A DNA stretch of 64,000 nucleotides from an uncultured Hyphomicrobiales bacterium (GTDB taxonomy: Bacteria > Bacteroidota > Ignavibacteria > Kapaibacteriales > UBA2268). The translations under genes were made by a program, and so were the position numbers. This document shows positions 1 to 64,000 of this stretch, piece after piece (within the stretch, counting starts at the first letter, position 1; each line of letters opens with the position of its first letter). The stretch covers positions 550 through 64,549 of the forward strand of contig CAZEMR010000004.1 in assembly GCA_964513465.1 (NCBI GenBank), in the 5' to 3' direction. Below the pieces are notes generated by a model. That model saw only the letters and a program-made list of their open reading frames with translations. It ran no database searches and was not told the DNA's origin.

Positions 1-2
1 CC

Positions 3-146
3 GGCGAATCATCGGATATGTGGCATACCTCTGTCGGCGCCGGGCTTTGGCTGCGGGTGATCGAGGATAAATACACCGTCTCCGCCTACCTGGCCAAAAG
101 CGATGAGCGCTGGGGAATTTACGCCGACATCGGATTCATGTTCTGA
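3..146 (+). CDS. 3' fragment (C-terminal 47 aa) of an outer-membrane beta-barrel protein; the gene starts upstream of the window
   Basis: Frame-3 translation '...GAGLWLRVIEDKYTVSAYLAKSDERWGIYADIGFMF*' has alternating hydrophobic residues and a terminal Phe, as in the C-terminal strand of Omp85/BamA-like or autotransporter barrels. Stop TGA at 144-146. Too short for the ORF track. Confidence 0.35.
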   Translation, partial: GESSDMWHTSVGAGLWLRVIEDKYTVSAYLAKSDERWGIYADIGFMF

Positions 147-171
147 TATATAACTAATAAATTGTGTGAAA

Positions 172-1713
172 TTATTTCCAGTACTGCCGGTCAAGACTGC
201 GGTATTGGATAGCCTCGCTGATATGCTCGGAGCGAATCTCGCCGGCGCCATCGAGGTCGGCGATCGTGCGGCCAAGCTTGATTATCCGGTCATAAGCCCG
301 TGCTGAGAATCCAAGCCGGGTTACGGCCATTTTGAGCAATTCGCGGGACTGCTCGTCAAGCTTGCAGTGTTTGCGGAGCGCTTTGGAGCTCATATCCGCA
401 TTTTTGTACATCCCCTTTTCGTCTTTGAACCGGTCCGCCTGAATTGCCCGCGCCCGAAGCACACGTTCGCGCACCTTCGACGAAGGCTCGCCGGTGCGGT
501 CTGACGAAAGCTCCTGATATTTTACCGCTGGAACTTCGACGTGGATGTCGATACGGTCGAGCAGCGGCCCGGAGATTTTGCCGGAGTAGCGTTGAATCTG
601 TTGCGGGGTGCAGGTGCATTCCTTGTTGGGGTCGCCGAAATTCCCGCAGGGACATGGATTCATCGAGCACACCATCATGAAATTCGCGGGGTATTCGACA
701 GTCATTTTTGTGCGGGAAATAATTATGCACTTCTCTTCGAGCGGCTGGCGCAGCACCTCGAGCACGTTCCTCGCGAATTCGGGCAATTCGTCCAGGAAAA
801 GCACGCCATGGTGCGCGAGCGAGATTTCACCCGGGCGAATTGCACTTACCCCGCCGCCGACGAGCGCGGCATTGCTTATCGTGTGGTGCGGTGCGCGGAA
901 CGGCCGCACGGTCACCAACGCGCGATCCGAAGGCAGAGTTCCGGCCACCGAGTGAATCTTTGTGGTCTCGAGCGATTCCCCCAGCGCTAGCGGCGGCAGA
1001 ATCGTGGGTATCCGCTTGGCGAGCATAGTCTTGCCCGAGCCGGGCGGCCCGATCATCAGCATGTTGTGGCCGCCTGCGGCAGCTACTTCGAGTGCGCGCT
1101 TGACGTTTTCCTGACCTTTGACGTCGGATAGGTCGAGTCCGGCGAGCTGCTCTTCGGCTTCGAACAATTTTTCGAGATCGACTTTGACCGGATCGAGCGT
1201 TGATTCGCCGTTGAGAAATTCGACGGCTTCAGTCAGATTTTTTACGGGATAAACGTCCAGCCCTTCGACCAGTGCGGCCTCCTCGGCATTCTGGGGAGGC
1301 AGCAATATGCGGCGGAACCCCTTTGCGGCGGCCTCGACCGCTATCGACAGCCCGCCATGAATGCTGCGGAGGTTGCCGTCGAGCGCGAGCTCTCCGAGGG
1401 CGATGACGTCGTCGAGATCGTCCGTCTGGAGCGTGCCGCTGGCCTTTAGCACCCCCAGCGCGATTGGCAGATCGAATGCGCTGCCCTCCTTGCGGATATC
1501 CGCCGGAGCGAGATTGACCGTAATTTTCTTTGTCGGGAAAATATATCCGGAATTTTTAATCGCCGCTGTGACGCGTTCGCGTGATTCCTTGACTGCGGAA
1601 TCGGGAAGCCCGACGATCGAAAATGCGGGAATTGCGTTGTCCAGATGGGTTTCAATTTCTACGATGAATGCATTTATTCCGAAGACAGATGCCGAATGGA
1701 GATGAGAATACAT
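172..1713 (-). CDS. comM: Mg-chelatase-like AAA+ ATPase YifB/ComM
   Basis: 513 aa. N-terminal Lon-like domain, Walker A 'MIGPPGSGKTMLAKR', 'HGVLFLDELPEF', C-terminal Mg-chelatase subunit ChlI-like region. Full-length YifB/ComM architecture. Confidence 0.9.
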   Translation of the reverse strand: MYSHLHSASVFGINAFIVEIETHLDNAIPAFSIVGLPDSAVKESRERVTAAIKNSGYIFPTKKITVNLAPADIRKEGSAFDLPIALGVLKASGTLQTDDLDDVIALGELALDGNLRSIHGGLSIAVEAAAKGFRRILLPPQNAEEAALVEGLDVYPVKNLTEAVEFLNGESTLDPVKVDLEKLFEAEEQLAGLDLSDVKGQENVKRALEVAAAGGHNMLMIGPPGSGKTMLAKRIPTILPPLALGESLETTKIHSVAGTLPSDRALVTVRPFRAPHHTISNAALVGGGVSAIRPGEISLAHHGVLFLDELPEFARNVLEVLRQPLEEKCIIISRTKMTVEYPANFMMVCSMNPCPCGNFGDPNKECTCTPQQIQRYSGKISGPLLDRIDIHVEVPAVKYQELSSDRTGEPSSKVRERVLRARAIQADRFKDEKGMYKNADMSSKALRKHCKLDEQSRELLKMAVTRLGFSARAYDRIIKLGRTIADLDGAGEIRSEHISEAIQYRSLDRQYWK

Positions 1714-1826
1714 TAATTCCTCAGATATTTATATATAAATATGGCCGGACGAAATATAATAATTTATTCGGATAAAATCATTATGATATACGCCCGGCCA
1801 TGTTTTATTTTAAAATTTTGCAAATA

Positions 1827-2642
1827 TTAATCTTTCTCTCGATTGCCGGCTACTTCCGGTGGGCGCGAGCGCCGGATCATGATTATACCCGTGATAATGA
1901 AAGGGATGCTCAGCCATTGCCCCATCTGAATTCCCAGCGGCGGAGCAAAATCGGCCTGCTGCATTTTGAAAAATTCAAGAAAAAATCGAGCCGAGAATAG
2001 TAGTATAAGAAACATCCCAGCCAGAATTCCACGAGGAGTTTTCTCTCCATGCTTTTTATAATATAACAGCAGGAACACAAAAATCGCGATATAGCTGATC
2101 GCTTCGTATAGCTGGGCCGGGTGGCGCGGAACGCTGTCGTAGCTGGCGAATACCACCGCCCAGGGCACGTCGGCAGGGTGGCCGAGTATTTCCGAATTCA
2201 TAAAATTGCCCAATCGGACAAATGCCGCTGCGAGCGCTACTGGCACCAGCAACCGATCGGCAGTCCACAGAAATGTTGCGCGTTTATTCGTAGCGGCGAA
2301 TATCCAGACTCCGAGCACAATTCCGATTGCAGCGCCGTGGCTGGCAAGCCCGCCCTCCCATATCATCAGTATTTTCATGGGATTGGCTAAATAATAATCG
2401 GGATTATAGAAAAAGCAGTGGCCCAGGCGCGCGCCAATTATGGTGGCGGCCACCATATAGACAGTAAGTGTATCGAGCTCTTTCTGCGAATGGCCTTCGC
2501 GCCGGAACATCCACCAGAGTATCTGGTAGCCGATGGCGAATCCGAGCGCAAAGAGCAGGCCGTACCAGCGTACAGTAATCGGCCCCACGCTGAAAAATTC
2601 GGGCGAGGCATCCCAGTATATCGATGCGATTAATGCTTCCAT
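1827..2642 (-). CDS. lgt: prolipoprotein diacylglyceryl transferase
   Basis: 271 aa polytopic membrane protein. Lgt signature 'GPITVRWYGLLFALGF' and conserved 'HPAQLYEA'. Confidence 0.9.
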   Translation of the reverse strand: MEALIASIYWDASPEFFSVGPITVRWYGLLFALGFAIGYQILWWMFRREGHSQKELDTLTVYMVAATIIGARLGHCFFYNPDYYLANPMKILMIWEGGLASHGAAIGIVLGVWIFAATNKRATFLWTADRLLVPVALAAAFVRLGNFMNSEILGHPADVPWAVVFASYDSVPRHPAQLYEAISYIAIFVFLLLYYKKHGEKTPRGILAGMFLILLFSARFFLEFFKMQQADFAPPLGIQMGQWLSIPFIITGIIMIRRSRPPEVAGNREKD

Positions 2643-2778
2643 ATTATAAAGTCGTGAAAATGAGGAAAATGATTTGTCAAAATTAGCAAAAAGCAGCGGT
2701 TCGTCAAATTTATTATTACAAAAAAAAGGAGCGGCCGGGTGGCCGCTCCCATGTGTCTTCGCCGTGTGGCGAGGGATA

Positions 2779-5700
2779 TTATTTAATCAGCACAACTTCC
2801 TGGGTCATTGTGTAGCTGCCTGTGCGGAGTATGATGATATACATACCCGAGGGCAGATCACTGCCGGAAAGCTGGAAGCTATGTGTGCCTGCCGAATAGG
2901 TGGCACCGTCGATAAGGCGCATCATTCTCTGGCCGGCCTGGTTGAGTACGTCGACTGTGACGCTCTGAGTAACCGGGATGGTGAAGGAGAGTTCTGCGAC
3001 TTCGCTGAACGGGTTCGGTACCGGTTCGTCGAAGATATAGCCGAGTTTGTGGAGGTCTTCCACTCCGACTTTACCGTCGATCGAGAACATACCGCTGCGG
3101 CTGTATTCCATCTGGGGATCGTTGTTCCAGATAGCGCGGACGATAGCTTCGTCTGTCTTATGCTCAGGAACAGCCCATCCGAAGGATTTAACTGCTGCGG
3201 GTATGTCTTTGCTGATTGACTGCCATGTCTGGCCGCCGTCTGCGCTCCACTGGAGGTCGAATCTATCGACATTGGATTTTGTCCAGCGGATTGCTTTTTC
3301 CTTGCCGCTATTGAGCACTTCGCCTGCCTGCGGATGTGTAATTGTAACATCGCCTGCAAGGATTCTGAACTGCGACGAGGTGGTGAGCACTTCGTTGGTA
3401 GTGGCGTTAACCATGCGGACTGCTGCCTGCTTGGTGTTAATCGCCGGTACTGTCCATTTGGTCTGGCCTTCTTTGGCATTGACTATTCCGGTTACGGGCG
3501 TCCATGCGTCAAGTCCGTTTTCGCTGAATTCGAAGCGGACGCTGACTGCTTCGTCATACGACCAGATGATGTGGTCGTCGGTGGCGCCTTTGTATACCGG
3601 ATCGCCAGCGCTCGGGCGTGTAATTTCGACAGGTGCGGGCTCGAGTACGAATGTGGCATCGCTGCGATCGATTTCGAGGTTGCCCTCTGCATCAACCATG
3701 CGAACAAGGCATTCGGTCGAGGTGACCTGCGGTGTTACCCAGCGGTAGCTTCTGGAGTTGATATCAACCGGATTAGGATTGATTCTGTCCCAGGTCTTGC
3801 CTGCGTCGAGCGAGAACTCAAGATAGACATTGCCGCTGACTGTGCCATTGGTGGCCCACTGAATTGTATTGGATTTGCCTGCTCTCCAGGTTTCTCCGCC
3901 GTTCGGAGCTGTGATGTTTGCATCTTTGCCCCAGTATGCCGGAGGAATATCGAGGAATGTACCATCGCCGGTTACAATGCGGCCGTCGACTGTATGGACG
4001 GATTCATTATACCAGTTGAATGTGTACATTTCCTGCGGGCGGATAACTTTGAATACCAGAGTACCGATATATGTATAATCGCTGGGTACGTTCTGGCCGG
4101 GGCCTTCGGTATAAGCGTCATACATAATTTCGATAGTACGGATGTTCGGGATAGGATCGACCGTATTCTTTGTCGGGCCGGTAGCTAATTTGCCATAGCC
4201 AAGGTCATTGTATCCTTCGCCGTCGTTGTCGAAAATGACCGTCTGCTCTTTGATCAGAGATTCGAATTTGAGCGATGCGGGATCATAATCGATTGCAAAT
4301 GTGGCATTTGCCAGTGCGAAAAGTTCGCCTGTGTTTTTGATGTAGAATGGTATTTCGATTGTATTGTTGTTGCGATTGACGCGTGTTCTTGCGCTGACTT
4401 CATAGCTTACATTGCTGAGCACTACGTCTTTTGCGTATTTCTCCACTCTGAGTCCGTCGTGGTGATATTCGCCGCCATTTGCGAGATAATTCTCCGCGCC
4501 GCGGATGAACATTTCGGAATATTCCGGATATTCGGGATGGACAACCGTCATCGGGTCGTCGGAGACGAGATAATCCAGAATGGGCGATTCTTCGACTGTT
4601 CCGTCGTCGAATTTATTGATGACGCTCAGATTGGTAAGCGACGAAACCTTGTTGGTGTTTCTGTCGACGATGGTACGGTCGTCGGCGTCGATGTTGCCGT
4701 CGCCTGTAACATCGCTGCTCATATTGCTGCCGCCAATGTCTGCGCGAACCTGTGCGCGGTCGGCTGCGTTAATCTGACCGTCTTTGTAAACATCGCCGCC
4801 GACCATTGCTGCTATAGCATTGGCGCTTCCGCCAGCCTGACCATTATTGAAGATCAGACCTGTGGCTGCGTATGCGGTCTGAGCGGGATCGGTTTCTGCG
4901 TTGCCCCATGCGGTGTATTTAGTGCCGTATGAAGGCGGAGTTGTCGATGCTTCTGCGTCTGTGATTATGTTGTCTACCACGCCGTCCCAGGTCTGGAAAT
5001 CCCAGCCGGATTCGACAACCCAGGTGCTGACATCGTCGCCCGAGTAGTAGAACGGAGCCGCATAAGCGGACATAATCGGCAGGTGGTTCAGATGCTCGAC
5101 CACTACAAAGTAATCATTATCTGAAATTTCTGTGAATACGAACGGAACGTTTGCGAATTCAGATCCGTCTGCGCCGCGGCCAACGCCTGCGGTCGGGTCG
5201 AGAGCTGTTGCATCGTTCGAATAGCCATTTGTGGATTCTGCTTCGGCAATGAGAACACCAGGCGTATTGGCATTGTCGCTGTAAAGCTTGATGCGGATAC
5301 CATTGTTGTCATATGTCGAGCCGATATCGTTCTGGATGGCTCCGGCCAGTCCTGTGTGATAGCCCTCGAGCAGTACGCGAACAGTAAAGTTACTCGGAGG
5401 AGTAATATTGAACAGGTCGCTTTCTGTTCTGAGTGTGGGCATATCGCCATTGGTGCCGTTTTCGTATTCAAATGTTGTGCCGTTGATTGTGGAGCGGCCC
5501 TGCAGACGCAGACGACCATTGGTCATAGTTGCTGCAATCTGGCCGTAGTCATTATATACACCGTCGTTGTTCAGATCCGGATCCGCTGCGGAAACATCCA
5601 GGCGTGCGCTGAACTGCGATTTGCTGGAGGTGCCGGGGAATTCGAAACTGTTATTGCCGGTGGGCAGAGTCATCGCATTCGGGTATGCCACCGAATATGC

Positions 5701-8700
5701 TTCACTTGTTACTGCCTGATAGGGCTGAATGATCATACCGCCGCCGCCAAGTACCGAATACTCGAGGTCTGCGTGTGTGGCGCCGCCGCTGCCATTAATA
5801 AATGTAGAAGCTGCATCATTACGGTTATAATCAAATCCTACCCAGCGTACCTGAAGGTCGTCTTCGGTATTAGGCACGGCCTGTTCGTATTCGGGCTTGA
5901 TAAGCTTAAGCAGCGGTTTGGTTGCTACATAAGAGAGTGTTCCGTTTTTCACGCGGCCGACAAGATCGTCGTCCACCGGATAAACCGGAATGCTGTTCTT
6001 GATACCGCTGTTTACGAATGCGCCGCCGTTCATCGAATATGCTGCAACCAGATATTTGGAATAATTGGTGCCGCCGAGGAGCGCCAGTTCGTCTGCACGA
6101 ATAGTAAGCGCGCCCTGGATGAACTCGGTCATTTCAGTAGGCTCGTTGCCGGTCGATTTCATGTTTGCCGGGTTGTTGTTCCAGAAACGTACTTCGCGGA
6201 GCTCGCCAACGAAGCCATGGCTGTCTGTACCCTCTTCATCGCTCGGCTCATAGCCGATGTACGAAGGATAATTGTTCTGCACGTCAGGAGCAACTCCTGT
6301 GGTCGATGAGAATTCCTGGCCGGTCTGAACTTCGCCGTCGATATAGAATCTGACGTCGTTGTCGTTGCCGTTACCAAGATTGAACCATACGCCGACGTGA
6401 GTCCAGACGGAGTCCATGCGCAGCAGGTTCGGGCGTTTCAGCGAATAGTCAGCATCGCTGGATGCGGTTGTGATGCCGGCCGGGCTGCCAACTGCGAACT
6501 GGATGGTTCCGTCGGCAAGCAGACGCAATGCATAATGCAGGCTGTCGCCGGTCATTGTGCTGTCTTTTTTGCTGACGATTGCGAAGTATTCCTCATCTTC
6601 CGTGGGGAATCTGTAGGGCTTAATCCATGCTTCGATGAAGCCGGTAGCGCCGGAAAGATTCAGCTCGGTATTCGAAGGAACTTCGACAAACGCACCGCCG
6701 GTGTTCTTAAGAGCGAAGTAAGGGGCAACTGTGAAATCGCCCGACATGCTCTCGATATCTTCCTGGCCGCGATCGGTCGTACCGGATACCTTCAGCTTAA
6801 CTGTTTTGGAATAATTAGTGCCGATCGGGACAAGACCCTGAAGGTCATCATCCTGGCCGGTGATAGTTACGTTGTTATAGGGTTCCCAAGTGGCATAGCC
6901 ATCTTCGATCTCGACGTTTGTCAGAGCAACAGAGGGAACCTGATTGTCGTTTGCGTCATAGTAGTTAGCTCCGCCGTCACGGCTGAACTGTACCATAATG
7001 TCGTCCGTATCCGGAGCTGTGCTGCCAAGGCCATAGCCTGCCCAGCGAACTTCGTAAACCACGTCGTCAACATTGCGCACACCCTCTCCGCCGATGGGCG
7101 AAGTAATGGTGATATGCGAGCGATCGGGGCGGTAGTTAATATTATTATTAACTGCCGATGCGCTGAGAGACGGGTCTTCGAAATAATTCAGCACTGTTGC
7201 GCCGTTCTGGTAATCAGTATCGTCGGCAACATCCGTGCGGATACCCTGGAATGTATAATAAAGTTCCAGGCCTGCGCGTTCATCGCCGTTAACCGGATTA
7301 ATGGATGCAACGTCTCCAGCCGGATCGTAGACGCCGCCGATATTCTGGCGAATTTCGTCCTGGCTGAGCGCATAGCGCCATACGGTTGCTTCTTTGATGC
7401 CTGCATGCAGGTAGTCGTCTTCTTCAATTTCGTCATTGGGATTGACACCGATCCAGATAGGATGGTTGGTCACCAGAAGACGAGGATCGACTGCGTAGTT
7501 ATTTGTATATTCGTCAACCATTTCGCCGTTTACATAGAGCGATACCACATTGTTCGAAACTGTGGCTGCGATATGCACCCAGTTGTTCGCATGAGCATCC
7601 TGGATTGGCGAAGCATCGCTGGTAGTCGAGAGCGCTGTCTGCGACTGTACCATGCCGATATAACCGCTCGGGCCGCGGCCTTCATTTTCGCGAGCACGGA
7701 ATGCCGGATACTGACCATCGGCCAGATAGAGCATCCATGCGCCTTCGGCTGCGCCTTCAGCAGGGCCGGCCGAATTAGCAACGATTGCCGGTTCGCCGTC
7801 TTCGTTGACGGAGTTCAGATTCACCCAAGCCATTACCGTAAGCTGGGTTGCCTGGCTGTAGTTGCTTGCAGTTCTGAAATATGAACTGGTGCCGTCGAGC
7901 TGTACAAAGAATAAGCGGCCAAGCACGAATGTTTCGTCGCTCTCATCTCTGCGGCAGTCGTCGGTATAGGCCGCACGAGTTGTGATTGCTTCGTCGGTGT
8001 CGGTTTCTGCAATCTGGCTGATCCGTATTTTACCATTTTCTGATCTGTAGGGGAAGTTTTCGCTGTTTTCCCAGATCACACGGATGACGCCGGAGTAATT
8101 AACGATCAGAGGATCGCCGTCGCCGTCAGTGATGTAGTATTCGCTAGTGGAACTGACAACGTCAATCTCGCCGGAAACATAATTGGCAACGTTAGCGCCC
8201 ATGGCTGTTTCGTCGTTGACTGTTTCGGCTACTCGGCCGATTGTGCTCCAGGAGCTTCCGCCATTGAGCGAATACTCGAGGAGATAAGCCACACTGCTTT
8301 CGCCATAATCATATGTACCGGTATTGATAATTCCACTTCTTTCGAAGTATACCGGATAGCCCTGATTCGGCGAAATCGAAGCATATGCCGGATCGGGATA
8401 TCTGTTGATTGCCTGAGTACCGCCATTGGGATTCAGGATTGTAATGCCGCGGATAACAAAGTCGTCGGGATCTACAAAGGATACCTGGTCGGTTATGTTA
8501 TTTCCGTCGGCGTCTGTAATTTCAATAGTGCTTACAAAATCAGCAGTATTAAAAGCAATTTCTGTCAGATCGGTGCAAGTAAGATTTGCATGATCCTGAA
8601 TATCGAATTTCAGCATACCGGCAAACGAACCTCTGCCGGATGACGACGGCTGATAGCCAATGCCGCCCATGTCAAGATTAACGTCTATCTGATATGTATA

Positions 8701-9117
8701 TACATGGTTGCCGCCCTGTTCGGCATCCGCAGGGGATGCGCCGAGCGCAGATGTATAGCCATAAGTCACATCGCTGAAAGGCGATGTAAAGGTAGTGTAT
8801 GCGTCTGTCTGGTTGATGTCGACATCCACGGAGTCCGTGCTTTCGTAGGCCTGATTGCCCTCGGGCGCAAGGAAGTCCGTATTATAGACAACAGAGATTG
8901 AAGCATTACCAAGATTGGGAGCATCGGTCGTCAGCGATTTGATCCAGAATTCCACGCCGATCTGGTCGCCCAAACGGCGCTGACGTGTGGATATTTCGTA
9001 GACGTCCTGGGCGTAAAGCTCTCCTGCCAGAAGGAAGAATCCTACCGCAAACCAGAGCAGCTGCCCCCACGAAAACTTTAATCCATGTTTTCTTGGTTTG
9101 ACAATTTTGGTTATCAT
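2779..9117 (-). CDS. giant (2112 aa) secreted cell-surface protein, T9SS cargo
   Basis: N-terminal signal peptide. Shared N-terminal domain with the 14056..21024 paralog. Two LamG/ConA-like modules (approx aa 395-590 and 800-985), BNR-like 'GGxxW/SxDxGxTW' Ig repeats, dockerin-like duplicated Ca-binding segment (aa ~1438-1495). Type-A CTD '...PVPNPFSEVAELSFTIP...GMYIIILRTGSYTMTQEVVLIK'. Confidence 0.85.
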   Translation of the reverse strand: MITKIVKPRKHGLKFSWGQLLWFAVGFFLLAGELYAQDVYEISTRQRRLGDQIGVEFWIKSLTTDAPNLGNASISVVYNTDFLAPEGNQAYESTDSVDVDINQTDAYTTFTSPFSDVTYGYTSALGASPADAEQGGNHVYTYQIDVNLDMGGIGYQPSSSGRGSFAGMLKFDIQDHANLTCTDLTEIAFNTADFVSTIEITDADGNNITDQVSFVDPDDFVIRGITILNPNGGTQAINRYPDPAYASISPNQGYPVYFERSGIINTGTYDYGESSVAYLLEYSLNGGSSWSTIGRVAETVNDETAMGANVANYVSGEIDVVSSTSEYYITDGDGDPLIVNYSGVIRVIWENSENFPYRSENGKIRISQIAETDTDEAITTRAAYTDDCRRDESDETFVLGRLFFVQLDGTSSYFRTASNYSQATQLTVMAWVNLNSVNEDGEPAIVANSAGPAEGAAEGAWMLYLADGQYPAFRARENEGRGPSGYIGMVQSQTALSTTSDASPIQDAHANNWVHIAATVSNNVVSLYVNGEMVDEYTNNYAVDPRLLVTNHPIWIGVNPNDEIEEDDYLHAGIKEATVWRYALSQDEIRQNIGGVYDPAGDVASINPVNGDERAGLELYYTFQGIRTDVADDTDYQNGATVLNYFEDPSLSASAVNNNINYRPDRSHITITSPIGGEGVRNVDDVVYEVRWAGYGLGSTAPDTDDIMVQFSRDGGANYYDANDNQVPSVALTNVEIEDGYATWEPYNNVTITGQDDDLQGLVPIGTNYSKTVKLKVSGTTDRGQEDIESMSGDFTVAPYFALKNTGGAFVEVPSNTELNLSGATGFIEAWIKPYRFPTEDEEYFAIVSKKDSTMTGDSLHYALRLLADGTIQFAVGSPAGITTASSDADYSLKRPNLLRMDSVWTHVGVWFNLGNGNDNDVRFYIDGEVQTGQEFSSTTGVAPDVQNNYPSYIGYEPSDEEGTDSHGFVGELREVRFWNNNPANMKSTGNEPTEMTEFIQGALTIRADELALLGGTNYSKYLVAAYSMNGGAFVNSGIKNSIPVYPVDDDLVGRVKNGTLSYVATKPLLKLIKPEYEQAVPNTEDDLQVRWVGFDYNRNDAASTFINGSGGATHADLEYSVLGGGGMIIQPYQAVTSEAYSVAYPNAMTLPTGNNSFEFPGTSSKSQFSARLDVSAADPDLNNDGVYNDYGQIAATMTNGRLRLQGRSTINGTTFEYENGTNGDMPTLRTESDLFNITPPSNFTVRVLLEGYHTGLAGAIQNDIGSTYDNNGIRIKLYSDNANTPGVLIAEAESTNGYSNDATALDPTAGVGRGADGSEFANVPFVFTEISDNDYFVVVEHLNHLPIMSAYAAPFYYSGDDVSTWVVESGWDFQTWDGVVDNIITDAEASTTPPSYGTKYTAWGNAETDPAQTAYAATGLIFNNGQAGGSANAIAAMVGGDVYKDGQINAADRAQVRADIGGSNMSSDVTGDGNIDADDRTIVDRNTNKVSSLTNLSVINKFDDGTVEESPILDYLVSDDPMTVVHPEYPEYSEMFIRGAENYLANGGEYHHDGLRVEKYAKDVVLSNVSYEVSARTRVNRNNNTIEIPFYIKNTGELFALANATFAIDYDPASLKFESLIKEQTVIFDNDGEGYNDLGYGKLATGPTKNTVDPIPNIRTIEIMYDAYTEGPGQNVPSDYTYIGTLVFKVIRPQEMYTFNWYNESVHTVDGRIVTGDGTFLDIPPAYWGKDANITAPNGGETWRAGKSNTIQWATNGTVSGNVYLEFSLDAGKTWDRINPNPVDINSRSYRWVTPQVTSTECLVRMVDAEGNLEIDRSDATFVLEPAPVEITRPSAGDPVYKGATDDHIIWSYDEAVSVRFEFSENGLDAWTPVTGIVNAKEGQTKWTVPAINTKQAAVRMVNATTNEVLTTSSQFRILAGDVTITHPQAGEVLNSGKEKAIRWTKSNVDRFDLQWSADGGQTWQSISKDIPAAVKSFGWAVPEHKTDEAIVRAIWNNDPQMEYSRSGMFSIDGKVGVEDLHKLGYIFDEPVPNPFSEVAELSFTIPVTQSVTVDVLNQAGQRMMRLIDGATYSAGTHSFQLSGSDLPSGMYIIILRTGSYTMTQEVVLIK
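4633..4806 (-). other. dockerin type-I-like duplicated Ca-binding module inside the 2112-aa protein
   Basis: 'GGDVYKDGQINAADRAQVRADIGGSNMSSDVTGDGNIDADDRTIVDRNTNK'. Two 'DxxxDGxIxxxD' loops each followed by a helix, matching the cohesin-binding dockerin consensus (DVNxDGxVNxxD...). Confidence 0.6.
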
Positions 9118-9177
9118 AGCTTAAACCCTTTATTAATTATAAATATTTAATTTCTTTCTGCTCTACATTTACTATGA

Positions 9178-12100
9178 TTACGGAGTAACGCTGAATATTT
9201 CTGTGCTCATCGTGGTGATCAGCAGAGTATAATTTTCGGTATCATTTGCGCCATCCACACCATAAACGCGTACCGTATAGGTGCCTGCATCCAGGTAGTT
9301 CACAACGAAAGCCTCGTTGTTCGTGCCCGGGCGGATTGCTCTGCGGATACGGTTTCCGTCCGAATCATAGAATTCAATGTTATAATTCTTGGGAAGCGTA
9401 TAGATTCTGCCTCTGACATTTGGCGAAGCATTGGTAATCGTAAAGCTAAACCAGTCTTCGTCGGTCGAGCTGCTGATGCGGCCTTTGACCGGTGTGTTAG
9501 TGCCGATCGGGGCTGCTGTCAGACGTGTATCATTCGAGCCGAATTCGGCGTCATCGTCGGTTGTACCGGTTGTGGTGGTCAGCTGGTTGAAGTTGCTCAC
9601 GCCGGGATCGGTAAGGTAATTTTCGTTGCCTGCCGAGCCGGTGTATGCATATACGCTGAAATAGTAATCGGTCGAGGGTGCGAGGCCTGTGACCTTGACG
9701 CTTGTACCGGTGCCTTTATAAAGCACAACAGCATCACCGACGCTGGAGCCCGCTCCATAAATCGAGTTGGCTACATAAGTCGTACCATCCGAGGGATGCG
9801 TATCGATTGTCGATACTGCGCGTGCGATAAGCACTACCGGGTCTGCGGTTGCCGGAGCAGTCCACGATACGTCGACTGTTGTCGCGGCAACGTTAGAGAA
9901 TGCAATGCCGGAGGCCTGATCGGTCGGGTCGTCGCCGATTAAGGAAATCTGCTCGCTTACGCCAGCCTGGACTGCGTCGCCACTCGGGTCGGTGGTGGCA
10001 GTGGTGGCCAAAAGCTGGATTCCGGATTCACCGCTTGCATTCGGGATCGAAAGATTGCTGAATATAACTGAATTCGAGCCGATTTCAATATCGCTCTCGC
10101 GCGTTGCCGGTGCGTCCAGTGCAGTTCCGAGATGAGTCGATACGTTTACGGTATAAGCTTTTGTAGCGGTTACCGGATCGCCGTTCTCGTCCTGAAGCTG
10201 GATCGTAACGCTGAAGTTATTACCGCTGGTTGCGGGGTTTGGTGTAACTTCGGTGAATACCAGTTTATATACATCAGATGTGAGCGCTTCGGCAGCGGAG
10301 GTTGAAGTGGCTTCGTCGGCTGTAAATGCGGCCCATGTGCCTTCAAGTTCCGATGCGCTTACCGCAAAGTCGCTCATTGCAAGTTGGCGATCGACTGGTA
10401 CTGTATATGATGCATAATCATAATACGAATCCCACTCGGTGCCATCCCATCTGGCTGCAAATGTCTTGTTTGCGGCCGGAGGAGTGTCCCCGTCGTATGC
10501 GGTGTTCCACTCCAGGCGGACTTTCATGTCGTCGCTAGGAGCTGTGCCCTCGGGCGTTACTGTCCATGCAATCTGCACTGCGTTTTCGGGATCGCCTGCG
10601 CGGCCGTATGTCGGGTTGATTATTTCGCTGGATACTTTGACTACCTGCGAGCTGCCTGCGGTCTCGAATTGCATCGAAATCGGGCGATAGGTGGTTGCTG
10701 GGCCGCCGCCAATCGGGAAGGAAGTCAGAGCATTTGTAACCGTTCTCTTCATATTACCGATAATATGATCGGTAGTTGTAAAGTCCGGTAGTGTGGCCGA
10801 AGGGCCAAAAGTCAGTGTATTGTCGTCGCCTGTGTAGAGATTCTGCTCTGTGCCGCCGGTATAAGATAGCGTGCCCAGTATGGTCAGATCGCTGCCGAGA
10901 GTTACCTCTTCATTGAGCTCTACGTCATATGCGGTGTTGTCTGTAAAGAAGTTTGCGGGAATTTCGGTGTTATCGTCAAAGTCCACTTTCGAGAGTGTCC
11001 CTGCGGTGACCGATCCTGAAATAAGCTGGATCGAACCGGCGAGATCGAGTGTGTACTGATCGATATCGAAATACTGCACGCCTGTGTTGAGGGTGAAGAT
11101 ACCAACAACCGTAAGGTCGTCCGCAAGTGTTTCCGGACGATTTATCTGGAGATTTTGAATAGATCCTCCTGTGAAATATATATTGGAGAAATCTTCTACT
11201 GTGCCGGTACCGCTAAGGATTAATTTGCTATCACCATCCGTGGCGTCCATTTTGTTAGCTGCGTCGCCTTGGCTAATGTCGCCATAGACTTCAAGCTCAG
11301 AAGCATCCAAATCAAGGGTTGCATTCAGAGTAAGATCGCCGTTAACTGTCAGGTTGCCATCAAGTCCATCGGCCGATGTTACCAGCAAATTGTATAGAGT
11401 CGGATCGCTGTCGGGAGTGAAAAGAGCATCTTCGAAGTCTCCACTGACGTGGGTCCCGAATATCTCATATGTACCTGCGTTACCATATATAGTTCCGTTT
11501 GTATAACTTACTGTGCCTCCAACAGAGAGGGTGTTTGTGCCGAGATCGACAACACCATCAGTCAACGTAAGCGTACCGCCGTCGAATACTTTGACGTCGA
11601 TTCCAAGCGCAACATCGCTCGAAGTGCCGGCAGTGTTATTAACAGTCAAAATCCCAATCATGACTGCGTTATTACCTGCATTGCCATCGCCGGTGATGTT
11701 CTGCACGCCTGTGCCGTCGAGCTCCACGGTGCCAGTATTGTCGAATGTCGAGAACGATCCGCTGGAACCGTTGACCGTAATGTCGCCGGAAATATTAATC
11801 TGGTCGCCGAGTGTGACGGCTACAATGACATCCTCTGCCGTAATGCTGTGTGGCATCAGATTGCCATCTGTTCCGGCTGTGAATGTAGCGCCACTGCCAT
11901 TTGTACACGTGATTATGCCATCATCGGCATTGAAAGATGCATTTAACTGGCAATCAAAATATGTACCTGCGAGCGTGAAGTCGCTTGTGGTTGTTACATC
12001 GTTGCCTGCTGTTCCTTCAATTACTACATCATATAGCTGAAGAGTGCCTGTATTGGTAATCGATTTGGTATCTGCGCCAGAGAAAGTCACTGTGCCGGAA

Positions 12101-13581
12101 GTCTGGGTAAGGCTTCCCTCAACACTGATTTCGCCGTCATCCGTTCCGTCGCCAGTAATTGTCATGCTGCTTGCGGTCGTTACCTGCGAGCCGCTGGGAA
12201 CAGTCAGTGTGTAGAAATTCAGATTACCGTTATTGATTATTTGTCTTTCATTCGTGTTCTGCATCGTAATATTGCTCGACTGAGCCGGATCGCCGGTGAA
12301 TGTAGTGCTGGCATCCACCTGAAGATGTCCGCCGATAGTAACATCATATGCCGAGACCGAAGTAGTTGCATTTTCTACATGGACATGATTCAGAGCAATC
12401 GAACCCAGGCTGCCTTTGATCAGGTCAACGTCGGTGCCCCACAAAAAGAATGTGTTGCTGGTTTGCGAGAACGAACCATTTGCGGTCATATCATTAGAAA
12501 GAGTCATCGAGGAAGTACTTACGATCGAAGCCCCGCTCGAAATTGTCATATCATAGAACGAAAGCGGCCCTGTGCCGTTCCGGGTAATAGATTTTGCTGT
12601 CGAGTTCGTAAATGTAATCGTGCCGGCTGCGGGCACGAAACGTCCCGATCCGGTTTTGCTAAGGTCTCCTGTGATAATACAGCTTTCGCCTCCGGATATA
12701 GGGGTAATGTCATAATTCGCGCCGAGCTTCAGATTATAGAAGCTCAGGGTGCCCATATTATTATAACCTGCAACTGCAGCAGCAGGAGGTGCAATAGTCA
12801 CCGTTCCGTCGCTTGCGATAAAGCTGTCGCCGGAATTAACCGTAAGGCGTTCGCGAACTGTTATATTCGAAGATGTTGTAACATCGCCGTCGGCTTCGAG
12901 GTTGACGAATTCTACGCTACCTGTGGAAGGCACGGTGATTGCATGAGTTTCGCCGGCTACTGCTTTGTAGAATACAAAAGTGCCGGATGTATTTGTTTCA
13001 GCAGCGAAAGCGCTGGTACCGGTAAGCGTAAGGTCGCCAGTGGAATACATGCGGGTATCGCCTACATACTGAACTGCTTTGCCGGTTATGGTGATGTCGT
13101 TGAAGTTCAGACCCCTACTTAAGCTATAAGTAGACGATCCATTGGAGATTTCAATCTCGGCATCATCCAAAAAGTTAACATTCAGACGACCGCTGCCATT
13201 GCGGCCCAGAAATGCGTCGTTGTCGTCTTCAGAATCGTTCAGTGTTACATTGCCGTATATATTGAGCGTAACAGTGTCGCCGTCCTGAGGGCGGATTATG
13301 GCCGCTCCACCGCCGTCGTTGTCGTTCCAGCCGATTTTAAGCGAAAGGCATTCGCGGGTTGCGCCGGCGTCCACTTCGCAAGTTTCACCATCAGCAATAA
13401 CAGCATCAACCGATGCTGTCGGTACGCCGTCGCTCCAGTTGCCGGCAGTACTCCATAAGTTGTCGCCGATGGTATTGTTAAAGGTACTTGAAGATTGAGC
13501 CATCGCATTCTGCCCGACCGCAAAAGCCAGAAAGAAGGCGAAAAACGCTGCAATCTTGATTAACCGATTTTTGTTTTTCAT
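9178..13581 (-). CDS. 1467-aa secreted protein with beta-helix-like repeats, FN3 and C-terminal PPC domain
   Basis: Signal peptide 'MKNKNRLIKIAAFFAFFLAFAVGQNAMAQ'. About 1100 aa of degenerate Gly/Thr/Asn-rich ~20-25-aa repeats (parallel beta-helix/adhesin-like). FN3-like module ('...VDVSWTAP...STDYYFSVYAYTGS'). C-terminal pre-peptidase C-terminal (PPC) domain ('DDDAEFGSNDT...DEDWFSF...YNIEFYDSDGN...GTYTVRVYG'). No type-A CTD. Confidence 0.8.
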   Translation of the reverse strand: MKNKNRLIKIAAFFAFFLAFAVGQNAMAQSSSTFNNTIGDNLWSTAGNWSDGVPTASVDAVIADGETCEVDAGATRECLSLKIGWNDNDGGGAAIIRPQDGDTVTLNIYGNVTLNDSEDDNDAFLGRNGSGRLNVNFLDDAEIEISNGSSTYSLSRGLNFNDITITGKAVQYVGDTRMYSTGDLTLTGTSAFAAETNTSGTFVFYKAVAGETHAITVPSTGSVEFVNLEADGDVTTSSNITVRERLTVNSGDSFIASDGTVTIAPPAAAVAGYNNMGTLSFYNLKLGANYDITPISGGESCIITGDLSKTGSGRFVPAAGTITFTNSTAKSITRNGTGPLSFYDMTISSGASIVSTSSMTLSNDMTANGSFSQTSNTFFLWGTDVDLIKGSLGSIALNHVHVENATTSVSAYDVTIGGHLQVDASTTFTGDPAQSSNITMQNTNERQIINNGNLNFYTLTVPSGSQVTTASSMTITGDGTDDGEISVEGSLTQTSGTVTFSGADTKSITNTGTLQLYDVVIEGTAGNDVTTTSDFTLAGTYFDCQLNASFNADDGIITCTNGSGATFTAGTDGNLMPHSITAEDVIVAVTLGDQINISGDITVNGSSGSFSTFDNTGTVELDGTGVQNITGDGNAGNNAVMIGILTVNNTAGTSSDVALGIDVKVFDGGTLTLTDGVVDLGTNTLSVGGTVSYTNGTIYGNAGTYEIFGTHVSGDFEDALFTPDSDPTLYNLLVTSADGLDGNLTVNGDLTLNATLDLDASELEVYGDISQGDAANKMDATDGDSKLILSGTGTVEDFSNIYFTGGSIQNLQINRPETLADDLTVVGIFTLNTGVQYFDIDQYTLDLAGSIQLISGSVTAGTLSKVDFDDNTEIPANFFTDNTAYDVELNEEVTLGSDLTILGTLSYTGGTEQNLYTGDDNTLTFGPSATLPDFTTTDHIIGNMKRTVTNALTSFPIGGGPATTYRPISMQFETAGSSQVVKVSSEIINPTYGRAGDPENAVQIAWTVTPEGTAPSDDMKVRLEWNTAYDGDTPPAANKTFAARWDGTEWDSYYDYASYTVPVDRQLAMSDFAVSASELEGTWAAFTADEATSTSAAEALTSDVYKLVFTEVTPNPATSGNNFSVTIQLQDENGDPVTATKAYTVNVSTHLGTALDAPATRESDIEIGSNSVIFSNLSIPNASGESGIQLLATTATTDPSGDAVQAGVSEQISLIGDDPTDQASGIAFSNVAATTVDVSWTAPATADPVVLIARAVSTIDTHPSDGTTYVANSIYGAGSSVGDAVVLYKGTGTSVKVTGLAPSTDYYFSVYAYTGSAGNENYLTDPGVSNFNQLTTTTGTTDDDAEFGSNDTRLTAAPIGTNTPVKGRISSSTDEDWFSFTITNASPNVRGRIYTLPKNYNIEFYDSDGNRIRRAIRPGTNNEAFVVNYLDAGTYTVRVYGVDGANDTENYTLLITTMSTEIFSVTP

Positions 13582-14019
13582 GATAAATTCCTATTAAATT
13601 GATAAAAATATTTACCTTTAATTTTTATCTTCTTGTTTATTAATTATCCAGCCAAAGCTCTGATGCCTGGCTAATGCGGCAATATTTCAGCCCGGAGAGC
13701 GGATTGAGTTTTGTGTCAGTCTTCTCATGAATCCTCCATAATGAGTGTTACAAATTTCCCTTCCCTTGGGATTTATTATTTCTTGATCTATGTTATGATT
13801 TCTCATCGATGTTTTTTCGGATTAATATCTACCGGTCTTTGCTATCATTATCGGTACGATTATTTTTTTCTTTAGTAAGCCGCTTCAAAAATTCCTTACA
13901 AAGATCAGCCCGGTCAATATTGACCAATCCATTATTTTGGGCTGGGCTAATTTTGCCGGATTTTACATCTGGCACGGGTTAGATTTTTTACTGGATTTCC
14001 AATTTCTTTATTAATAATC

Positions 14020-14044
14020 GGCGCAGACCATTACGGCCTGCGCC
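14020..14044 (-). terminator. hairpin downstream of the 2322-aa gene (possible terminator)
   Basis: GGCGCAG-N11-CTGCGCC inverted repeat 12-36 nt past the stop at 14056. Flanking U-run on the minus strand is weak. Confidence 0.3.
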
Positions 14045-14055
14045 TATCAATGTCA

Positions 14056-17000
14056 TCATTTAATTATATTTATCTGCCTGATCAAACGGAAGTTCTCCGA
14101 TTCGATATACAGATAATAGCTGCCCGAAGAAATCCCCTTCAGCGGGATTACCACTGTGTGGTTGCCAGCAGGGAATACTTCTTCGCCAAGCTGCTTCAAA
14201 GCAGCGCCGCTGATATCCATAAGCCGGATATTCAGCTTTGCCGCTCCGGGTATCGCAAATCGCAATTTTGCGTTATCGCCGCCCGCCGGATTCGGATACA
14301 CTTCTCCGAACTCGTACCCAGCGGGAAGTATGTCTTCGACGCTGCCGATCATAAATGTAACCGCGTCATATTCCATTTCGGGATCGCCGTTCCATATAAA
14401 TCGGATTTTTGCCGTTCCGGTTATTTCGGATGGAGTCCAGTCTGCGTATCCCAATATCGGATTTACTTCGCGATACAGAGTCTCCCAGTGGTTTCCGCCG
14501 CTATAGCTTACCTGGATGTCGAATGCTTCGGCGTTTAGCGCCTGCCATCTTATGCGGGTCTTTACGTCAACTTTCGGGCTGTCGTGCGATCTGGGATAGG
14601 TTATGTCTACCCGTCCGTTCAGAATTTTGAACCGGGAGCTGGTTGCGACAACTTCCCCGCTGGATTCCTCGATCATCCTCACCATTGCGGATTTCGTGGT
14701 TACTTCAGGTATGCGCCAGTTAGCTCTTTTCATTTCGGCATTATATGTGCCAGGTATTCTTTGCCAGTCCGATCCGTCGGCCGAGAATTCGAAGTAGACC
14801 CGATCGATACCCTGTGCAGTCCACTGGATTTCTCCGACTTTCCCTCCGTAATATAGCTGATCACCGGAGGAGGGTCGGATAATTTGAGCAAAAACGGAGT
14901 ATATCGAGAATTTAGCGTCGCTCGTATCCAGCGCAACGCGGCTTCCGCGGTCGATTATGCGCACAAGGCATTCTGTTGCATTGGTTATTGGCACGTTCCA
15001 TTTATATTTAAGCGATGCCGAGGATACCGGTTCGGAATTTATGCTGTTCCAGCTTGCTCCGCCATTGGTGGTATATTCCAGATCGACTTCTTCGTCCGCA
15101 TTGGTGGTCCACTCTACCAGATACTCGCTGCCGGCAATAATACCTTCGCCGCCGTCGGGGCGCACGATTTCGGCATCGTAGAGCACAATCGGAGCCATCT
15201 GCAGAAAATCACCATATGGAGTGGCAAGCACGCTGTCCGTGGTATGAACAGATGTGGCCTCGTGCCATTCGAAGCTTACCAGCCCGGTGGCTTTCCGAAG
15301 ATTGAACTGCAGAGTGCCGAGATAGGTTTCTTCGTTGGGTACTGCGATCCCGCCGGGATTGGCAAAAGCATCGTAGTCGATTTCGATTGTCCGCATATCC
15401 GGGATTGCATTTTTCATGCCTTCGTCCGGCGCCGAAGTCAGCGCGTTATATCCGGCTGTCGTATCGGTAAAGATCACTTCGCCGGTGCCCGAAAGCTTCG
15501 CGAAATCCATCATCGATGAATTATATTTTACTGCGAAGGTGCAATTGGCCAGGCCGAACTGCCTTCCTTTATTTTTAATATAAAAATGAAGATCGACCTT
15601 GCTGCCATTAACTTCCGGCACAGTCCACACTTCATAATCAAGAGGTCCGGCCATCGGACGGTCGCCCGATATTTTGGCATCGGCATTATTCATCGCCGAT
15701 TCCGCAGCGCGGTTGAATCTTGCGCTTAGCCCGGGATTTTCGGGAGCCACTGCAATATTCACATCCGGCGGGGCAATCACATAATTGCTCTGAGGGGCAT
15801 TATTTTTGCCTGTACGGGTCGGGAAGGATATGTCATATAATGAAGATACCTTGCCATGGTTGCGATCGACAATCGTGCGATCGTCTGCGTTGACTAGTCC
15901 GTCGCCGGTGACGTCGCTGCCGATAATCGATGTGCCTGCGTCTACGCGTACGCGAACGCGGTCGGCGGCGTTGATCATTCCGTCGCGCACTATATCTCCA
16001 CCGACCAATGCCGGCATCGCCGAGGCAGAACCGCCTGCAACGCCATTATTGAACACAAGGCCTGTGGTGGAATACCCCACCTTGGTCGATGTGGCAATTG
16101 CATTGCCATATGCTGTGAAATAATTCCCCGACCATGGATTCGTAGTCGCCGAGGGCAGCACATTGTCGTCGGTGCCGTTCCAGCTTTCGAAGTCCCAGCC
16201 GGATTCGATCGGCCAGGTAGAGCGATTATCGCCAACGTACTGGAATGGAGCGGAAAATCTCGACATTACCGGCATGTGGTTGATATGCTCGACCACTACC
16301 CAATAATTCCCATCGGTAATTTCAGTAAACACAAAATTGACATTTCCGAATCTCATGTTCCCGGCATTGCGGTTGGTCGGGTCGCGTTCGTCGTAGCCCT
16401 GTGTCGATTCTGCCGAATCTATCAGAGCGCCGATTCCGCCCGAATTATCCCGATATAATTTAATTCTCAGTCCACCTTCGTCAAAGCTGGTGCCAATATT
16501 TCTGATCTGGTTGCCTGCGACTACGCCGTTGTGGTAGCCCTCGAGCAATACACGAACGGTAAAGTTACTCGCCGGCGTTACGGTAAACAGCGGGCCCTCG
16601 CTTTGAATAGTATTTTGTTCGCCATTGATTGTATATTTTGCCGTCAGGCGGAATCTCGCATTTGTGAGCGCGGCCGCCAGCGGACCCTGGTCGTTGAAGC
16701 TGCCGTCATCATTTTCGTCGGGATCGGCTATCGAAGCATTCACCTGCGAGGCGAAATACTTCGAACTTGTGCCGCCCGAGTATAAATAGCTGGAATTTGT
16801 CGGCAGCGACATCGATTCCTGCGTATTGCCCTGCCAGTAGCGGCCGCCGAGGTACTGATACGGCTGGATCACTTTGCCACCGCCGCCACGGATAGAAAAT
16901 TCGAGCGAAGGCGGGGTTTCCTGGTTGGCGCCAACGTTGAATTCCTGGCCATTATAATTGAAGCCTATCCAGCGCACGCGGACGTCTGTCGCGGTATTGG

Positions 17001-20000
17001 TCACTCTCTCTTTGAATGCGGGCTCAACCAGTTTGACGTAGGGCTCGGCCGGGACGTATCTGAGATCGTTTCCGTAATGGCGGACAATCGAATTCGTGGT
17101 GGGATAATACCCCACGGCGCGATTATATCCATTTTTGATAAATGATCCGCCATTGAACGAATACGCTGCGGCAAGATTTGCTTTGCTTGAAGTAAGCAGA
17201 CTATCGGTCGAAACCGACTGCGCGCCCTGCACGAACAGAGTCAGATCCGTGGGCTCGGTGCCCGATGCCGACACATTATTCGGCAGTCCGTTCCATAGCC
17301 TTACTTCCCGGATTTCGCCTATGAAATTACCGTTGCCGTTGTCGCTGGTTACTATATTCTGCACCGGCGCCGAAGCTGAACCGTCCTGATTCGATATATT
17401 AACGTCGGTCTCGCTCTGAAGCTGTGTTACATTTGTCAGATTTACATCAATATTCATTGGTGCGGTTTCGTCGAATGCCGCGCTGCCAAGAGCCAGATTC
17501 AGATCGTATGCATAAAGCATAATCGATTGCGGCTGGCTGAGAGACCCATTAGTATTGAACACCAGATTGTCGCTCATCACGCTGACATCGGCCGTATTGC
17601 CGGCGGCGGCATCGAGCGTGAGTCCGGATTGGGGATTAGTCGAATCGGCAATCACAAATGCAAGGTTCTTCGGAGTAGCCGCATCGAAGTCCTGAGCGCC
17701 GATTGCGGTATTAATATCCGAAGCCTCGACTTCAATCCGGAATGGGCTGCTGATCACTCCATTATTAAATGTTATAATATTCTCGCTGATCGTATTCCCG
17801 TCAATATTAATCTGAAGTGTATATTCATCCGGATCGGCATTGCGGGTGAATACCAGCTCGAGGTCGCGCTCATCGTTCTGCATATCCTGAATCGTTCCGT
17901 CGATAGTATATGCATCCCCCTCTGCCGCATTCGCATCGAGCGTACCGGTCAGGCTGACCTGTTCGGTCTGGCGCGCGATATCATTACCGTCAATTGTCTG
18001 GGTAAAATTGTATTCATTTAACTGATCTGTTTTAACAAAACTAAGCTCGAGCGTGTGCTCGTTGCCAGCCGCGTCGTAGATCTGAGCGCTGGTGGTTCGC
18101 TCGAAGTCCTCCGGGGTTCCCGAATATATATTCCCGCTGATTGTAACATTTTGCGTCTGCTGGGGGATGGTATCCCATGTCACCATCGTATAGCCGGGAT
18201 TATATCCGATATAAGTAGGATATTCATTCAGGAAATTGACCGAGAGATCCTCCCCAAGCTGTGTGGCAATGCTGTCCGCCCGCTGCACGGTGCCATCTAT
18301 ATAGAAACGGACTTCCGACTGGCCGAGGCCGCTGTTCAGGAATACATACGCGGCTACATGAGTCCAGGCCGAATCCAGCGATACGGAATTAGGCCGGACA
18401 ATCGGCTGGTCGATATCGCTTGTCGCGGTGCGCTCATTGCCCGTTGCATCCATCAGCTTTAGCTGGAGCTGGCCCGTAGGCAACAGATTGAATTCGTAAT
18501 GAAGCTCATTGGCATTGCTGTCCCTTTTCGCAAGAATCGGGAAATATCCTTCTTCTTCGGTGGGGAACCGGTATGGCCTGATCCATCCCTCGATGAATGC
18601 CACATTGCTGGTTATATTCATGCCTTCTTCGCCGTCTATGGCGAGGATATCGCCTTCTTCTATCGGCAGCGCAAAATACGGCGCCACCCAGAAATCATCG
18701 GATATATATGTAAGGTTGCTCTGAGTAAATGCCGATGTTCCGCGCATCCTCATGCTCACCTCGCGGGCATAAGGATTAATCGTGCGCAGATTGGCAGATG
18801 CATTATTATTTTCGTAGGGCTCCCATTGGGCAGTCCCGGTTTCGACGTCAACCGCAAGCGCGCCGCCAAGCTCCGAGCCTGCGGGATTGCGTGCGTAATT
18901 CCAGCTCGAGCCGCCGTCTATCGAATATTCGATAGCCAGATCGGCTGTCCCGGTGGTCGAAATATCGCCAAGACCGTAGGATACCCAGCGAATATCGAAT
19001 ACTTTGCCATTGATATTTGATACGCCGACTCCGCCGGTGGGTGCCGTCAGCCGGATGTGAGGCTGATCGGGACGATAGGTGGTGGCCAGATCGTCTGCCA
19101 CTCCGCCGCTGTAAAAATCGAGCGCCTGAGCGCCGTTCTGATAAGTCGAATTGCTGGCCTCATCGTCTTTTTCGCCTTCGAATGTATAATATAATTCAAG
19201 GCCGCGCCGAAGATCGCCATATGTCGATACATTCGTCGGATCGGAAACCCCGGCCACCCGGTTGCGGATTTCGTCCTGGGTGAGCGCTGTGCGCCATACC
19301 CGCACTCCTTTGATTCCGGCATGGAGATAATCCGATGCGTCGATCGAACCATTGGGATTGACGCCAATCCATACCGGATGCACGGTGGTCATCATACGGA
19401 TATCGGTAGTGCTGTCGTTAACCCGGCGATCGACCAGCTCGCCATTTACATATAAAGATATTTCATTATTATTAACTGTGGCGGTAAGATGCACCCAATT
19501 GCCCGAGTGATCCTGATCGAGCGGCTCGGCGTCCGATTCGGCCATCAGCGAATCTAGGCGATACGCCACCACCTTGCCGAGGTAGCCGTTTTCGCCGCGG
19601 GCCTGAATTTCGCGGACACGGAAGGCCGGATAGCGGCCGTCCTCCAGATAAAGCATCCAGGCGCCCTCGTTAGAATTATAGACGGGGGCTGCGCCCGGAC
19701 CGCCGCTGGACACCACAATTCCCGGCTCCGATCCATAATCCTGATAGCTGTTCAGGTTGAGCCATGTCTCGACCGTTAACTGAGTGGAATTGCTGAAATT
19801 TGTTTCGGTTTTCAAGTATTCGGAAGTACCGTTGAGCTGCATAAAAAACAGGCGTCCCAAAACGAATTTGGCGTCGTTCATATCAATTACGCTGCTTTTC
19901 TGACGCGAGGTAATCGAAGTATTAGTCGATCCCTGCAGCCTGATAACCCTCAGTCGGGCCTGTTCGCTGCGCTCGGTAAAGAATGGATTTTTCGACCAGA

Positions 20001-21024
20001 TCACCCGCACAGGCTTGCGGTAGTTAGACGCAAGCAACTGGGTGCCTTCCTGGGTCGTAATTATGTAACTATTATTTGTTGCTGCATTATAAATTTCTCC
20101 GGAAGCATAAAAATTATTGCCGGTCACCTGATTCGCTGCCAGGTCGGTCTCGGCCACCCGGCCAATGTCGGTCCAGGTAGCCCCGTTATCGAGCGAGTAT
20201 TGCAACAGGTAAGCCAGATCGGCATCTATTGCCGGGGGCGCGCCCGCCGGAGCTGTATAATTAGCCGGATTGACCGAGCGCTCGAAATATACCGGATAGC
20301 CGCCCGATGCATAATCATTCAAAAGCGATGCATAATTCTGGTCTCGATCGACCACTATTCCCGCCTTATTCGGCGAGAGCACCGTAATTCCGACCACCGT
20401 AAAATCCGCCGGATCGGTAAATGTTGTCTGCGATTCTATATCGTTGCTGTCGGCGTCGAATATACGTATATCGCCCGGCATAGTGGAATTGCTCCAGCCA
20501 ATCTCGGTCATAGCGCTTTCCGAAGGGCTGCCGGTTATATCGAACGACAATCTGCCGACAAAACTGCCGCGTCCGCCTGATGATGGCACAATTCCGCCCT
20601 GGCCAATATTAGCCTGATTAATTTCGAGCGAATAATAGCCACTCGAATAAGCCTGGGACGTCAGCGAATTATATCCATTGGCGCTGACCGCAAACTGTGA
20701 GCTGATATCATCGACAGGATCGGTCCGATTAATATTAACATTAATCGAATCCGTTGTTGATAGCGACTGACTCGCCGATGGCTGTAAATACTCGGAATTA
20801 TACTCCAGTACGAGCGAGGCATTACCAATACGCGGGGCAGAAGCCGATACCGCGCGCGCCCATATCTCGACATGTATCTGGTCGTAGCGGCGCCGCTGAT
20901 TCAGCGTGAATTCATAATATTGTGCATAAAGATCACCTGCTGTGAAAAGCAGTGCGACGAAAAGCATAAAGCCTATGCTTTTCCATGACTTAACGAATTT
21001 AAACGAGTTGGCGGAGATATGCAT
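14056..21024 (-). CDS. giant (2322 aa) secreted cell-surface protein, T9SS cargo, paralog of 2779..9117
   Basis: Signal peptide. N-terminal domain, LamG modules, 'RVLLEGYHNG...FTEITDGNYWVVVEHINHMPVMS' module and dockerin-like segment all collinear with the 2112-aa paralog. Type-A CTD 'VYPNPAGGDNAKLRF...SYYLYIESENFRLIRQINIIK'. Confidence 0.85.
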   Translation of the reverse strand: MHISANSFKFVKSWKSIGFMLFVALLFTAGDLYAQYYEFTLNQRRRYDQIHVEIWARAVSASAPRIGNASLVLEYNSEYLQPSASQSLSTTDSINVNINRTDPVDDISSQFAVSANGYNSLTSQAYSSGYYSLEINQANIGQGGIVPSSGGRGSFVGRLSFDITGSPSESAMTEIGWSNSTMPGDIRIFDADSNDIESQTTFTDPADFTVVGITVLSPNKAGIVVDRDQNYASLLNDYASGGYPVYFERSVNPANYTAPAGAPPAIDADLAYLLQYSLDNGATWTDIGRVAETDLAANQVTGNNFYASGEIYNAATNNSYIITTQEGTQLLASNYRKPVRVIWSKNPFFTERSEQARLRVIRLQGSTNTSITSRQKSSVIDMNDAKFVLGRLFFMQLNGTSEYLKTETNFSNSTQLTVETWLNLNSYQDYGSEPGIVVSSGGPGAAPVYNSNEGAWMLYLEDGRYPAFRVREIQARGENGYLGKVVAYRLDSLMAESDAEPLDQDHSGNWVHLTATVNNNEISLYVNGELVDRRVNDSTTDIRMMTTVHPVWIGVNPNGSIDASDYLHAGIKGVRVWRTALTQDEIRNRVAGVSDPTNVSTYGDLRRGLELYYTFEGEKDDEASNSTYQNGAQALDFYSGGVADDLATTYRPDQPHIRLTAPTGGVGVSNINGKVFDIRWVSYGLGDISTTGTADLAIEYSIDGGSSWNYARNPAGSELGGALAVDVETGTAQWEPYENNNASANLRTINPYAREVSMRMRGTSAFTQSNLTYISDDFWVAPYFALPIEEGDILAIDGEEGMNITSNVAFIEGWIRPYRFPTEEEGYFPILAKRDSNANELHYEFNLLPTGQLQLKLMDATGNERTATSDIDQPIVRPNSVSLDSAWTHVAAYVFLNSGLGQSEVRFYIDGTVQRADSIATQLGEDLSVNFLNEYPTYIGYNPGYTMVTWDTIPQQTQNVTISGNIYSGTPEDFERTTSAQIYDAAGNEHTLELSFVKTDQLNEYNFTQTIDGNDIARQTEQVSLTGTLDANAAEGDAYTIDGTIQDMQNDERDLELVFTRNADPDEYTLQINIDGNTISENIITFNNGVISSPFRIEVEASDINTAIGAQDFDAATPKNLAFVIADSTNPQSGLTLDAAAGNTADVSVMSDNLVFNTNGSLSQPQSIMLYAYDLNLALGSAAFDETAPMNIDVNLTNVTQLQSETDVNISNQDGSASAPVQNIVTSDNGNGNFIGEIREVRLWNGLPNNVSASGTEPTDLTLFVQGAQSVSTDSLLTSSKANLAAAYSFNGGSFIKNGYNRAVGYYPTTNSIVRHYGNDLRYVPAEPYVKLVEPAFKERVTNTATDVRVRWIGFNYNGQEFNVGANQETPPSLEFSIRGGGGKVIQPYQYLGGRYWQGNTQESMSLPTNSSYLYSGGTSSKYFASQVNASIADPDENDDGSFNDQGPLAAALTNARFRLTAKYTINGEQNTIQSEGPLFTVTPASNFTVRVLLEGYHNGVVAGNQIRNIGTSFDEGGLRIKLYRDNSGGIGALIDSAESTQGYDERDPTNRNAGNMRFGNVNFVFTEITDGNYWVVVEHINHMPVMSRFSAPFQYVGDNRSTWPIESGWDFESWNGTDDNVLPSATTNPWSGNYFTAYGNAIATSTKVGYSTTGLVFNNGVAGGSASAMPALVGGDIVRDGMINAADRVRVRVDAGTSIIGSDVTGDGLVNADDRTIVDRNHGKVSSLYDISFPTRTGKNNAPQSNYVIAPPDVNIAVAPENPGLSARFNRAAESAMNNADAKISGDRPMAGPLDYEVWTVPEVNGSKVDLHFYIKNKGRQFGLANCTFAVKYNSSMMDFAKLSGTGEVIFTDTTAGYNALTSAPDEGMKNAIPDMRTIEIDYDAFANPGGIAVPNEETYLGTLQFNLRKATGLVSFEWHEATSVHTTDSVLATPYGDFLQMAPIVLYDAEIVRPDGGEGIIAGSEYLVEWTTNADEEVDLEYTTNGGASWNSINSEPVSSASLKYKWNVPITNATECLVRIIDRGSRVALDTSDAKFSIYSVFAQIIRPSSGDQLYYGGKVGEIQWTAQGIDRVYFEFSADGSDWQRIPGTYNAEMKRANWRIPEVTTKSAMVRMIEESSGEVVATSSRFKILNGRVDITYPRSHDSPKVDVKTRIRWQALNAEAFDIQVSYSGGNHWETLYREVNPILGYADWTPSEITGTAKIRFIWNGDPEMEYDAVTFMIGSVEDILPAGYEFGEVYPNPAGGDNAKLRFAIPGAAKLNIRLMDISGAALKQLGEEVFPAGNHTVVIPLKGISSGSYYLYIESENFRLIRQINIIK
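15841..16002 (-). other. dockerin type-I-like duplicated Ca-binding module inside the 2322-aa protein
   Basis: 'VGGDIVRDGMINAADRVRVRVDAGTSIIGSDVTGDGLVNADDRTIVDRNHGK'. Same spacing and consensus as in the paralog. Confidence 0.6.
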
Positions 21025-21512
21025 ACTCCCTCCGGGAAATATTAATACATGATTTATTGTCTGATATTTTGCTCTGAAATGCCATATCTATATTATATAG
21101 TTATCTTTTATAAATATCGGACTTATCCGGATATTCTTTAACCGGGGCAGTCATTCAGGCGTAAATTTTCAATTTCCATGCCATAAGAGAAAATATGTCG
21201 AGCAGACAAGCTTATCCCGGCTATCAGAGTAGTTTAAAGAGGGCGACAGACAAAGCTTAAAATATTGACACACAACAACTTAGACGTCCCGCAAAAGACG
21301 CCGCCTAATTTATTTTTCAGTCAATTAATTTCGATTAATTTACTTTTGCAAAAGAATTAATATTTTTAAATATATGCTAAATATCTTAAATTGTAGTCAG
21401 ATTTGTATACATTTAGCCAATTGAGCGGCGAATATTTTTAAACAGCCGTTTCCGGCATCGGATATTCCTGAAAATATTTATAAATTCTTTCCCGATTTAT
21501 GGAGATAATCCT

Positions 21513-22406
21513 ATGAAAAAATTCCTGCTTAAGGGCACCTATACCGCTCTGGTCACGCCCTTTTACGACGATGGTTCTATTGATTTCGAGACATTAAAGG
21601 AGATGATCGATTTCCAGATCGACTCCGGAATCGACGGTATTGTCGTCTGCGGCTCAACCGGCGAAAGCGCCACGCTTACTGTCAAGGAAAAAATGTCACT
21701 AATTATTCAGTCTGTGGAATATTCCGCTGGCAGAGTCCCGGTGATAGCCGGCACAGGCACCAACAGCACCCAGGCAAGCATCGATATGACGATTATCGCG
21801 CGCGAGCATGGCGCCGACGCTGTGCTGCTGGTTGCGCCATACTACAATAAGCCTTCGCAGGAGGGCCTTTTCGAGCACTACGCCGCTATCAGCGATTCTG
21901 TGGATATTCCCCAGATTATTTACAATATTCCGGGGCGCTCGTGCGTGAATATACTTCCGGAAACACAGCTGCGGCTTGCGGAGGAATGCGAAAATATTGT
22001 TGCCACCAAAGAGGCGTCGGGAAGTCTGGAGCAGATGACGCAAATATGCAAATACGCCCCCGAGGGATTTTCGGTAATATCCGGCGACGACGCGCTGACC
22101 CTTCCGCTGATCGCGGTCGGCGGTGCAGGCGTGATTGCGGTTACCTCGAACTACGCCCCGCGCCAGCTCGGCGATATGGTCAAAGCGGCGCTTGCCGGAG
22201 ATTTCGAAACCGCCCGCCGGATTAATATGAAGCTGTTCGATCTGATGCAGCTCAATATGGTCGAGACCAATCCGGTGCCGGTCAAAGCGGCGCTTTCGGT
22301 TATGGGCAAAATGGAAGATATATACAGAATGCCGCTACTGAAGATCAACGATCGTAACCGCGCCAAAATAGAGCAGGCGCTTCGCAATGCCGATATTATT
22401 AAATAA
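21513..22406 (+). CDS. dapA: 4-hydroxy-tetrahydrodipicolinate synthase
   Basis: 297 aa. 'TALVTPF', 'GIVVCGSTGESATLT', 'PYYNKPSQEGL', 'IYNIPGRS'. Classic DapA/NAL-family TIM-barrel motifs. Confidence 0.9.
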   Translation: MKKFLLKGTYTALVTPFYDDGSIDFETLKEMIDFQIDSGIDGIVVCGSTGESATLTVKEKMSLIIQSVEYSAGRVPVIAGTGTNSTQASIDMTIIAREHGADAVLLVAPYYNKPSQEGLFEHYAAISDSVDIPQIIYNIPGRSCVNILPETQLRLAEECENIVATKEASGSLEQMTQICKYAPEGFSVISGDDALTLPLIAVGGAGVIAVTSNYAPRQLGDMVKAALAGDFETARRINMKLFDLMQLNMVETNPVPVKAALSVMGKMEDIYRMPLLKINDRNRAKIEQALRNADIIK

Positions 22407-22425
22407 TTATTGTATAAAGAAATTT

Positions 22426-23712
22426 ATGTCCGAAAATAATCTGAAATTCACAAACGGTTTCGATCAGCGCGAAACCTACGAACTGGTCGAGAATATTACA
22501 TCCGGCCGATTCAAATCCGAAATCGAATTGCTGAAATCCCTGGTCATGCAAATCGTAGACCACGACGATTTCGAAATCACAGGCGGCCGGGTATGGCGAT
22601 TCATCCCCGACGAAAACGTATACGAGCTGGTCTACCAGGCCGGCAACGTCAAGCGGATTCCGAAGGGGTACAAAGTATCGGTCGTCGATCAGCCGATTTT
22701 CGACGAATTGCCCAAAAGGCGCGCGATACTCAACTACGAGACCGACGAGCTGCTTCGGACCAAAGGCATCAAATTATATTCCGTTACTGGTGTTGGCGAT
22801 ATTGTTAATACCAAACACGGAGAGTATTATAGATATGCTCTCGGTTTTAACGCCCCTGCAATTTTGCAGCACTTTTTCGATACTCTGACAATTATCAGCA
22901 GCGTGACCACCATCGCACTGAACAATCTCTCGACTCGCGCAGAACACATGCGCCTTCGCGAGGATATTATCCAGGCCTCGGAAATTCAGCGAAACCTGCT
23001 GCCGGACAGTTATATGGAATTCAGCGACTATAAGGTTCATGGCGTCTGCATTCCGATACACTCCGTCGGCGGCGATTACTTTGATTATTTTCGGAATAAT
23101 TCCGAAGAAGAAGAGCGCATCGGAATTGTTATATCCGACGCTTGCAGCCACGGACTTCCCGCAGCGATTCAGGCACTATTCGTATCCGGTGCTATCCGCA
23201 TGGCAATGGCGGTATCGACCAAAATCACCCGCTGGATCAAACGCCTGAATACATTATTGATCGAGACCTTCCCCGATTACAGGTTCGTTACTCTGTTTTA
23301 CTGCGAGCTTACCACTTCGAAAAACCGGCTGGTGCTTTATTCCAACGCCGGCCACACAGAGCCAATCCACTACCGCGCAAGTATGGATAAAATCAGCTAT
23401 CTGGAATCAACCGGGGGATTTCTCGGAGTAATTGAAAATCAGAAATTTCACATGGAGGATTTCCATATGTATCCGGGCGATGTATTGGTTATGTATACGG
23501 ACGGCATCAGCGAAGCCCACGACAAAAAAGGCAACCTCTACGGCGTAGCGCGTATTGCTGAGCTCGTCCGTAAATACCATAAGGAATCGCCGAAATTTAT
23601 CAGCGATATGATACTCGAGGATGTCCAGCGCCACAGCGCCGGTTCGGACATTATTGACGACAAAACTCTGATAGTTGTCCGCCGCGACGACGCCACCCCC
23701 GGGACAGTTTAA
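22426..23712 (+). CDS. PPM/PP2C-type Ser/Thr phosphatase (SpoIIE/RsbU-like) with N-terminal GAF-like sensor domain
   Basis: C-terminal half has the PP2C metal-binding pattern ('GGDYFDY', 'ISDACSHGLPAA', 'YSNAGH', 'MYTDGISEA', 'GSDIIDDKTLIVVRRD'). Start placed at ATG 22426 ('MSENNLKF') rather than the overlapping 22387 ATG. Confidence 0.8.
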   Translation: MSENNLKFTNGFDQRETYELVENITSGRFKSEIELLKSLVMQIVDHDDFEITGGRVWRFIPDENVYELVYQAGNVKRIPKGYKVSVVDQPIFDELPKRRAILNYETDELLRTKGIKLYSVTGVGDIVNTKHGEYYRYALGFNAPAILQHFFDTLTIISSVTTIALNNLSTRAEHMRLREDIIQASEIQRNLLPDSYMEFSDYKVHGVCIPIHSVGGDYFDYFRNNSEEEERIGIVISDACSHGLPAAIQALFVSGAIRMAMAVSTKITRWIKRLNTLLIETFPDYRFVTLFYCELTTSKNRLVLYSNAGHTEPIHYRASMDKISYLESTGGFLGVIENQKFHMEDFHMYPGDVLVMYTDGISEAHDKKGNLYGVARIAELVRKYHKESPKFISDMILEDVQRHSAGSDIIDDKTLIVVRRDDATPGTV

Positions 23713-23740
23713 ATATATTAACAGACCAGATAAATCAGAA

Positions 23741-23768
23741 AGAGGGCCGATAAGCCCTCTTTTTTTTA
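23741..23768. terminator. bidirectional rho-independent terminator between convergent phosphatase and pth genes
   Basis: AGAGGGC-cgataa-GCCCTCT hairpin followed by T8. On the opposite strand the same hairpin follows the pth stop at 23766. Confidence 0.6.
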
Positions 23769-24452
23769 TCTGAATAATTTATTTTTCACTTCCGAGATTA
23801 TTTTCCTGACTGGCCGTTCGCGGTTTGCGCCGGACCGAACTTTCTCCGGGTCGGCATCCTCTTCGTCAAATACCCGGCCGGAGTTGATGTCGGACATTGC
23901 GCGGTCGGCGCTGGTGCGAACAATATGCTCGATGGCCAATACGGCATTGGCAATCATGCGGTCGCGCAGCGCTTTTTCGTCTTTCGGGAAATCCGCCAGC
24001 ACATAATTCGTAAGCTCGCCGGGCTCGAAGCGGTTGCCAATACCGCAGCGCAGCCTGTAGAAATCGGCCGAATCGAGATGTTCGATAACCGAGGCGAGCC
24101 CGTTATGGCCGCCGTCGCTGCCGCCCTTGCGCAGATGTACCCGCCCGACAGGGAAGTTGTATTCGTCTGCGACCACGATTACCCTCTCTGCGGGGATATT
24201 ATACTGATCGCAGAGGAATTTTACGGCTTCGCCCGAATTGTTCATATATGTGGTGGGCAGCGCCACCAACACCAGCCCGCCGTCAATTCGCAAAGTTGAT
24301 TGATAGCAAAGCGGATTCCATGCCATCACAGGTTTGTGATATTTCTCGCAAATTGCCGCGGCGACCATCCAGCCAATATTATGCCTGTTCTTAGCGTATT
24401 TATCTCCGGGATTACCCAGCCCCGCGACCAGCCATTCGAATTTAGCAGTCAT
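23766..24452 (-). CDS. pth: peptidyl-tRNA hydrolase
   Basis: 'LVAGLGNPGDKYAKNRHNIGW', 'MNNSGEAV', 'GGHNGL'. Start taken at internal Met ('MTAKFEWL', ATG 24450-24452). About 40-aa C-terminal extension. Confidence 0.85.
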   Translation of the reverse strand: MTAKFEWLVAGLGNPGDKYAKNRHNIGWMVAAAICEKYHKPVMAWNPLCYQSTLRIDGGLVLVALPTTYMNNSGEAVKFLCDQYNIPAERVIVVADEYNFPVGRVHLRKGGSDGGHNGLASVIEHLDSADFYRLRCGIGNRFEPGELTNYVLADFPKDEKALRDRMIANAVLAIEHIVRTSADRAMSDINSGRVFDEEDADPEKVRSGANRERPVRKIISEVKNKLFR

Positions 24453-24581
24453 TTTCCTTAATTCATATTTATATAAAAATAAAAAGGATTGGCAAAACTG
24501 CGCCAATCACATCTACGAAAACGAAAAGGATGCCAGGATATTTATCCCGGCATCCTCTGATTCTAAAATATTTCAAAAAAA

Positions 24582-25223
24582 TTATTCGGCAGATTTCTCG
24601 AGCGAGCCTTCTTCGACTGCTTCGGCCTCGGCTTCGGCTGCTTCGGCTTCGAGTTCGGCTTCGACTGTGGCGCTGACTCTCGGATGCACAACAGCGCAGA
24701 GCACAGAGTCCTGGTTGGCGTCGAATTCAAGATTTTCTGTTTCGATATCGCTCAGATGTATAGCCTGACCAAGCTCGAGTTTGGAGATGTCCACCTCGAA
24801 TTGCTCGACAAGGTCTTTCGGAAGGCATGTGACTTTGAGCTTATGCACAACACGCTGGAATATACCGCCGCTGCGGACGCCGGGCGCCTGGCCTTTGAAA
24901 TAGATCGGGATGGCGACCGTAAGTTTCTGGCCGGGCTTGATTCCGAGCAGATCGAAATGGATCAATTTGTCGGTTACCGGATCGAAATTGACGGATTTGA
25001 GCACACACTGGCGGGGTTCGTCCTCGCCCTCGATCTTGAGGTCGATCACTTTTGTATGCGATGTATATACATAGTCCCTCATCGAAAGCGGCGTTGCCGA
25101 AAGCGGAATTGAATCCTCGCCTTTGATATAGAATATGCCGGGAACCAGGCCTTGTTTTCTGAGTTTTTTGGCGCTGTTTTTACCGGTTTCGCGTTTCTGT
25201 ACCTGTAATAATTGTTCGTTCAT
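24582..25223 (-). CDS. rplY: 50S ribosomal protein L25 / general stress protein Ctc
   Basis: 213 aa. N-terminal L25 beta-barrel domain. C-terminal acidic 'EAELEAEAAEAEAEAVEE' tail typical of Ctc-form L25. Sits between prs and pth as in most bacteria. Confidence 0.85.
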   Translation of the reverse strand: MNEQLLQVQKRETGKNSAKKLRKQGLVPGIFYIKGEDSIPLSATPLSMRDYVYTSHTKVIDLKIEGEDEPRQCVLKSVNFDPVTDKLIHFDLLGIKPGQKLTVAIPIYFKGQAPGVRSGGIFQRVVHKLKVTCLPKDLVEQFEVDISKLELGQAIHLSDIETENLEFDANQDSVLCAVVHPRVSATVEAELEAEAAEAEAEAVEEGSLEKSAE

Positions 25224-25267
25224 GGCTTTGTCCTTAAATAAAAACCGTTATGAATTTATATATGTTT

Positions 25268-26221
25268 TTATCTTTCTACTACTTCGAATAATGAGCTTAT
25301 CGAGCGGTTGTCATGGGTGCGGATAATGGCTTCAGCCAATAATTCCGACACAGTGATGGTCTCGATCTTGTTCGAATCTTTTTTCATTGGCAGGGTATCG
25401 GTAACGAATACCCGCTCAATCGCTTCTGAATTTTCGATCATCTCCTGGGCGCGGCCGCTCAGCACCGGATGAACCGTAACGCCGATGATGCGGTTGGCGC
25501 CGGCGTCCTTCAGCGCTTCGGCGCACTTGACAAAAGTGGTGCCTGTATCGATCATATCATCGACTATAACCAGATTGCGGCCCTCGACCGTGCCGATTAT
25601 ATTCATAATCTCGGCGACGTTATGCGAGGGGCGACGCTTATCGACCAGCACCAGGTCGGCATTGAGCCGCTTGGCATACGCGCGTGCGGTCTTTACTCCG
25701 CCGACGTCGGGAGACGCAACTGCGAGGTTGTCCAGCTCCAGTCTTTTCACCGCGCGGATAAGCACCGGCGAGGCATAAAGGTGGTCGAGCGGAATATCGA
25801 AATATCCCTGAATCTGCGACGAATGCAAATCTATCGTAATGATGCGGTCAGCTCCGGCGCGCGCAAGGATATTGGCCACCAGCTTGGCGGTGATAGATAC
25901 ACGCGGCTGGTCTTTGCGATCCTGGCGGGCATAACCGTAATACGGAATCACAGCGGTAACTCTACGGCAGGAAGCACGTTTGGCCGCGTCGAGCATTATT
26001 AATAATTCCATCAGATTGTCCGACGGAGAATGAGTGGACTGAATAATGAAAAGGTCCACTCCGCGAACGTTTTCTTCGAATTTCAACCAGATCTCGCCAT
26101 CGCTGAAATTGCGGATGGCGGTTTCCGAAAGGTGTATTCCAAGATTTTCGGCTACTTTCTGCGCCAGTTTCGGATTCGACCGACCAGTTGCTACCTTGAA
26201 GTCCGGCATCATTATTTTCAT
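25268..26221 (-). CDS. prs: ribose-phosphate pyrophosphokinase
   Basis: 317 aa. 'DGEIWLKFEENVRGVDLFIIQST', 'IPYYGYARQDRK', PRPP-binding loop 'VIVDDMIDTGTT'. Confidence 0.9.
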   Translation of the reverse strand: MKIMMPDFKVATGRSNPKLAQKVAENLGIHLSETAIRNFSDGEIWLKFEENVRGVDLFIIQSTHSPSDNLMELLIMLDAAKRASCRRVTAVIPYYGYARQDRKDQPRVSITAKLVANILARAGADRIITIDLHSSQIQGYFDIPLDHLYASPVLIRAVKRLELDNLAVASPDVGGVKTARAYAKRLNADLVLVDKRRPSHNVAEIMNIIGTVEGRNLVIVDDMIDTGTTFVKCAEALKDAGANRIIGVTVHPVLSGRAQEMIENSEAIERVFVTDTLPMKKDSNKIETITVSELLAEAIIRTHDNRSISSLFEVVER

Positions 26222-26246
26222 TCGTTTCTGCTAAAAATAAAATTCG

Positions 26247-26318
26247 CTGGGATGGCAGGATTCGAACCTGCGAATGTCGGCTCCAAAGGCCGATGCCTTA
26301 CCACTTGGCTACATCCCA
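26247..26318 (-). tRNA. tRNA-Gln (anticodon TTG)
   Basis: Reverse complement folds as a cloverleaf. Acceptor UGGGAUG/CAUCCCA with U1-A72 (bacterial tRNA-Gln hallmark), D-arm GCCAAGUGGUAAGGC, anticodon stem UCGGC/GCCGA with loop CUUUGGA (anticodon UUG), T-arm GCAGG-UUCGAAU-CCUGC. CCA not encoded. Confidence 0.8.
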
Positions 26319-26423
26319 ATGACCGTTTTATCAGAGCTTACAAATATAACAGATATATATTTCTCAAACAAATTATTTCACTTGTTTTTTACGAAAATAT
26401 ATTTAATATATTGAGCTTATGAA

Positions 26424-27104
26424 TTATTTGCGGCGGCAGACCAGGCGGTATACATCTATTCCATGATGTATGCAGAATGTCTCCTTATCAGTCGGCGGCA
26501 GGCCCCATTCCGAGGCATCAACCCGCCGGGTTTCGAAGTCAGCATTGCCCTCCATCAGCTTGCGGTGGTATTCGTCCACTTCCGCTACATCGGTAGCCAG
26601 AAACAGCTCTCCGCCCCGCCGCAATACCCGCGCCGAATCGGTAAGAAATTTATCGGAGAACGCGCGGCGCTTCTGGTGCCGCTTCTTGGGCCAGGGATCG
26701 GGAAAAAGATAGAATATCCGCCCGACCGCTTCATCCGCTATAAAATCCAGCCCATTGACCACGCTGTACCACACAGCCGAGGCGTTGGCGATCGTCTCGC
26801 CGCGGGCGACTTCGTTGATCCAGCGCACCAGCGGACGGCGTATCTCGACTCCGAGCACATTCTCGACGGGATTCGCAAGTGCATACCGCAGCAGAAAGCG
26901 CCCCTTGCCGCAGCCCACATCGAGCGCGTCCGGCGGGCGGCATTCGGCAAAATGCTCGCTCCAGTCTATCGTTTCGATCAGCGGCGGATAATATGAAGGT
27001 TTTTCCTTCAGCTCGCTGGCCGGGAAGTAGAGATTGGGCGCCACATGGTGCCTCACCCGTTTCGGAAACGGATATTTATCGAAATCAATATCTGAGAATT
27101 TCAT
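26424..27104 (-). CDS. trmB: tRNA (guanine46-N7)-methyltransferase
   Basis: 226 aa. SAM-binding 'LDVGCGKGRF' and TrmB signature 'FPDPWPKKRHQKRR'. Confidence 0.85.
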   Translation of the reverse strand: MKFSDIDFDKYPFPKRVRHHVAPNLYFPASELKEKPSYYPPLIETIDWSEHFAECRPPDALDVGCGKGRFLLRYALANPVENVLGVEIRRPLVRWINEVARGETIANASAVWYSVVNGLDFIADEAVGRIFYLFPDPWPKKRHQKRRAFSDKFLTDSARVLRRGGELFLATDVAEVDEYHRKLMEGNADFETRRVDASEWGLPPTDKETFCIHHGIDVYRLVCRRK

Positions 27105-27109
27105 ATATT

Positions 27110-27955
27110 TTAATAGCTGATTGTCAAACCCGGTATTGCGTCATTCAGATCGTTGCGCTCATCGAGCGGCACATCATTGCCCCAAAGCTCCAGATAGCCA
27201 AGATTTCGCATTCGTTTCATCGCATCTGGCAGCTTGGTTAATTTATTTTCGGAAATTTCCAGCGTGTGCATCTGCTGCCACAGCTGGACGCAATCCGGAA
27301 TTTCATTAAGCTGATTTTTCGAAATCGCCAGATGTTCAAGGCCTGTCAGAAGGCATAATTCGCCCGGAAATTCCGTGAATTCATTGGCCATAAGATATAA
27401 TTTGCGAAGATTCGTAAGCTCGGCGAATTCGGTCGGGAGCTCGCTGAGCCGGTTGAAATCGAGATCGAATTCAGTAATATTCTTCAGCAATTTTACCTCG
27501 GCGGGCAACTGCATTATTTGGTTATAGCTCATGCAAATCCCGGTGAGCGAAGGCATGCGCGACATCAAGCGGAATGCGCCGGCCCAGTTCATTGTCGGAT
27601 TTGCAGTAAGATAAATTGTCTCAAGATTCTTTAGTTTTGTTAAATTTTCCGGCAATTCCGTGAGCATATTCCCGACAAGGAACAGCTCCTTCAGATTGGG
27701 CAATTGCGCGAGTTTATCTATCGCATCCCGAAGATCGAGCTCCGGATTATTGCTCAACGCAAGGTTTTCGAGATTTTTGAATTCCTTAATCTTATCCGGC
27801 AATATTTTAATATCCTTCATCGATAGGTCGAGCTTTGCGACCGAATCGGGCTGACCACCGGAGAGCTCTTCCCAGTCGATATTAGGAGCTTCCTGAGATT
27901 TTGCCGTAATGGCAAACACGAAGATCAGCGAAATAATCAGAGCAATTTTTTTCAT
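27110..27955 (-). CDS. secreted leucine-rich-repeat (LRR) protein
   Basis: Signal peptide 'MKKIALIISLIFVFAITAKSQ'. About ten 22-24-aa LxxLxxLxLxxNxLxxLPxxI repeats. Confidence 0.75.
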   Translation of the reverse strand: MKKIALIISLIFVFAITAKSQEAPNIDWEELSGGQPDSVAKLDLSMKDIKILPDKIKEFKNLENLALSNNPELDLRDAIDKLAQLPNLKELFLVGNMLTELPENLTKLKNLETIYLTANPTMNWAGAFRLMSRMPSLTGICMSYNQIMQLPAEVKLLKNITEFDLDFNRLSELPTEFAELTNLRKLYLMANEFTEFPGELCLLTGLEHLAISKNQLNEIPDCVQLWQQMHTLEISENKLTKLPDAMKRMRNLGYLELWGNDVPLDERNDLNDAIPGLTISY

Positions 27956-28035
27956 AATTAATTATATACATTTATTCGCAAAATTATATCATATATTCAA
28001 TCGCCGGGCGGGCCGATTTATTGTTTGGCAATTCA

Positions 28036-28815
28036 TTAAAAAATATATCCGAATAGCGCATCGAGCACAAGTATTGTCGCCGCAGTCAGCGTAAATGCCC
28101 GCACTGTGCTGTTGCCAACCCCTTCGGCGCCGCCCGAGGTGGAATACCCCACATGGCAGCCGATCAGAGCGGTAACCCCGCCGAAGACAAAGGATTTGAC
28201 CAGACCGGTGATTACCTCGCTCAGGCGGAAGAATTTCTGGACCGATTCGAAATAAATCGCACCGCTGAAGTCGAATTTGACCAGTGTCAATAAATAGCCT
28301 CCAAGCAGAGCCACCACGTTCGAAAACACCACCAGCACCGGCATCATCAGAAATGCGGCCACAACGCGCGGCATTCCGAGGAAGCGGTCTTTGTCGATGG
28401 CCATCATCTCGAGGGCGTCTATTTGCTCGCTGACCTTCATTGTGCCGATCTGTGCGGCCATAGCACCGCCGACACGTCCGGCGATCACGAGCGCAGTCAG
28501 CACGGGCGAAAGCTCGGTGAATACAACGGTCGCAATTGATGAGCCGATATATGGCCGGGCGATCGAAACCAGATTGAATTTCGAGAAAAGATTGGTGGCC
28601 TGCAGTGCGGCGATGGCGCCGGTGAACGAGCCGATTAGTATCACCAGCGGCAGAGAATCCGCGCCGATAATGGCCATTTGCTGTATAACAAGCCGGCGGT
28701 CGCGGTATATCCTTGGCAGATAGCGGATTACGTTTTTGAGCATAATCACGATCTGTCCGAATTCCCCAAAGAAATTCATCACGCCGCGTCCTATTCGCGC
28801 AATTACATTAAGCAT
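28036..28815 (-). CDS. mlaE: MlaE/Ttg2B-family ABC transporter permease
   Basis: 259 aa. 'QMAIIGADSLPLVILIGSFTGAIAALQ' and overall MlaE/YrbE topology and length. Confidence 0.85.
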   Translation of the reverse strand: MLNVIARIGRGVMNFFGEFGQIVIMLKNVIRYLPRIYRDRRLVIQQMAIIGADSLPLVILIGSFTGAIAALQATNLFSKFNLVSIARPYIGSSIATVVFTELSPVLTALVIAGRVGGAMAAQIGTMKVSEQIDALEMMAIDKDRFLGMPRVVAAFLMMPVLVVFSNVVALLGGYLLTLVKFDFSGAIYFESVQKFFRLSEVITGLVKSFVFGGVTALIGCHVGYSTSGGAEGVGNSTVRAFTLTAATILVLDALFGYIF

Positions 28816-28991
28816 TTAATTATTGCTTTCTCATTAATTCCGGAAAAACAAAATTAAGCCTTTGCGGGCAATTATGGAAAAAATTTCCCATGAAGCGCAA
28901 TTTTATATATTTTTGTCCTAAGTATCACAGGTTATGAAACATCCGACGCAGTTTGCTGTTATTATTATAATAAAATTTTACGGAATTACAC

Positions 28992-31025
28992 ATGAGAACT
29001 TTATATATATATGTAATTATCGCTGCCATGCTTATACCAGGCATTACTGCATCGGCGGACGAAGAAGTTAAAAAGCGCGCGGTGATGATCGCAGCCGAAG
29101 TCGACAGCAGCGATTCGCCATCTATCACGCTTAGCTGGCCGCAGGATACGGCGGTGAGCTATACGGTATCCCGCAAGGAAGTCACTGGCAGCGATTTCGA
29201 TCATTTCGTCGGAGTGGCCGATAGCGGTGCGACCTCGCTTACGGACAAGGATGTCCGTCGGGGCGTCCATTACGAATATAAAATCATCAAGGCATATCGC
29301 GATTTCGACGGCTGGGGCTATGTCAGCGCGGGGTTCGACGTCGCCCTGCCCGACCACAAAGGGCGCATCCTCGTGTTGGTGGATTACACCGTCCGCGAGC
29401 AAATCCCCGATGCAATCAACCGCTACCAGCGCGGCCTGACGGCCGATGGCTGGCAGGCAAAGGTAGTCAGCGTACCACGCAGCGAGCAGTTCAATCCCCG
29501 CGCGGTAATTAATATCAGGCAGATAATCCGCGCCGAGCACGAACGAGATTCGCTCCGGGCGGTGGTGCTGCTGGGCCGGGTGCCGGTCGCTTATTCCGGT
29601 GATTATGCGATCGACGGCCACAGCGAACACATCGGCGCATGGCCCGCCGACCCATTCTATGCCGAGCTGGACGGAATATGGACGGATTCCTCGGCCGAGG
29701 TACTCGCTACCTCGCGCTACCAGAATATTAATTCGATCGGCGACGGAAAATACGACCAAATATTCATCCCCACAAAGCTGGAGCTCGAAATCGGGCGCAT
29801 CGACTTTTTCGATCTGCCGGACTACCCCCAATCGGAAATTAAATTAATCGAAAATTATCTTGATAAGAATCAAAAATTCCGCTATGGCGAAATCCGACCC
29901 CGCCGCATGGGAATAATCACAGATAATTTCGGGATGTACAGCAACGAGGCTTTCGCCGCAGACGGCTGGATCAACCTTTCGGCGCTGGTGGGCTACGAAA
30001 ACATAAGCGAGGCGTCGATGCGCTACGAAATGCGCGACAAAAGCTTCATGTGGGCGTATGGATGCGGATCGGGCACTTACTACGCCTGCCACGAAGTCGC
30101 TTACCCCGAAACATACGTCGGGGTCGATCAGCACTGCGCGTTTGTAATGCTCTTCGGCTCGCGATTCGGCGACTGGGACAGCCGCAATAATATCATGCGC
30201 ATAATCGCGGCCTCGGCTCCGATGGTGCAGAACGTCGTGTGGGCAGCACGGCCATTCTGGCATTTCCACCAGATGGGAATGGGCGAAACCATCGGCTATT
30301 GCGGCAAAGTAAGCATGAACAACGTAAGAACTTACGAATCATCCGGGCAAGGTGGCCAACACTAGGCGGACATGGCGTGATATGGCTACCACCAGTCGCA
30401 TATGGCGTTGCTGGGCGACCCGACTATGAAGATGTACGTGGCGCCGCCCCCTGGCGAGGTATCCGCTGAGCTAACCGAACCCGGCGACGCCGAGCTTAGC
30501 TGGGCGCACGCTGATGGCGAAATATTCGGATATAATTTATATCGCGCAGCGAATTATGAAGATAAATTCGAGCGGATTAATGCGAATATTATTCACGAAA
30601 ACTCATACGTCGACCGCGCGCCGCTCACCGGACGAAATATTTATCTGGTGCGCAGCGTAAAACGCGAAGAATCGCAGACCGGCTCATTTTTCCATCAGAG
30701 CGCCGGACGATTTGCCGAAATTATATCGGAAACCGATACGGTTGCGGCCAGTGGTCTTGAGATCGAAGTATACCCCAATCCCGCCAGCGAGTCAGTATCG
30801 ATCGAAATTTCGCTGGAATCGGAAAATCATCTGACTATAAATATATACGATCAGAACGGCCGTCGGGTCGCTTCGCCGGTCGATGGAGTTTATCCGGCCG
30901 GCGATCATATCTTCCCATGGGATTTACGCGACGATTCTGGCGAACGGGTCGTACCGGGAGTGTATATCGCATCTGCGGCAGCGGGCGTTTATGTTGCGAC
31001 GATAGAGTTAATTATTTTGCCATAA
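28992..31025 (+). pseudogene. gingipain/C25-like (clan CD) secreted protein with T9SS CTD, interrupted by two in-frame stop codons
   Basis: 28992..30365 has the signal peptide and catalytic-domain homolog ('GRILVLVDYTVREQIPDAINRYQRGL', 'VVLLGRVPVAYSGDYAIDGHSEHIGAWPAD', 'LFGSRFGDWDSRNN'). Same frame continues at 30381..31025 ('MALLGDPT...' plus type-A CTD 'VYPNPASESVSIEI...GVYVATIELIILP'). TAG at 30363-30365 and TGA at 30378-30380 separate the halves. Collinear with the intact paralog 31103..33211. Confidence 0.6.
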
Positions 31026-31102
31026 GTTTTTGAATATTTTGTAATTATTTATAAATTCCGGGAATTTGTGAAATGAATTCATTCACCAATCCCGGAGTTC
31101 TC

Positions 31103-33211
31103 ATGAATAAATTATTTACTCTTTTATTATTACCAATATTTCTTCTTATTTCGAATAATCTTTCCGCGCAGGATGCCCGCGATTTCAGCGTGGGAATCAG
31201 CGCCGAAGTCATCACCGTGCCTTCCGAAATGATAGAGCTGACGCTGACGGCATCCGACAGCGCCACGTATTTTACGATTTACCGAAAAAAAATCGGCACG
31301 ATGTTCTGGGGCAGCCCGATTGCCGAATTCCCGGCAAGCCAGACGGTCTATCAGGATACTGACGTCAGAGCCGGAGATGCTTATGAATACAAAGTATTCG
31401 CACTCTGCGAGTACGTATCGACTATTGGCGGCAATCCGCATGAATTCCATTACGACGCAACCGGTTATATCTGCGTTGGATTCGATTCGCCGCCGGTGGA
31501 GCCCTTCGGCACCGTATTGCTGCTGATCGACGAGACTCTCGAGCTGCCGCTGGCCACCGAAATTGCCCGGCTCGAAAACGACCTTCGTGCCGAATCATGG
31601 GGTGTGGCGACGCATTATGTTGCGCGATGCGAGGAATTTTCGGCGCAGGAAGTACAGAACAATCATGATATAATTGCGGCAGAATATTCGCAAAATCCAA
31701 ACCTGAGCGCAGTGCTGCTGCTCGGGCGGGTTGCGGTGCCCTATTCCGGGAATATCTATCCGGACGGCCATACCAATCACATCGGCGCATGGCCTGCGGA
31801 TGTGTTTTATTCATTCACCGACGACAGCCGCTGGACGGATACTGATGTGATGAACGACACCGCCGCCCGCGCGCAGAACCACAACATCCCGGGCGACGGC
31901 AAGTTCGACCAGTCGATACTCCCCGGCGCTGCGGAGCTTATGGTCGGCCGCATTGATTTTTACGATATGCCGGCATTCGAAGATTCGGAGATCGAGTTAT
32001 TAAGAAAATATCTTGAAAAAGATCATAAATTCCGCACCGGACAAATGGATATCCGCGATATGGGTCTCGTTCAGGATAATTTCCAGCCTCGTAAATTCAG
32101 TTATACGGAATGTTTCGCATCGTCCGGCTGGCGCAATTTCCAGACATTCTTCGGCCCGGAAAACGTCAAAGAGCTCGACTGGCTCGACGAACTATCGACG
32201 CAGTCCTATTTATGCGCATACGGCACCGGCCCGGGCGGCTACTCGAGCTGCGGCGGAATTGTCAACTCCGGCGAGCTGGCCGCCAATCCCACAAACGCCG
32301 TATTCACAATGCTTTTCGGATCCTACTTCGGCGACTGGGACAGCCGCAATAATGTTATGCGCGCGGCGCTTGCATCCGAGCCCTCCGTGCTGACATGCTC
32401 GTGGACTGCGCGGCCGCACTGGTTTCTGCATTTCATGGGGCTGGACTATCCGATCGGCCAATCGACGGTGATTTCGCAAAATAATCTTGCGGAATATGTT
32501 CCATTTGTATTCCGCGTATTTCCCGATCCGCGATTCAGCCCGGGAACAACACGCTCGATTGGCAATGGCTGGGTACACATTGCGCTAATGGGCGATCCCA
32601 CGCTGCGCCTGCATTCGGGCAAAGTCGCCGCGCCGGATAATCTGGCGCTTGCGCAGATCGGTCTGCACTTGTTCGAATTAACATGGGAGAATTCAAATCA
32701 CGACGCGGACACGAAGTATTATATATATCGCGCAACTTCGCCCACCGGCGCTTTCGAACGAATCACCGATGAACCCATCGCTGGGATGACATATCGCGAT
32801 GAATTCGACTACACCGGCGAGCTTTATTATCTCGTGCGACCGGCAAAGCTTACCGCCGCCAACAATGGCCGCTTCTGGATAGAAGGGCCAGGCGTGACGG
32901 CAGACATAATCGCCACCGGAGTCGAGGATATTTCGCTGGAAGCATCTCTTGTAGCAGCGCCCAATCCAGCTTCGACGAATGTGGACATCCGGATAACGCT
33001 CCCTACGGACGGCCATCTGCGCGCGGATATATTCGATCAGCAGGGGCAGGCAATACGCAGCATCGATGCGGGATACGCAATCGCCGGAGAGCACCGCATG
33101 GCGTGGAATCTCCGGGATGAATCGGGCGAGCGGGTAGCAGCGGGAGTATATTTCCTCCGAATCAATACCGGTAAGAAAATATTTTACGAAAAAATCGCGG
33201 TTATGCCTTAA
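31103..33211 (+). CDS. gingipain/C25-like (clan CD caspase-fold) secreted protein, T9SS cargo
   Basis: Signal peptide 'MNKLFTLLLLPIFLLISNNLSAQD'. Segments resembling the peptidase C25 catalytic domain ('GTVLLLIDETLELPLATEIARLENDLRAESW', 'LLLGRVAVPYSGNIYPDGHTNHIGAWPAD', 'LFGSYFGDWDSRNN', 'IALMGDPTLRLH'). FN3-like region. Type-A CTD 'APNPASTNVDIRI...GVYFLRINTGKKIFYEKIAVMP'. Confidence 0.7.
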   Translation: MNKLFTLLLLPIFLLISNNLSAQDARDFSVGISAEVITVPSEMIELTLTASDSATYFTIYRKKIGTMFWGSPIAEFPASQTVYQDTDVRAGDAYEYKVFALCEYVSTIGGNPHEFHYDATGYICVGFDSPPVEPFGTVLLLIDETLELPLATEIARLENDLRAESWGVATHYVARCEEFSAQEVQNNHDIIAAEYSQNPNLSAVLLLGRVAVPYSGNIYPDGHTNHIGAWPADVFYSFTDDSRWTDTDVMNDTAARAQNHNIPGDGKFDQSILPGAAELMVGRIDFYDMPAFEDSEIELLRKYLEKDHKFRTGQMDIRDMGLVQDNFQPRKFSYTECFASSGWRNFQTFFGPENVKELDWLDELSTQSYLCAYGTGPGGYSSCGGIVNSGELAANPTNAVFTMLFGSYFGDWDSRNNVMRAALASEPSVLTCSWTARPHWFLHFMGLDYPIGQSTVISQNNLAEYVPFVFRVFPDPRFSPGTTRSIGNGWVHIALMGDPTLRLHSGKVAAPDNLALAQIGLHLFELTWENSNHDADTKYYIYRATSPTGAFERITDEPIAGMTYRDEFDYTGELYYLVRPAKLTAANNGRFWIEGPGVTADIIATGVEDISLEASLVAAPNPASTNVDIRITLPTDGHLRADIFDQQGQAIRSIDAGYAIAGEHRMAWNLRDESGERVAAGVYFLRINTGKKIFYEKIAVMP

Positions 33212-33234
33212 TATTGTTTTTTAAAAATATTCTA

Positions 33235-33268
33235 AGACAGGTCTTTCGGGGGCCTGTCTTTTTTTATT
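33235..33268 (+). terminator. rho-independent terminator after the C25-like gene
   Basis: AGACAGGTC-tttcgggg-GCCTGTCT hairpin followed by T7. Confidence 0.65.
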
Positions 33269-33403
33269 TATTGCTTTCGGTAAGGTGCAGGATTGCCGAC
33301 TGCATATTTTGCTTTTGAAAATGATTCGCCGGAGATAGCCGAGTATTACAATTAATCGATTTTTTGTTATCTTAAATATATATATTCACACCGGAAAGCA
33401 TTT

Positions 33404-34378
33404 ATGTTCAATTATATACACAGGCTTTATCATCCGGACATATTCCAGGGCAAATCCCAAAACGGCTATTTCGAAGGATGGTATTTCAAGCAGGTAGCAG
33501 CCGACCAATCCCGCGTTGCCGCAGTTATTCCGGGCATTTCGCACTCCGGAGAGTCGCATGCGTTTATTCAGTATATCGACTCCGAAATGGACCGCCCACG
33601 CTACTATTCCTTTCCGCCGGAGCAATTCAGCTATTCCCGCAGGGATTTCCGCGTCAGAATCGGCAGCAGCATTTTCACGCGTGATTACATGACGCTGGAC
33701 ATCTCGCGCGACGACGAAAGCCTGAAGGGCGAGATCGAGTTCCGCAACTTGCGCCCCTACCCGGTTTCGGCGTTGAGCCCGGGGATCATGGGCTGGTACG
33801 CATTTGTGCCATTTATGGAATGCTACCACGGAGTCGTTTCGATGCGCCACACCCTGAGCGGGTGGCTGGATTTTGGCGGGAAAACCACCGACTTCACGGG
33901 CGGCGCCGGGTATATCGAAAAGGACTGGGGCACATCGTTCCCATCGACCTGGATCTGGGCGCAATCGAATAATTTCAGCGACCGTGAGGCCTCGTTCATG
34001 CTGTCGGTTGCCAAAATCCCCTGGCTGGGGAATTACTTCACCGGGCATCTCTGCTTTTTGTGGATTGCCGGGAAATTATATAGATTAATGACATACACCG
34101 GCTCGAAGATCGAGAAAATATCGCTGGATAGCGATTCCATGAATTGCATAATATCCGATAAGCAGCATCGGATAAAAATCACCGCCCGGAACAGCGCCGG
34201 CGGCGAACTCAAAGCGCCGGTCAGCGGGAAAATGGACCGCGTGATTAAGGAAAGCCTCGATGCGGATATACATATAGTCCTCGAGAATAGCGACCGCGAC
34301 GTAATATTCGAGGGTCACGGCCGCGCCGGCGGTTTCGAATTCAGCGGCGACATGGGCGAGCTGATTTCGGGGATATGA
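33404..34378 (+). CDS. tocopherol-cyclase-like (VTE1/SXD1 family) protein
   Basis: 324 aa. N-terminal 'HPDIFQGKSQNGYFEGWYFK' and later 'GGAGYIEKDWGTSFPSTWIWAQSN'. These match my recollection of the plant/cyanobacterial tocopherol cyclase signatures (FFEGWYFK; EKDWG). Confidence 0.55.
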   Translation: MFNYIHRLYHPDIFQGKSQNGYFEGWYFKQVAADQSRVAAVIPGISHSGESHAFIQYIDSEMDRPRYYSFPPEQFSYSRRDFRVRIGSSIFTRDYMTLDISRDDESLKGEIEFRNLRPYPVSALSPGIMGWYAFVPFMECYHGVVSMRHTLSGWLDFGGKTTDFTGGAGYIEKDWGTSFPSTWIWAQSNNFSDREASFMLSVAKIPWLGNYFTGHLCFLWIAGKLYRLMTYTGSKIEKISLDSDSMNCIISDKQHRIKITARNSAGGELKAPVSGKMDRVIKESLDADIHIVLENSDRDVIFEGHGRAGGFEFSGDMGELISGI

Positions 34379-34529
34379 CGGCCGCTCCAGCGGTACTGGC
34401 GGCAGTGCGGTATTTCATCCGCACCTTGTCATCGCGAGGAGCAAGGCGACGAAGAAATCTCATTTCAATTTCAGAAGAGAGACTGCGTCGCTAAAGTTCG
34501 CAGTGACGATCGTTCGTGATGCAGTAAAC

Positions 34530-37500
34530 CTACGAGCACCCGCTGGTGCCGCCGCAATCCTCGCATACGGTGCAGCTGCCGTTGCGCTTGACCCGCATCG
34601 AGCCGCAGTTCATGCACTGTTCGCCGGTATAGCCGAAGCTGCGCGCGTCGTTGGATGTCGTCACCTTCACCTTTGGCTTATGGCCGTTGCCGTTGACCAC
34701 ACCAGTCGAGAGCGGACTGGCCTGTTCGCCGACTGCCTCGGTCTGCGATGCTGCCGGCGGTTCGGGTTCTTTCGCCGGGGCCGGCTTGCGCTCGGTTTCG
34801 CCGGTGTCCTCCTTATCGCTTTCCTGCGATGGGGGCTCTTCTTTAGTGCCGGATTCCGGAGTATCGTTGTGCTGTTCGTGGCCGTTATCCTCATCGACTG
34901 CCTTGACATGTACGAAGTCCGTACGATTAAGGTAATCATAACCCAGCGAGCGGAATACGTAATCGAGGATCGACGTTGCGTTGCGGATGGCTTCGTGGCC
35001 GGAGACGATGCCCTGCGGCTCGAACCGCGTAAAGGTGAACGTATCGACCAGCTCCTGCAGCGGGATACCGTACTGCAGCGCCTTGGATGCGAGTATTGCA
35101 AAGCTGTTCAGCAATCCGCGGAACGATGCGCCTTCTTTATACATATCGATGAAAATTTCGCCAAGCGAGCCGTCGTCGTATTCGCCTGTGCGGAGGTAAA
35201 CCTTGTGGCCGGATACCATTGCCTCGCGGATATGGCCGTGGCGCTTGCCGGGCAGCTTCGTGCGTTTCGGGCGGCTGACGCGTTCGCTGATTTTCTCCTG
35301 AACTTCGCGGGGACCCTGTGTTTCGTCGAGCGTGTCTTCGTCGCCGAGCGTGACGATTTCGTCGAGGTCTTCGTAGTTCGATGCGCTGAGCGGCTGCGAC
35401 AGCTTGGAGCCCTCGCGGTAGATGGCGATTGCCTTGACCATCATTTTCCATGATTTCATATAAACTTCGCCGATGTCGGTCACCGAGGCCTCGCGGGTCA
35501 TATTGACCGTCTTCGAGATTGCGCCCGAAATAAACGGCTGGGCGGCGGCCATCATCCGCACATGCGCCATGTGGCGGATATAGCGCTCGCCGCGGCGTCC
35601 GCATTTGCTGGCGGTGTCGAATATCGGCAGATGCTCGTCCTTCAGATTGGGCGCACCCTCGATCATCATGGTGCCGCAGACGTAGTCGTTGGCTTTTTCG
35701 ATCTGCTCGTCGGAATAGCCCAATTCTTTAAGTAAATTGAAATTAGGGCTCTGAATACTTTCTTCGGAAAAGCCGATTTTTTTCAGGAAATTCTCGCCGA
35801 GCGCATGTTTATTAAATGCGAATTTAATATCGAATACATCGCCGAGCTGATCCTCGATTTCCTTGATTTTCTCGTCGGTAAATCCTTTTGATTTCAAAGA
35901 TTTTTTGTTAATCTCGGGGCATCCGCGAAGGGTACCGTGCCCGAGGCTGTATTTCTCGATATCCTCGATCTCTTTTTCGGTATAGCCCAGGTGGTTGAGC
36001 GCCTTGCGGACGGAATTATTTACAATTTTGAAATATCCGCCGCCTGCCAGCTTTTTATATTTAACAATAGCGAAATCAGGCTCAATGCCAGTGGTGTCGC
36101 AGTCCATCACCAGACCGATCGTCCCGGTCGGCGCCAGCACCGATACCTGTGCATTGCGGAAGCCATATTCGCCGCCAAGCGTCAGCGCGCGGTCCCAAGA
36201 TTCGCGGGCGGCCTTGAGCAATTGCTCCGGCGCGAGAGATTTATCGATACCCATCGGCTTTATCGTGAGGCCTTCGTATTCCTCGGGGGTCGCGCTGTAT
36301 GCGGCGCGGCGGTGATTGCGGATAACGCGGAGCATCTCCTCCTTATTATCATTGAATTTCGGGAATGCTCCCAATTGCTGCGCCATCTCGGCGGATGCGG
36401 CATACGATTCGCCCGTCAGCAGCGCGGTGATTGCTCCGGCAACTGCCAGCGCCTTTTCGGAATCGTATGGAATTGCGCTTACCATCAATAGCGACCCCAG
36501 ATTGGCGTAGCCAAGGCCCAGCGTCCTGAAATCATAGCTAAGCTGGGCGACCTTCCGCGAGGGGAACTGCGCCATCAGCACTGATATTTCGAGCACTATC
36601 GTCCAGATTCGCACCGCGTGGCGGAAATCGTCGATTTTGAATTCGCCGCTCTCTTCGTCGAGGAATTTCATCAGATTCAGGCTCGCCAGATTGCATGCGG
36701 TGTCGTCGAGGAACATATACTCGCTGCAGGGGTTGCTCGCGTTGATGCGGCCCGACTGCGGGCATGTGTGCCATTCGTTGATCGTTGTGTCGTACTGCAA
36801 TCCCGGGTCGGCGCTCTTCCATGCGCTCATATTGATTTTCTCCCACAGCTCGCGGGCGCGGACTCGCTTGACGGTTTCGCCGGTGGTGCGGGATTTCAGA
36901 TCCCACATCTCGTCGGATTCGACTGCGCGCAGGAAGTCGTTGGTTACGCGCACGGAATTATTCGAATTCTGACCGCTGACCGTCAGGTAGGCCTCGCCTT
37001 CGTAATTCGTATCGAATTCCGAGGAATTAAGCTGGGTATAGCCCTGCTCGACGAGGTTGAGTGTGCGCATTATATAATTAAGCGGCACCCCGCGGTGCAG
37101 AGCCCTTTGGATAAGCTCATTCCGCTTCGGATTGGTTTTGCGATCGGCGCCGTGAGCCAGCGCTTCGTCCACGATAGCCGAGAGGAATTTGGAATTGACC
37201 TTCGAACCGGCCACCAGCGCGGCGACCTTTTCCTCTTCGCGGGCCTTCCACTGGATGAATGCCTCGACGTCGGGGTGATCGATATCGACTATGACCATTT
37301 TTGCTGCACGCCTTGTCGTACCGCCGGATTTGATAGCGCCGGCCGCACGGTCGAAAATTTTCAGAAAGCTCATAAGCCCCGACGAAACGCCTCCCCCCGA
37401 GAGAGTTTCGCCTTCGGCGCGAATATGCGAGAAATTTGTGCCGGTGCCGCTTCCGTATTTGAAGATTCTGGCTTCGCGCAGCGCCAGATCGAATATGCCG

Positions 37501-38084
37501 CCCTCGTTGATCAAGTCGTCGCGGACGGACTGGATGAAGCATGCGTGCGGCTGCGGCCGGGAGTATGCATCCTGCGACTTCTCTACCCTGCCGGTTTCGG
37601 GATTCACATAAAAATGCCCCTGCTTATTGCCGGTGATACCATATATATGATGAAGTCCGGTATTGAACCACTGCGGCGAATTCGGCGCTGCATATTGCGC
37701 AAGCAGAGTGTATGCGATTTCGTCATAAAATATTTTTGCGTCCTCGGGCGAATCGAAATAGCCATGCCGCTCGCCCCACATCCGCCATGTATCGGCCAGG
37801 CGACGCACAACCTGTTTTATTGAATTTTCGGCGCCATATTTTTGTTTGCCGTCTTCTTTGATCGGTTTGCCGTTGTCATCTTTGAGCGGCACTCCTGTTT
37901 TACGGAAATATTTCTGTGCGAGAATATCTGTAGCCATCTGCGACCAATGAGAGGGCACCTCGACGTCGTCCATTTTGAAAACGACCGAGCCGTCGGGATT
38001 ACGCAGCACGGAGGACCTTTTTTTATAATTAAACTGGTCGTAAACATCCGTGCCATCGCGGGTAAATCGTCTTTTAATTTTCAT
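34530..38084 (-). CDS. nrdJ: adenosylcobalamin-dependent (class II) ribonucleotide reductase, long form with C-terminal zinc ribbon
   Basis: 1184 aa. 'MKIKRRFTRDGTDVYDQF...', active-site 'NPCSEYMFLDDTACNLASLNL'. C-terminal 'CMNCGS...CTVCEDCGGTSGCS' CxxC-N-CxxC. No intein blocks detected. Confidence 0.9.
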   Translation of the reverse strand: MKIKRRFTRDGTDVYDQFNYKKRSSVLRNPDGSVVFKMDDVEVPSHWSQMATDILAQKYFRKTGVPLKDDNGKPIKEDGKQKYGAENSIKQVVRRLADTWRMWGERHGYFDSPEDAKIFYDEIAYTLLAQYAAPNSPQWFNTGLHHIYGITGNKQGHFYVNPETGRVEKSQDAYSRPQPHACFIQSVRDDLINEGGIFDLALREARIFKYGSGTGTNFSHIRAEGETLSGGGVSSGLMSFLKIFDRAAGAIKSGGTTRRAAKMVIVDIDHPDVEAFIQWKAREEEKVAALVAGSKVNSKFLSAIVDEALAHGADRKTNPKRNELIQRALHRGVPLNYIMRTLNLVEQGYTQLNSSEFDTNYEGEAYLTVSGQNSNNSVRVTNDFLRAVESDEMWDLKSRTTGETVKRVRARELWEKINMSAWKSADPGLQYDTTINEWHTCPQSGRINASNPCSEYMFLDDTACNLASLNLMKFLDEESGEFKIDDFRHAVRIWTIVLEISVLMAQFPSRKVAQLSYDFRTLGLGYANLGSLLMVSAIPYDSEKALAVAGAITALLTGESYAASAEMAQQLGAFPKFNDNKEEMLRVIRNHRRAAYSATPEEYEGLTIKPMGIDKSLAPEQLLKAARESWDRALTLGGEYGFRNAQVSVLAPTGTIGLVMDCDTTGIEPDFAIVKYKKLAGGGYFKIVNNSVRKALNHLGYTEKEIEDIEKYSLGHGTLRGCPEINKKSLKSKGFTDEKIKEIEDQLGDVFDIKFAFNKHALGENFLKKIGFSEESIQSPNFNLLKELGYSDEQIEKANDYVCGTMMIEGAPNLKDEHLPIFDTASKCGRRGERYIRHMAHVRMMAAAQPFISGAISKTVNMTREASVTDIGEVYMKSWKMMVKAIAIYREGSKLSQPLSASNYEDLDEIVTLGDEDTLDETQGPREVQEKISERVSRPKRTKLPGKRHGHIREAMVSGHKVYLRTGEYDDGSLGEIFIDMYKEGASFRGLLNSFAILASKALQYGIPLQELVDTFTFTRFEPQGIVSGHEAIRNATSILDYVFRSLGYDYLNRTDFVHVKAVDEDNGHEQHNDTPESGTKEEPPSQESDKEDTGETERKPAPAKEPEPPAASQTEAVGEQASPLSTGVVNGNGHKPKVKVTTSNDARSFGYTGEQCMNCGSMRVKRNGSCTVCEDCGGTSGCS

Positions 38085-38536
38085 ACCGGCACCTGATTTA
38101 TATCTAAAATTTTTGAATTATGTCTTTGAAAATTAAATAATTAAATTAAAATATTTTCATTATTCATAGCAGATTTTAATTGCTCAATCTGCGATTTTTG
38201 CAGATAGAAGGACGATAATATCGCCTTTAATTGTTTAAATAAAATATTGCTGGAAAGAGATTCAGCCCGAAGTCAACCTGCGATTTGACAAATATTTACC
38301 TCAATTCATACATATCAGTGCATTCAGCATTCGCCATAATAACCGCAAGGTCTGTTAATAACTTAGCGAATAATCGCTTTCAATATTTTTATCCGGCCAG
38401 TCGGTCATCACCAATTTTTCGATTGTTTTTCCGAAGCGGGGCTAAAATCCCATGCTAACATAGTTAATCATCTTGTCAAGAAAAAAGGAATTTTATCCAA
38501 ATATTATGCACACAAATCATTATATTGACGCACAAG

Positions 38537-38633
38537 TTTTCCACAAAGTTTTCCACATGGGCACTCCGATCCTCTCAATTCTGATTCATGTTTTCCACAT
38601 TTCGCTTAATATTCGTATTTTGGGTTTTCCACA
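38537..38633 (+). promoter_or_regulatory. cluster of four direct DnaA-box-like 9-mers (TTTTCCACA)
   Basis: Exact copies at 38537-38545, 38549-38557, 38591-38599, 38625-38633. Near-box TTATCCAAA at ~38494. Lies in the 600-bp AT-rich intergenic region 38085..38681 between divergent nrdJ and PAP2. Fits the relaxed DnaA box TTWTNCACA. Confidence 0.5.
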
Positions 38634-38681
38634 GCGGTATTCTCCGCAGATGCTAATTTTGGTTAACATAAATATATAATT

Positions 38682-39248
38682 ATGCCCGACTTCATACTGC
38701 AATTCGATACATATTTATTCCATCTCGTCAATTCCTGGATGGCAAATCCGGCGCTGGATTTCCTTATGCCGATCATCACCGATGTTAAATACTGGATACC
38801 TGTCTATATCGGGATGTTCGCGCTGATCGCATGGCGGGGCGGCAAGAACCGCTTCGGCGCGATGTTTGCAATCATGCTTGCGGCTGTGCTTGCCGATCAG
38901 ATTAACAGCAATATTCTCAAGGACTTATTCGACCGCCCAAGGCCCTGCCATATAATGACGGATATCCGGCTGCTGGTGGGATGCGGCGGCGGCCGATCAT
39001 TCCCCAGCTCGCACGCGGCTAATAATTTCGCGCTGGCTACTGTGCTCACATTTTTCTACGGGCGCTGGAAATGGTGGTTCTACTCCGGCGCGGCGCTGGT
39101 GGCCTTCTCGCGGACTTATGTCGGGGTGCATTATCCGCTCGACCTGCTGGGCGGCGCGGTCGTTGGTCTGACCATCGGCTGGCTCTCGATATTGATAATC
39201 ACGCAATTGGGCAAATTATCTCCTAAAATTTTCATCTCCCCCGATTAA
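38682..39248 (+). CDS. PAP2-family phosphatase (undecaprenyl-pyrophosphate/lipid phosphatase-like)
   Basis: 188 aa membrane protein with the three PAP2 motifs: 'KDLFDRPRP', 'PSSHAA', 'SRTYVGVHYPLD'. Confidence 0.8.
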   Translation: MPDFILQFDTYLFHLVNSWMANPALDFLMPIITDVKYWIPVYIGMFALIAWRGGKNRFGAMFAIMLAAVLADQINSNILKDLFDRPRPCHIMTDIRLLVGCGGGRSFPSSHAANNFALATVLTFFYGRWKWWFYSGAALVAFSRTYVGVHYPLDLLGGAVVGLTIGWLSILIITQLGKLSPKIFISPD

Positions 39249-39259
39249 TTATATATATA

Positions 39260-39949
39260 TCAAATAATTGCGCCGTCTTTCATCGTCAGAATGCGGTCGG
39301 CTGCCGAAGCCACATCACGGCTGTGGGTGGCGACTATAAAGGTCAGCCCCAGGCGCGACTGCATATCCGCAATCAGGCGCATGGCCTGGTCGGAGCTCGC
39401 CGAATCGAGGTTGCCGGTGGGTTCGTCCGCCAGAGCGACGGCGGGATCGTTGATTACCGCCCGGGCGATAGCCACTCGCTGCTGTTCGCCGCCGGATAGC
39501 TCGCTGGGCTTATTTCCAGCGCGGTCGGCAACTCCGACTAAGTCGAGCAGTTCCAGAGCTTTGGCGCGGGCGTCCTTTTTGCTGATACCTGCGATCAGCG
39601 CTGGGATCATCACATTTTCGAGGGCGTCGAATTCCGGCAGCAGGTGGTGGAACTGGAATATAAAGCCGATGTTCCGGTTGCGGAATCGGGCAGTATCTTC
39701 GCGCGAGAATTGCGCATAGTCCTGTTCATCGCCATTGAGCCGGATTGCGATGCGGCCGCTGTCGGGGCGGTCGATCGTGCCGAGAATATGCAGCAGAGTG
39801 CTCTTGCCCACACCGGATGGCCCGACGATTGCGACGAATTCTCCGCGGGTGATTTCGAGCGAGAGCGACCTGAGCACCTCGGTGGTTTTGCCCGCGCGAT
39901 TGGAATATGATTTATTTATATTTTCCGCTTTTAAGATTGTTTCGCTCAT
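39260..39949 (-). CDS. lolD: ABC transporter ATP-binding protein, LolD/MacB-type
   Basis: 229 aa. Walker A 'GPSGVGKST', signature 'LSGGEQQRVAIARA', Walker B 'ALADEPTGNLD', H-loop 'ATHS'. Family (FtsE/LolD/MacB) is certain. The specific symbol is less so. Confidence 0.8.
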   Translation of the reverse strand: MSETILKAENINKSYSNRAGKTTEVLRSLSLEITRGEFVAIVGPSGVGKSTLLHILGTIDRPDSGRIAIRLNGDEQDYAQFSREDTARFRNRNIGFIFQFHHLLPEFDALENVMIPALIAGISKKDARAKALELLDLVGVADRAGNKPSELSGGEQQRVAIARAVINDPAVALADEPTGNLDSASSDQAMRLIADMQSRLGLTFIVATHSRDVASAADRILTMKDGAII

Positions 39950-39958
39950 TTTTCCTCA

Positions 39959-42900
39959 TTAATACAGAATGAATCCCGTGCTGATGATTTCGCCGCCGGA
40001 GCTGGCCGATGCGCGATATACTCCCGCGGGCAGGTCGCTGAGATCGATGCGCTGCGCCCGCCCGATTTCCGACAGGCCGAATTCTCGGGTAAGCACCAAT
40101 CGGCCATGGACATTATATATATTAAGCACGGCGCTGCCGCCGGTTTTGATTTCTACGTTGATTTCTCCCTCGGCGGGATTGGGCCATATGCTCATGTTAT
40201 TAATTTCGCGCAGGCGAATCGGGAGAATGTCCGGCTGGCACAGACCGGTGATTTTGATTGCGCCTTCGCTAACTTTATAGGGATTATCGGAATACCAGTT
40301 AATTTCGGGAATGCGCAGCGGCACATCCTGCTCTTCGCCGAGCGTGACCAGTCCGTAAACTGTGGTCAGCAGCCGGTCTTCGCCGTCGAGCGTAACATCG
40401 CGCAGCGTAAAGTCAATCACCCGGTCGCCCTGGTCGATTTGGTTGCCAGTGAGTTCGCCGATACTTATGCTGTCCGGCTGGTAGATACCCGCGTCGAATC
40501 GGATGCGGACATCGATTTGCGCGAGATTGACGACCGTATCCTGGCGATTGATTCGGCCATAGAAAGGCACTGCAAATGCCGGATCGCCTACCTGGGCTTC
40601 CTGCCGGGTCAGAGTGAATATGCCTTCGAATGTATATCTCAATCCGATCGCCGAGCATGGAATAATAAGCGTATCGGTGCAGGGCTGGCTGACGAATATC
40701 CGCAGCGTATCTGCGTAATTGCGTTCCTCGCGCGGAGTAAAGGTCAGCGTTATTTCCATCTCGCCGCCGGGGTGAACTGTGGCGGATTCTGCCGGATCGG
40801 CGCTGAATGTGATGTCGCCGTCGGCGTCGCCGTCGAGCTTCATACCGGCGATCACTGCCGGGAGAGCGCTCTCATTTTTTAAATTAAAAATTAATTCTTC
40901 GCTGCGGTCTATATATATAATTCCGAAGTCCGCCTCGCCCAATCCACTGAATTCCGGATTTTTATATAGCGCAGTTACAGTATCGGCCGAGGTGCAACCA
41001 CGCTCGTCGAATACCTGAAGCCAGTATTCGCCTTCTTCCGAGACTTCAATCGAGCGGGTTGTGGCGCCGTTCGACCAGTAATATTCGGCGTGTTCACGAT
41101 CGGAGCTCAGAGTAATGCTTTCGCCGCGGCAGAATAGCTGGTTCCCCTGGATTTTAGTAATCGGATTTTCATACATATTTATTGTGACAGTATCGGATAC
41201 CCCCTCGCAGCCGCTTTCGCCGACTACGCGCACCCAGTAATCGCCAGCGCGGTCGATCTCGATTGACGGAGTATTTTCGCCGTTCGACCAGTAATATTCG
41301 GCATAATCCTCGCCTGCGCTGAGCACGAGTGAGGTTCCACGGCAAAAGTAGGATTTATCGTATTCAATTACCGGATGCAGAGTGGAATCGATCCGGACAT
41401 TCAGCGTATCGCGTCCGACGCAGCCCATCTCGCTGATCTGCTCGACAATAAGCTCGGCCATCCCCGATTCGGGCCATTCGATCCGGACGGCTTCGTCGCC
41501 CTGGCCGCTGATAATATTCCCCATCGGCGCCGACCAGATTATCGTCGAATTAGTAAACATATCTATCGAGTATTCCGCAATATTTGCTTCGCAGACGGAC
41601 TGAGGCCCGCTGATCGAGGGGACGGGCCGGCGATTGAATATCATGTCGATATCCCTGCTGGTGCCGGTGCAGCCGTTCGAATCGACCACAGTCACCGAGT
41701 AGAGCTGAGGGCGGTGCACGCGAATCGTGGGCGTGGTTTCGCCGGTACTCCATAAATATTCGGTGTATTCATCGCTTGTGCTGAGAGTGACCGTGTCGCC
41801 GGTGCAATAGGGCGCATCGAAGGAGGGGATTATTACCGGCCGGGGGTTATCCCATACGATTATTTCTTTCTCGGAATACGCCGTGCAGCCGTTGGTATCG
41901 CTCACCGTTACGGAATAAACGCCCGGACTTTTTACATTAATACTCCGGGTGGTGGCTCCGGTGGACCATTCGTAGAATGCGAATTCATTCTTAGTGCGCA
42001 AAAGCACGCTGCCGCCATCGCAGAAGGGGTGATCGCCGATAATTTCGAGCGCGGGATCGGGCAACTGGTGCATAAATACGAATATATCAGAGCTTCGCCA
42101 GCAGCCCGCGGAGTCCTGCGCGCGGACGCTGTAAATACCGGGGCGGTCGACTGTTATGCTGTCCGAAACGCTGCCGGTAGACCATTCGATAGCTTCATAA
42201 TCGCCGGATACTCGCAGCCCTACCTTTTCGCCATCGCAGACGAAGCGTTTGCCTTCGATTACGGGCAGCGGCTTTACAAAAAACACAGGACAGAAATTCC
42301 AGCTCATCAGGTCATGATTCTGATATGACTTTCCGGTTGCGGAAGTAAAGCCCACATAAGCCTCGCCGTTGCAGTCGAGCCGGAGCAATTTGCCAAGCTC
42401 AAGGTCTGGCACCACAAGCGCAGGTTCGTCGAACCGGGGCTGGTCGTTCAGATAAATTCTTAATGTATTGGGGATAATATCATAATCAATTTTTACAAAA
42501 TATTCAGTTCCGTCGGTCAGTATTTCAATCACATCCGTGGTAATCGCAATGGTCGCGTCGCCATGATACTGGCTATTGAAGTCCCGGCCTAGCGACTGAA
42601 CAGCAATATGATTGCCGTTCGGATCGTGATAAACATCATCCTCCGGTTCGTATTCGTAGCTATTATTGAACATATCGAATTCTATTGCAAGCGAATTAGC
42701 AATTCCGCCGTAGCCAAGGCCGGACCCCCACAGCCCGAGAGCGTCCTCTTGGGAATTCTGAATCACGAAGGCCAGCCCGTCGGCGCCGGGCAGCGAATTA
42801 TCCTTTGCGCTGGCATTATATCCTTCGCTAATTTGAAATGAAAATTCGGTAGAAAAGCCTTTTTCGACCCGGACTTTATTTTCATACCAGACGGCTCCGC

Positions 42901-43741
42901 GCTGGTAGGTAATATCCTCGGTAATCCGGATGAATCCCTCCTCCTGGAGCTTAGCGGTGCCAATCAGCTTCAACGCCTCTTCGGTATCGAATCTCTGATA
43001 GTCGATATTTTCGAATTCACAGGGCTTATATAAATATCTCACATCCTCGGGCGTCAGCGCCCGGGAATAAATCCGGAATTCGTCCATATCGCCCACAAAG
43101 CGCGTCGAAAACAGCGAATCCCGCGTCCACATCGTCCGGCCGATTGCGCCGCCGCCATTGCCGATCGAAAGGCTCTGATCGAAATCAGCAATTATTTCAT
43201 CATCGCGATAGACGGTCATATGTCCATTTTTATAAACCAGGCAGTAGAATATCCACTGACCGTAATCACCTTTGCGGAAATCGACCGATTGCGGAGCGCC
43301 GCTGCCAACCGAAAAATTCAGCGCCCGGTCGGATTCTTCGGCGTCTTTGGGCAGATGGCTTCGCATTCCGGACCAGCCGGCTTCGAGATTGCCAAACATA
43401 AAATACGAGCAACCCTCCGGGTGGGTATTGCCGATATGCCTTATCCAAAAGCCGACGGTGAATTCGTTCATATCTTCAATGGCAATATCCGGCAGCAGCA
43501 AATGGCCGCCCGATTCGCCGAAGGTGCCCTGGCCCACAATCCGGATTGATTCTCCCCGGATACCGGAGCTGCGCCGAAGGTCGCCGATAGCGGTGGCATG
43601 ATTCTGGTTGCCGCTATAGTCCAGCGGCGAAGCCTTCTCGAAGGGATAATATATCAGCAGCCCGGTATTAATATCCTGGCCGGAAGAATTCATCAGTGAG
43701 AATATATAAATAAATGCAATCAGGAAGTAGAAACGCTTCAT
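39959..43741 (-). CDS. 1260-aa secreted lectin-domain protein, T9SS cargo
   Basis: Signal peptide 'MKRFYFLIAFIYIFSLMNSSGQD'. N-terminal LamG-like module. Legume-lectin-like domain ('GFIRITEDITYQRGAVWYEN...GADGLAFVIQN...SLAIEFDMFNN'). Six ~80-aa Cys-flanked Ig/HYR-like repeats with core 'Y.WS.G.TT..I.V...G.Y.V.V.D..GC'. Type-A CTD '...IWPNPAEGEINVEI...GVYRASASSGGEIISTGFILY'. Confidence 0.8.
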   Translation of the reverse strand: MKRFYFLIAFIYIFSLMNSSGQDINTGLLIYYPFEKASPLDYSGNQNHATAIGDLRRSSGIRGESIRIVGQGTFGESGGHLLLPDIAIEDMNEFTVGFWIRHIGNTHPEGCSYFMFGNLEAGWSGMRSHLPKDAEESDRALNFSVGSGAPQSVDFRKGDYGQWIFYCLVYKNGHMTVYRDDEIIADFDQSLSIGNGGGAIGRTMWTRDSLFSTRFVGDMDEFRIYSRALTPEDVRYLYKPCEFENIDYQRFDTEEALKLIGTAKLQEEGFIRITEDITYQRGAVWYENKVRVEKGFSTEFSFQISEGYNASAKDNSLPGADGLAFVIQNSQEDALGLWGSGLGYGGIANSLAIEFDMFNNSYEYEPEDDVYHDPNGNHIAVQSLGRDFNSQYHGDATIAITTDVIEILTDGTEYFVKIDYDIIPNTLRIYLNDQPRFDEPALVVPDLELGKLLRLDCNGEAYVGFTSATGKSYQNHDLMSWNFCPVFFVKPLPVIEGKRFVCDGEKVGLRVSGDYEAIEWSTGSVSDSITVDRPGIYSVRAQDSAGCWRSSDIFVFMHQLPDPALEIIGDHPFCDGGSVLLRTKNEFAFYEWSTGATTRSINVKSPGVYSVTVSDTNGCTAYSEKEIIVWDNPRPVIIPSFDAPYCTGDTVTLSTSDEYTEYLWSTGETTPTIRVHRPQLYSVTVVDSNGCTGTSRDIDMIFNRRPVPSISGPQSVCEANIAEYSIDMFTNSTIIWSAPMGNIISGQGDEAVRIEWPESGMAELIVEQISEMGCVGRDTLNVRIDSTLHPVIEYDKSYFCRGTSLVLSAGEDYAEYYWSNGENTPSIEIDRAGDYWVRVVGESGCEGVSDTVTINMYENPITKIQGNQLFCRGESITLSSDREHAEYYWSNGATTRSIEVSEEGEYWLQVFDERGCTSADTVTALYKNPEFSGLGEADFGIIYIDRSEELIFNLKNESALPAVIAGMKLDGDADGDITFSADPAESATVHPGGEMEITLTFTPREERNYADTLRIFVSQPCTDTLIIPCSAIGLRYTFEGIFTLTRQEAQVGDPAFAVPFYGRINRQDTVVNLAQIDVRIRFDAGIYQPDSISIGELTGNQIDQGDRVIDFTLRDVTLDGEDRLLTTVYGLVTLGEEQDVPLRIPEINWYSDNPYKVSEGAIKITGLCQPDILPIRLREINNMSIWPNPAEGEINVEIKTGGSAVLNIYNVHGRLVLTREFGLSEIGRAQRIDLSDLPAGVYRASASSGGEIISTGFILY

Positions 43742-43952
43742 ATTTCAATCTCTGGGAATTTTCAAATATCAATATTTTCAATTTAATAAATTAAATTCAA
43801 TAGATAAACTACACTAATATATAAACAGTCCTTATATATATACATCACTCCGCTGGCACGAAAATATTTCCGAAACAGCCAAAATATAGCCGGCGAGACA
43901 ATTTGTGGATAACTGTGTAACCTTTTTTTCAAAATCTTGTTATTGCTATTAA

Positions 43953-44519
43953 ATGAGAAAGAAATACGAAGAATATAGCGACTCCGAGCTGTTCGGAATG
44001 CTTACAAAAGATAAGCAGACAGCAGAGCAGGCCTTCAAGGAAATCTACTCAAGGCATGCCCCGCGGGTGTACGCATATTGCAGAAGATTCATGGGCAACA
44101 ACGAGGAAGCCCAGGACGTATTTCAGGAAACATTTGCCAAGTTCTTTGAGTGCGCATCTGACGATCGCGAAATGACCAATACCCCGGGCTTTCTGCTCAG
44201 GATAGCCAGAAATCTCTGCGTCAACCTGAAGAAAAAAGAGCGCAGTACGATTTCGTTCGAGGATTATATGGCAGTCAATCGCGACAGCGGACGCGAACAG
44301 GACGAACTGCTCGATCTGATCAAAATGGCGCTCGAGCTATTGCAGCCGGAATATCGCGAGATGTTCATACTCCGCGAATACGAAGGATTCTCGTATTCAG
44401 AGATTACTGACATCACCAACGAGCCGCTCTCGACTGTTAAGATCAGAATTTATCGCGCAAAACAAAAAATTCGGGAAATACTCCAGCCATATCTGGCGGA
44501 GCTTTCTAAACATGGATAA
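43953..44519 (+). CDS. RNA polymerase ECF-type sigma-70 factor
   Basis: 188 aa with region 2 ('VFQETFAKFFE') and region 4 HTH ('EMFILREYEGFSYSEITDITNEPLSTVKIRIYRAKQKI'). Confidence 0.85.
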   Translation: MRKKYEEYSDSELFGMLTKDKQTAEQAFKEIYSRHAPRVYAYCRRFMGNNEEAQDVFQETFAKFFECASDDREMTNTPGFLLRIARNLCVNLKKKERSTISFEDYMAVNRDSGREQDELLDLIKMALELLQPEYREMFILREYEGFSYSEITDITNEPLSTVKIRIYRAKQKIREILQPYLAELSKHG

Positions 44520-44554
44520 ATATATGAAATTCAATAAAATAACGGTTAACTGAA

Positions 44555-45829
44555 ATGAAAGAGTACATTGATTCAACACCTTCGGAATTGCTGACTCTCC
44601 TGCTCGACGGAGAGCTGGACACCGACGCCCAGAGCAAACTCTTCGCAGAGCTTGCCCGCAACGGCGAATTGCAGGAAGAGCTTCGCGAGATGCTCGCCAT
44701 CCGGCAATCAGTGCAGAAGGATTTCGAAGCTTTCTCGCCCCCGCCCGAAGCCACCACCGCGGTATTCGACCGCGTCGGATTCGGCGCACATCAGGCGGCC
44801 GCCGGCGGTTCCGGCGCAGCAGTTTTCGGTTTCCTGCGTCGCAACTGGTGGGTATCGGCCATCGGCCTTCTGCTTATTTCATTTGTTGGGTATAATCTGA
44901 CAACAGGAGACGACGCTCCGAACCTCGCAAGCGAAAATATCGCCCCTACCCGAAGCATAGCAATGGCCAGCGATAATTCCGCTCCGACCGTCAGCTCAAT
45001 CGCCGAAGAGCCGGCAATCACCCAATCCGCCCCGGCAGTCGCGAGTATTTCCGCAGATAATAATCCCGGCGCGGCGAAAACTTCCGCCGGCAATCCGGAA
45101 AGCGTGTCCCCGGCAGGCAACCATGCATCTGCCGAAGTAATACCAGCGGATTTTGAATCGGCCGATAATGACATCGTCAAACCATTTAATATAATTACAG
45201 CCTCGAACGCGCAATCGAACGGCTTTATCCCCGAGGATAATTTCGGTATAGCCCAAAGCGGATTCCAGGGTGCCGAGCGCCGCGCCGAAGCATACAGCCC
45301 GCTGATGCTATCGATTCGCCCGGACAAAAACCACGGCGTATCGCTTTATTACAACGGTATGTATTCGGTAAGCGCCGCCGAGATGAATCTCGACTATGGC
45401 AATACCCCCTTTGTTTCCGAATACAACGCTGGAATATACTTCTCTGCCGCAGACAATCTAAAGGTCGGCTTCGAATTCGGCCGCGAATCCTTCGGCCATA
45501 TTTATACCGACGGCACCGACGCCCAGCAGTACGAACAGCAGCCGCTCATACTCTGCCTCGGAGTGGGCGCGCGCTATCAATTCAGCCAGCTCGAAATCGT
45601 TGGCATCCGCCCATTTGCGCATATGTCTTACGCCAGCACCGAGCTCGGCCACCTCGGCCGCGGCACAGTGGGCGTCGAATTCGTATCTCCGCAGAAGATT
45701 CTGCTTGGCTGCCGCGTGGGTGTAACCGCCGGATTCCAGGGAAGCCTGATGCTATACGAAACACTCGACAGCAAATGGCTCACCTCCAAAAAGAACGGCC
45801 TTATAATCGGAGGCTCTCTGCACTTTTAA
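44555..45829 (+). CDS. putative membrane-anchored anti-sigma factor with unusual C-terminal domain
   Basis: Immediately downstream of the ECF sigma. N-terminal ~90-aa anti-sigma-like helical domain. One TM ('WWVSAIGLLLISFVGYNL'). Ala/Ser/Pro-rich linker. C-terminal ~200-aa beta-rich domain ending '...LIIGGSLHF'. Confidence 0.5.
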   Translation: MKEYIDSTPSELLTLLLDGELDTDAQSKLFAELARNGELQEELREMLAIRQSVQKDFEAFSPPPEATTAVFDRVGFGAHQAAAGGSGAAVFGFLRRNWWVSAIGLLLISFVGYNLTTGDDAPNLASENIAPTRSIAMASDNSAPTVSSIAEEPAITQSAPAVASISADNNPGAAKTSAGNPESVSPAGNHASAEVIPADFESADNDIVKPFNIITASNAQSNGFIPEDNFGIAQSGFQGAERRAEAYSPLMLSIRPDKNHGVSLYYNGMYSVSAAEMNLDYGNTPFVSEYNAGIYFSAADNLKVGFEFGRESFGHIYTDGTDAQQYEQQPLILCLGVGARYQFSQLEIVGIRPFAHMSYASTELGHLGRGTVGVEFVSPQKILLGCRVGVTAGFQGSLMLYETLDSKWLTSKKNGLIIGGSLHF

Positions 45830-45862
45830 TATACGACCCTGATACCCCACTTGGATAAATGA

Positions 45863-45897
45863 AAAGCCCCGGCTCGATGAAGTCGGGGCTTTTTTAA
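45863..45897. terminator. bidirectional rho-independent terminator between convergent anti-sigma and LRR genes
   Basis: AAGCCCCG-gctcgatgaagtc-CGGGGCTT hairpin with T5 after it on the plus strand and A-rich tract before it. Confidence 0.65.
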
Positions 45898-45918
45898 TTT
45901 TCCGTTAAAAAATTAATA

Positions 45919-46878
45919 TTAATCCCACTGGATTACGGCATCGCCAAGCATACGCTGGATTTTCCGGCGATCGTCGGCCGGGAAATTATTATTGCTCAGA
46001 TCGATCACCCGCAGGTTCTCCAGATTCGATACGCTGTCGGGCAGCCACGAAAGCTCGTTAGCGCTAAGCCCTACTTCGCGCAGATTCGTAAGATTACCGA
46101 AGTCCTCCGGCAGCGAAATAAGCTCGTTTTCGTAAAGCCGGAGCTTTTTCAGGTTGGTCAGCTTGCAGAAGCTGTCCGGCAGCCGCTGCAGCAGATTCTT
46201 ATACGCCCGGATTTTCTCGAGATTCGCAAGATTGCCAATATTCTCGGGCAGGCGGGTCAGTGTGTTGTCGTGCACTTCGAGCTTCTTGAGATTTGCCATC
46301 TGGCATACCGAATCGGGCAACTGCGAAAAATAATTACCATTGGCGCGGAGCTTCTCCAGATTTTCCAGCTCGCCGATCGATTCGGGAAATTCTCGCAGCT
46401 CGTTTTCGCTTATGATCAATTCGCGCAATTCCTTCAGATCGCCTATGGAATGAGGCAGCGAGCGCAGTTTGTTGTGGTTGAGTCCGATGCGTTTCAGCTT
46501 AGCAAGCCGGCCGGTGGATTCGGGGATTTGCTCGAGCTCGTTCCAACTGAGCACGAGAGTTTCGAGATTTTCCAGCTCGCCGATCGATTCGGGCACCTCT
46601 TTGATTCTGTTGCCGCTAAGCTCGAGCTTGATAAGGCTTTTCATCTGGCCGATTTCGGTGGGGATGGTTTCGATCTGATTGTTCCAGAGAATCAATTCCT
46701 TCAGATTAGTCAATTTGAATATATCCTTGGGAAAGCACTCCAGGTCTTTGAAGTGAAGGTCCAGACGCTCTACTTTCTCCGGTTGTTTAAGAGCGTCTGC
46801 CATTGTGTAGAAGGTGGTTTCTGTGGTTCCTGCATTATTTTCGTTCGACATGTCTCTGCCTTTAAATATATATGACAA
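45919..46878 (-). CDS. cytoplasmic leucine-rich-repeat (LRR) protein
   Basis: 319 aa. No signal peptide ('MSYIFKGRDMSNENNAGTTETTFY...'). About twelve tandem 23-aa 'LxxLPxSIGxLxNLxxLxLxxNxL' repeats. Confidence 0.75.
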   Translation of the reverse strand: MSYIFKGRDMSNENNAGTTETTFYTMADALKQPEKVERLDLHFKDLECFPKDIFKLTNLKELILWNNQIETIPTEIGQMKSLIKLELSGNRIKEVPESIGELENLETLVLSWNELEQIPESTGRLAKLKRIGLNHNKLRSLPHSIGDLKELRELIISENELREFPESIGELENLEKLRANGNYFSQLPDSVCQMANLKKLEVHDNTLTRLPENIGNLANLEKIRAYKNLLQRLPDSFCKLTNLKKLRLYENELISLPEDFGNLTNLREVGLSANELSWLPDSVSNLENLRVIDLSNNNFPADDRRKIQRMLGDAVIQWD

Positions 46879-47072
46879 CGTTTACTTTAATGTCTTCATT
46901 ATAATTTACAAAATAAAAATTTACACAAATATTAAAAGAAAAATTTGAAATTTAAACAGGTAAATGCAATTTTGTGTAAAAATCTTTACACTGGATTCAC
47001 AATTGTAACCAAATTGTATTTCAGGTTGTCTTCGAATCAGTGATTTTTGAAAAATATCGAGGATTTATTCTC

Positions 47073-49013
47073 ATGAAATTTAATACTGCCCTGCTTGTAA
47101 TTTCTTTGTTCATATTTGCATTTTTTTCAATTAATTGCCGTGCCGCCGAAATTTCCAAACCCGGCGAGTATATTCCGCAGAATTTCGATGTGCTCGGCTA
47201 TGACGTTCAGATAGATATGACAGACCCCGACCCGCTGCATATCAAAGGAGTCTGCGATATAAAATTCCGCTGGACTTCTGACGTCCGCGATACATTTTTC
47301 TTTCATCTGAATGACCTCGATATCACCGGTGCCGAATATGAAGGCATTCCCGTCGGACCGATCGAAATCGGAGATCCGGACGCGTCCGATCATCATTTCT
47401 CCGTAGTGCCGCCAGCCGGCGATTTCGGGGATACGATTACTCTGCGCATTGCATACTCCGGCAAAATGACTAACGAGGGCGCGCCCGGCTACTGGGGCGG
47501 AGTGCACAAAAACGGCAATGGTGCCTATGCACTCGGCGTCGGCGATACGCGCTATGTTTCGATGACGCGCCACTGGATGCCATGCTACGACCACCCCTCG
47601 GACAAAGCACGCTTCAGCGCCAGCTTCCGAGTTAAACCGGAAATGACCGCGCTTTCGAACGGCCGGCTGGTCAGCGAATCGAACGACGACGGATTTAACG
47701 TTTTAGAATGGAAGCAGTCCGAGCCCTGCGCGACCTATCTGCTTACTTTTGCGGTCAATGAATACGTCAGCCTTTCGCCCGAGGGAGTCGAGCCGCCGCA
47801 TGTATATTATTATGAACCAAAATTCCAGCATTCCGCGCCGTTAATTTTCAGCAAAGTACCCGAGGCAACAAGACGACTGGAGGAAATGTTCGGCGAATAC
47901 CCCTACGAAAAGGTCGGATATGTAATCACCCCCAAGGGCTCGATGGAGCATCAGTCGCTTATCTCGCTCGGCGAGCCTGTGCTCTCGATCGCCTTCGGAA
48001 TGAAGGATTCACTTTATAACACAATCGTCCACGAGCTGGCCCACCAGTGGTTCGGCGATCTTGTCTCGCCGCTGGATTTCCGGGAGGTCTGGCTAAGCGA
48101 GGGCTTTGCGACCTATGCGACCGATCTGGTTTACCAGAGCTATTATAATCATGATTATTATTTGAATAATATACAATTAGAAATAGACACATATTACGAT
48201 CGATGCATCAAATCCGACGGCGTAATTCCGCTGTATGATTTCAATCGCGAGGAAACCGGCAGCTATCCGTATACAATATACATGAAAGGCTCGGCGGTGC
48301 TGCATTTGCTGCATTATGAGCTGGGCGATTCGCTATTCTTCGAAGGAGTTCGCCAATATCTTGATAATTACCGTTATGCCTCGGCGAGCACGGAGATGCT
48401 CCGCAAAACGCTCGAGGAAGCCGCCGGACGCGACCTCGGCTGGTTCTTCGATCAGTGGGTCTATGGTCATGGCTGGCCTGTTGTGCAAATCAGCGCTGAA
48501 AAATTATACCCCGAATCAAATATCCACGCGAATATTAATATAAGGCAGATCCAGCCGAAAAGCTACGGATTTTATAATAATCTGCCGATCGAGCTCAGCT
48601 TTGCCGGGAAAAGCGATACGCTGAGACGGATTGTGACGATGACCACCCCGACCGAGGATTTCTATCTGAGCGATCTGAATGACTTCGACACTATTCTCGT
48701 CAATCGCGGGCATACAGTCCGCACCCTGCTCGAGGTAGAAAGCAACATAATTATGTCGCTGCCCGGCGGGATTGCCTCAGTCGCGGAAATATTCCCTAAT
48801 CCCGCAGCAGATATGATCACGCTCAGGCTGCCTGCGGATTCGGCGCCATATCGCGCTCGTATAATTAATTCAACTGGCAATCAGGTAAGGGAATTCGAAG
48901 CAAAAAGCGGGAATAATCATATCTACATATCCGGATTGCCGGCGGGAGTATACCTCGTAGTAAGCGATGGCGGCGAGCTGCCCCGCGCGCTTAGATTCGT
49001 CAAATTCGAATAG
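47073..49013 (+). CDS. M1-family zinc aminopeptidase (aminopeptidase N-like), T9SS cargo
   Basis: Signal peptide 'MKFNTALLVISLFIFAFFSINCRAAE'. Zincin motif 'VHELAHQWFGDLVS' with downstream 'WLSEGFATY' (HEXXH-18-E). Type-A CTD 'IFPNPAADMITLRL...GVYLVVSDGGELPRALRFVKFE'. Confidence 0.85.
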   Translation: MKFNTALLVISLFIFAFFSINCRAAEISKPGEYIPQNFDVLGYDVQIDMTDPDPLHIKGVCDIKFRWTSDVRDTFFFHLNDLDITGAEYEGIPVGPIEIGDPDASDHHFSVVPPAGDFGDTITLRIAYSGKMTNEGAPGYWGGVHKNGNGAYALGVGDTRYVSMTRHWMPCYDHPSDKARFSASFRVKPEMTALSNGRLVSESNDDGFNVLEWKQSEPCATYLLTFAVNEYVSLSPEGVEPPHVYYYEPKFQHSAPLIFSKVPEATRRLEEMFGEYPYEKVGYVITPKGSMEHQSLISLGEPVLSIAFGMKDSLYNTIVHELAHQWFGDLVSPLDFREVWLSEGFATYATDLVYQSYYNHDYYLNNIQLEIDTYYDRCIKSDGVIPLYDFNREETGSYPYTIYMKGSAVLHLLHYELGDSLFFEGVRQYLDNYRYASASTEMLRKTLEEAAGRDLGWFFDQWVYGHGWPVVQISAEKLYPESNIHANINIRQIQPKSYGFYNNLPIELSFAGKSDTLRRIVTMTTPTEDFYLSDLNDFDTILVNRGHTVRTLLEVESNIIMSLPGGIASVAEIFPNPAADMITLRLPADSAPYRARIINSTGNQVREFEAKSGNNHIYISGLPAGVYLVVSDGGELPRALRFVKFE

Positions 49014-49014
49014 A

Positions 49015-49239
49015 TTATTCGTAAGTGCCGGAGTGGGTAAATGCGCTCTGCTTCATGCGGATTTTCAGATTATCGCTTGTGCCGATATGGTTGCCGCACC
49101 GGCACAGCACGCGCTCGCCCTCGCGGCGGGTATAGTCCTCGATTATTCGGGTGTGCCAGCACCGCAGCACGCGGCCCGGACCGATTTTGCGGTATTTCAT
49201 CAGCTTGCGCTTGCATTTGCTGCATTTAATCGTATACAT
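49015..49239 (-). CDS. small zinc-ribbon protein (hypothetical)
   Basis: 74 aa, 'CSKCKRK...CRCGNH' CxxC...CxC pattern, basic. Fits tightly between neighbouring genes. Confidence 0.4.
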   Translation of the reverse strand: MYTIKCSKCKRKLMKYRKIGPGRVLRCWHTRIIEDYTRREGERVLCRCGNHIGTSDNLKIRMKQSAFTHSGTYE

Positions 49240-49298
49240 CCATCTCCCCGATTATATATAATGGGGATAAAAATATAAAAATCTGTGGGAAAATGAAA

Positions 49299-50033
49299 TT
49301 ATTCAGCGGAATAATCAACACGGCTGCCCTTTTCGGGCTGCCACTCTGACTGCTTATACGCACTGATTGCCGCTTTGGCGACATTATCACCGATCGGGCT
49401 ATCCTCGCCGCCTTCGCTTTTCTGGCGTCGCATTTCGCTTCGGGCGCGGGCTTCTATCTGCGAGGCGCGGGCGGCCACTGCTCTGTCCTGGGTCGATGGG
49501 TCGCTCGGCGCAAGAGCTGCGCGCTTCACCTGTTGCATTTTGTCGATTGTGGCGCGGGGATCGTTGGGTACTTTGGATATATCAATCTGCACCTCCCCGC
49601 CGATGGCATAGCGTTTGCCGTCCGGGCCGGTGGTATAGCTAAAGTTCTTGCCACGGACGAGATTGCCGCCGGCTATCTGGTGGGCCTGCTCGTGGGTGCG
49701 GACTTCGCGGTCGCGATCCTCGAGCTCTTCGATTACTCGCTTTTCGGCGTCGCTTAGCTGTTGGCCGGTGGTGGTAATTTCGCCGGATTCATCCGAATTC
49801 TGATTCTCTTGCTGTGCGCGGCGGACGGATTCCTCGCTGCGGATCAGCTTGTCCTGATCATCCGCCGAATTTGTTTTCTGCGTTGAATCCGAATAATTGG
49901 CCCGGGATGTAACCACTCGCTCTTCCGTACGGCTGTCGGAGGAGGAGGAGCCGCTTTTTTGCCCGATGCGTGGCATAAATACCGGCATATTGTAGGGCGT
50001 ATAGCGTATTCCGTCTATTGTGTGCCCGGCCAT
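49299..50033 (-). CDS. hypothetical protein with HExxH motif (putative metallopeptidase-like)
   Basis: 244 aa. Low-complexity polar N-terminal half. Conserved-looking core 'VRTHEQAHQIAGGNLVRGKNFSYTTGPDGKRYAIGGEVQIDIS'. Confidence 0.5.
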   Translation of the reverse strand: MAGHTIDGIRYTPYNMPVFMPRIGQKSGSSSSDSRTEERVVTSRANYSDSTQKTNSADDQDKLIRSEESVRRAQQENQNSDESGEITTTGQQLSDAEKRVIEELEDRDREVRTHEQAHQIAGGNLVRGKNFSYTTGPDGKRYAIGGEVQIDISKVPNDPRATIDKMQQVKRAALAPSDPSTQDRAVAARASQIEARARSEMRRQKSEGGEDSPIGDNVAKAAISAYKQSEWQPEKGSRVDYSAE

Positions 50034-50221
50034 TTTTCATAACCTGTTTTTAGTAAAGGTATAATTTAAATACACCTATTCAATTATAATATCGGCAATA
50101 TATTGCCCGAACTTTAGTTTTCAATAAATATATCAAAAACAGTACCACTTTGTGCCGGCGCGACTTATCTCCTTTATACCAATGCCTTTTTTGTCATTAT
50201 TTTTTTTTAATATACGAAAAT

Positions 50222-53128
50222 TTATCTTGCAATGCTTATAATTCTTCGTTTATAAATATGTCCGGAAATATCAGGGATTTCTACTATATATACTCCGGGC
50301 GAAAGCTGCGAAACATCGAGCGTTAACTCGCTGCCGCTATTAACAAATACGTTTATTTTCCCGGATACATTTTCTCCCAGCGTATTATATATATTAATCC
50401 CGCCCGGGGCGATATTCTCCGTGCGGATTGTCACATAATTCATCGCCGGGTTGGGATAAAGCAATATTTCCTCTTCGCTTTCCGATTCCGGGGCCGAAAG
50501 CGGAATCGCGCCGAAGGCTATGTCGTCCACATACCAGCCGTCGCGATTGCTGAATATATTGGATGTAAATCTGAACCGCACGTAAGCCGTATCGTAGCCC
50601 GGATCGAATTCGAAGGATTCGATCTTCCAGTCCTCGGCCGTCAGGTCATCGTCTTTCCAGGGCTGATAATGATTCTCGTCGAATTCGGCGAGCGTTGTCC
50701 ATTCGTCCGATTCCGGATCGGAGGAGTATTCTACGTATCCGACGTCCTGTCTTTTGACAATCGCGGCATGCCAGAACGAAAGCTCGAATTTTTCCTGCGA
50801 ATTTTTGACAACCGGAAAGATTATTAATGTGTCGGCTTCGCTGCCGGAGTAGTCCCCATCGGGCGATTCGGTGATCGATGCCGGCGCCGAATGGAAGAAA
50901 TTCTGAGTAATCGCCCATCCGCTGCTTATCAGATATTTATTGAGCGGAGGCTGATTGAAGCCGTCTTCGTATTGCTTCGCAATCGCGCCGGTATAGAATA
51001 TTTTCGCGCCGGAAGGGTCGCTTTCATTTTCGCCGAATTCCGGATGGCGGTCGGTGATTGCTGCAAATATTTTATAAAAACCACGCGTCTTGACATCGAC
51101 CGGAATTACTAAGCTCATAGTGCGGCCTGTATCCGCCTGCACGAGATCGATCGAATCGAAAATTTCGCCGTCAATATATATATTTAATTTCGACAAATTG
51201 ACCAGAGGGGTCTGGCCGTCCTCGCGCAGCGCGGGGATGTGAATCTCCGCTTCGCAAAGCGCATTGTCGCTTTCGCTGCCGGCAGCCGAGATAATGACGG
51301 GTGCGGCTGGCTGTTCGGAGCCTCCGGCCCAAGCGCTGTCGGCGGCGGGACGGCTTTTGCGGCCATCCAGCGCTGCATAGAGCTTATATTTATATAATTG
51401 GTGCGGGGCAAGGCCTTCGTCGGAATACTCCGTAGCGCTGCCCGCGGGGGAAGCAATCAGCTCGCCGTCGCGATAGATTTCGTATGATAAATCTTCGATA
51501 TCAAAAGGCTGGCCGAATGCGCCCTCCGACGGAGTCTCCCAGGAAAGCCGGAGTTCGTCGGGCAATTCGGGGATAATTGCCACATGAAAATTCTTCGGCG
51601 GCACTGGAGCGCGGGTATCCACTATCGCGGTGAATACGTCGCTGTCGAATATATCCTTATCCGCGCGGCGCATATCGATCCACGAGGGATAGACCCGGCC
51701 GTCGTAAAATGCATTGCCGCTGTAGTCACCAGCAAAGGAATTGGCATTGAAGGGGTTATTGCGCAGATCGCCGGCGATGTCCGATGCGCGGCGGTCTATC
51801 CATGTTTCGCCGCCGTCCGATGACCAGCTTACGTAGCAGTCGGTCAGTATATTCTGTGGGTCGTCGCGGCTGTCGAGATACATTATCGCAAGCTCGCCGC
51901 TCGTGGGGTCGAGACTCATCCAGGGCCAGAACTGGTCGTTGGTTGTGTCGCTCTGCACGATCACCGGCTGGCTCCAGCTATCGCCGCCGTCGGTCGATTT
52001 CATGAAATAAATATTCGGCGGATTGTCCTGCGCCCAGCAAACATATACATTGCCGTGGCGCGGGCCGTCGGTGTTGTCGGCGACAACGACGGGATAACAC
52101 TCTGCGCGGACTTTATTTTTAACTCCGTGTCTCCATCCCTGGTTGGGGATAAAAATCGTCTGACCGAAGCGCTCGTAAGTATGAATCATTTCCGGCTGGC
52201 TCCAGCTATCGCCGCCGTCGGTCGATTTCGCATAGCCGATGGCATGTTCGATACCGTGATGCCATACGGCATAGACCTCGCCGTCGGGGCCGCAGGCCAC
52301 CAGCGGGAAGCTCTGCCCGAATGTAGTATCCTCCGAACTGCCCGCCACCCGGTGGCTTATCGGCACCGGCTCGCTCCAGCTATCGCCGCGGTCGGTCGAT
52401 TTGCTGATTACTATCTGGGTGGCCGAATCGCGCGGCGTCACCCGCTTCCAGGGTATATATATATCCCCGAAGTGCGGCGATTCGGGCGTATTGTCTATTG
52501 TGATATAATATTTATCCTCGAATGTGGAGTCCAGAGTCTGCTCGCCGAGATGAACGATAACCGGGATATGCGCCTGCCAGCTCTCGCCGCCATCGCTCGA
52601 GCGCGCCATGAATACGCCGTTCTCGCCGACCGTAACATCGTACTGCGGCTGATTGACGCCAAACCCGCCATAGACCAGATAGCCCGTGCCCTCCATATCG
52701 AATGCCACCGAGGGGTCGTTGGTCGAGCGCCAGCCAGCGTATGGGTGCCCCAGATTTTTATTAACCCATGTCTCGCCGCCATCGCTCGAAATATAAATCC
52801 ACGTGGATGACTCGGCGCGGTAGTCCACCGCCGAGGCGATCAGCAGATCCGGATTGAGCGGATTGATCGCAATCGAGGACTCGTTCTGCATTTTATATTG
52901 CTCGGTGCCCTCGTCGACCGTGGTGCTGACGTTCAGAAATATGGGATTGGGATCGGGATTGGCCAGCGGCACTGCGCGCGGCACCGGCGGCTTTTTCATA
53001 GGAGTGGGATGCGCCGATTCCATGAGCGATTCGAAGGCCTTGCGCGCGGATCGGGCCGGGGATTCTTCCTGCGCGAATAAATTCATCGAAAAGCAGATAA
53101 CAATTAAAATGGTCATTAATTTTTTCAT
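50222..53128 (-). CDS. BNR/Asp-box repeat (sialidase/sortilin-like beta-propeller) protein, T9SS cargo
   Basis: Signal peptide 'MKKLMTILIVICFSMNLFAQ'. Five or more Asp-box repeats ('SSDGGETW', 'SSDGGESW', 'STDRGDSW', 'STDGGDSW' x2, 'SSDGGETW'). FN3-like region. Type-A CTD 'LYPNPAMNYVTIR...GVYIVEIPDISGHIYKRRIISIAR'. Confidence 0.8.
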   Translation of the reverse strand: MKKLMTILIVICFSMNLFAQEESPARSARKAFESLMESAHPTPMKKPPVPRAVPLANPDPNPIFLNVSTTVDEGTEQYKMQNESSIAINPLNPDLLIASAVDYRAESSTWIYISSDGGETWVNKNLGHPYAGWRSTNDPSVAFDMEGTGYLVYGGFGVNQPQYDVTVGENGVFMARSSDGGESWQAHIPVIVHLGEQTLDSTFEDKYYITIDNTPESPHFGDIYIPWKRVTPRDSATQIVISKSTDRGDSWSEPVPISHRVAGSSEDTTFGQSFPLVACGPDGEVYAVWHHGIEHAIGYAKSTDGGDSWSQPEMIHTYERFGQTIFIPNQGWRHGVKNKVRAECYPVVVADNTDGPRHGNVYVCWAQDNPPNIYFMKSTDGGDSWSQPVIVQSDTTNDQFWPWMSLDPTSGELAIMYLDSRDDPQNILTDCYVSWSSDGGETWIDRRASDIAGDLRNNPFNANSFAGDYSGNAFYDGRVYPSWIDMRRADKDIFDSDVFTAIVDTRAPVPPKNFHVAIIPELPDELRLSWETPSEGAFGQPFDIEDLSYEIYRDGELIASPAGSATEYSDEGLAPHQLYKYKLYAALDGRKSRPAADSAWAGGSEQPAAPVIISAAGSESDNALCEAEIHIPALREDGQTPLVNLSKLNIYIDGEIFDSIDLVQADTGRTMSLVIPVDVKTRGFYKIFAAITDRHPEFGENESDPSGAKIFYTGAIAKQYEDGFNQPPLNKYLISSGWAITQNFFHSAPASITESPDGDYSGSEADTLIIFPVVKNSQEKFELSFWHAAIVKRQDVGYVEYSSDPESDEWTTLAEFDENHYQPWKDDDLTAEDWKIESFEFDPGYDTAYVRFRFTSNIFSNRDGWYVDDIAFGAIPLSAPESESEEEILLYPNPAMNYVTIRTENIAPGGINIYNTLGENVSGKINVFVNSGSELTLDVSQLSPGVYIVEIPDISGHIYKRRIISIAR

Positions 53129-53390
53129 AATGAGATCACGATTTATTCATATAAATTTAATATATTCGAAAATATTTCTTGCATGATTTTTCAAAATGCC
53201 AAGAATGAGTATATCAATAATAACAATATTTTGGATAAATCATCACAATTTTTAGTTTATATATACTTCCGAATTTACCTGAATTCATGCAGATTCAAAA
53301 AATTCCACAAAATGTTTTGCCGGGATTGATAAATTATTATTTTTGTAGCAGAAGTTTGGCATAATTTTTTCATATGGGCAATCTTTTTTT

Positions 53391-53990
53391 ATGATAAATT
53401 TTGACGATATATTATTAGACGAAGAAATCTCACAGGCGAAATTCGCGTGCAGGCTGGATAAATGCCACGGTGCATGTTGCACTTTTCCGGGTGATTTCGG
53501 AGCGCCGGTGCTCGACGAAGAAGTGCCCCGGCTGCGTGCTGCGGTCGATATTGTCCGCAAATACCTCCCAAAAAAGGCTCTGGATACGATTGAACGCGAG
53601 GGTGTGGTCGAAGGGCTGCCGGGCAAATTCACTACAATCTGCATCAACAAGCGCGACTGCGTTTTTGTTTACTACGAAGGCAAAGTCGCCAAATGCGCGC
53701 TCGAAAAGGCATGGTTCAGTGGCGAACTCAATTTCCGCAAACCGATTTCCTGCCATTTATTTCCGATTCGTGTAGGCAATTATGGCGGAAAATATTTATA
53801 TTACGAAAAAATTGATGAATGCGCGCCGGCTGTTTGCGAGGGCCAGAGCCGGGATATTCCGCTGATCGAGACCGTAGCCGACGCCCTGACGAGGGCATAC
53901 GGCGCCGAATGGGTCGAACGGCTGAAGAAATACATCGCAAACGGCAAGGAACAAAATACCGGGGGGAATAACGATGAAGCTGTCACTTGA
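53391..53990 (+). CDS. Cys-rich DUF3109-like protein (hypothetical)
   Basis: 199 aa. 'CRLDKCHGACC' cluster plus further conserved Cys. 3' end overlaps rpoN start by 17 nt. Confidence 0.55.
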   Translation: MINFDDILLDEEISQAKFACRLDKCHGACCTFPGDFGAPVLDEEVPRLRAAVDIVRKYLPKKALDTIEREGVVEGLPGKFTTICINKRDCVFVYYEGKVAKCALEKAWFSGELNFRKPISCHLFPIRVGNYGGKYLYYEKIDECAPAVCEGQSRDIPLIETVADALTRAYGAEWVERLKKYIANGKEQNTGGNNDEAVT

Positions 53991-55686
53991 TCTGAAGACT
54001 TCGCTGTCGCAGACTCTTACGCCGCAGCAGATACAGTATCTGAAGCTGCTGCAATTGCCGCTCATACAAATGGAGCAGCAGGTGCGCCAGGAGATCGAGC
54101 AGAATCCGATGCTCGAGGAAGCGGGCCTCGAGAGCGAGTCGCTGGCCGACGAAAATGAGTTCGAATCGAGCGAGGAATTCGCAGAAGCCGCTCCCGAGCT
54201 GGATTACGAAGATAAAACCAAAAAAGACGACGCCCGCTCGGAAATTCCCGACGACGCCGACCCCTTCGAATTCTATAAAATGATATGGGAGGATGACTCC
54301 GGGCCATCGTCCTATACAGGCCGCTCGGCAACTACCGACGAGGACGAATTCGAGCCGTACCAGATCAAAGACCTCAGCACGTTTTCGGAAGACCTGATCA
54401 ATCAATTGCAATTATTATATTTAACCGATGAGCAATATTTGCTCGGCGAACAGATTATAGGTAATATCGGCGAGGACGGCTATCTGCGCCGGGAACTCGA
54501 GGAAATAGTCGACGAAGCCAACGAAATAATCGCCGATAGAAATTTGGAAACCATACGATCCACGACCGAAAGCCAGCCCAGGGCAATGTATGGCGCATCC
54601 GGAGGTAACCCCGCGCTTCAGTATGCTCTCGACGAATCAAGCAGCGAACAGCTTCGCAAGGCGGGCAAGATCATAAGCGGCGAGGAAACAGCCACCCGGG
54701 AGCTCCCGCATCAGGACGTCGCCGGCGAAGATATGCTGAAGCCAATAAGCATGAGCGACGCCGAGTATATGCTCGATCGCATCCAGCAGCTCGATCCGCC
54801 GGGCGTTGGCTCGCGCAATCTGCAGGAATGCCTGGTTTCCCAGCTCAAAGTCGTGCGCAAGCCCAATGCAGCACAGAAGCTCGCGCTGCAAATTCTGACC
54901 GATGCCTATGAGCCATTCACCAAAAAGCATTATTCCGCAATTATGAAGCAGCTCGATGTCACCGAAGATTATCTGAAAGAAGCAATCGACGTCATCCGGC
55001 GGCTGAATCCCAAACCCGGCGGCGGGGAGATACAGTCCCAGATCAACACGGTAATTCCGGATTTCTCGATTGAACGCGACGAAAAAACCGACGAGCTGAT
55101 GATTACGGTCAACGACAGCCGCATCCCGCAGATCCAGCTCAGCACGGCCTACGACAAGCTGAAGAAGGAAGCTAAATTCAAGCATTTTAACAAAGATACC
55201 CGCGACTGGATCCGCAATAAATACGAAGACGCAAAATTCCTGATTCAGGCAATCCGCCAGCGCAAAAATACTATGCTAAAGGTGATGACCGCCATCGCCG
55301 GATTGCAGCGCGACTTCTTCGAGGAAGGCCCCCAGGGGCTTAAGCCGCTTATATATAAAAACGTTGCGGAAAAGACCGGACTGGATATTTCCACCGTCTG
55401 CCGCATTGTTAACGGAAAATACGTTCAGACCGAATACGGCACTTTCGAGCTGAAATATTTCTTCAGCGAGGCGCTCCCGACCGACCAAGGCGAGGAAGTA
55501 TCGACGCGGATAATCAAGCAGAAAATACGCGACATGGTGGCCGAGGAATCAAAAACAAAGCCGCTCAGCGACGAAAAAATCAGCAAAGAGCTTAAGAAAA
55601 GCGGCTATAATGTGGCCCGGCGCACAGTCGCCAAATACCGCGAGCAGATGAGAATTCCCGTCGCCCGACTTAGGAAAGAGCTATAA
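53974..55686 (+). CDS. rpoN: RNA polymerase sigma-54 factor
   Basis: 570 aa. N-terminal Gln/Leu-rich activator-interacting region ('LSQTLTPQQIQYLKLLQLPLIQMEQQV'), acidic linker, core-binding region. C-terminal HTH and RpoN box 'ARRTVAKYREQMRIPVA'. Confidence 0.9.
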   Translation: MKLSLDLKTSLSQTLTPQQIQYLKLLQLPLIQMEQQVRQEIEQNPMLEEAGLESESLADENEFESSEEFAEAAPELDYEDKTKKDDARSEIPDDADPFEFYKMIWEDDSGPSSYTGRSATTDEDEFEPYQIKDLSTFSEDLINQLQLLYLTDEQYLLGEQIIGNIGEDGYLRRELEEIVDEANEIIADRNLETIRSTTESQPRAMYGASGGNPALQYALDESSSEQLRKAGKIISGEETATRELPHQDVAGEDMLKPISMSDAEYMLDRIQQLDPPGVGSRNLQECLVSQLKVVRKPNAAQKLALQILTDAYEPFTKKHYSAIMKQLDVTEDYLKEAIDVIRRLNPKPGGGEIQSQINTVIPDFSIERDEKTDELMITVNDSRIPQIQLSTAYDKLKKEAKFKHFNKDTRDWIRNKYEDAKFLIQAIRQRKNTMLKVMTAIAGLQRDFFEEGPQGLKPLIYKNVAEKTGLDISTVCRIVNGKYVQTEYGTFELKYFFSEALPTDQGEEVSTRIIKQKIRDMVAEESKTKPLSDEKISKELKKSGYNVARRTVAKYREQMRIPVARLRKEL

Positions 55687-56822
55687 TGACTTTCGCCGAG
55701 ATCACCGCCCGCGCCGAACACGCGATCCGTCCGCTGATGGTCAAACTGCCGCCGGCGCTGGTTTCGCATATTTATTCCCGCTCGCGCAAATTGTTCCTGC
55801 GAATGCTGGATGCGGAAAATATTGCCAATCCCTGCCAGCCCGATCCGGCGCTTGGGCGGACGTTCTGGGGTATTCGATTTAATTCTCCGATTTTCAATGC
55901 AGCCGGGATGTTCAAGCTCGGCGAGGCATACCGCACGGTCGCGCGGCAGGGCGCCGGCGCATACCTTGCCGGAACGGTCACCCCGCAGCCGCGGCGCGGA
56001 AATATTCGCTCGGGAATTCCGCATCCGTTCATGCCATATCCCGCGTCGGGCGCCGCGTCGAACTGGATGGGTCTGCCCAATCCCGGCGCGGAGTCGCTTG
56101 CCCGGCGAATCAGCAATATTGAGAAAATCCCGGGCTGTCCGGTCGGGGTCAGCATATCCGCATCGCCGGAGGCCAGCGGCCCGGGCGCACTGGAAGACCT
56201 GATGAATGCAATGAATCTCCTCGAATCCGCTGGAGTGGATTTTTTCGAGCTGAACGAGAGCTGTCCGAATGTGCCCGGCCATAAGAATGGACTGGCCGCG
56301 CTGGACGAGCATCTGACAGAACGGATCGATTATTTGCACCAAAAATTCTTAAAAATCCGCAAGCGGAATCTGCCGGTAATCGCAAAATTCTCGACGGATA
56401 CCGATCCTGCTCAGGCGCCGGAGCTTATCGCCGCGCTCGCCGATGCCGGATTCGACGGAATTAATTTTGGCAATACCTCGATCGATTATATATTTATATC
56501 CGAAAAAATCAAACGTGTCGACCGGGAAAATTTCGACTACTTCCTCGGCAATTTCGGCGGTGGGATCAGCGGCGCTCCATTGCGTAGCAAATCGCTGGAA
56601 TTATGCCGGACGGCCGCGGAATATATCCGCAATCATCCTCCGGCGCGGGAGTTTCGCATAATCCGCACCGGCGGAGTGGCCTCACCCGCGGAATTCGAGC
56701 GCAGCCTCGACTGCGGCGCGGATATGGCGCAGTGGTTCACAGGATATTTCGACGCATTCGCGCGCCACGGCCACCAGCTTTATTGCAACCTCTATTCCCG
56801 CATGAATTTACCGCGAGAGTGA
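55686..56822 (+). CDS. pyrD: dihydroorotate dehydrogenase family protein (PyrD-like, class 2-type)
   Basis: 378 aa. 'GIRFNSPIFNAAGMFKLGEA', 'AGTVTPQPRRGN', 'ELNESCPNVPG', 'IIRTGGVASPAEF'. Collinear with PyrD FMN/active-site motifs. ATGA start/stop overlap with rpoN. Confidence 0.65.
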   Translation: MTFAEITARAEHAIRPLMVKLPPALVSHIYSRSRKLFLRMLDAENIANPCQPDPALGRTFWGIRFNSPIFNAAGMFKLGEAYRTVARQGAGAYLAGTVTPQPRRGNIRSGIPHPFMPYPASGAASNWMGLPNPGAESLARRISNIEKIPGCPVGVSISASPEASGPGALEDLMNAMNLLESAGVDFFELNESCPNVPGHKNGLAALDEHLTERIDYLHQKFLKIRKRNLPVIAKFSTDTDPAQAPELIAALADAGFDGINFGNTSIDYIFISEKIKRVDRENFDYFLGNFGGGISGAPLRSKSLELCRTAAEYIRNHPPAREFRIIRTGGVASPAEFERSLDCGADMAQWFTGYFDAFARHGHQLYCNLYSRMNLPRE

Positions 56823-58718
56823 CTCTATCGACATTCGCACCTCCGGATTGTCCGGATCGATCTCCAGTGCCAGCTGATATGCCTTGACTGCGGTCTCCCG
56901 CTGATTGGTATATTGCGCGTATCGGCCGATATTCATGATATTTATCGCCGCGGTCTGGCGAATGCCTTCCTCGAGATGTCCGCCGCCTGCCGAGGATTCG
57001 ATGAATCGCTTCAGATTGAAATTATCGATCGTAACCTCTCTGCCTTCATGATCCCTGACCAGCCGGAAAGTAAAGCCTTCGGGCACTTTGCGATAATCCT
57101 TTGCCACATCCGGCTCTGACTGGACGATATCCAGCGTGATATATACCGGGCGATTCTCGTAATTCCGATCAATAAATGAATTGAGCATATTTACAAATGC
57201 CGCCTGCAAACGATTCGCATCATATGGCAGATCAGCTTCGAAGCGCTCGAGCAATTTCTCGAAATCTCCGACCGGCGCTTCCGATTTTTCCATCAATTCC
57301 GGATACCATAGCCGGAGCTGCTTCGGATACCAGGTTCGGCGCAGCAATTCCTTTTCGACGAGCGCGACGTCCGGCCGGTAGCCTTCCACCCGCTGCTTAT
57401 ACCAGAACGCCGAGCACCAGTAGTCCCACTGCGATGAGATAATAATTGCGTCAGGCCGGAGCTGATCGACAAGATTAGTAGTATAATCTTCGACGAGATA
57501 ATTATCCGAGCGATCGTTTTCGTCAAGATTGATTATAAAAGATATTAACGGAATTAAAAGCGCAAGATGTATAATTTTCGGATATTTACGCGCAAAGAGC
57601 CATATTCCCGCGGCCATGAAGAGTATCAGCACAATGAAAGCAAGCGAAAAATACGGATCGATGTCATGAATCGAGTAATTCATAGTATACAAAACACACG
57701 CTATGAATAGCAGTGCCATCGCCCAGAATAGGCGCTGCGATTTGCGCCAGAATGCGATTATCCCGGCTAATGCGCCGACCAGACCGATCCAGCCGACCTG
57801 CTTTGGCATTAGCACTATGAATTTCAGAAGATTATCGCCCCAAAGCGATGCGTCCGAAAACATCCAAACCTGATATTGGCGGCCGCTGACGTGATACATA
57901 AATTTATCCAGCGAGCGGTGCACCCAGCCCCAGTTGAACTCGGGCAGCATAGCGCTGCGAATCGGAAGATATAAATATAAGCTCAGGCCGATTACAAATG
58001 GAATTATCATCAAAAATTTTGTGCGCCACGAAGGCCTCTCGCCCACCGGCGGCATGAAGAAAAGCATCGCGAATCCGGGCAGTATCAGCAGTGTGGTCAT
58101 ATGATTCGCAAAGCCCAGCCCCAATAGCAGCGCCGCCAGCATAAACGTCCTATCGCGCGATTCGGCAATCGTCGCCGCGCGGAAGCTTACCCACAAGATG
58201 AGATTAATCACCAGCAATTGCAGCGAATAAACTTCGATCGAAAGGCCCTGCTGCCATATCGTCGCGGCGGCGGCATAGGTCAGCGCCGATGCAAACGCCA
58301 GCAGCAACACGGAATTAGCCTCAAGCACCGGACGCGGGGTGTCGGATTTTTTGCCCTTTTTGGATTTTGCGGGCAACTCCATATTTATATATAATAACAC
58401 ATCGCGCGAGAGCAGGTAGAATACCATCGCCGAGAGCGCGGTCATAACTCCTGCGAAAATATTGAGCAGAAAGACGTCGCTGCCGAACAGCAGGCTCCAC
58501 AAATGGCCAAGCAGCGTAAACAGCGGATATCCCGTGGGATGCGCAATACCCAGGGTGACGCAGACCCCGGCAAGCTCGCCGCTGTCTGTGAACGTCAGCC
58601 CCGGCGCCATAGTGAAAATATAAAGCAGAAGCGGAATGAATAGCGAACCGATCGTGTAAAGCTGATTTTCGCGGTTTTTCATAATATTTGCCCGAAATGT
58701 ATTTGTGACTTCAGGCAA
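56808..58718 (-). CDS. polytopic membrane protein, DUF2723/PMT-like glycosyltransferase fold with C-terminal TPR
   Basis: 636 aa. About 11 predicted TM helices in the N-terminal 400 aa. Soluble C-terminal domain ending in a TPR-like 'AVKAYQLALEIDPDNPEVRMSIESL'. Confidence 0.55.
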   Translation of the reverse strand: MPEVTNTFRANIMKNRENQLYTIGSLFIPLLLYIFTMAPGLTFTDSGELAGVCVTLGIAHPTGYPLFTLLGHLWSLLFGSDVFLLNIFAGVMTALSAMVFYLLSRDVLLYINMELPAKSKKGKKSDTPRPVLEANSVLLLAFASALTYAAAATIWQQGLSIEVYSLQLLVINLILWVSFRAATIAESRDRTFMLAALLLGLGFANHMTTLLILPGFAMLFFMPPVGERPSWRTKFLMIIPFVIGLSLYLYLPIRSAMLPEFNWGWVHRSLDKFMYHVSGRQYQVWMFSDASLWGDNLLKFIVLMPKQVGWIGLVGALAGIIAFWRKSQRLFWAMALLFIACVLYTMNYSIHDIDPYFSLAFIVLILFMAAGIWLFARKYPKIIHLALLIPLISFIINLDENDRSDNYLVEDYTTNLVDQLRPDAIIISSQWDYWCSAFWYKQRVEGYRPDVALVEKELLRRTWYPKQLRLWYPELMEKSEAPVGDFEKLLERFEADLPYDANRLQAAFVNMLNSFIDRNYENRPVYITLDIVQSEPDVAKDYRKVPEGFTFRLVRDHEGREVTIDNFNLKRFIESSAGGGHLEEGIRQTAAINIMNIGRYAQYTNQRETAVKAYQLALEIDPDNPEVRMSIESLSR

Positions 58719-58750
58719 ATATAATAAATGAGCGGCAAATTCCGAACCCG

Positions 58751-59179
58751 CTATCGGCTGATGTCGCGTGTGATTGCTGCGTAGGCGTCCTCGGTTTCGT
58801 AGAGGTGCAGCGTCACGCGATGGACATTCTCATATTTTTCGAATTCCGGAGCGATCAGATCCATCAATATCGCCACGAGATTTTCGGCCGTTGAATATTC
58901 GTCGATCACCACTTTTTTGAAATTCATTTTATCGAGGAATTCGAGCACTTCCTTGTCCTCTCGCGCGCAGACGAAGGCATGATCGAATTTGTCGATAATC
59001 GGCCGCACAATGCCGCGCATGACGTAATAATCGACTACGATACCAAGCTCGTTGCGTTCGCCCTCGAGCTCGACGCGCAATTTATACGTGTGGCCGTGGA
59101 TATTTTTGCATAGCCCCTCATGAAAGGGCAGGCGGTGGCTCATCGCCCAGCGGAACTCCTTTGCTATTCTGAACCCCAT
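58751..59179 (-). CDS. queD: 6-carboxy-5,6,7,8-tetrahydropterin synthase
   Basis: 142 aa. 'FRWAMSHRLP...CKNIHGHTYKLRVEL' (CxxxHGH zinc motif of the PTPS/QueD family). Confidence 0.85.
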   Translation of the reverse strand: MGFRIAKEFRWAMSHRLPFHEGLCKNIHGHTYKLRVELEGERNELGIVVDYYVMRGIVRPIIDKFDHAFVCAREDKEVLEFLDKMNFKKVVIDEYSTAENLVAILMDLIAPEFEKYENVHRVTLHLYETEDAYAAITRDISR

Positions 59180-59180
59180 A

Positions 59181-59543
59181 TCAATCCTCGTCTTTTTTGT
59201 AGGTGGCTTTGATTATTGAGTGCATACCGCCGCGGGTCTTCCAGTCGGTGACTATTTCCATTTCGAGCGGGCTGCATGCCGCGACGAGATCGTCCAGTAT
59301 CACATTTGTAACTGCTTCGTAGAAAATGCCCTTGTTGCGGAAATCGAGGAAATAATATTTCAGCGCTTTCAGCTCGAGGCACTCCTTATCCGGGATATAG
59401 CGGATCTGCACGGTGCCGAAATCCGGCAGCCCCGTTTTCGGGCAAACGGATGTGAATTCCGGGTTGTAATGCGTAATTTCGTAAGGGCGCTGGGGCGCGG
59501 GGTTTGGGAAAGTCTCTATATTGATTGCTTTATTCTCAGGCAT
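59181..59543 (-). CDS. queF: NADPH-dependent 7-cyano-7-deazaguanine reductase (unimodular type)
   Basis: 120 aa from 'MPENKAINIETFPNP...' with QueF motif 'EFTSVCPKTGLPDFGTVQIRYIP' (catalytic Cys) and 'E(S/L)K(S/A)LK'. Start coordinate approximate (±1 nt from my manual count). The ORF-track N-terminal extension to 59987 overlaps rlmB on the other strand and is not used. Confidence 0.75.
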   Translation of the reverse strand: MPENKAINIETFPNPAPQRPYEITHYNPEFTSVCPKTGLPDFGTVQIRYIPDKECLELKALKYYFLDFRNKGIFYEAVTNVILDDLVAACSPLEMEIVTDWKTRGGMHSIIKATYKKDED

Positions 59544-59645
59544 TTCATATCTCTTAATATATTTAAGCAAATTTTTTGATTCAGACGAAATTATTTTTAC
59601 TATATTAATAAATTCTTTAAAAAATAAACGCGAAAAATTCGAATC

Positions 59646-60404
59646 ATGAACGAATCTAATTATATATATGGCCGGAATGCCGTGCTGGAAGCCATTAATT
59701 CCGGACAGAATATCGAGAAAATTTTTATCTCGTTCACTGCAAAAGGCGCCGCGGTGACGGCGATTTATACCGCCGCGAAGAAGAATTCCATCCCGCTGGT
59801 GCGCTATGATCGCAAAAAATTCGATCGACTCGAACGCGATGCTCTGCCTCGCGAGGCTAACTCGCAGGGCGTGATCGCGCTCGCCGGTCAGATCGAATAT
59901 ACACCGATCGACGATATGATCCGCAAGGCTTATGAACGCTCGGAGCACCCCGTAATCGTCGTGCTCGACGGCATAAACGATCCGCATAATCTCGGCGCAA
60001 TCGCGCGCTCGGCCGAGTGCTCGGGCGCTGCCGGAATGGTCTTGCCCGAACGCAATTCAGCACCAGTAAGCCCAGCCGCAGTGAAGGCATCCGCCGGGGC
60101 ACTGGAACATCTGCCGGTTGCCCGCGAGGGTAATCTCGGAGTCGCACTCGACAGATTGAAAGAAGCCGGATTCTGGATCGTCGGGTCGGATATTTCGGGA
60201 GATAAGTATTATTACGAAATGGATTATAAAATGCCGGTGGCGCTGATTACCGGCAGCGAAGGCCGCGGGATGCGCCCCTCGATTGCGAATCGCTGCGATT
60301 TTCTGATAAAAATTCCTATGCGCGGCGAGATCGAATCGCTCAATGCCTCGGTGGCGACCGGCGTAATATTATTCGAAATATTGCGCAGCCGTCAATCGGA
60401 TTAA
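59646..60404 (+). CDS. rlmB: 23S rRNA 2'-O-ribose methyltransferase, SpoU/TrmH family (RlmB-like)
   Basis: 252 aa. N-terminal L30e-like substrate-binding domain. SPOUT motifs 'VVLDGINDPHNLGAIARSA', 'ALITGSEGRGM', 'IPMRGEIESLNASVATGVILFE'. Confidence 0.8.
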   Translation: MNESNYIYGRNAVLEAINSGQNIEKIFISFTAKGAAVTAIYTAAKKNSIPLVRYDRKKFDRLERDALPREANSQGVIALAGQIEYTPIDDMIRKAYERSEHPVIVVLDGINDPHNLGAIARSAECSGAAGMVLPERNSAPVSPAAVKASAGALEHLPVAREGNLGVALDRLKEAGFWIVGSDISGDKYYYEMDYKMPVALITGSEGRGMRPSIANRCDFLIKIPMRGEIESLNASVATGVILFEILRSRQSD

Positions 60405-60910
60405 TCGATAACGCGGCCGAATCCCGTTCGCCTGGACGAAAGCCAGTAATCATCGAGCGACTGGCGGATTACTCCACGCGAGCTTGATGCGTGGACGATT
60501 TCGTTGCCGCCGAGATATACCCCCACATGCGAGACTCTGCCGCCCTCGCTGAAAAACACCAGATCGCCCGGATCCGCAATGGATTCGGGAATAATTCGCG
60601 CATTTTCGTACTGGCTGGCCGCGGTGCGCGGCAGTTCGATGCCTGCGCTCATAAATACGCTCTGCACAAAGCCGGAGCAGTCCGTGCATGAGCGGTCCTC
60701 GCCTCCGAAGCAGTATGGCACGCCGATCCAGCGCATTGCCTCGGCGATGACAGCGCTGCGTCGGTAATCATAGCTGATTTCGCGCTTCCCTATGCGCTCT
60801 GGCGGCCTGGAATTACTCGCGGAGTATCTGACAGCCGGCGAGCAGGCCGCAAGCGTCAGGGCCGCCATGAGCGCCATAACAATATATATTGTCCGGCGCT
60901 GCATAATCAC
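60401..60910 (-). CDS. NlpC/P60-family (C40) cell-wall peptidase
   Basis: 169 aa with signal/lipoprotein-like N-terminus ('LTLAACS'). Catalytic 'CSGFVQSVF' Cys and downstream 'SHVGVYLG' His. Confidence 0.8.
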   Translation of the reverse strand: MIMQRRTIYIVMALMAALTLAACSPAVRYSASNSRPPERIGKREISYDYRRSAVIAEAMRWIGVPYCFGGEDRSCTDCSGFVQSVFMSAGIELPRTAASQYENARIIPESIADPGDLVFFSEGGRVSHVGVYLGGNEIVHASSSRGVIRQSLDDYWLSSRRTGFGRVID

Positions 60911-61142
60911 CTGAAGCTGATTTCATCCGGGGCGACGTAGTTGACATCTTTTTCTTTCCGGATGAATAATTTCTTTGAATTTTTAATAAAATTGATTCTC
61001 AGGTCGCTGTTAAGCAGCAGAAATCCTGCTGCTGCTAAAATAATAAAGCCCGCTTTGAGAAGAGCCGGATTCATAGTGTCCCCCTTTTTGCAATAATTAA
61101 ATTTTGTACATAAAAATTATTGCAATTATTATGCCATATTTT

Positions 61143-62063
61143 TCAAAGGGAATTCGTAATCGTCAGAACCGCCAGATATATAAATACGGCGGGCATTACG
61201 AATATGATGCTGTCGAAGCGGTCGAGCGCGCCGCCGTGGCCGGGGATCAGATTGGAGCTGTCCTTGACTCCTGCGTCGCGTTTGAGCTGGCTTTCCGAGA
61301 GGTCGCCGATCTGGCCGATAGTCCCCACGATTGCTCCGATTATCACCGCATGAACCGGCGGGAATTGCGGGATTAAAAATGCGGCCATAGCGGTCATCCC
61401 GGCGATGCCACCGATGAATCCGCCGACTGCGCCTTCCCATGTCTTTTTGGGGCTGACGCGCGGGGCGAGCTTGTGGCTGCCGATTGCCCGGCCTGTGAAA
61501 TACGCCGCCGAATCGCATATCCAGATGGCGGCCATCACGCTGAGCAGCAGCCATCCCCAGTCGGCGTACTGCATTTGCGTGAGCACAGCGCTTTCGAGCG
61601 GTCGTATATGAAAGAAGTGGTAATTATGAATATGCCAAAAATAGAAATTGCCGAATTCGCGGATGCCGATCAGCGACGATAATAGTAAGGGTATATATAA
61701 AAACCCGGTGAGCATGGCGCCAACGCCGTTGAGCGCGCCTTCGCCGCCGGAGCGGAGCTGGAGCATGAACGAGATTAAGACGATCAGGATAATTTCGAAA
61801 AAAATCAGAAAAAATGCCTCGCCGGGCATTCCGTGCGAATAAGTCACCCAAAACGAGCCGATCAGAATGAGCGAAAGAAATATCCCCGCCATACGCGGCA
61901 AAGCGAGGGTTTTATTTTCTGCGATTGTATAGAATTCATTGACCGATAGCGCAGTCAGCACGGCGATAAATACGAAAAAAAGCCAGCCGCCATACCAGAC
62001 GATCAGCACGGCAAGGGGTATGCCTACCGCCGCCACTGCGACGCGTTTTGCGAGATTACTCAT
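61143..62063 (-). CDS. cdsA: phosphatidate cytidylyltransferase
   Basis: 306 aa membrane protein. C-terminal CdsA signature 'SQLKRDAGVKDSSNLIPGHGGALDRFDSIIF'. Confidence 0.85.
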   Translation of the reverse strand: MSNLAKRVAVAAVGIPLAVLIVWYGGWLFFVFIAVLTALSVNEFYTIAENKTLALPRMAGIFLSLILIGSFWVTYSHGMPGEAFFLIFFEIILIVLISFMLQLRSGGEGALNGVGAMLTGFLYIPLLLSSLIGIREFGNFYFWHIHNYHFFHIRPLESAVLTQMQYADWGWLLLSVMAAIWICDSAAYFTGRAIGSHKLAPRVSPKKTWEGAVGGFIGGIAGMTAMAAFLIPQFPPVHAVIIGAIVGTIGQIGDLSESQLKRDAGVKDSSNLIPGHGGALDRFDSIIFVMPAVFIYLAVLTITNSL

Positions 62064-62412
62064 TTTTTCCTTTTGGGTTTGTAATTATTTTCCTGGGTTG
62101 GGGCATGGAATCCGCGGGTTTGCGCATTTCCTCGGCTTCGCGGCGGGCGCGCAATCTAAGCGAATCTACCATTTTTATGAACTGATCGCGGTCTTCGGCC
62201 ATTTCGAAATATTTGCTCCGGAATTCCGGCTCGGTGAATCCGTGGCTACGGAGGGCGCTGTCGACTTTTCGTGCGGCGCGGAGCGAGTCGGTTTCGAGTT
62301 CGCGAATGAGCAGAACGTCGTGGTATGCGTCCATAAATCGCTGGCGGTCGGCACCGGAATCGCCGCATGCCACGAGAGCCGCGAGTATAAATATATATAT
62401 CAGATTTTTCAT
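62056..62412 (-). CDS. small lipoprotein (hypothetical)
   Basis: 118 aa. Lipobox 'LAALVAC'. Charged helical remainder. 8-nt overlap with cdsA start. Confidence 0.5.
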   Translation of the reverse strand: MKNLIYIFILAALVACGDSGADRQRFMDAYHDVLLIRELETDSLRAARKVDSALRSHGFTEPEFRSKYFEMAEDRDQFIKMVDSLRLRARREAEEMRKPADSMPQPRKIITNPKGKNE

Positions 62413-62558
62413 GAATCCCGAAAAATTATAAATGAATAAATTTGTTTACCAAAAATATGGTAATGAATTCTATTTTCAAAATATTGGCGTAATAACATTC
62501 TACTAATATAAACGTATTTTATTTATATATTTCAGAAATTTTCCTTAGTATTATCGAG

Positions 62559-63023
62559 GTGAAAATGAAAAAATATTTGTCAATTGTCGCGCTTTCAATT
62601 TTTTTGTTCGGCTGTCATGAATTAGTTGAAGAAAAGAAGATTGTTGATGATTTTTATCTCGTTGCCGTTGATTCCAGGGAAGATGCAATAGTTTCAATTA
62701 AGGCGGGTGACAGCGATAATTATATCGGGCTGACTCATCCTGTAATTGTTGCATATGGATTCAGTAATAATTATTTATTTATGAAGCATATTCCGGTTTC
62801 TTATATCGAGTATACTGAAGATTTTGGTCCCGATCAATTCAATTATTATATATTGAGGCACTCAGAAAAAATAGATGAATATAATTTTGAAAAATTTCTC
62901 TTGGGTCCGCTTAATTATTCCGATTTTATTGATTTCTGTGAATCCATTGGGATTGATCCGGATGACATATTTAAAAATAAATATGGCGCGGATTACTGCA
63001 AGTCATTTCCTGGATTATTATGA
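62559..63023 (+). CDS. small lipoprotein (hypothetical), AT-rich gene
   Basis: 154 aa. Lipobox 'IFLFGC'. Coding sequence ~35% GC versus ~58% surroundings. Confidence 0.5.
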   Translation: MKMKKYLSIVALSIFLFGCHELVEEKKIVDDFYLVAVDSREDAIVSIKAGDSDNYIGLTHPVIVAYGFSNNYLFMKHIPVSYIEYTEDFGPDQFNYYILRHSEKIDEYNFEKFLLGPLNYSDFIDFCESIGIDPDDIFKNKYGADYCKSFPGLL

Positions 63024-63040
63024 TTTTCTGATTTCTTTAA

Positions 63041-63080
63041 ATAAAAAAAGCCCCGGACTTAATTGCCCGGGGCTTGATTT
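63041..63080. terminator. bidirectional rho-independent terminator
   Basis: A7-AAGCCCCGG-acttaattg-CCGGGGCTT. The A-run reads as a U-run for the minus-strand gene ending at 63099. Also closes the plus-strand lipoprotein gene. Confidence 0.65.
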
Positions 63081-63098
63081 ATCTATGCTGCAAGCGGC

Positions 63099-64000
63099 TT
63101 ATTTGACGAGGACAATCTGTTTTGTCATCGTGTAGCCGGCTGCGCGCATGGTCATGAAGTATGTACCCGAAGAGAGGTTCATATCGCGTGCATTGAGTTC
63201 GAACTCGTTAACGCCGGCATTTGCATCGCCGTCGTATACTGTTCCGATAACGCGGCCGTTAACGTCGGTCAGCGTAATCGTTACGTGAGTCGAATATGCC
63301 GCAGCGAACTTCACTGTGGTAGCTTCGTGGAACGGGTTCGGTGTATTCGAGATAAGTGCGAATCCGCCGGTAACCGGTTCTTCAACGCTGGTGTTGTTGG
63401 ATTTGGTTACGGTCACAACCGAGGCATCGGACATAACGGAACCGCACTGGTTGAACACTTCGACAGTGTATGTGCCGGATTCGTTGGTTGTTGCCTGTGC
63501 CACATAGAATGTGGAGCTGGTTTCGCCTGTGATTTCGGTGCCGTCTTTATACCACTGATATGTAAGCGGGTCTGTGCCTGTTGCTTCGACCGAAAGGGTG
63601 AATTCCTTATCGGTGTCTACTGCAACTGTAGGCTCGGGCTGTGCTGTAATCACCGGAGGCATGTTCACTTCGAGCATACCGGGATCGGATACTTCGCTGA
63701 TGTTGCCGGGTGTTACAGTTACTTCGCATGTGTATTCGCCTTCTTCGGCGGGTGTTACGTTGCTGATTACGAGGGTTGCGGTGGTTGCGCCTGCAACATC
63801 GCCGCCGTCAACGAGGTCGACTCCGTCGAGCATCCACTGGTAGGTCAGGGCTGTGCCTGTGCCTGTGGGCTGTGCTTCAACTTCGAAAGTAACGTCTTCG
63901 CCCATGCAGACTTCGTGGTCCATCGGCTGTTCGGTGATTTCGAGGCCGGGGCCTTCTGCGATAGCAACGTTAACTGTCTGAGCTTCGCCGCAAAGTCCGA
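63099..64000 (-). CDS. Ig-like-repeat secreted protein, T9SS cargo (3' part; gene continues beyond window end)
   Basis: Repeated ~85-aa Ig-like modules ('...CEVTVTPGNISEVSDP', '...YTVEVFNQCGSVMSDASVVTVT'). Type-A CTD 'NTPNPFHEATTVKFAA...GTYFMTMRAAGYTMTKQIVLVK'. Reading frame stays open to position 64000, so the ATG at 63923 is not the true start. Confidence 0.75.
   Translation of the reverse strand, partial: GLCGEAQTVNVAIAEGPGLEITEQPMDHEVCMGEDVTFEVEAQPTGTGTALTYQWMLDGVDLVDGGDVAGATTATLVISNVTPAEEGEYTCEVTVTPGNISEVSDPGMLEVNMPPVITAQPEPTVAVDTDKEFTLSVEATGTDPLTYQWYKDGTEITGETSSTFYVAQATTNESGTYTVEVFNQCGSVMSDASVVTVTKSNNTSVEEPVTGGFALISNTPNPFHEATTVKFAAAYSTHVTITLTDVNGRVIGTVYDGDANAGVNEFELNARDMNLSSGTYFMTMRAAGYTMTKQIVLVK

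Follow-up and report, generated by a model that had tools for sequence, protein, structure and literature searches.

A conserved gene pair for a T9SS-type giant and a beta-helical protein in Kapabacteria, with an old paralogue of the giant beside it

Three consecutive, very large genes in a 64-kb stretch of DNA (64,000 nucleotides, here called the window) raise the question of whether they form a dedicated locus and what their products might build. The window belongs to a Candidatus Kapaibacterium MAG, recognized by way of NCBI proteins with 100% identity. Kapabacteria, a class of Bacteroidota with few or no cultured members, are common in wastewater, mats, and sediments, and to our knowledge nothing is known of their cell surface. 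Literature on Kapabacteria, Kapaibacterium or Eximiradiia in connection with T9SS, LamG or cell morphology held nothing relevant, and no paper on the present system was found, in agreement with an initial annotation that had called it unnamed. That annotation had also placed the genes correctly: all three are intact open reading frames on the minus strand, which carries all features described below. They encode a 2112-aa giant (G1, 2779..9117) from a clade of giants linked to the middle gene; a predicted secreted protein of 1467 aa with a beta-helix, an FN3 domain, a PPC domain, and a conserved tail (M, 9178..13581); and a 2322-aa giant (G3, 14056..21024), which is a paralogue of G1 from a clade that is not linked to M. 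The products are predicted surface proteins.

The relationship between the outer two genes is that of an old duplication. Their proteins align from end to end with 40–42% amino acid identity, while at the DNA level blastn aligns just 862 nt (66–80% identity) and megablast returned no match. Full-length paralogy of the proteins combined with almost no similarity of the DNA argues, in line with the initial annotation, against an assembly artefact.

By sequence, the giants form a lineage-restricted family of proteins of about 2,000–2,300 aa. In the N-terminal half of each, a signal peptide is followed by a cohesin-like domain and then by a BNR-type Ig module, a LamG domain, a second BNR-type Ig module, a second LamG domain, and a third BNR-type Ig module. 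The C-terminal part consists of a family-specific module, a dockerin, a cohesin, three further BNR-type Ig modules, and a type-A T9SS C-terminal domain (CTD). Each giant thereby contains two LamG domains, six BNR-type Ig modules, one dockerin, and two cohesin-like domains, and G3 has the same order as G1 with the addition of a nested FlgE_D2 insert. Conservation is even over 2,100 aa, with 268 positions conserved at 85% or more in both paralogue clades and just one true linker. The two LamG domains per giant noted initially score above the gathering threshold of Laminin_G_3 (PF13385), with 118.9 bits in G1 and 86.6 bits in G3; in G1 the first (7351..7896, aa 408–589) is the domain richest in conserved positions and the second lies at 6163..6717 (aa ~801–985). 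The BNR-like Ig repeats of the same annotation can be accepted with a reservation, as matches to Reelin_subrepeat-B exist but are sub-threshold. Three of these BNR/Asp-box Ig-like repeats in G1 (3058..3933, aa 1729–2020) show a visible repeat pattern along with sub-threshold matches to Reelin_subrepeat-B and CHB_HEX_C. Neither the giants nor M showed a catalytic domain in domain searches.

Features of both termini of the giants point to secretion by T9SS. The signal peptides of G1 and G3, read directly from the sequence, have a hydrophobic core followed by ...LYA/Q, the slash marking the predicted cleavage site. The type-A CTD claimed for both outer proteins is clear in G1 (2791..3018), where it scores 30.4 against a cut-off of 23 for TIGR04183 and 31.4 against 27 for PF18962 with the domain scanned alone, and is borderline on its own score in G3 (14074..14301; 22.6 vs. 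23). Across the family, PF18962 matched 40 of the 40 CTDs tested, with a best E value of 2.3e-14. Five further CTD-bearing cargo genes in the window lend indirect support to a putative T9SS in the host, and no T9SS core gene (PorK/L/M/N, Sov, PorU/V) was found within the 64 kb.

The family-specific module lies directly N-terminal of the dockerin (in G1 4822..5412, aa 1236–1432) and contains the motifs RVLLEGYH, VVVEHxNHLPxMS, and ESGWDFxxW. It corresponds to the segment first picked out as 'VRVLLEGYH...VVVEHLNHLPIMS', which proved to be real and strongly conserved. The module had no match in Pfam and none in the PDB by sequence or profile, and a search of 1.84 billion representative proteins returned only 56 matches. 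Fifty-two of these (E 7.4e-9 or better) are giants of ~1,900–2,300 aa with the module in the same position, or shorter pieces; the other four are weak, three of them consisting of repeated partial matches in unrelated proteins. In an AF2 model the module is mainly beta strand, with high pLDDT.

The dockerin-like segment reported earlier is a Dockerin_1 domain (PF00404), which reaches 33.9 bits (cut-off 22.9) in a scan of the segment by itself. It occupies 4660..4797 in G1 (aa ~1441–1486), and alignment to this dockerin places its counterpart in G3 at 15850..16002 (aa ~1675–1725). Inspection of the G1 domain suggests two repeats with D at positions 1, 5, and 12 of the Ca2+ loops; position 3 of both loops is apparently Y or T, where N or D is usual. 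The dockerin is the best-conserved domain between the two paralogue clades. The C-terminal cohesin of G1 (3934..4422, aa 1566–1728) was recognized from an AF2 model of aa 1225–1730 (pLDDT 88, pTM 0.89), in which Foldseek matched it to cohesins of the PDB with a probability of 1.00, E values down to 8.8e-8, and target TM-scores of up to 0.76. Its sequence stays below the gathering score of PF00963 (19.0–19.2 bits vs. 24.1), and a precomputed PF00963 match is present in a few homologues. The N-terminal cohesin-like domain (8440..9009, aa 37–226) is related to the C-terminal cohesin by hhalign with 97.7% probability (E 1.4e-12), and its PDB sequence matches are type II cohesins only, at E ~0.03. 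The initial annotation had included neither these two cohesin-like modules of each giant nor two features described below, the FlgE_D2 insert of G3 and the tail conserved at the C-terminus of M.

Potential partners of these modules were sought among neighbouring genes. The family dockerin HMM had a single match outside the giants among ~700 neighbouring ORFs, which was insignificant (best domain E 0.02, locus L020), and both cohesin HMMs matched neighbouring ORFs only in giants or giant fragments. The cohesins and dockerins of the giants may pair with one another. The pTM of the module–dockerin–cohesin segment is only suggestive of such pairing, and a high value could reflect a dockerin–cohesin contact within one molecule, which would yield a rigid unit rather than an intermolecular assembly.

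The additional domain of G3, a FlgE_D2-like insert of ~280 aa (17320..18147, aa ~960–1235), interrupts the second LamG domain at one of its loops. It scores 60.9 bits for PF07559 against a cut-off of 22.7, had no match in a single-sequence PDB search, and is present in two of the 76 aligned giants, namely G3 and that of locus L080. G3 lacks the rod-type terminal helices of flagellar D0/D1 domains. With D2 nested in a LamG domain of a T9SS protein and no flagellar terminal domains, the insert is a case of domain co-option and G3 is not a hook protein. At one related locus (L001), fliP-fliR-flhB adjoin the M–giant pair. A flagellar link as a general feature was considered and rejected, as no other locus has this neighbourhood and only a small subclade has the insert.

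M differs from the giants in its architecture. It has a right-handed beta-helix (10942..13494, aa ~30–880), the length of which varies widely among homologues, whose total size ranges from 1458 to 3317 aa, while the FN3–PPC–tail end is conserved. Periodicity of the repeats was weak by autocorrelation (z ≤ 2.6 for periods of 21, 61, and 121 residues), and a PDB profile search with the middle region (aa ~870–1220) found nothing, the best candidate being a CshA repeat at E 0.02. A domain search bore out the FN3 domain claimed for this protein (9634..9912, aa 1224–1316). The PPC domain (PF04151; 9259..9462, aa ~1374–1441) falls just under the cut-off in the window protein (25.6 vs. 25.9) and is clear at the family level, where 15 of 39 members match with a best E value of 5e-10. 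A profile of the terminal domain matches, along its entire length, the collagen-binding domain of the clostridial collagenase ColH (3jqw, E 9e-6), and the M domain is homologous to the collagen-binding domains of both ColH and ColG. At the extreme C-terminus stands the heptapeptide EIFSVTP (9181..9201). This tail motif occurs in 35 of the 776 ORFs of the window and related loci, and all 35 are M-like proteins. Searching for homologues with a profile built on the C-termini of M yielded only four proteins, as the candidates were swamped by FN3 words, and did not deepen the alignment of M.

The absence of a type-A CTD from M, noted initially, extends to the type-B CTD (PF13585/TIGR04131). PF18962 reaches only 16–17 bits in the window protein (cut-off 27), no NCBIfam family matches, and the terminal domain can be aligned with the CTD of the giants over 46 columns only. 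Weak PF18962 matches in 19 of 39 family members had led us to consider the last domain of M as a divergent type-A CTD; this assignment was dropped in favour of PPC in view of the full-length ColH alignment and the classic PPC motifs. Pfam and NCBIfam searches identified no C-terminal beta-barrel translocator and no N-terminal TPS domain in M, and domain and HMM searches identified no dockerin and no cohesin.

Whether the genes belong together was addressed by comparing 78 related loci. In 40 of them an M-like gene lies directly upstream of a giant, in the same orientation and 0–190 bp away, and the adjacency persists at M identities as low as 36–39%. In a tree of the giants, all M-linked members fall into one clade, in which only the giant of locus L025 has no M; no M gene was found upstream of giants outside this clade. 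G3-type giants behave differently. Two giant paralogues per genome are usual, but a G3-type gene stands directly upstream of M in only seven of 25 evaluable loci (L002, L016, L018, L030, L031, L036, and L042), and a distance of over 0.8 Mb separates the paralogues in each of two complete genomes (L006 and L080; L050 and L055). No other neighbouring gene family recurs in more than six loci. The conserved unit is thus M followed by a G1-type giant. The initial view of a dedicated, non-random set of surface-protein genes is upheld, and of the proposed trio the pair stands, while G3 is not a constant third member.

Signals between the genes are in keeping with this division. The M–G1 spacer measures 60 bp (9118..9177), as first reported, and contains a shared AAAGGG ribosome-binding site and no hairpin. 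The G3–M spacer is 474 bp long and AT-rich, and begins with a terminator-like hairpin (14020..14044) that has an 11-bp stem with eight GC pairs and lies 12 nt past the G3 stop codon. G1 is followed by a strong intrinsic terminator (2727..2750; 10-bp stem, then T8). A hairpin separates M from G1 in roughly half of the related loci, where the two genes may be only partly co-transcribed.

The explanation that we favour, although tentatively, is a lineage-specific surface module of Kapabacteria in which a T9SS-anchored scaffold giant is co-expressed with a beta-helical fibre or adhesin, M, and in which G3 is an ancient paralogue of G1. Sec would export all three proteins, whose signal peptides leave a predicted mature N-terminal Gln. 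The giants would then display their LamG lectin-type and BNR-type Ig modules, and their dockerin and cohesin-like domains would bind the giants to themselves or to each other in a Ca2+-dependent manner, creating a scaffold or a rigid stalk. M would form a beta-helical fibre of variable length, carrying the FN3 domain and the collagenase-type PPC binding domain at its tip and ending in EIFSVTP. By our estimate from the usual rise per turn, helices of about 850–2,700 residues would make rods of roughly 20–60 nm. Made from one transcript, M and G1 would be displayed together and possibly in contact; M would be the part that adheres or binds a ligand, and the whole would serve in adhesion or in the binding of glycans. 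The role suggested initially, as an adhesin, an S-layer-like structure or a polysaccharide-binding apparatus, is likewise conjectural. Per-domain identities between the clades and clade-specific positions localized no surface of G1 for binding M. Only 12 positions are specific to the M-linked giants; they are scattered, and all fall outside the family-specific module, the dockerin, and the C-terminal cohesin, which leaves no such surface visible. Nor does the scheme account for the crossing of the outer membrane by M, which has no recognized T9SS CTD. A bolder and rather unlikely version would address this point: M would be a CTD-less cargo that reaches and stays on the surface only by way of its cognate T9SS giant, its PPC domain and invariant EIFSVTP tail either defining a new class of signal for T9SS export or attachment or being recognized by G1 as a docking peptide, and cohesin–dockerin contacts would link the carriers into a scaffold. 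If true, Bacteroidota would possess a two-partner mode of display, 'carrier and fibre', that was not known before.

Other arrangements of the same parts have to be weighed. G1 and G3 might be subunits of a T9SS-dependent, S-layer-like lattice held together by cohesin–dockerin contacts, with M as an accessory spike or an unrelated passenger. The usual presence of two paralogues in a genome, each bearing a type-A CTD, agrees with a coat of this kind, as do the strong and even conservation of the giants, which many packing contacts would be expected to impose on a protein, and the confinement of the family dockerin and cohesin modules to the giants (save one insignificant dockerin match). There is also a precedent in the TfsA/TfsB layer of Tannerella forsythia, which is lost in T9SS mutants (PMC4175972). 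A lattice of two giants is nevertheless doubtful, since their genes are mostly unlinked and the model needs no M, yet M is the always-linked partner. The opposite emphasis would make M and G1 co-regulated but independent adhesins that share an operon without touching each other. The lack of a visible clade-specific interface in G1, of a dockerin or cohesin in M, and of an uninterrupted M–G1 spacer in many loci, where a hairpin intervenes, would all be accommodated in this way. We nonetheless regard independence as unlikely, because the near-perfect and very old adjacency, retained at the lowest M identities, is hard to explain without functional dependence, and because M has no known signal for crossing the outer membrane whereas its constant neighbour has one.

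A cellulosome-like scaffold, in which the cohesins of the giants recruit dockerin-bearing enzymes for the breakdown of polymers at the surface, would make use of the cohesin fold, the dockerin, the LamG lectin-type domains, and the CTD anchor, all of which are present; recruitment of dockerin enzymes has been proposed for a scaffoldin of Cloacimonadota with a T9SS CTD (PMC8542988). The giants, however, have two cohesin-like modules and a dockerin of their own in place of a tandem cohesin array, neither they nor M has a catalytic domain, and the neighbourhoods of the 78 loci contain no carbohydrate-active enzyme or significant match to the family dockerin, which together make this reading quite improbable. 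That unrelated large genes were merely juxtaposed by chance is scarcely credible. The infrequent position of G3 beside the pair might suggest it, but for M and G1 it is refuted by 40 adjacent loci that span deep divergence and varied genomic contexts.

The module of a T9SS-type giant and its beta-helical neighbour defines a very large protein pair, plus a paralogue, that is conserved across Kapabacteria. Each genome devotes ~10–11 kb of coding sequence to the pair (in this case ~18 kb, counting the paralogue), under strong constraint throughout, and the giants and M are likely to dominate the contact of these cells with surfaces, polymers or other cells. The module also provides a non-cellulosomal setting for cohesins and dockerins, one that is T9SS-anchored and possibly self-assembling, and poses for T9SS the question of how a CTD-less beta-helix protein of 1,500–3,300 aa, encoded beside a CTD-bearing giant, travels to the surface. 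Should the EIFSVTP tail prove to be a sorting or docking signal, the principle would be new; otherwise, the proteins add one more lineage-specific family of adhesins.

Individual parts of the system resemble several known ones. The collagen-binding domains of ColG and ColH (3jqw, 1nqd) can be aligned with the final globular domain of M along its entire length and share with it the motifs D-x-D-W-F and G-x-Y, but M is a fibre protein and not a protease, and its conserved tail of 7–10 residues is absent from the collagenases. As a beta-helical protein, M is similar to type V adhesins (pertactin, Vag8, Fap2, and TibA; the TpsA proteins EtpA and HMW1) and to the SRRP of Gram-positive bacteria, having the right-handed beta-helix that characterizes passengers of autotransporter and two-partner-secretion adhesins. 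Unlike type V adhesins, it has neither an autotransporter barrel nor a TPS domain, ends in FN3, PPC, and a heptapeptide, and comes from a T9SS phylum, where it is always encoded beside a T9SS giant.

The giants, for their part, share the cohesin fold and a Dockerin_1 match with cohesin–dockerin systems, including clostridial cellulosomes (type I and II cohesins 5k39, 1tyj, and 2y3n), although they resemble known cohesins very little in sequence (8–17%). By its position, and by that alone, the non-catalytic module that immediately precedes their dockerin is reminiscent of the X-module of type II X-dockerins. In contrast to these systems, the giants hold cohesins and dockerin in one polypeptide at two to one, have no enzymes and no cohesin array, and deviate at position 3 of the Ca2+ loop. 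The comparison also takes in non-cellulosomal cohesin and dockerin modules and the T9SS-CTD scaffoldin of Cloacimonadota (PMC8542988).

Among T9SS cargo, proteins with a type-B CTD can have a cognate PorP/SprF partner gene, as do SprB/SprF of Flavobacterium johnsoniae (PMC10202324). As in that case, the gene for a large surface protein is always paired here with one specific partner gene; the partner, however, is not a PorP-like barrel and matches neither PF13585 nor TIGR04131, and the CTD is of type A and belongs to the downstream gene. The likeness to TfsA/TfsB of T. forsythia, drawn from the literature alone, has its limits in that the giants reach ~2,100 aa with LamG, cohesin, dockerin, and a family-specific module, and have as their always-linked gene a CTD-less beta-helix protein and not a paralogue. 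In common with TfsA/TfsB, they are secreted proteins of large size that combine a signal peptide with a PF18962/TIGR04183 CTD, the latter preceded by Ig-like modules, and occur as two related large surface proteins per genome.

The functional unit of this block is the gene pair M-G1, in which M precedes a giant surface-protein gene; G3, the second giant, is an old paralogue of G1 that is adjacent only sometimes. All three genes are intact open reading frames (ORFs) on the minus strand, at exactly the positions assigned in the initial annotation: the upstream-most G3 (14056..21024; 2322 aa), M (9178..13581; 1467 aa) and G1 (2779..9117; 2112 aa), with spacers of 474 bp (G3-M) and 60 bp (M-G1). 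G1 and G3 are 40-42% identical and align from the signal peptide through the last residue. Their DNA gave no match in megablast, and blastn aligned merely 862 nt at 66-80% identity; the outer genes therefore derive, as had been proposed, from an old duplication rather than from an assembly artefact. Housekeeping genes flank the block, lgt and a comM-like ATPase on one side and dapA, a SpoIIE-type phosphatase, pth, L25, prs and tRNA-Gln on the other, and its G+C content is unremarkable throughout. Proteins 100% identical to G1 and M are recorded under Candidatus Kapaibacterium sp. (MAG), which NCBI taxonomy places in phylum Bacteroidota, class Eximiradiia.

The initial annotation treated the trio as a single dedicated locus, a view that the synteny of related loci bears out for M and G1 and does not for G3. 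In 78 loci obtained from a scan, with one genome per species, ORFs were called and compared with the proteins of the window, and a tree of the giants was built. One clade contains G1, and the remainder, including G3, forms two further branches. Forty loci carry an M-like gene (a homologue of M) immediately upstream of a G1-clade giant, on the same strand and 0-190 bp away from it. Wherever upstream sequence of a G1-clade giant is available, such a neighbour is present, L025 being the single exception, and none of the giants outside this clade has M upstream. Clustering of all neighbouring ORFs revealed no other family in more than six loci, which makes the M-G1 pair a free-standing module of two genes found in varied genomic contexts.

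The trio, with a non-G1-clade giant immediately upstream of M, occurs in L002, L016, L018 and L030, and in L031, L036 and L042, where a partial upstream ORF contains the family cohesin domain (E 1e-33 to 1e-38), that is, in 7 of the 25 loci whose upstream sequence is long enough to judge. The paralogues are separated by 0.8-3.2 Mb in two complete genomes (L006/L080; L050/L055). The closest relative preserves the prs-L25-pth-SpoIIE-dapA-G3 order of the window (L037), and its M-G1 pair is on a separate contig (L026). Occurrence in several deep sub-branches makes the trio a possible ancestral tandem arrangement that was subsequently broken up. MAG records carrying the pair are often titled "uncultured Hyphomicrobiales bacterium," and others "Chloroflexota" or "Chitinophagaceae" (e.g., L003, L005, L014, L018, L019, L021, L025-L027, L030, L031); these labels look wrong for loci encoding giant-family cargo of the T9SS secretion system.

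Signals in the spacers agree with the synteny. An 11-bp, GC-rich hairpin (14044-14020) follows the G3 stop codon, the 474-bp spacer after it is AT-rich, and a strong terminator (2750-2727) follows G1, while the M-G1 spacer contains a ribosome-binding site and no hairpin. This pattern fits two predicted transcription units, G3 alone and M-G1 together. An AAAGGA-type ribosome-binding site is common to nearly all M-G1 spacers. In about half of the related loci, a GC-rich hairpin separates the M stop codon from the start codon of G1 (L010, L012, L013, L015, L019, L022, L031, L034-L036, L040, L042, L047, L056, L071, L074); the window and its nearest relatives (M-G1 gap 42-69 bp) have no such hairpin. 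Where present, it may serve as an attenuator fixing the M:G1 ratio, with partial termination yielding an excess of M.

The giants constitute a family of at least 161 clusters at 90% identity, and those with a named source organism all come from Kapabacteria or Ignavibacteria. The best 120 of these clusters are mostly ~2,000-2,200 aa long and 39-54% identical to G1, with a few of up to ~2,320 aa and one fragment of 1,391 aa. Conservation is strikingly uniform over 2,100 residues; 268 positions reach 85% conservation or more in both paralogue clades, and the sole real linker lies at aa ~1500-1560. In G1, a signal peptide recognized by sequence reading is followed by a cohesin-like domain (aa 37-226), a BNR-type Ig module, the first LamG domain, a second BNR-type Ig module, the second LamG domain and a third BNR-type Ig module. 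A family-specific module (aa 1236-1432) comes next, directly before a dockerin, a linker containing a conserved helix, a cohesin (aa 1566-1728), three further BNR-type Ig modules and a C-terminal type-A CTD, the cargo domain of the T9SS. Laminin_G_3 matched two stretches in each giant (118.9 bits in G1, 86.6 bits in G3), which confirmed the two LamG domains first read from the sequence; the suspected dockerin-like segment likewise matched PF00404 in G1 (33.9 bits vs 22.9). All BNR-type Ig modules rest on sub-threshold matches to Reelin_subrepeat-B.

The AF2 model of G1 aa 1225-1730 (mean pLDDT 88, pTM 0.89) retrieved dozens of type I, II and III cohesins from the PDB in Foldseek (probability 1.00), and on this model aa 1566-1728 is a cohesin domain. 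The N-terminal domain has no Pfam match. It is homologous to the C-terminal cohesin (hhalign 97.7%, E 1.4e-12), and in the PDB its sequence matches type II cohesins only; each giant thus has one dockerin for its two cohesin-like modules. The family-specific module, flagged in the initial annotation, is real, with many invariant residues (RVLLEGYH ... VVVEHxNHLPxMS ... ESGWDFxxW); it is mostly beta strand in the AF2 model and has no sequence relative in Pfam or the PDB. Scanned in full with phmmer, 1.84 billion representative proteins yielded 56 matches, of which 52 (E 7.4e-9 or better) are shorter pieces or giants of ~1,900-2,300 aa matched at the same relative position. The remaining four are weak, three being repeated partial matches in unrelated proteins, and the module is therefore a signature of the giant family.

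G3 differs from nearly all its relatives by an insert in a loop of its second LamG domain (window 17320-18147; G3 aa ~960-1235), where ~280 aa match PF07559, the flagellar hook protein D2 domain, with 60.9 bits. The insert is present in 2 of 76 aligned giants, G3 and L080, and is absent from the closest relative (L037); a flagellar domain seems to have been co-opted here recently. The match possibly comprises two tandem copies. On one metagenome contig, the flagellar export genes fliP, fliR and flhB lie immediately upstream of an M-G1 pair (L001:6740-9598), so bacteria carrying the pair possess flagellar genes; among the related loci, this adjacency was found in L001 alone.

M is composed of a signal peptide, a middle region that is modelled poorly and for which a profile search found no relatives, an Ig-like stretch, FN3, a terminal PPC domain and a tail. 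The FN3 and PPC domains named at the outset are both present, and the PPC domain has the classic motifs and matches the collagen-binding domains of the collagenases ColH and ColG along its entire length (E 9e-6). As first noted, M lacks a type-A CTD, and no type-B CTD was matched either. Weak PF18962 matches in 19 of 39 M homologues were attributed to a short beta-sandwich motif in common and rejected as CTDs. A word-based search found 13 matches to M, fewer than for the giants, because its repeat region changes rapidly in evolution; by synteny, 40 M-like genes were recovered. These proteins range from 1,458 to 3,317 aa, with a beta-helix of variable length and a conserved FN3-PPC-tail end. 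The M tail reads (S/T)EIFSVTP-COOH, and nearly all M-like proteins terminate in it or a near variant (EIYSVTP, EIFSVTQ, EYKSETP, EIFSQVE). The pattern occurs in 35 of 776 ORFs from the window and related loci, all 35 of them M-like. The M tail (window 9181-9201) and the M-like C-termini from 34 loci fall into three classes, EI[FY]SVT[PQ], [ED]Y[KER]S.T[PQ], and EIFSQVE or ..LTE, which track sub-clades of the partner giant; this is consistent with vertical co-inheritance and alone is no proof of co-evolution. The N-termini of G1, G3 and M have a predicted signal-peptidase I site between A and Q that would leave an N-terminal Gln. Such sites are typical of exported Bacteroidota proteins, the Gln being cyclised to pyroglutamate.

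Export of the giants by Sec and the T9SS and their retention at the cell surface through the type-A CTD can be proposed with high confidence, because this behavior of type-A CTD cargo is established (PMC10202324). With moderate confidence, M and G1 would cooperate physically, given their near-perfect ancient pairing and the lack of a known outer-membrane-crossing signal in M. The alignment speaks against a G1-specific site for M, as only 12 scattered positions set the M-linked clade apart. Less confidently, the dockerin may bind a cohesin-like domain of its own or a paralogous giant, giving oligomers or a scaffold, since it is the most conserved giant domain between clades (0.53 identity) and the family dockerin HMM found only one, insignificant match (E 0.02) near giant loci outside the family's own dockerins. 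Binding within one chain rather than between molecules is an equally open reading, given the high pTM of the module-dockerin-cohesin segment. The presence of LamG and PPC domains and of a long beta-helix speaks for ligand binding (glycan, polymer or other cell) over catalysis, and no catalytic domain was found in the giants or M. A puzzle is the export and anchoring of M and the role of its conserved tail; should the tail-giant relationship prove to be a new display mechanism, its significance would be high.

Five CTD-matching genes besides the giants make the density of secreted proteins unusually high for 64 kb (30402-31025, 31073-33211, 39959-43741, 47040-49013, 50222-53128). This further predicted T9SS cargo comprises two small FlgD_ig/CTD proteins, a 1260-aa LamG, legume-lectin, PKD and CTD protein, an M1 peptidase and a BNR protein, the latter two also with CTDs. 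A 244-aa "SprA-related" family protein (PF12118; 49299-50033) adjoins the BNR cargo gene. Two leucine-rich-repeat proteins of 281 and 319 aa (27110-27955, 45919-46878) gave strong LRR matches; such proteins are not common in bacteria and frequently serve protein-protein or host interactions. A class II (B12-dependent) ribonucleotide reductase of 1184 aa (34530-38084) has a C-terminal TSCPD domain and a barrel domain matched in two stretches, a split that could stem from an insertion, for example an intein.

No paper on the giant/M family was found in the literature. The family is a new, class-wide and strongly constrained set of surface proteins built of known kinds, combining T9SS type-A cargo, non-cellulosomal cohesin-dockerin modules and a beta-helix adhesin. 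M shares its fold with type V secretion adhesins but has none of their translocator domains. The strict gene pairing resembles that of type-B CTD cargo with its PorP/SprF partner, although the M-G1 pair has neither defining component. The family-specific module recalls the X-module of type II X-dockerins by position only. In its proposed working, the family most resembles TfsA/TfsB of T. forsythia, a surface scaffold/S-layer pair (PMC4175972), or the CTD-anchored scaffoldin proposed for Cloacimonadota (PMC8542988), although it belongs to neither system.

Follow-up and report, generated by a model that had tools for sequence, protein, structure and literature searches.

Cohesin-dockerin pairs rank with the strongest non-covalent links between proteins and are familiar chiefly as the connectors that hold cellulosomes together; to our knowledge, their role outside cellulosomes is mostly unknown. 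Cohesin and dockerin can also share one polypeptide, for example in proteins of Archaeoglobus fulgidus. Non-cellulosomal cohesin and dockerin modules form a recognised class (Peer et al. 2009, as cited in PMC6487960), and Amy4 of the Ruminococcus bromii amylosome carries a mutually recognising cohesin and dockerin in one polypeptide (PMC4611034; bioRxiv 10.1101/2025.03.31.646359). In the Cloacimonadota, dockerin-bearing enzymes (GH18, GH57 and peptidases) have been inferred for 'Ca. Stygibacter' together with a separate, CTD-bearing scaffoldin with tandem cohesins and CBMs (Williams et al. 2021, PMC8542988). Here, we describe two giant paralogous proteins, A and B, encoded in a stretch of 64,000 nucleotides of DNA (the window; positions in Table 1), in which a dockerin is followed in the same chain by a cohesin, and we consider it fairly likely that the two modules form a non-cellulosomal, self-docking clasp, probably in cis.

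An NCBI MAG protein, P0001 of Candidatus Kapaibacterium sp., has the same sequence as protein A (100% identity). From N- to C-terminus, the order of protein A, drawn in part from Pfam and NCBIfam domain matches, is signal peptide, N-terminal cohesin-like module, a region of Asp-box Ig-like and LamG domains, β-sandwich, dockerin, linker, cohesin, Ig-like Asp-box repeats and T9SS CTD, and the architecture of protein B is that of A with an inserted FlgE_D2-like region (Pfam). Hydrophobic N-terminal signal sequences were recognised by eye in both proteins, with the cleavage site in A predicted between LYA and QD, directly before the N-terminal cohesin-like module. The T9SS CTDs noted in a preliminary description of this DNA are present (type A), at a borderline score in B, and PF18962 is annotated on most homologues. 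Pfam detected no catalytic or CBM domains in A or B, the only matches being LamG, Asp-box/Ig-like, FlgE_D2 and CTD, with weak matches to dockerin and cohesin. Judged by sequence, A and B appear to be T9SS-exported, non-enzymatic, lectin- and Ig-rich, adhesin-like surface proteins. The middle gene of the locus matched neither the family dockerin HMM nor the family cohesin HMM; two other Kapabacteria contigs (those of homologues P0003 and P0005) share the arrangement of a B-type gene, a gene for a 1460-1508-aa protein and an A-type gene. The family is lineage-restricted, with 78 clusters among 1.84 billion representatives, and its type of dockerin-cohesin cassette is almost exclusive to this single giant-protein family. 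A scan of GTDB genomes with one protein as query yielded nothing beyond a Planctomycetota locus and a SusC-type receptor of Cyclobacterium, and the single 'DLNGDGNIDADDRT' loop of the latter is not a dockerin.

Table 1. Proteins A and B, their modules and the gene between them, with positions in the 64,000-nucleotide window
Feature	Residues	Window positions	Strand	Basis or description
Protein A (2112 aa)		2779..9117	minus	ORF and translation
A, N-terminal cohesin-like module	37-225	8443..9009	minus	hhalign and PDB profile
A, LamG (concanavalin-like lectin) domain	408-589	7351..7896	minus	Pfam Laminin_G_3, E 2.7e-34, two stretches
A, second LamG domain	about 863-978	6184..6531	minus	Pfam Laminin_G_2, E 4e-4
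A, conserved β-sandwich upstream of dockerin	1241-1377	4987..5397	minus	AF2 strands and conservation
A, dockerin	1438-1491	4645..4806	minus	Pfam, PDB profile, AF2 and Foldseek
A, linker	1492-1567	4417..4644	minus	AF2 secondary structure and pLDDT
A, C-terminal cohesin, proposed dockerin partner	1568-1729	3931..4416	minus	Foldseek, Pfam, covariation
A, T9SS type A C-terminal sorting domain	2034-2112	2782..3018	minus	TIGR04183 30.4 bits (cut-off 23); Pfam Por_Secre_tail 26.1 bits
Middle gene of the three-gene locus (1467 aa)		9178..13581	minus	Repetitive N-terminal region, fn3 (Pfam), weak CTD (weak TIGR04183 match)
Protein B (2322 aa)		14056..21024	minus	Paralogue of A, 42% identical
B, N-terminal cohesin-like module	34-217	20374..20925	minus	Aligns with the A N-terminal module; in the N-terminal-module alignment used for hhalign
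B, dockerin	1673-1726	15847..16008	minus	Family dockerin HMM 110 bits; among the 73 alignment members matched to PF00404 (72 match)
B, C-terminal cohesin	about 1789-1950	15175..15660	minus	Family cohesin HMM 200 bits; aligns with the A cohesin
B, T9SS C-terminal domain, borderline	2242-2322	14059..14301	minus	TIGR04183 22.6 bits (cut-off 23); Pfam 21.4 bits

The dockerin segments of A and B are genuine dockerins by sequence and predicted fold. They read GGDVYKDGQINAADRAQVRADIGGSNMSSDVTGDGNIDADDRTIVDRN in A and GGDIVRDGMINAADRVRVRVDAGTSIIGSDVTGDGLVNADDRTIVDRN in B, with Pfam matches at residues 1441-1486 (window 4660..4797) and 1676-1721 (window 15862..15999), respectively; they are encoded on the minus strand, and a plus-strand translation of the positions first given for them is nonsense. 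In A, Ca loop 1 (1442-1453) is followed by helix 1 (1451-1459) and Ca loop 2 (1469-1480) by helix 2 (1478-1486), a tandem loop-helix duplication whose loops start 27 residues apart and whose helices are both present in both AF2 models. The isolated 80-aa module of A matches Pfam PF00404 (Dockerin_1) with 33.2 bits and E 5.9e-8 (gathering threshold 22.9 bits), and 72 of 73 family modules match it as well (best E 7e-12). Against the PDB, the family dockerin profile gave 36 matches, almost all dockerins, of which the top 25 were all dockerin-bearing chains (best E 1.5e-5); phmmer with the raw 317-aa region had no PDB matches, dockerins being found only with the family profile. Modelled alone, the A dockerin had a pLDDT of 74 (core 82-86), and the top 24 PDB matches of this AF2 model in Foldseek were all dockerins, led by 2y3n_B (E 6.8e-4, target-normalised TM 0.79, rmsd 1.7 Å over 55 columns). 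The six-frame translation contains four instances of the loop pattern D-x-x-x-[DN]-G-x-[IVL]-[DNS]-x-x-D, all of them at the A and B dockerins, against a mean of 0.02 in 100 shuffles.

The module is found in 120/120 full-length homologues retrieved, and no other part of the protein is as conserved (mean pairwise identity 0.59, versus 0.41-0.47 for most other regions). Taking loop positions 1, 3, 5, 9 and 12 as the canonical side-chain Ca2+ ligands, loop 2 has the full set in 102 of the 120 sequences and a degenerate form in about 13; loop 1 retains ligands at positions 1, 5, 9 and 12, with a non-ligand at position 3 in 86/120, including A (Tyr) and B (Val). Dependence on Ca2+ is uncertain because loop 1 mostly lacks its position-3 ligand and loop 2 is sometimes degenerate. 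The dockerin identity proposed in the preliminary description is borne out by both the profile and the structure searches, and the duplicated segment is real, with a core of about 46-54 aa in place of the ~55 aa given for it. Its consensus start, DV(Y/V), does not fit B, which starts DIV, and the 'type-I-like' label is not established, as type II X-dockerins and the Cel48 dockerin of B. cellulosolvens are among the best matches in sequence and structure.

The C-terminal module, which begins about 80 residues downstream of the dockerin, is by its predicted structure a true cohesin of the nine-stranded jelly-roll fold. The top 50 PDB matches of the 498-residue AF2 model in Foldseek were all cohesins (E 3.6e-8 to 3.8e-5, target-normalised TM up to 0.79), with 5k39_A the best (E 3.6e-8). 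Pfam Cohesin (PF00963) scored 19.2 bits on this module in A (threshold 24.1) and had no match in B, 19 of 35 family C-terminal modules matched it at E<=1 (best E 4.8e-6), and the family profile returned only cohesins from the PDB, but at E 0.14. The N-terminal module is, as read from its sequence profile, homologous to the C-terminal cohesin and cohesin-like: hhalign aligned the two with a probability of 97.4% (E 1.2e-11), and its family profile returned only type II cohesins from the PDB (1tyj_A and 2y3n_A, E 0.04-0.05). The two cohesin-type modules of each protein are separated by about 1300 residues and are thus not in tandem.

AF2 modelling of A residues 1238-1735, from β-sandwich to cohesin, gave a pLDDT of 89 and a pTM of 0.90, a value that could also arise from packing other than dockerin on cohesin, docking being read from the confidence values. 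The prediction suggests that β-sandwich, dockerin, linker and cohesin fold as one rigid unit, within which the β-sandwich strands have high pLDDT and the dockerin reaches about 97, versus about 85 modelled alone. The β-sandwich (motif VVVEHLNHLP...ESGWDFQTW) lies where an X-module would sit and ranks second in conservation (mean pairwise identity 0.53); it had no Pfam match and no significant PDB sequence match, X-modules included. AF2 gives the linker a β-hairpin, a helix of 16 residues and, at 1554-1567, a disordered loop; with a mean pairwise identity of 0.19 it is the least conserved part of the protein.

Covariation was scored by MI-APC on the 120 full-length homologues, a small set (Neff about 98). 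When all 2112 residues are considered, the nine columns most strongly coupled to the dockerin belong to the C-terminal cohesin, a module with about 8% of the eligible columns, and the nine dockerin pairs above 0.3 all involve this cohesin, with zero in any other domain. The coupled dockerin residues (1478, 1479, 1482, 1485 and 1458) occupy positions 10, 11, 14 and 17 in the second repeat and position 17 in the first, and their partners (1645, 1663, 1665, 1668, 1706 and 1708) fall on two cohesin strands; the positions share one helix face, alternate along the cohesin strands, and form chemically matched pairs (I/V/L/F with L; T/D with H/Y). Positions 10, 11 and 17 are known specificity determinants of cellulosomal dockerins, and the two strands are presumably β5 and β8 of the dockerin-binding sheet (canonical order 8-3-6-5), numbered by strand order in the model. 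That the cassette was inherited or recombined as a block was rejected as the cause of this signal, since the main body of dockerin-cohesin scores shows no upward shift and the outliers are confined to 6 x 6 columns. Clade-defining columns elsewhere in the protein attain similar z-scores, and the switch between R/D/E and V/Y/D may reflect one or a few events. Of five genomes that encode both paralogues, four show joint changes in the dockerin and cohesin of the A type against a constant B-type code; in the genome studied here the A and B interface codes are nearly identical, and therefore the two could still cross-bind.

We propose that the dockerin docks on the downstream cohesin of its own chain, as the AF2 confidence values and the covariation suggest. 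The docking surface would run along the whole of helix 2, where the coupled positions of repeat 2 lie, and take in helix 1 at its C-terminal end (position 17 of repeat 1), with the helices touching the two cohesin strands, and the clasp and the upstream β-sandwich would together make one rigid superdomain. Proteins exported by the T9SS lose their CTD and are anchored in the outer membrane through the C-terminus so created; on this general picture, the clasp would stand in the cell-proximal third of a protein of ~2000 residues, with the N-terminal cohesin at the distal tip. More speculatively, the clasp might stiffen or mechanically lock the stalk, possibly in a Ca2+-dependent manner, and the distal cohesin may bind a separate partner. 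The very poor conservation of the linker between dockerin and cohesin speaks against a clasp.

The same contacts could be made between molecules, with the dockerin binding the C- or N-terminal cohesin of another chain (A-A, B-B or A-B) to build dimers, chains or a lattice on the T9SS-decorated surface. We regard such trans assembly, the reading nearest to the 'docking system' of the preliminary description, as possible and somewhat unlikely. Each protein has two cohesin-type modules and one dockerin, which leaves one cohesin unpaired; the paralogue pair is kept adjacent in several genomes, A and B of this window have almost one interface code, and the covariation is equally compatible with cis docking and with homotypic contacts between copies of one protein. 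The R. bromii Amy4 dockerin, which recognises its own cohesin and self-aggregates, provides a precedent (PMC4611034). However, the modules that AF2 modelled as one chain pack with confidence into a rigid body. In the four genomes mentioned above, the A-type dockerin follows the changes of the A-type cohesin, the B-type cohesin being constant, which argues against pairing of the A dockerin with the B cohesin, and covariation of the dockerin with the N-terminal cohesin is weak (maximum 0.296). An elaboration of the cis clasp, which we find unlikely, would make the cassette a calcium- or force-sensitive intramolecular latch that locks the stalk of a giant surface adhesin, the dockerin of which, once opened, would bind the distal N-terminal cohesin of neighbours and turn fibres into a cross-linked network.

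Non-cellulosomal dockerin-like modules reportedly have in general no known function (Peer et al. 2009, as cited in PMC6487960), and the dockerin of A and B might be purely structural, an X-Doc-like stabilising insert on the β-sandwich that possibly binds Ca2+ and binds neither cohesin, with the cohesin folds as Ig-like spacers or carbohydrate binders. Dockerin and β-sandwich, as the two most conserved regions, could form a unit, they share moderately coupled pairs (1458-1339 and 1491-1329, about 0.28-0.30), and loop 1 is non-canonical. The reading is nevertheless quite unlikely, given that the strongest and sole outlying dockerin couplings are with the C-terminal cohesin, at specificity positions 10, 11 and 17. 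Very improbable is a cellulosome-like recruitment, in which the A/B cohesins would act as scaffoldin for dockerin-bearing hydrolases from other parts of the genome and their own dockerin would attach to a further anchoring scaffoldin. The unpaired N-terminal cohesin at the presumed distal tip, a genome view of 64 kb, and the CTD-type cohesin scaffoldin and dockerin-bearing enzymes inferred in Cloacimonadota (PMC8542988) speak in its favour, but the 'cellulosome-like' label fails because A and B have no catalytic domain, CBM3 or tandem-cohesin scaffoldin (Pfam), and neither the window (family HMMs against all six-frame ORFs) nor 20 neighbouring proteins (Pfam), products of housekeeping genes and other T9SS cargo, yielded a further dockerin or cohesin. 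The cohesins are moreover not tandem repeats, the cassette is almost restricted to one protein family, and the dockerin couplings point to the protein's own chain. The cohesin partner that had been foreseen does exist, in the same polypeptide and accompanied by the N-terminal cohesin-like module, not among other T9SS cargo, and AF2 and covariation favour self-docking over the multi-protein assembly envisaged with it. That the segments are generic Ca-binding repeats (EF-hand, thrombospondin type 3 or FG-GAP-like) with a superficial dockerin likeness, a doubt which the preliminary description had itself raised, is effectively refuted: whole-protein Dockerin_1 scores are under the cut-off (16.3 bits in A and 10.9 bits in B) and a few members weakly match EF-hand_1 (9), EF-hand_5 (6) and FG-GAP (2), yet the isolated module scores over the cut-off, all but one of the 73 members match Dockerin_1, PDB profile and Foldseek searches rank dockerins first with calmodulins only at E > 4, and both loop-following helices are predicted.

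The locus offers a conserved natural case of adjacent dockerin and cohesin in one chain of a T9SS-anchored, non-enzymatic giant, and corrects the attractive but unsupported inference of a cellulosome-like system in Kapabacteria. The proposed clasp comes with a residue-level prediction, the five coupled dockerin residues against cohesin residues 1663, 1665, 1668, 1706 and 1708, and the natural 'code' variants within the family mean that specificity could be probed. If the clasp is real, intramolecular locking in surface proteins of Gram-negative bacteria would join the known uses of cohesin-dockerin pairs, and protein engineering would gain a new orthogonal pair; a switch from latch to network, if true, would be an undescribed use of the pairing on Gram-negative T9SS surfaces.

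Like known non-cellulosomal modules, those of A and B are cohesin and dockerin folds in proteins unrelated to cellulose degradation. The Foldseek matches of the A dockerin and cohesin include 2xdh, the A. fulgidus cohesin, and 2ozn and 2jh2, the cohesin-dockerin pair of the Clostridium perfringens toxin complex. Unlike these, A and B are 2100-2300-aa T9SS cargo of Kapabacteria (Bacteroidota), with a cassette predicted to be rigid, intrachain covariation and an extra cohesin at the mature N-terminus. Type II X-dockerin:cohesin complexes (C. thermocellum CipA XDoc-SdbA, PDB 2b59 and 3kcp, with R. flavefaciens and A. cellulolyticus analogues) resemble A and B in having a β-sandwich just upstream of the dockerin and dockerin helices on the cohesin sheet, as the predicted contact in A and B would have them, and X-dockerins are among the best matches (2b59_B at E 1.7e-5 by profile; 4u3s_B, 5g5d_B, 5m0y_B and 3kcp_A by Foldseek); in A and B, by contrast, the β-sandwich has no detectable sequence similarity to X-modules, the cohesin is in the same chain, and there is no scaffoldin anchoring. 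Amy4 likewise has cohesin and dockerin on one polypeptide, but is a Gram-positive enzyme whose self-recognition aggregates separate molecules, whereas A and B have no catalytic module, are anchored through a T9SS CTD, and carry adjacent modules predicted to dock in cis. Cloacimonadota, also of the FCB group, combine cohesin and dockerin modules with a conserved C-terminal surface-attachment domain, so that the pairing of dockerin and T9SS CTD, which does exist here as the preliminary description had it, is less unprecedented than was claimed (PMC8542988); A and B differ from the Cloacimonadota system in having no enzymes and in uniting dockerin and cohesin in one protein.

Two paralogous giant surface proteins, A and B, each carry a dockerin, which lies where the preliminary description had placed it and is encoded on the minus strand (feature locations in the table). 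In a six-frame translation of the window, the 12-residue loop pattern occurs four times, only at the A and B dockerin sites, against an average of 0.02 occurrences in shuffled sequence. Whole-protein Pfam scans score Dockerin_1 at 16.3 bits for A and 10.9 bits for B, both below the cut-off of 22.9, and by themselves would leave the segments with no significant dockerin HMM match; that reading is overturned by the isolated-module, profile and structural results. Scanned in isolation, the 80-aa dockerin module of A reaches 33.2 bits (E 5.9e-8), and Dockerin_1 is matched by 72 of the 73 homologous modules (best E 7e-12), whereas EF-hand_1, EF-hand_5 and FG-GAP are matched by only 9, 6 and 2 modules, each weakly. 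A PDB-wide search with the family dockerin profile returned 36 matches, nearly all dockerins, with dockerin-bearing chains filling the top 25 and ScaH Doc, B. cellulosolvens Cel48 Doc and CipA type II XDoc matching best (E 1.5e-5 to 4e-5). In the AF2 model of the module each of the two loops is followed by a helix, and Foldseek against PDB places dockerins in all top 24 matches (best 2y3n_B: E 6.8e-4, rmsd 1.7 Å, target-normalised TM 0.79), with calmodulins appearing only at E > 4. The modules in A and B are therefore dockerins; the label 'type I-like' is unestablished, because type II X-dockerins rank among the best matches. A weak match in the representative library, the unrelated 453-aa protein P0182, has six tandem Dockerin_1 modules (Pfam E 2.7e-53).

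Calcium ligands in loop 2 are canonical in 102 of 120 homologues, and loop 1 retains positions 1, 5, 9 and 12, with a non-ligand at position 3 in 86/120 and in both giants (Tyr in A, Val in B). Judged from residue identity, the ligand set appears canonical only in part, and Ca2+ binding itself is putative. One subgroup of homologues (P0028, P0029, P0039, P0040, P0043, P0046, P0047, P0049) has lost the loop 2 ligand pattern (e.g. SQVKGGSAVVNATDR) and still has the DR-x-IV-x-RN helix after the loop; Ca2+ binding at loop 2 seems dispensable in some lineages.

Features of the two giant proteins and of other genes in the window
Feature	Location	Strand	Details
Protein A	2779..9117	minus	2112 aa
Protein B	14056..21024	minus	2322 aa
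A dockerin	4660..4797	minus	GGDVYKDGQINAADRAQVRADIGGSNMSSDVTGDGNIDADDRTIVDRN; Pfam match, residues 1441-1486
B dockerin	15862..15999	minus	GGDIVRDGMINAADRVRVRVDAGTSIIGSDVTGDGLVNADDRTIVDRN; Pfam match, residues 1676-1721
β-sandwich, A	4987..5397	minus	residues 1241-1377; strongly conserved; motifs NFTVRVLLEGYH, VVVEHxNHLPVMS, ESGWDFQxW
N-terminal cohesin-like module, A	8443..9009	minus	residues 37-225; directly after predicted signal peptide
N-terminal cohesin-like module, B	20374..20925	minus	directly after predicted signal peptide
FlgE_D2-like insertion, B	17380..18120	minus	residues 969-1215 (~250 residues); Pfam FlgE_D2, E 1.2e-12
Protein between A and B	9178..13581	minus	1467 aa; fn3 domain, weak CTD
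LRR protein	27110..27955	minus	281 aa; leucine-rich repeats; amid housekeeping genes
T9SS cargo	30402..31025	plus	FlgD_ig-type CTD
T9SS cargo	31073..33211	plus	FlgD_ig-type CTD
Ribonucleotide reductase	34530..38084	minus	class II (B12-dependent), 1184 aa; C-terminal TSCPD domain
T9SS cargo	39959..43741	minus	1260 aa; legume-lectin, LamG, PKD-like, CTD domains

A candidate cohesin partner, of the kind the preliminary description expected, does exist, and it sits within the same polypeptide as the dockerin, not in a separate protein. Pfam gives a weak Cohesin match in A (19.2 bits) about 100 residues downstream of the dockerin; Cohesin is matched by 19 of 35 homologous segments (best E 4.8e-6), and the family cohesin profile finds only cohesins in PDB, as weak matches. 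With the model of the cassette (β-sandwich, dockerin, linker and this cohesin), all top 50 Foldseek matches are cohesins (5k39_A, E 3.6e-8; highest target-normalised TM 0.79, 6kgc_A). The N-terminal module is homologous to the C-terminal cohesin (hhalign 97.4%, E 1.2e-11), and its only PDB profile matches are two type II cohesins. It starts essentially at the first residue past the predicted cleavage site, with the consensus AQxYExTLNQRR, in which RR is invariant.

The domain order is signal peptide, cohesin, a LamG/Ig region, β-sandwich, dockerin, a linker of ~80 residues, cohesin, Ig repeats and CTD, with two LamG domains and several Asp-box Ig-like repeats (Pfam); the T9SS type A CTD scores 30.4 bits in A and a borderline 22.6 bits in B. 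Pfam found no catalytic or CBM domain in A or B. The conserved β-sandwich, an uncharacterised domain that is always immediately upstream of the dockerin, has no Pfam or PDB sequence match. The FlgE_D2 insertion, an odd occurrence of a flagellar hook FlgE D2 domain inside T9SS cargo, has no counterpart in A and is present in some B-type homologues (P0086, P0100, P0103). A has a 100% identical counterpart in a MAG of Candidatus Kapaibacterium, a genus placed in Bacteroidota (NCBI taxonomy), and its homologues of ~2000-2300 aa, which number at least 161, derive from metagenomes and from MAGs labelled Kapabacteria or Ignavibacteria. Among 1.84 billion representatives, the cassette is matched in no more than 78 clusters, almost all of them of proteins ~2000-2300 aa long. 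The order B-type, fn3 protein (~1460-1510 aa), A-type is conserved in two other Kapabacteria contigs (L001, L003), and this conserved place of the middle gene suggests a three-gene functional unit. In the window, the N-terminal region of the middle protein is repetitive, Gly/Thr/Asn-rich and, by eye, β-helix-like.

AF2 was run on A residues 1238-1735 (498 residues, three modules; 49-sequence alignment), giving a pLDDT of 89.1 and a pTM of 0.90, a value at which the prediction is confident on the relative placement of the modules in a construct of this size; dockerin pLDDT is ~85 when modelled alone and ~97 within the cassette. Covariation (MI-APC; 120 full-length homologues, Neff about 98; all 2112 residues) places all nine top-scoring partners of the dockerin columns within the C-terminal cohesin (~8% of eligible columns), in a small sample where phylogenetic hub columns elsewhere reach similar z-scores. 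Nine dockerin-cohesin pairs exceed 0.3, a level reached by none of the pairs between the dockerin and another domain, and they involve only six dockerin columns (1458, 1461, 1478, 1479, 1482, 1485) and six cohesin columns (1645, 1663, 1665, 1668, 1706, 1708; A numbering). Block co-inheritance of the cassette is disfavoured as the source, since the bulk of dockerin-cohesin scores is not elevated. One major switch in residues may have arisen in only a few events during evolution. Conservation of the linker is low (pairwise identity 0.19). In cellulosomal dockerins the classical specificity determinants are positions 10, 11, 17 and 18, where one helix dominates binding and the end of the other assists; the coupled sites here are positions 10, 11, 14 and 17 of repeat 2 (one helix face), position 17 of repeat 1, and residue 1461, which follows the latter by three residues and lies immediately beyond helix 1. 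Coupled cohesin positions alternate along two strands, which from strand order in the model we infer to be β5 and β8, both of the canonical 8-3-6-5 binding sheet. The residue pairs are chemically sensible: at 1479/1708, I/V/L/F occur with L and T/D with H/Y, and R1458 and D1485 pair with E1663, V and Y with D.

We lean towards the dockerin docking onto the downstream cohesin of its own chain, closing a clasp that, together with the conserved β-sandwich upstream, would form one rigid superdomain. Assembly in trans, homotypic or between A and B, is the less likely possibility; for the A-B form, five genomes with both paralogues keep the B-type code constant (R.ADTD /.EDASH) and the A-type dockerin and cohesin change jointly in four of them, which places the coupling inside one protein type and not between A dockerin and B cohesin. 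Of an enzyme complex such as the cellulosome-like system hinted at in the preliminary description we found no sign. Searches of A, B and the rest of the window yielded neither dockerin-bearing enzymes nor a tandem-cohesin scaffoldin, the features that define a cellulosome. Elsewhere in the window are housekeeping genes and further T9SS cargo, where family HMMs over six frames and Pfam on 20 neighbouring proteins detected no other cohesin or dockerin. Lectin-like surface proteins are abundant in the window, and the barrel of the ribonucleotide reductase is matched in two stretches, which could reflect an insertion.

Same-chain docking would not be a new principle, but it would make A and B a concrete example from nature, open to test, of a cohesin and a dockerin that dock on each other within a T9SS surface protein. 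Cohesin and dockerin modules outside cellulosomes already form a recognised class (Peer et al. 2009, as cited in PMC6487960), the dockerin of R. bromii Amy4 binds its own cohesin, leading to self-aggregation (PMC4611034; bioRxiv 10.1101/2025.03.31.646359), and dockerin-bearing enzymes with a CTD-bearing cohesin scaffoldin have been inferred in Cloacimonadota (Williams et al. 2021, PMC8542988). Unlike all three, A and B are giant, non-enzymatic LamG T9SS cargo with adjacent dockerin and cohesin predicted to self-dock, an extra distal cohesin, and a cassette restricted to one lineage-specific family.

What the first reader, a model, noticed from the sequence alone, without database searches (positions are those of the whole stretch)
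28992..33211. Tandem gingipain/C25-like T9SS cargo genes: one copy split by two in-frame stops, and putative Ser at the expected catalytic Cys position
Two adjacent plus-strand paralogs carry segments I align to the peptidase C25 (gingipain/PorU) catalytic domain (GR-(I/V)L(V/L)L(V/I)D..., VLLLGRV(P/A)VPYSG...DGH(S/T).HIGAWPAD, LFGS(R/Y)FGDWDSRNN, (M/I)AL(L/M)GDPT).
(1) The upstream copy is interrupted by TAG (30363-30365) and TGA (30378-30380) in the same frame, only 12 nt apart. The catalytic domain plus signal peptide is separated from the FN3+CTD tail. That makes it a pseudogene or a split gene whose C-terminal fragment can no longer be exported.
(2) In both copies the residue I align to the gingipain nucleophile Cys (gingipain 'FDVACVNGDF') is Ser ('LFGSRFGDW', 'LFGSYFGDW'). 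That would make them either serine-variant clan-CD enzymes or catalytically dead binding proteins. The alignment is from memory and needs confirmation.
Basis: partly seen in the sequence, partly recalled or inferred. Interest (0 to 1): 0.55.

Follow-up and report, generated by a model that had tools for sequence, protein, structure and literature searches.

The report
Gingipain-like secreted gene pair, one broken
Two neighbouring genes encode secreted surface proteins from a large unstudied family distantly related to the gingipain proteases but lacking their catalytic Cys-His pair, and one gene is broken in this assembly by a 30-base insertion that a near-identical sister genome lacks.

Summary
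Copy 1 (28992-31025) is one reading frame interrupted by TAG (30363-65) and TGA (30378-80). Copy 2 (31073-33211, 712 aa) is intact.

Both stops lie in a single 30-nt insertion (30351-30380). It is an imperfect copy (20-21/30) of the next 30 nt. A sister MAG contig differs at only 7 of 6,667 positions, lacks the insertion and encodes an intact 667-aa protein. The lesion is therefore specific to this strain or assembly: a very recent pseudogene or a local assembly error. Reads are needed to decide.

The tandem pair is ancient (36% identity) and is conserved in two other genomes.

The core domain belongs to a large unnamed family (2,456 clusters at 50% identity). It is a remote relative of peptidase C25. 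Some members pass Pfam's threshold, but only over the N-terminal subdomain. hhalign gives E 6e-5 to 9e-8. Foldseek did not confirm the fold.

The best profile alignment puts an invariant Ser (354/354 domains) at gingipain Cys244. It puts Gly/Pro/Ser, never His, at His211. The canonical dyad is absent under every register tried.

These are not cysteine peptidases. Whether they are Ser-based enzymes or binding proteins is untested.

The parts
28992..31025 (+). Copy 1: whole interrupted gene. Layout is signal peptide, FN3-like domain, C25-like core, FN3, T9SS CTD. Without the 30-nt insertion it would encode 667 aa.
   Evidence: Single-frame translation. It matches the intact P0230 (667 aa) of the sister MAG apart from 2 residue changes and the 10 inserted codons.
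28992..30365 (+). N-terminal fragment ORF (457 aa). It holds the signal peptide, the FN3-like domain and most of the core. It lacks the invariant His and the GDP strand, the FN3 and the CTD.
   Evidence: The NCBI-derived protein P0121 is identical.
30351..30380 (+). 30-nt insertion GGTGGCCAACACTAGGCGGACATGGCGTGA (GGQH*ADMA*). It contains TAG 30363-65 and TGA 30378-80. The boundary is ambiguous by 1 nt (30350/30351).
   Evidence: It is the only indel against L001 across 6,667 nt. It is unique in the window. It is absent from P0230 and P0122.
30381..30410 (+). The adjacent 30 nt (YGYHQSHMAL) that the insertion imperfectly duplicates.
   Evidence: Identity is 20-21/30. This is the best non-self match of the insertion among all 30-mers of the window on both strands. 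The repeat finder family D1: 26 nt, 77%, spacing 30.
30402..31025 (+). C-terminal fragment ORF (207 aa). It holds the last core strand (ALLGDPT), the FN3 and the T9SS CTD. It has no signal peptide and starts at an internal Met.
   Evidence: P0231 is identical.
30159..30161 (+). Copy 1 Ser390 codon (TCG) in LFGSRFGDW.
   Evidence: The column is invariant.
31073..33211 (+). Copy 2: intact 712-aa paralog. The true start is probably Met11, at 31103.
   Evidence: AF2 model pLDDT 93.7. Met11 is where homologs start.
31493..32608 (+). Copy 2 C25-like two-subdomain core (residues about 141-512).
   Evidence: hhalign against a C25 alignment. Domain model pLDDT 92.5.
32321..32323 (+). Copy 2 Ser417 codon (TCC) in LFGSYFGDW. 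It aligns with RgpB Cys244 in the best alignment.
32216..32236 (+). Copy 2 AYGTGPG (residues 382-388). Pro387 aligns with RgpB His211. Thr385 is the position that is Cys in 86% of the family.
31763..31801 (+). Copy 2 DGHTNHIGAWPAD. This family-specific segment carries invariant D231, H233, H236, W240 and D243. The copy 1 equivalent is at 29613-29651.
32945..33208 (+). Copy 2 T9SS type A C-terminal sorting domain. The copy 1 CTD is at about 30771-31022.
   Evidence: TIGR04183 at 32 and 29.6 bits (cut-off 23); PF18962 and PF13860.

Best explanation
These are two anciently duplicated, co-oriented genes for surface or secreted proteins in a Candidatus Kapaibacterium-like genome.

Export route. Each protein is made with a Sec signal peptide. 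It crosses the outer membrane through the type IX secretion system by means of its C-terminal type A sorting domain. It displays an FN3-like domain, a roughly 370-residue two-lobed alpha/beta core and a second FN3 domain.

The core. It belongs to a very large unnamed family that is a remote sister of the gingipain/PorU (peptidase C25) catalytic domain. The family has lost the Cys-His dyad. The strand-end position of the nucleophile Cys holds an invariant Ser. The His position holds Gly, Pro or Ser. A family-specific set of invariant polar residues has appeared: D231, H233, H236, D243, K277, R293, D421, R430 and H502. I infer that the family is not a cysteine peptidase. It works either as a hydrolase with a re-invented, possibly Ser417-centred, site or as a non-catalytic binding module.

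The break in copy 1. In this assembly copy 1 is disrupted by one 30-nt imperfect tandem duplication in a variable surface loop, just upstream of the invariant His and the final GDP strand. That insertion brings in both stop codons. If it exists in the cells, copy 1 is a very recent pseudogene. The 457-aa product would reach the periplasm without a CTD and without the last core strand. The 207-aa tail would have no signal peptide.
For: Insertion and sister genome (shown):
- L001 (GCA_046542925.1, JBKHAK010000167.1) aligns to window 25457-32153 with 7 SNPs and one 30-nt insertion.
- P0230 (667 aa) and the 56%-identical ortholog P0122 both read SSGQYGYHQSHMALLGDPT.
- The insertion's best match anywhere in the window is the adjacent 30 nt.

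Tandem pair conserved (shown): L002 and L003 each carry a 677-679-aa gene followed by a 711-716-aa gene. Copy 1 and copy 2 are 36% identical.

T9SS cargo (shown): CTD models are above cut-off.

Family size (shown): 2,456 clusters at E<=1e-3 and 1,491 at E<=1e-30. Sources name them only 'T9SS type A sorting domain-containing protein' or 'hypothetical'.

C25 relationship:
- PF01364 hits are above the 23-bit threshold in P0131 (41 bits), P0125 (30.7), P0033 (28.6), P0185, P0128 and P0062. All cover profile positions about 2-130 of 374.
- hhalign of the family against a C25 alignment gives E 6.7e-5. The domain-only global run gives probability 92% and E 9e-8.
- The GDP(T/S) strand motif maps uniquely, with z of 6.3 and 4.6.

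Dyad absent:
- In the best alignment H211 pairs with position 387 and C244 with S417.
- Position 387 is never His, S417 is 100% Ser, and position 385 is Cys in only 86% and 64% of the two sets and is Thr in copy 2.

Inferred, not shown: the Sec signal peptide (read by eye), the enzyme-versus-binder question, and the tolerance of the loop to insertion (low pLDDT blocks 35-36; a length-variable region).
Against: - Foldseek of the domain-only model against the PDB found nothing significant. The best hit had E 0.018, to periplasmic binding proteins, and no gingipain or PorU appeared in the top 50. The PorU top hit for the full-length model can be explained by its CTD and Ig domains.
- Neither window protein reaches Pfam's C25 threshold.
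- The B-subdomain alignment that carries the Ser/Cys equivalence is weak when taken alone (E 1.4e-3, probability 17%).
- Short local HMM hits and an ungapped scan put RgpB Cys244 on Cys385 instead.
- The insertion is only 67-77% identical to its template while the genomes differ by 0.1%. No simple mutational process explains that, and it could point to an assembly or consensus artefact.
- No activity, localisation or expression data exist.
Confidence: 0.62

Rival explanations
1. The two stops are an artefact of assembly, consensus or polishing. The organism carries an intact copy 1 like its sister strain.
For: - The insertion is a noisy (67-77%) copy of the adjacent 30 nt, while the surrounding 6.6 kb differs from the sister MAG at only 7 positions. 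A fresh biological duplication should be perfect.
- The only other genome carrying this allele is intact.
- The record is a MAG contig.
Against: - The rest of the window shows no sign of indel-type errors. ORFs of 2111, 1466, 2321, 1184 and 1260 aa are uninterrupted.
- If the contig came from a de Bruijn short-read assembler, every k-mer must occur in reads, so a 30-nt novel string would be real (inference; the assembly method is unknown).
- The same split products are in the public NCBI-derived protein set.
Confidence: 0.42
2. The family are genuine cysteine peptidases whose nucleophile is the Cys of AYGCGSG (copy 1 Cys358; position 385 in copy 2 numbering). The invariant Ser then belongs to the next strand, corresponding to the gingipain STINQSW motif.
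For: - 32 of 41 weak local HMM hits, and the ungapped RgpB Cys-segment scan, place Cys244 on position 385.
- Position 385 is Cys in 86% of 230 sequences.
- G388 could match the invariant G247, and W422 the invariant W284.
Against: - Those hits score only 2-4 bits and are driven by the Cys-Cys term.
- Position 385 is Thr in copy 2 and Thr/Ala/Asp/Asn/Ser in 14-36% of members.
- No conserved His lies in the 60 residues upstream.
- hhalign's best and second-best alignments are other registers.
- This register needs one beta-alpha unit missing upstream and one extra downstream. The Ser417 register instead gives matching strand-to-strand spacings (family strands; RgpB strand positions are from my own knowledge).
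Confidence: 0.1
3. The core is not homologous to C25. It is an unrelated Rossmann-like alpha/beta domain, and the shared motifs are convergent.
For: - The Foldseek domain-only search gives only insignificant hits to periplasmic binding and LacI-type proteins.
- Pfam hits are confined to the first third of the profile.
- hhalign probabilities are only 64-92%.
Against: - Six family members exceed the curated C25 threshold.
- The similarities are collinear across the whole domain: VLLxG, (S/A)D..Y, GR, the helix with HxY(E)R, the two strand-end glycine-rich motifs, (W/F)LRA and LxGDP(S/T).
- The GDP motif of PorU is also found by the family profile in the PDB search.
- The biological setting is the same: T9SS cargo with FN3/Ig domains and a CTD.
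Confidence: 0.13
4. The interruption is functional, through programmed read-through or bypassing, or through a two-polypeptide split gene.
For: The insertion is in frame (30 nt), and an ATG follows 21 nt after the second stop.
Against: - Two different stop codons lie 12 nt apart.
- The layout is not conserved. The sister strain, the ortholog and 228 relatives are uninterrupted.
- The downstream ATG is an internal Met codon of the conserved SHMALLGDPT.
- The tail would lack a signal peptide and the head would lack the CTD.
Confidence: 0.02

Closest known systems
Peptidase family C25 (gingipains RgpB and Kgp; MEROPS clan CD; Pfam PF01364)
   Same: - Both have a two-subdomain alpha/beta core.
- The motifs are collinear: VLLxG, xD..Y, GR, strand-end Gly-rich motifs, (W/F)LRA and the terminal LxGDP(S/T) strand.
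- Both are followed by an Ig/FN3-type domain and a T9SS CTD.
- Some relatives pass the Pfam threshold.
   Different: - There is no Cys-His dyad. Ser is invariant at Cys244, and Gly/Pro/Ser stands at His211.
- There is no C25 propeptide (PF08126); an FN3-like domain takes its place.
- Subdomain A carries a large family-specific insertion with the DGHxxHxGAWPAD and NIPGDGKFD motifs.
- The window proteins score below the Pfam threshold.
- Foldseek did not retrieve gingipains.
PorU, the T9SS C-terminal signal peptidase/sortase (PDB 6ZA2; NCBIfam NF033707)
   Same: - PorU is a C25-type core carried by a protein that itself has a T9SS CTD.
- It is the top Foldseek hit for the full-length model (E 1.4e-9).
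- Its LMGDPSVRM closely resembles the family's LMGDPTLRM.
- By eye, PorU's TCDFANYDS resembles the family's GSYFGDWDS.
   Different: - PorU is about 1,150 aa and has a His/Cys dyad in the ...NYAGHGG... and ...TATCDF... segments (sequence seen).
- NF033707 scores are 29.8 and 23.5 against a cut-off of 420, and cover only the CTD.
- The domain-only model does not retrieve PorU.
Pseudo-orthocaspases (clan CD, family C14) with Tyr-Ser in place of His-Cys (PMC6426788)
   Same: This is a natural clan-CD lineage in which the nucleophile Cys is replaced by Ser and the His is also replaced. The replacements are conserved across many genomes, and the proteins are presumed not to be proteolytic.
   Different: It is a different family (caspase p20 domain) in cytoplasmic cyanobacterial proteins. 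The family here is secreted, much larger, and carries many additional invariant polar residues.

Membership tests
Peptidase C25 (PF01364) | Sequence score at or above Pfam's gathering threshold (23 bits) | tested here: not met
   Copy 1 N-fragment scores 13.5 bits and copy 2 has no hit. The intact allele P0230 scores 19.5 bits. Relatives P0131 (41), P0125 (30.7) and P0033 (28.6) pass, but only over profile positions 2-130 of 374.
Peptidase C25 (PF01364) | Catalytic His (RgpB His211, GHG motif) | tested here: not met
   The best hhalign alignment puts His211 on position 387, which is Pro in copy 2 and Ser in copy 1. It is never His in 230 plus 124 domains. No conserved His lies anywhere in residues 320-500 of the B subdomain.
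Peptidase C25 (PF01364) | Nucleophile Cys (RgpB Cys244, A-C motif after a hydrophobic strand) | tested here: not met
   The best alignment puts Cys244 on the invariant Ser417. The alternative register uses position 385, which is Cys in copy 1 but Thr in copy 2 and is not conserved.
Peptidase C25 (PF01364) | Profile-profile homology to a C25 alignment | tested here: met
   hhalign gives E 6.7e-5 and probability 64%. The domain-only global run gives E 9.1e-8 and probability 92%. The B subdomain alone gives E 1.4e-3 and probability 17%.
Peptidase C25 (PF01364) | Gingipain/caspase-hemoglobinase fold shown by structure comparison | tested here: inconclusive
Peptidase C25 (PF01364) | N-terminal C25 propeptide (PF08126), as in gingipains | tested here: not met
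   There is no PF08126 hit. The N-terminal region matches FN3-like domains.
T9SS type A cargo | C-terminal sorting domain (TIGR04183 / PF18962) | tested here: met
   TIGR04183 scores 29.6 bits (copy 1 tail) and 32 bits (copy 2) against a cut-off of 23. PF18962 scores 30.1 bits for the copy 1 tail.
T9SS type A cargo | N-terminal Sec signal peptide | not tested
   Read by eye only: MRTLYIYVIIAAMLIPGITASA|DEE in copy 1 and MNKLFTLLLLPIFLLISNNLSAQ in copy 2. No predictor was available.
T9SS type A cargo | T9SS machinery present in the same genome | not tested
   Other CTD-bearing giant proteins occur in the window, but no Por/Gld/Spr component was looked for.
PorU sortase (NF033707) | Score at or above the equivalog cut-off (420 bits) over the whole protein | tested here: not met
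   Scores are 29.8 and 23.5 bits, over the CTD only.

The most novel reading that the evidence does not exclude
The family would be a previously unrecognised class of secreted enzymes built on the gingipain/clan-CD scaffold. The thiol dyad would have been replaced by a new catalytic apparatus centred on the invariant Ser417, served by one of the family-specific invariant His residues (H233, H236 or H502) and an Asp (D421 or D231). As far as I know, that would make it the first serine-nucleophile lineage on this fold. The family comprises at least 2,456 sequence clusters at 50% identity. It is named in Ignavibacteria, Kapabacteria, Bacteroidota and Verrucomicrobia, and is fused to T9SS CTDs, dockerins, autotransporter repeats and Ig arrays.
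Probability: 0.25. Interest if true: 0.7.

Novelty: new variant of a known kind. Interest (0 to 1): 0.38.

Why it matters
The broken gene matters only for annotation. It should be flagged as a disrupted copy, or as a possible assembly error, of a gene that is intact in a sister strain. It is not a split gene.

The family is the more useful result. Thousands of secreted proteins are currently labelled only 'T9SS type A sorting domain-containing protein'. They share a strongly conserved core with about 20 invariant polar residues. That core is distantly related to gingipains and PorU but cannot work as a cysteine peptidase.

If the invariant Ser is catalytic, this would show a Cys-to-Ser nucleophile switch with relocation of the general base on the clan-CD scaffold. 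It would also define a new activity on the surface of environmental Bacteroidota-group bacteria. If the family is inactive, it is a large case of a protease scaffold recycled as a binding module. Either way, the family deserves its own profile and should not be transitively annotated as 'C25 cysteine peptidase'.

Tried and rejected
- Foldseek against the PDB with the full-length model was dominated by FN3/Ig/CTD matches. With the domain-only model it gave nothing significant.
- Exact look-ups of the window's own proteins, and of P0121, found no contig.
- One pattern matching both the interrupted and the intact junction found no further genomes in genome contigs or metagenome contigs. Only one independent comparison genome exists.
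- The family profile against PDB sequences matched only FN3, CTD and FlgD-like parts, plus a 2-bit GDP-motif stretch in PorU.
- A family HMM against single RgpB, Kgp and PorU sequences was insignificant.
- Short-segment ungapped scans were ambiguous for the Cys and His strands and clear only for the GDP strand.
- Tandem Repeats Finder did not report the 30-nt repeat because it is too diverged.
- I searched for another template for the insertion on either strand, in the paralog and in L001-L003, and found none. Origins by template switching, gene conversion or a DGR were therefore dropped.
- Read-through or bypassing was rejected because the layout is not conserved.
- Literature searches found no description of this family.

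Full report
**1. The observation**

Translating window 28992-31028 in one frame gives a continuous protein except for two stops...NNVRTYESSGQGGQH*ADMA*YGYHQSHMALLGDPT... TAG is at 30363-30365 and TGA at 30378-30380, in the same frame with 12 nt between them. The ORF finder lists three ORFs on the plus strand: 28992..30365 (457 aa), 30402..31025 (207 aa, beginning MALLGDPT) and 31073..33211 (712 aa).

**2. What caused the stops**

A search with the read-through translation of copy 1 found a 90%-identity cluster of three proteins. Two are the fragments themselves, P0121 (457 aa) and P0231 (207 aa), both from one 90,006-bp NCBI contig. The third is an uninterrupted 667-aa protein, P0230 (MFP4529323.1, MAG: Candidatus Kapaibacterium sp.).

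The contig encoding P0230 is L001 (GCA_046542925.1, JBKHAK010000167.1, 6,667 bp). It is syntenic with the window: PRPP synthetase, Methyltransf_4, LRR protein, MlaE, copy 1 and the start of copy 2. It aligns to window 25457-32153 with 7 substitutions and a single indel, a 30-nt insertion in the window at 30351-30380 (boundary ambiguous by 1 nt).

The inserted string is GGTGGCCAACACTAGGCGGACATGGCGTGA. It encodes GGQH*ADMA* and contains both stops. P0230 and the 56%-identical ortholog P0122 both read SSGQ|YGYHQSHMALLGDPT with nothing in between.

The insertion is unique in the window. Among all 30-mers on both strands, its best match is the immediately following 30 nt, TATGGCTACCACCAGTCGCATATGGCGTTG (YGYHQSHMAL), at 20-21/30 identity. 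The repeat finder reports the same pair as a 26-nt direct repeat, 77% identical, with spacing 30. No other template was found in the window, in the paralog or in L001-L003.

The two stops are therefore one event: an in-frame, imperfect tandem duplication of ten codons. The ATG of the downstream ORF is the internal Met of the conserved SHMALLGDPT, not a start codon.

**3. Is the lesion real or an artefact?**

This cannot be settled without reads. The arguments point in opposite directions.

- For an artefact: a fresh slippage duplication should be perfect. Here 9-10 of 30 bases differ, while the two genomes differ at 0.1% elsewhere.
- For a real lesion: the window is otherwise free of indel-type damage, with uninterrupted ORFs of 2111, 1466, 2321, 1184 and 1260 aa. 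In a k-mer-based short-read assembly, a 30-nt novel string must have come from reads. That is inference, because the assembly method is unknown.

I put a real lesion at about 55% and an artefact at about 42%.

Either way the interruption is specific to this strain or assembly. It is absent from the sister strain, from the ortholog and from the other family members aligned. A pattern matching both junction forms found no further genomes.

The 457-aa product keeps the signal peptide but lacks the invariant His, the terminal GDP strand, the FN3 and the CTD. The tail has no signal peptide.

The insertion lies in a loop that varies in length across the family and has low model confidence (blocks 35-36). 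Ten extra residues without stops might have been tolerated there.

**4. The gene pair**

Copy 1 and copy 2 are only 36% identical, so the duplication is old. Each has its own closest relatives. Copy 1-type proteins are about 664-691 aa and copy 2-type proteins about 700-730 aa.

Two unrelated metagenomic loci carry the same ordered pair. L002 has a 679-aa gene then a 711-aa gene, with the same MlaE, Methyltransf_4 and PRPP-synthetase genes upstream. L003 has a 677-aa gene then a 716-aa gene in a different neighbourhood. Both paralogs have thus been kept side by side over long evolutionary distances. This argues that copy 1 is normally functional.

**5. Architecture**

- Both proteins end in a T9SS type A sorting domain. 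TIGR04183 scores 29.6 and 32 bits against a cut-off of 23, and PF18962 and PF13860 also hit.
- The AlphaFold2 model of copy 2 is confident, with mean pLDDT 93.7 and pTM 0.90.
- By domain, the model shows a beta-sandwich at residues about 40-140. This region matches Fn3-like proteins by profile. Next come an alpha/beta core (about 141-512), a second FN3 (about 515-610) and the CTD (about 625-712).
- The N-termini look like Sec signal peptides. This was judged by eye only.

**6. The family**

The core alone (386 aa) finds 2,456 clusters at 50% identity with E<=1e-3, and 1,491 with E<=1e-30. Sources name these proteins only 'hypothetical' or 'T9SS type A sorting domain-containing protein'. The named organisms are Ignavibacteria, Kapabacteria/Kapaibacteriota, Chlorobi, Bacteroidota and, for one, Verrucomicrobia.

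The same core is also found fused to dockerins, Big/PKD/cadherin-like arrays and autotransporter PATR repeats. It occurs three times in a 3,383-aa protein that has a WbsX/GH99-like N-terminal domain. No Pfam or NCBIfam model covers the core, apart from marginal Peptidase_C25 hits.

Conservation is striking. The following are invariant in 230 sequences: G218, H233, H236, W240, D243, D256, N271, D275, K277, D279, R293, D295, S417, D421, R430, P448, G507 and D508. The key positions stay essentially invariant in 125 further domains from independent clusters.

**7. Relationship to peptidase C25**

*Sequence to profile.* The window proteins do not reach Pfam's threshold (13.5 bits and no hit). Six relatives do: P0131 at 41 bits (E 1.8e-10), P0125 at 30.7, P0033 at 28.6, P0185 at 27.1, P0128 at 24.4 and P0062 at 23.9. 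Every hit covers only profile positions about 2-130 of 374, which is gingipain subdomain A.

His211 and Cys244 are at the expected positions. A C25 alignment was built from its database homologs.

| hhalign comparison | Result |
|---|---|
| Family residues 131-312 vs RgpB 1-137 | E 6.7e-5, probability 64% |
| Domain-only profiles, global mode, whole domain | E 9.1e-8, probability 92% |

The matches are collinear along the domain:

| Family motif | RgpB counterpart |
|---|---|
| VLLLGRV | VLLVGDH |
| AWPADxYY | IKSDQVYG |
| VGRxDF | IGRFS |
| AYGCGGG | NYTGHGS |
| FTMLFGSYFGDW | FIFDVACVNGDF |
| NxLRA | EALMRA |
| ALMGDPTL | TVFGDPSL |

The GDP strand maps uniquely in an ungapped scan (z of 6.3 for PorU and 4.6 for RgpB). 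The family profile also finds it in PorU in the PDB search.

My reading is that remote homology to C25 is likely (about 0.8) but not structurally confirmed. The window proteins are not members of PF01364 by its own criterion.

**8. The catalytic residues**

In the best alignments, both for the whole domain and for the B subdomain alone (E 1.4e-3), Cys244 falls on Ser417 (copy 1 Ser390). His211 falls on position 387, which is Pro in copy 2, Ser in copy 1 and Gly in the consensus.

The second-best hhalign alignment (E 0.086) is shifted one beta-alpha unit the other way.

A third register puts Cys244 on Cys385 of AYGCG. It is preferred by 32 of 41 very weak (2-4 bit) local HMM hits and by the ungapped RgpB Cys-segment scan. 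Those scores are driven by the Cys-Cys term. The RgpB His segment scans best to the same strand, at position 387, and both cannot be right.

The spacing of strands in the model fits the Ser417 register. The family strand starts are 328, 365, 379, 409 and 441, with the GDP motif at 508. The RgpB strand starts are about 144, 178, 203, 236 and 271, with the GDP motif at 340; these come from my own knowledge of 1CVR and were not verified with a tool here. Under the Ser417 register, strands correspond one to one with similar spacings. The Cys385 register needs a missing unit upstream and an extra one downstream.

I put Ser417 equivalent to Cys244 at about 0.65.

One conclusion does not depend on the register: the canonical dyad is absent. 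Position 387 is never His. There is no conserved His anywhere between residues 320 and 500. Position 385 is Cys in only 86% of one set and 64% of the other, and it is Thr in copy 2.

**9. How it most likely works**

- Shown: the domain composition, the T9SS sorting signal, the loss of the dyad, the invariant Ser, and a set of invariant polar residues placed mainly just after beta-strands in both subdomains.
- Inferred: the proteins are exported by Sec and T9SS and displayed on, or released from, the cell surface. The conserved residues line a cleft at the C-terminal edge of the sheets, where alpha/beta enzymes and gingipains have their active sites.

About twenty invariant polar residues across more than 2,000 clusters is more than a passive scaffold usually keeps. 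I therefore lean slightly towards an enzyme with a rebuilt site: Ser417 with a family-specific His and Asp, possibly with metal or Ca2+ bound by the DGHxxH and NIPGDGKFD segments. The alternative is a dead binding module. Neither has been tested.

There is a precedent for a conserved Ser at the nucleophile position combined with a replaced His within clan CD: the pseudo-orthocaspases, which carry Tyr-Ser for His-Cys and are presumed inactive (PMC6426788).

**10. Verdict**

The broken copy is an ordinary, strain-level lesion or an assembly error. Its only odd feature is the imperfect duplication.

The more interesting result is the family. It is large, unnamed, remotely C25-like and lacks the dyad, with an invariant Ser where the gingipain Cys would be. 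That makes it a new variant of a known kind, of moderate interest, with a clear experimental path.

Noticed in passing
window 30351-30410: The 30-nt insertion is only 67-77% identical to the adjacent 30 nt that it copies, while the two genomes differ at 7 of 6,667 other positions. Neither plain replication slippage nor a plain sequencing error explains such a noisy tandem duplicate.
   Followed up: partly
window 2779-9117 (-), 9178-13581 (-), 14056-21024 (-): Three giant adjacent genes of 2111, 1466 and 2321 aa. The first and third carry Laminin_G_3/ConA-like domains and T9SS sorting domains, and the third also has a FlgE_D2-like segment. This looks like a cluster of very large T9SS surface proteins.
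   Followed up: partly
window 27110-27955 (-): A 281-aa leucine-rich-repeat protein lies between the MlaE and Methyltransf_4 genes, here and in the sister MAG. In locus L002 those two genes are adjacent, so the LRR gene is a lineage-specific insertion next to the gene pair.
   Followed up: no
window 33404-34378 (+): A 324-aa protein matches the tocopherol cyclase family (PF14249, E 1.7e-21). This is unexpected in a non-photosynthetic Kapaibacterium-like genome.
   Followed up: no
window 34530-38084 (-): An 1184-aa ORF reads like a class II (B12-dependent) ribonucleotide reductase. It has a long low-complexity acidic/Pro-rich linker and a C-terminal Cys-rich tail (CMNCGS...CTVCEDCGGTSGC). This was judged by eye only.
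   Followed up: no
proteins P0262, P0286, P0348, P0145/P0155/P0157 (database relatives): The same dyad-less core occurs three times in a 3,383-aa protein with a WbsX/GH99-like domain. It is also fused to dockerins, autotransporter PATR repeats and long Ig/PKD arrays. It is therefore a mobile extracellular module and is not tied to T9SS.
   Followed up: partly
window 30954-31022 (copy 1 C-terminus): The last strands of the copy 1 CTD (GVYIASAAAGVYVATIELIILP) are unusually Ala/Val-rich. They also lack the Lys seen in the ortholog (AKLIILP) and in the family consensus. The Pfam CTD match stops at profile position 34 of 75. The sister allele has the same sequence.
   Followed up: no

Follow-up and report, generated by a model that had tools for sequence, protein, structure and literature searches.

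The window, a 64-kb stretch of DNA analysed here as a whole, contains nrdJ, a gene for a class II (adenosylcobalamin-dependent) ribonucleotide reductase (RNR) of 1184 aa (34530..38084, - strand; Pfam Ribonuc_red_2_N, Ribonuc_red_lgC and TSCPD), and, divergent from it, a gene for a PAP2-family phosphatase of 188 aa (38682..39248, + strand; Pfam and NCBIfam). Both genes and their divergent arrangement had been named in an earlier note on this DNA and were confirmed by Pfam. The families nearest to the PAP2 protein were the undecaprenyl-diphosphatases, with scores under their NCBIfam cut-offs. The two genes are separated by a control region of 597 bp (38085..38681, no strand assigned; 33.0% GC) which, as the note had stated, is the longest non-coding stretch in the window. 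The same note had set this gap against a genome of ~58% GC and had proposed its AT-rich 38100-38300 tract as a DNA unwinding element. Neither statement held: the window is 51.0% GC, its other intergenic regions of at least 150 bp are mostly 23-36% GC, and the tract, at 26% GC, has the same composition as other intergenic DNA in the window. Because intergenic DNA here is typically as AT-rich, the low GC of the gap and of the tract is not distinctive. An identical stretch is present on a contig of the Kapaibacterium-like metagenome-assembled genome (MAG) GCA_046542925.1, and several window proteins carry T9SS sorting domains, which fit a Bacteroidota lineage (NCBI places Kapaibacterium in Bacteroidota).

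The gap contains six DnaA-box-like 9-mers, four perfect and two near, within 141 bp and in a single orientation. The four perfect copies of TTTTCCACA that had been reported at 38537, 38549, 38591 and 38625 were all recovered, lie on the + strand and are the sole copies in the window. The near-box noted earlier, TTATCCAAA, was likewise found at 38493-38501, and we identified an additional relaxed box, TTATGCACA, at 38504-38512 that had been overlooked. The consensus TTWTNCACA is therefore matched by the four TTTTCCACA copies and the one TTATGCACA, with TTATCCAAA as a near-box. These elements are arranged as an imperfect double box TTATCCAAA-ta-TTATGCACA with a 2-bp spacer and one mismatch per box (38493..38512, + strand; TTATCCAAAtaTTATGCACA), a perfect double box TTTTCCACA-aag-TTTTCCACA with a 3-bp spacer (38537..38557, + strand; TTTTCCACAaagTTTTCCACA) and two single perfect TTTTCCACA boxes (38591..38599 and 38625..38633, both + strand). 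The true repeat unit is the 10-mer GTTTTCCACA, and in the tandem pair it is AAGTTTTCCACA. The perfect boxes lie 49-145 bp from the PAP2 ATG and 453-549 bp from the nrdJ ATG, an asymmetry that the earlier note had not considered.

Chance is a poor explanation for these counts. Shuffles of the whole window contained a mean of 0.34 copies of TTTTCCACA, and none of 100 reached four. From the composition of the gap itself 0.008 copies were expected analytically and ~0.014 by shuffling, and not one of 20,000 dinucleotide shuffles of the gap held more than two. In cyanobacteria TTTTCCACA is the accepted species-specific DnaA box (PMC6323995), and in E. coli it forms part of the mioC double box to which DnaA binds (PMC11317965). 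Measured from start to start, the six boxes are spaced 11, 33, 12, 42 and 34 bp apart; each of these distances is at most 2 bp from a multiple of 11, and four of them differ from it by no more than 1 bp. This pattern, seen after the fact and in the window alone, would place the boxes approximately on the same side of the helix. In the tandem pair the 5' flank, AGGATCGGAGTGCCCA-TGTGGAAAA (38558-38576, - strand), resembles the E. coli R1 flank AGGATCGCACTGCCC-TGTGGATAA (L095 137-161, E. coli oriC, left of R1), with 13 of 15 matches and one inserted base. As this flank is not common to the Kapaibacterium-like relatives, the likeness is probably coincidence.

We next placed the boxes relative to candidate promoters, all of whose positions are predictions. 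A sigma-70-type candidate for nrdJ, TTGACA-16-(TGt)TAGCAT (38452..38479, - strand), has 10 of 12 consensus matches and a TG before the -10 element, and the imperfect double box lies 13 nt upstream of its -35 element. In three related loci (L001, L003 and L089; L numbers denote the loci compared) a TTG-type -35-like element similarly occurs 13-21 nt downstream of the promoter-proximal box. On the other side, a candidate PAP2 promoter with a Bacteroidota-type -7 motif (TAnnTTTG), TAATTTTG (38654..38661, + strand), stands 20 nt upstream of the PAP2 ATG, and the last box of the array ends 20 nt upstream of this -7 element. Further TAnnTTTG copies (26341-26348, 27979-27986, 28849-28856, 2678-2685 and 53338-53345) lie 20-45 nt upstream of tRNA-Gln and several protein-coding genes in the window, which suggests that the organism may use Bacteroidota-style promoters; the total for the window, 32 against 30.7 in shuffled sequence, is not above chance.

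The predicted nrdJ promoter implies a leader of ~360 nt, a putative AT-rich leader without significant RNA structure (38085..38446, - strand). A structured leader was rejected, since the folding z-score of the 372-nt nrdJ-sense leader was -0.44 against shuffled sequence. Rfam gave zero matches in 38085-38681 at the gathering threshold or at E-values up to 10, the cobalamin riboswitch (RF00174) included. Paired 16-bp NrdR boxes were absent from the gap, where the best match had 5 of 14 mismatches, equal to shuffled sequence, and they were also not found in the close relatives of the window. The putative leader contains TCAAYCTGCGATTT twice (38184-38197 and 38273-38286, 89 bp apart) and a GCAGAT/ATCTGC motif three times between 38166 and 38208; neither repeat was found in the relatives. 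A decayed gene of the SIMPL family within the gap was rejected because tblastn matches were scattered, with E > 0.01 and on mixed strands. A decayed PAP2 duplicate was judged too weak a candidate: 34-39 nt resemble the PAP2 start at 74-76% identity (blastn E = 0.003, blastx E = 0.16, in a tiny search space). The 39-nt match, at 74% identity, pairs 38260-38298 with 38679-38717, with the translation QPEVNLRFDKYL similar to MPDFILQFDTYL, and may be a short duplication remnant or chance.

To place the array in an evolutionary context we gathered nrdJ loci from genomes (5), metagenomes (80) and close homologues (8), of which 82 relatives were usable for box density. In the 600 bp before nrdJ, perfect TT[AT]TCCACA boxes had a density of 0.55 per kb; within the same 82 loci the remaining non-coding DNA held 0.044 per kb and the coding DNA 0.017 per kb. 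The density upstream of nrdJ was thus ~12x that of the other non-coding DNA, although the latter is more AT-rich. An unbiased 8-mer scan ranked the DnaA box, as TGTGGATA/TTATCCAC, first upstream of nrdJ (P ~1e-19), followed by NrdR-box k-mers and the -35 k-mer GTGTTGACA. Double boxes with at most two mismatches numbered five in the 80 kb upstream of nrdJ in the relatives and zero in the other 647 kb. The upstream neighbours of nrdJ and their orientations differ widely among these loci, indicating that the boxes travel with nrdJ and not with one chromosomal site.

The closest relatives have NrdJ proteins 70-72% identical to that of the window. In L003, L087 and L089-L094 (~124 kb), 12 of 13 perfect boxes were intergenic and upstream of nrdJ or of a SIMPL-nrdJ pair. 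TGTGGAAAA was the single 9-mer common to 9 of 10 nrdJ control regions of the Kapaibacterium-like relatives; it was always on the nrdJ sense strand, was often extended to TTGTGGAAAACTT, and was present both with PAP2 upstream (L087, L091-L094) and without it (L003, L089, L090). The divergent PAP2-nrdJ synteny is kept in L001, L087 and L091-L094. The syntenic loci L087 and L091-L094 have one or two perfect boxes each, 15-116 bp from the PAP2 start and nearer to PAP2 than to nrdJ. The six-box array of the window exceeds that of any relative, and a perfect box is missing from several close relatives (L001, L007, L008, L009, L013 and others).

Distant nrdJ loci (L034, L036, L039, L048, L054, L058, L075, L082 and L085) share a fixed module of TGTGGATAA, 45-75 bp, TTATCCACA, ~41 bp, an NrdR box, TTGACA and a second NrdR box, located at about -330 to -90 from the nrdJ ATG. 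The proximal box is TTATCCACA or, in variants, CTATCCACA/CTATTCACA, and is followed by a C/T-rich spacer; the first NrdR box abuts TTGACA and the second (TAGCTATATGTAG) lies over the -10 region. As read from these motifs, the DnaA/NrdR module of the distant relatives parallels the logic of the E. coli nrdA promoter. Some ORFs of 123-154 aa that lie upstream in distant relatives were considered as NrdR candidates, and this identity was ruled out by NCBIfam.

Other features of the related loci concern the genes and leaders around nrdJ. In several relatives the gene immediately before nrdJ, separated from it by 33-135 bp, belongs to the SIMPL family and encodes ~245 aa (L090 9215-9958, L093 2188-2925, L094 2137-2880, and also L007, L008 and L012); the window has no SIMPL gene. 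A DnaA box upstream of SIMPL in L090, L093 and L094 suggests a SIMPL-nrdJ operon; near the SIMPL genes of L007, L008 and L012 there is no perfect box. In three loci (L021 3400-3666, L014 360-632 and L046 3517-3797) the nrdJ leader carries a cobalamin riboswitch aptamer (RF00174; 61-77 bits, which exceeds the gathering score) in sense orientation, 200-240 nt before the start; none is present in the window. Since reports of B12 riboswitches usually concern B12-independent RNRs, a riboswitch on the B12-dependent nrdJ was unexpected; in these three loci it may be an ON switch or part of a separate upstream transcript. In L003 a cobalamin riboswitch (2083-2299) is followed by two genes (684 aa and 362 aa), a unit that looks like a B12-uptake operon and ends 518 bp before nrdJ. 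This riboswitch-led, putative uptake unit would place B12 acquisition next to a B12-dependent RNR in a Bacteroidota MAG.

Taken together, these observations make it likely that a DnaA array in the divergent promoter/operator region sets the transcription of nrdJ, coupling class II dNTP synthesis to initiation. A DnaA-regulated nrdJ promoter was one of the two readings offered in the earlier note, and it is supported here in two ways: the boxes recur upstream of nrdJ despite differing neighbours, and the tandem pair is arranged like the double box to which DnaA binds upstream of E. coli nrdA (PMC11317965). We infer from the motif that DnaA is the protein on the boxes. Under this model DnaA would bind just upstream of the nrdJ core promoter, most likely as an oligomer of DnaA-ATP that assembles cooperatively from the double boxes. 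The two double boxes, with their 2-3 bp spacers, and the two single boxes would jointly form the operator for nrdJ, whose transcription would be set by the level and nucleotide state of the initiator, and the dNTP output of the class II reductase would thereby be coupled to replication initiation, as at E. coli nrdAB. If E. coli is a guide to the sign of regulation, transcription would be repressed when DnaA-ATP is high and activated when occupancy is low (PMC8203912). PAP2 is probably co-regulated, as the last box abuts its candidate promoter. Several observations count against an operator for nrdJ: the array is larger than a simple operator requires, the perfect boxes are far nearer to the PAP2 ATG than to the nrdJ ATG, relative to nrdJ they point the other way from the boxes at E. 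coli nrdA, and several close relatives have no perfect box.

The closest known parallel is the E. coli nrdAB promoter, in which the -35 element is preceded by DnaA boxes (Tuggle & Fuchs 1986, Augustin 1994, Olliver 2010; reviewed in PMC8203912). Stringer et al. found that in vivo E. coli DnaA occupies double boxes almost exclusively, each made of two direct boxes separated by 2-3 bp (PMC11317965). The E. coli nrdA double box is TTATCCACAaagTTATGCACT (PMC11317965), as the E. coli sequence itself also shows. The two systems share a double DnaA box with a 3-bp 'aag' spacer in an RNR control region, upstream of a core promoter (a predicted one here), and presumably also the logic by which initiator status governs dNTP supply. 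They differ in that nrdAB encodes a class Ia enzyme and nrdJ a class II enzyme, in the number of boxes (about three compared to six here), in the orientation of the boxes relative to the gene, and in the distance to the ATG (~150 bp compared to ~450 bp here). Moreover, the window has no NrdR boxes, its host is an uncultured Bacteroidota, and its circuit is predicted from sequence. A DnaA site upstream of E. coli nrdDG (PMC11317965) indicates that DnaA control reaches a second RNR class within one organism, although nrdDG is class III and the present locus class II. The array also resembles cyanobacterial oriC (DoriC 10, PMC6323995) in having the identical TTTTCCACA variant as direct repeats; cyanobacterial oriC clusters, however, usually adjoin dnaN and coincide with skew signals, and neither is true here. 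As with E. coli datA, DARS1 and DARS2 and the B. subtilis DnaA-box clusters (PMC2533591), several high-affinity boxes lie together in a non-oriC intergenic region, but those loci act on DnaA availability or nucleotide state whereas the conserved link here is to one target gene. At datA and DARS2 the boxes are accompanied by IHF or Fis sites.

A second point of comparison is NrdR. The NrdR-box model, reportedly that of Rodionov and Gelfand (2005), is said to cover NrdR-controlled nrdJ promoters of the Streptomyces nrdRJ type. Our distant relatives are like such promoters in pairing NrdR boxes that flank TTGACA with upstream DnaA boxes. The window and its Kapaibacterium/Ignavibacteria-like relatives are unlike them, having no recognisable NrdR box.

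Several other functions could be served by the same boxes. Their excess over what regulation requires, and over the array of any relative, keeps alive the idea that the array primarily controls DnaA itself, in the manner of datA, DARS or the B. subtilis clusters, with any effect on nrdJ secondary; high-affinity double boxes are also a feature of the datA and DARS loci in E. coli ChIP-seq (PMC11317965). What the relatives conserve, however, is one or two boxes tied to nrdJ and no large cluster, and we consider this account improbable as the primary function. A titration role and a promoter role are in any case compatible and not alternatives. The proximity of the boxes to PAP2, in the window and in L087 and L091-L094, might instead mean that they regulate PAP2 alone and that they are close to nrdJ only because the synteny is conserved. 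The position of the last box just before the TAATTTTG motif agrees with this, as does the orientation, since the boxes read TTTTCCACA on the PAP2 sense strand as they do at E. coli nrdA. Yet the boxes stay upstream of nrdJ or SIMPL-nrdJ in loci without PAP2 (L003, L089, L090), and dozens of distant loci with unrelated upstream genes keep their nrdJ boxes, which leaves regulation of PAP2 alone only a slim chance. It is still less probable that some other factor than DnaA recognises the 10-mer repeats, or that these are the functionless product of a recent local duplication. The extended conserved motif (T)TGTGGAAAAC(TT) does exceed the 9-bp box, and the identical 12-mers AAGTTTTCCACA look like a tandem duplication; against this, the relatives have canonical TTATCCACA/TGTGGATAA boxes at the equivalent place, and the motif is the sole conserved footprint across otherwise unalignable regions.

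The other reading in the earlier note was a titration locus, considered above, or a chromosomal origin, oriC. At such an origin DnaA would oligomerise on the array and unwind the adjoining AT-rich DNA. Six co-oriented boxes, including a tandem pair with a 3-bp gap, and AT-rich DNA on both sides of the array are compatible with this. Four of the six boxes also formally fit the rule for the basal unwinding system (BUS; PMC8287927), in which a box or box pair is followed, after a spacer no longer than 16 nt, by three or more NAN triplets (DnaA-trios) and then by an AT-rich unwinding element. The rule recovered E. coli R1 as a control, but the perfect tandem pair of the window fails it and 43% of random positions in the shuffled region fit it as well, a background that renders it uninformative in AT-rich DNA. 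The AT-richness is the same as in other intergenic regions, and no box oriented like E. coli R1 adjoins the 38100-38300 tract. Genes linked to origins were also missing: the 64-kb window holds no dnaA, dnaN, gidA, par or rpmH, and no origin-linked gene, dnaA and dnaN included, was found up to 10 kb away in both directions in L087, L089 and L090. The check suggested in the note, GC skew and gene-strand bias, was run on the 64 kb and revealed no switch at the locus. The skew side coefficient was -0.005 +/- 0.008 overall and -0.015 +/- 0.025 at third codon positions, and on both sides most genes are on the - strand. Skew in the 10-kb flanks at L087, L089 and L090 was inconsistent across loci, with local gene effects dominating. 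Melioribacter roseus, a complete genome of the Ignavibacteria class, has a predicted origin that falls between dnaA and dnaN and coincides with the GC-skew switch (PMC3534657). Given also that the syntenic relatives hold just one or two boxes, and that the boxes accompany nrdJ into unrelated genomic contexts, the oriC reading is unsupported; unwinding on this array is barely credible and a chromosome origin at the locus very unlikely.

DnaA control of nrdJ transcription, which we favour, would extend a theme known from other reductases. DnaA control of RNR has been proposed for B. subtilis and Caulobacter. It is established for the class Ia enzyme of E. coli (PMC8203912) and indicated by ChIP-seq for class III (PMC11317965), and the literature that we searched contained no example of DnaA control of a class II nrdJ. 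Judged from motifs and their conservation, this is most likely a known type of circuit in a new enzyme class and lineage. The locus and the ~90 related loci suggest that DnaA coupling extends to the B12-dependent class II RNR across several uncultured lineages. For Kapaibacterium-like bacteria, in which NrdR boxes were not recognised, the DnaA boxes are the only recognisable nrdJ operator and offer a concrete regulatory prediction for organisms without genetics. The locus is also a caution for origin-prediction tools, for which DnaA-box clusters beside nrd genes can be false positives.

A broader role of the array, beyond that of an operator, is in our view unlikely: it might be a datA/DARS-like locus in Kapaibacteriaceae or, less likely, a dnaA-distant origin, and it might put PAP2 under DnaA. 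If the last were true, a DnaA-controlled PAP2 lipid phosphatase would link initiation to envelope lipid metabolism. Elsewhere in the window, a perfect canonical DnaA box, TTGTGGATAACT (43903-43914), has extended flanks as in the nrdJ boxes. An ECF sigma-factor gene (43953-44519, + strand) follows 41 bp downstream; the box is on the sense strand of that gene and, by its motif and position, may be a second DnaA target.
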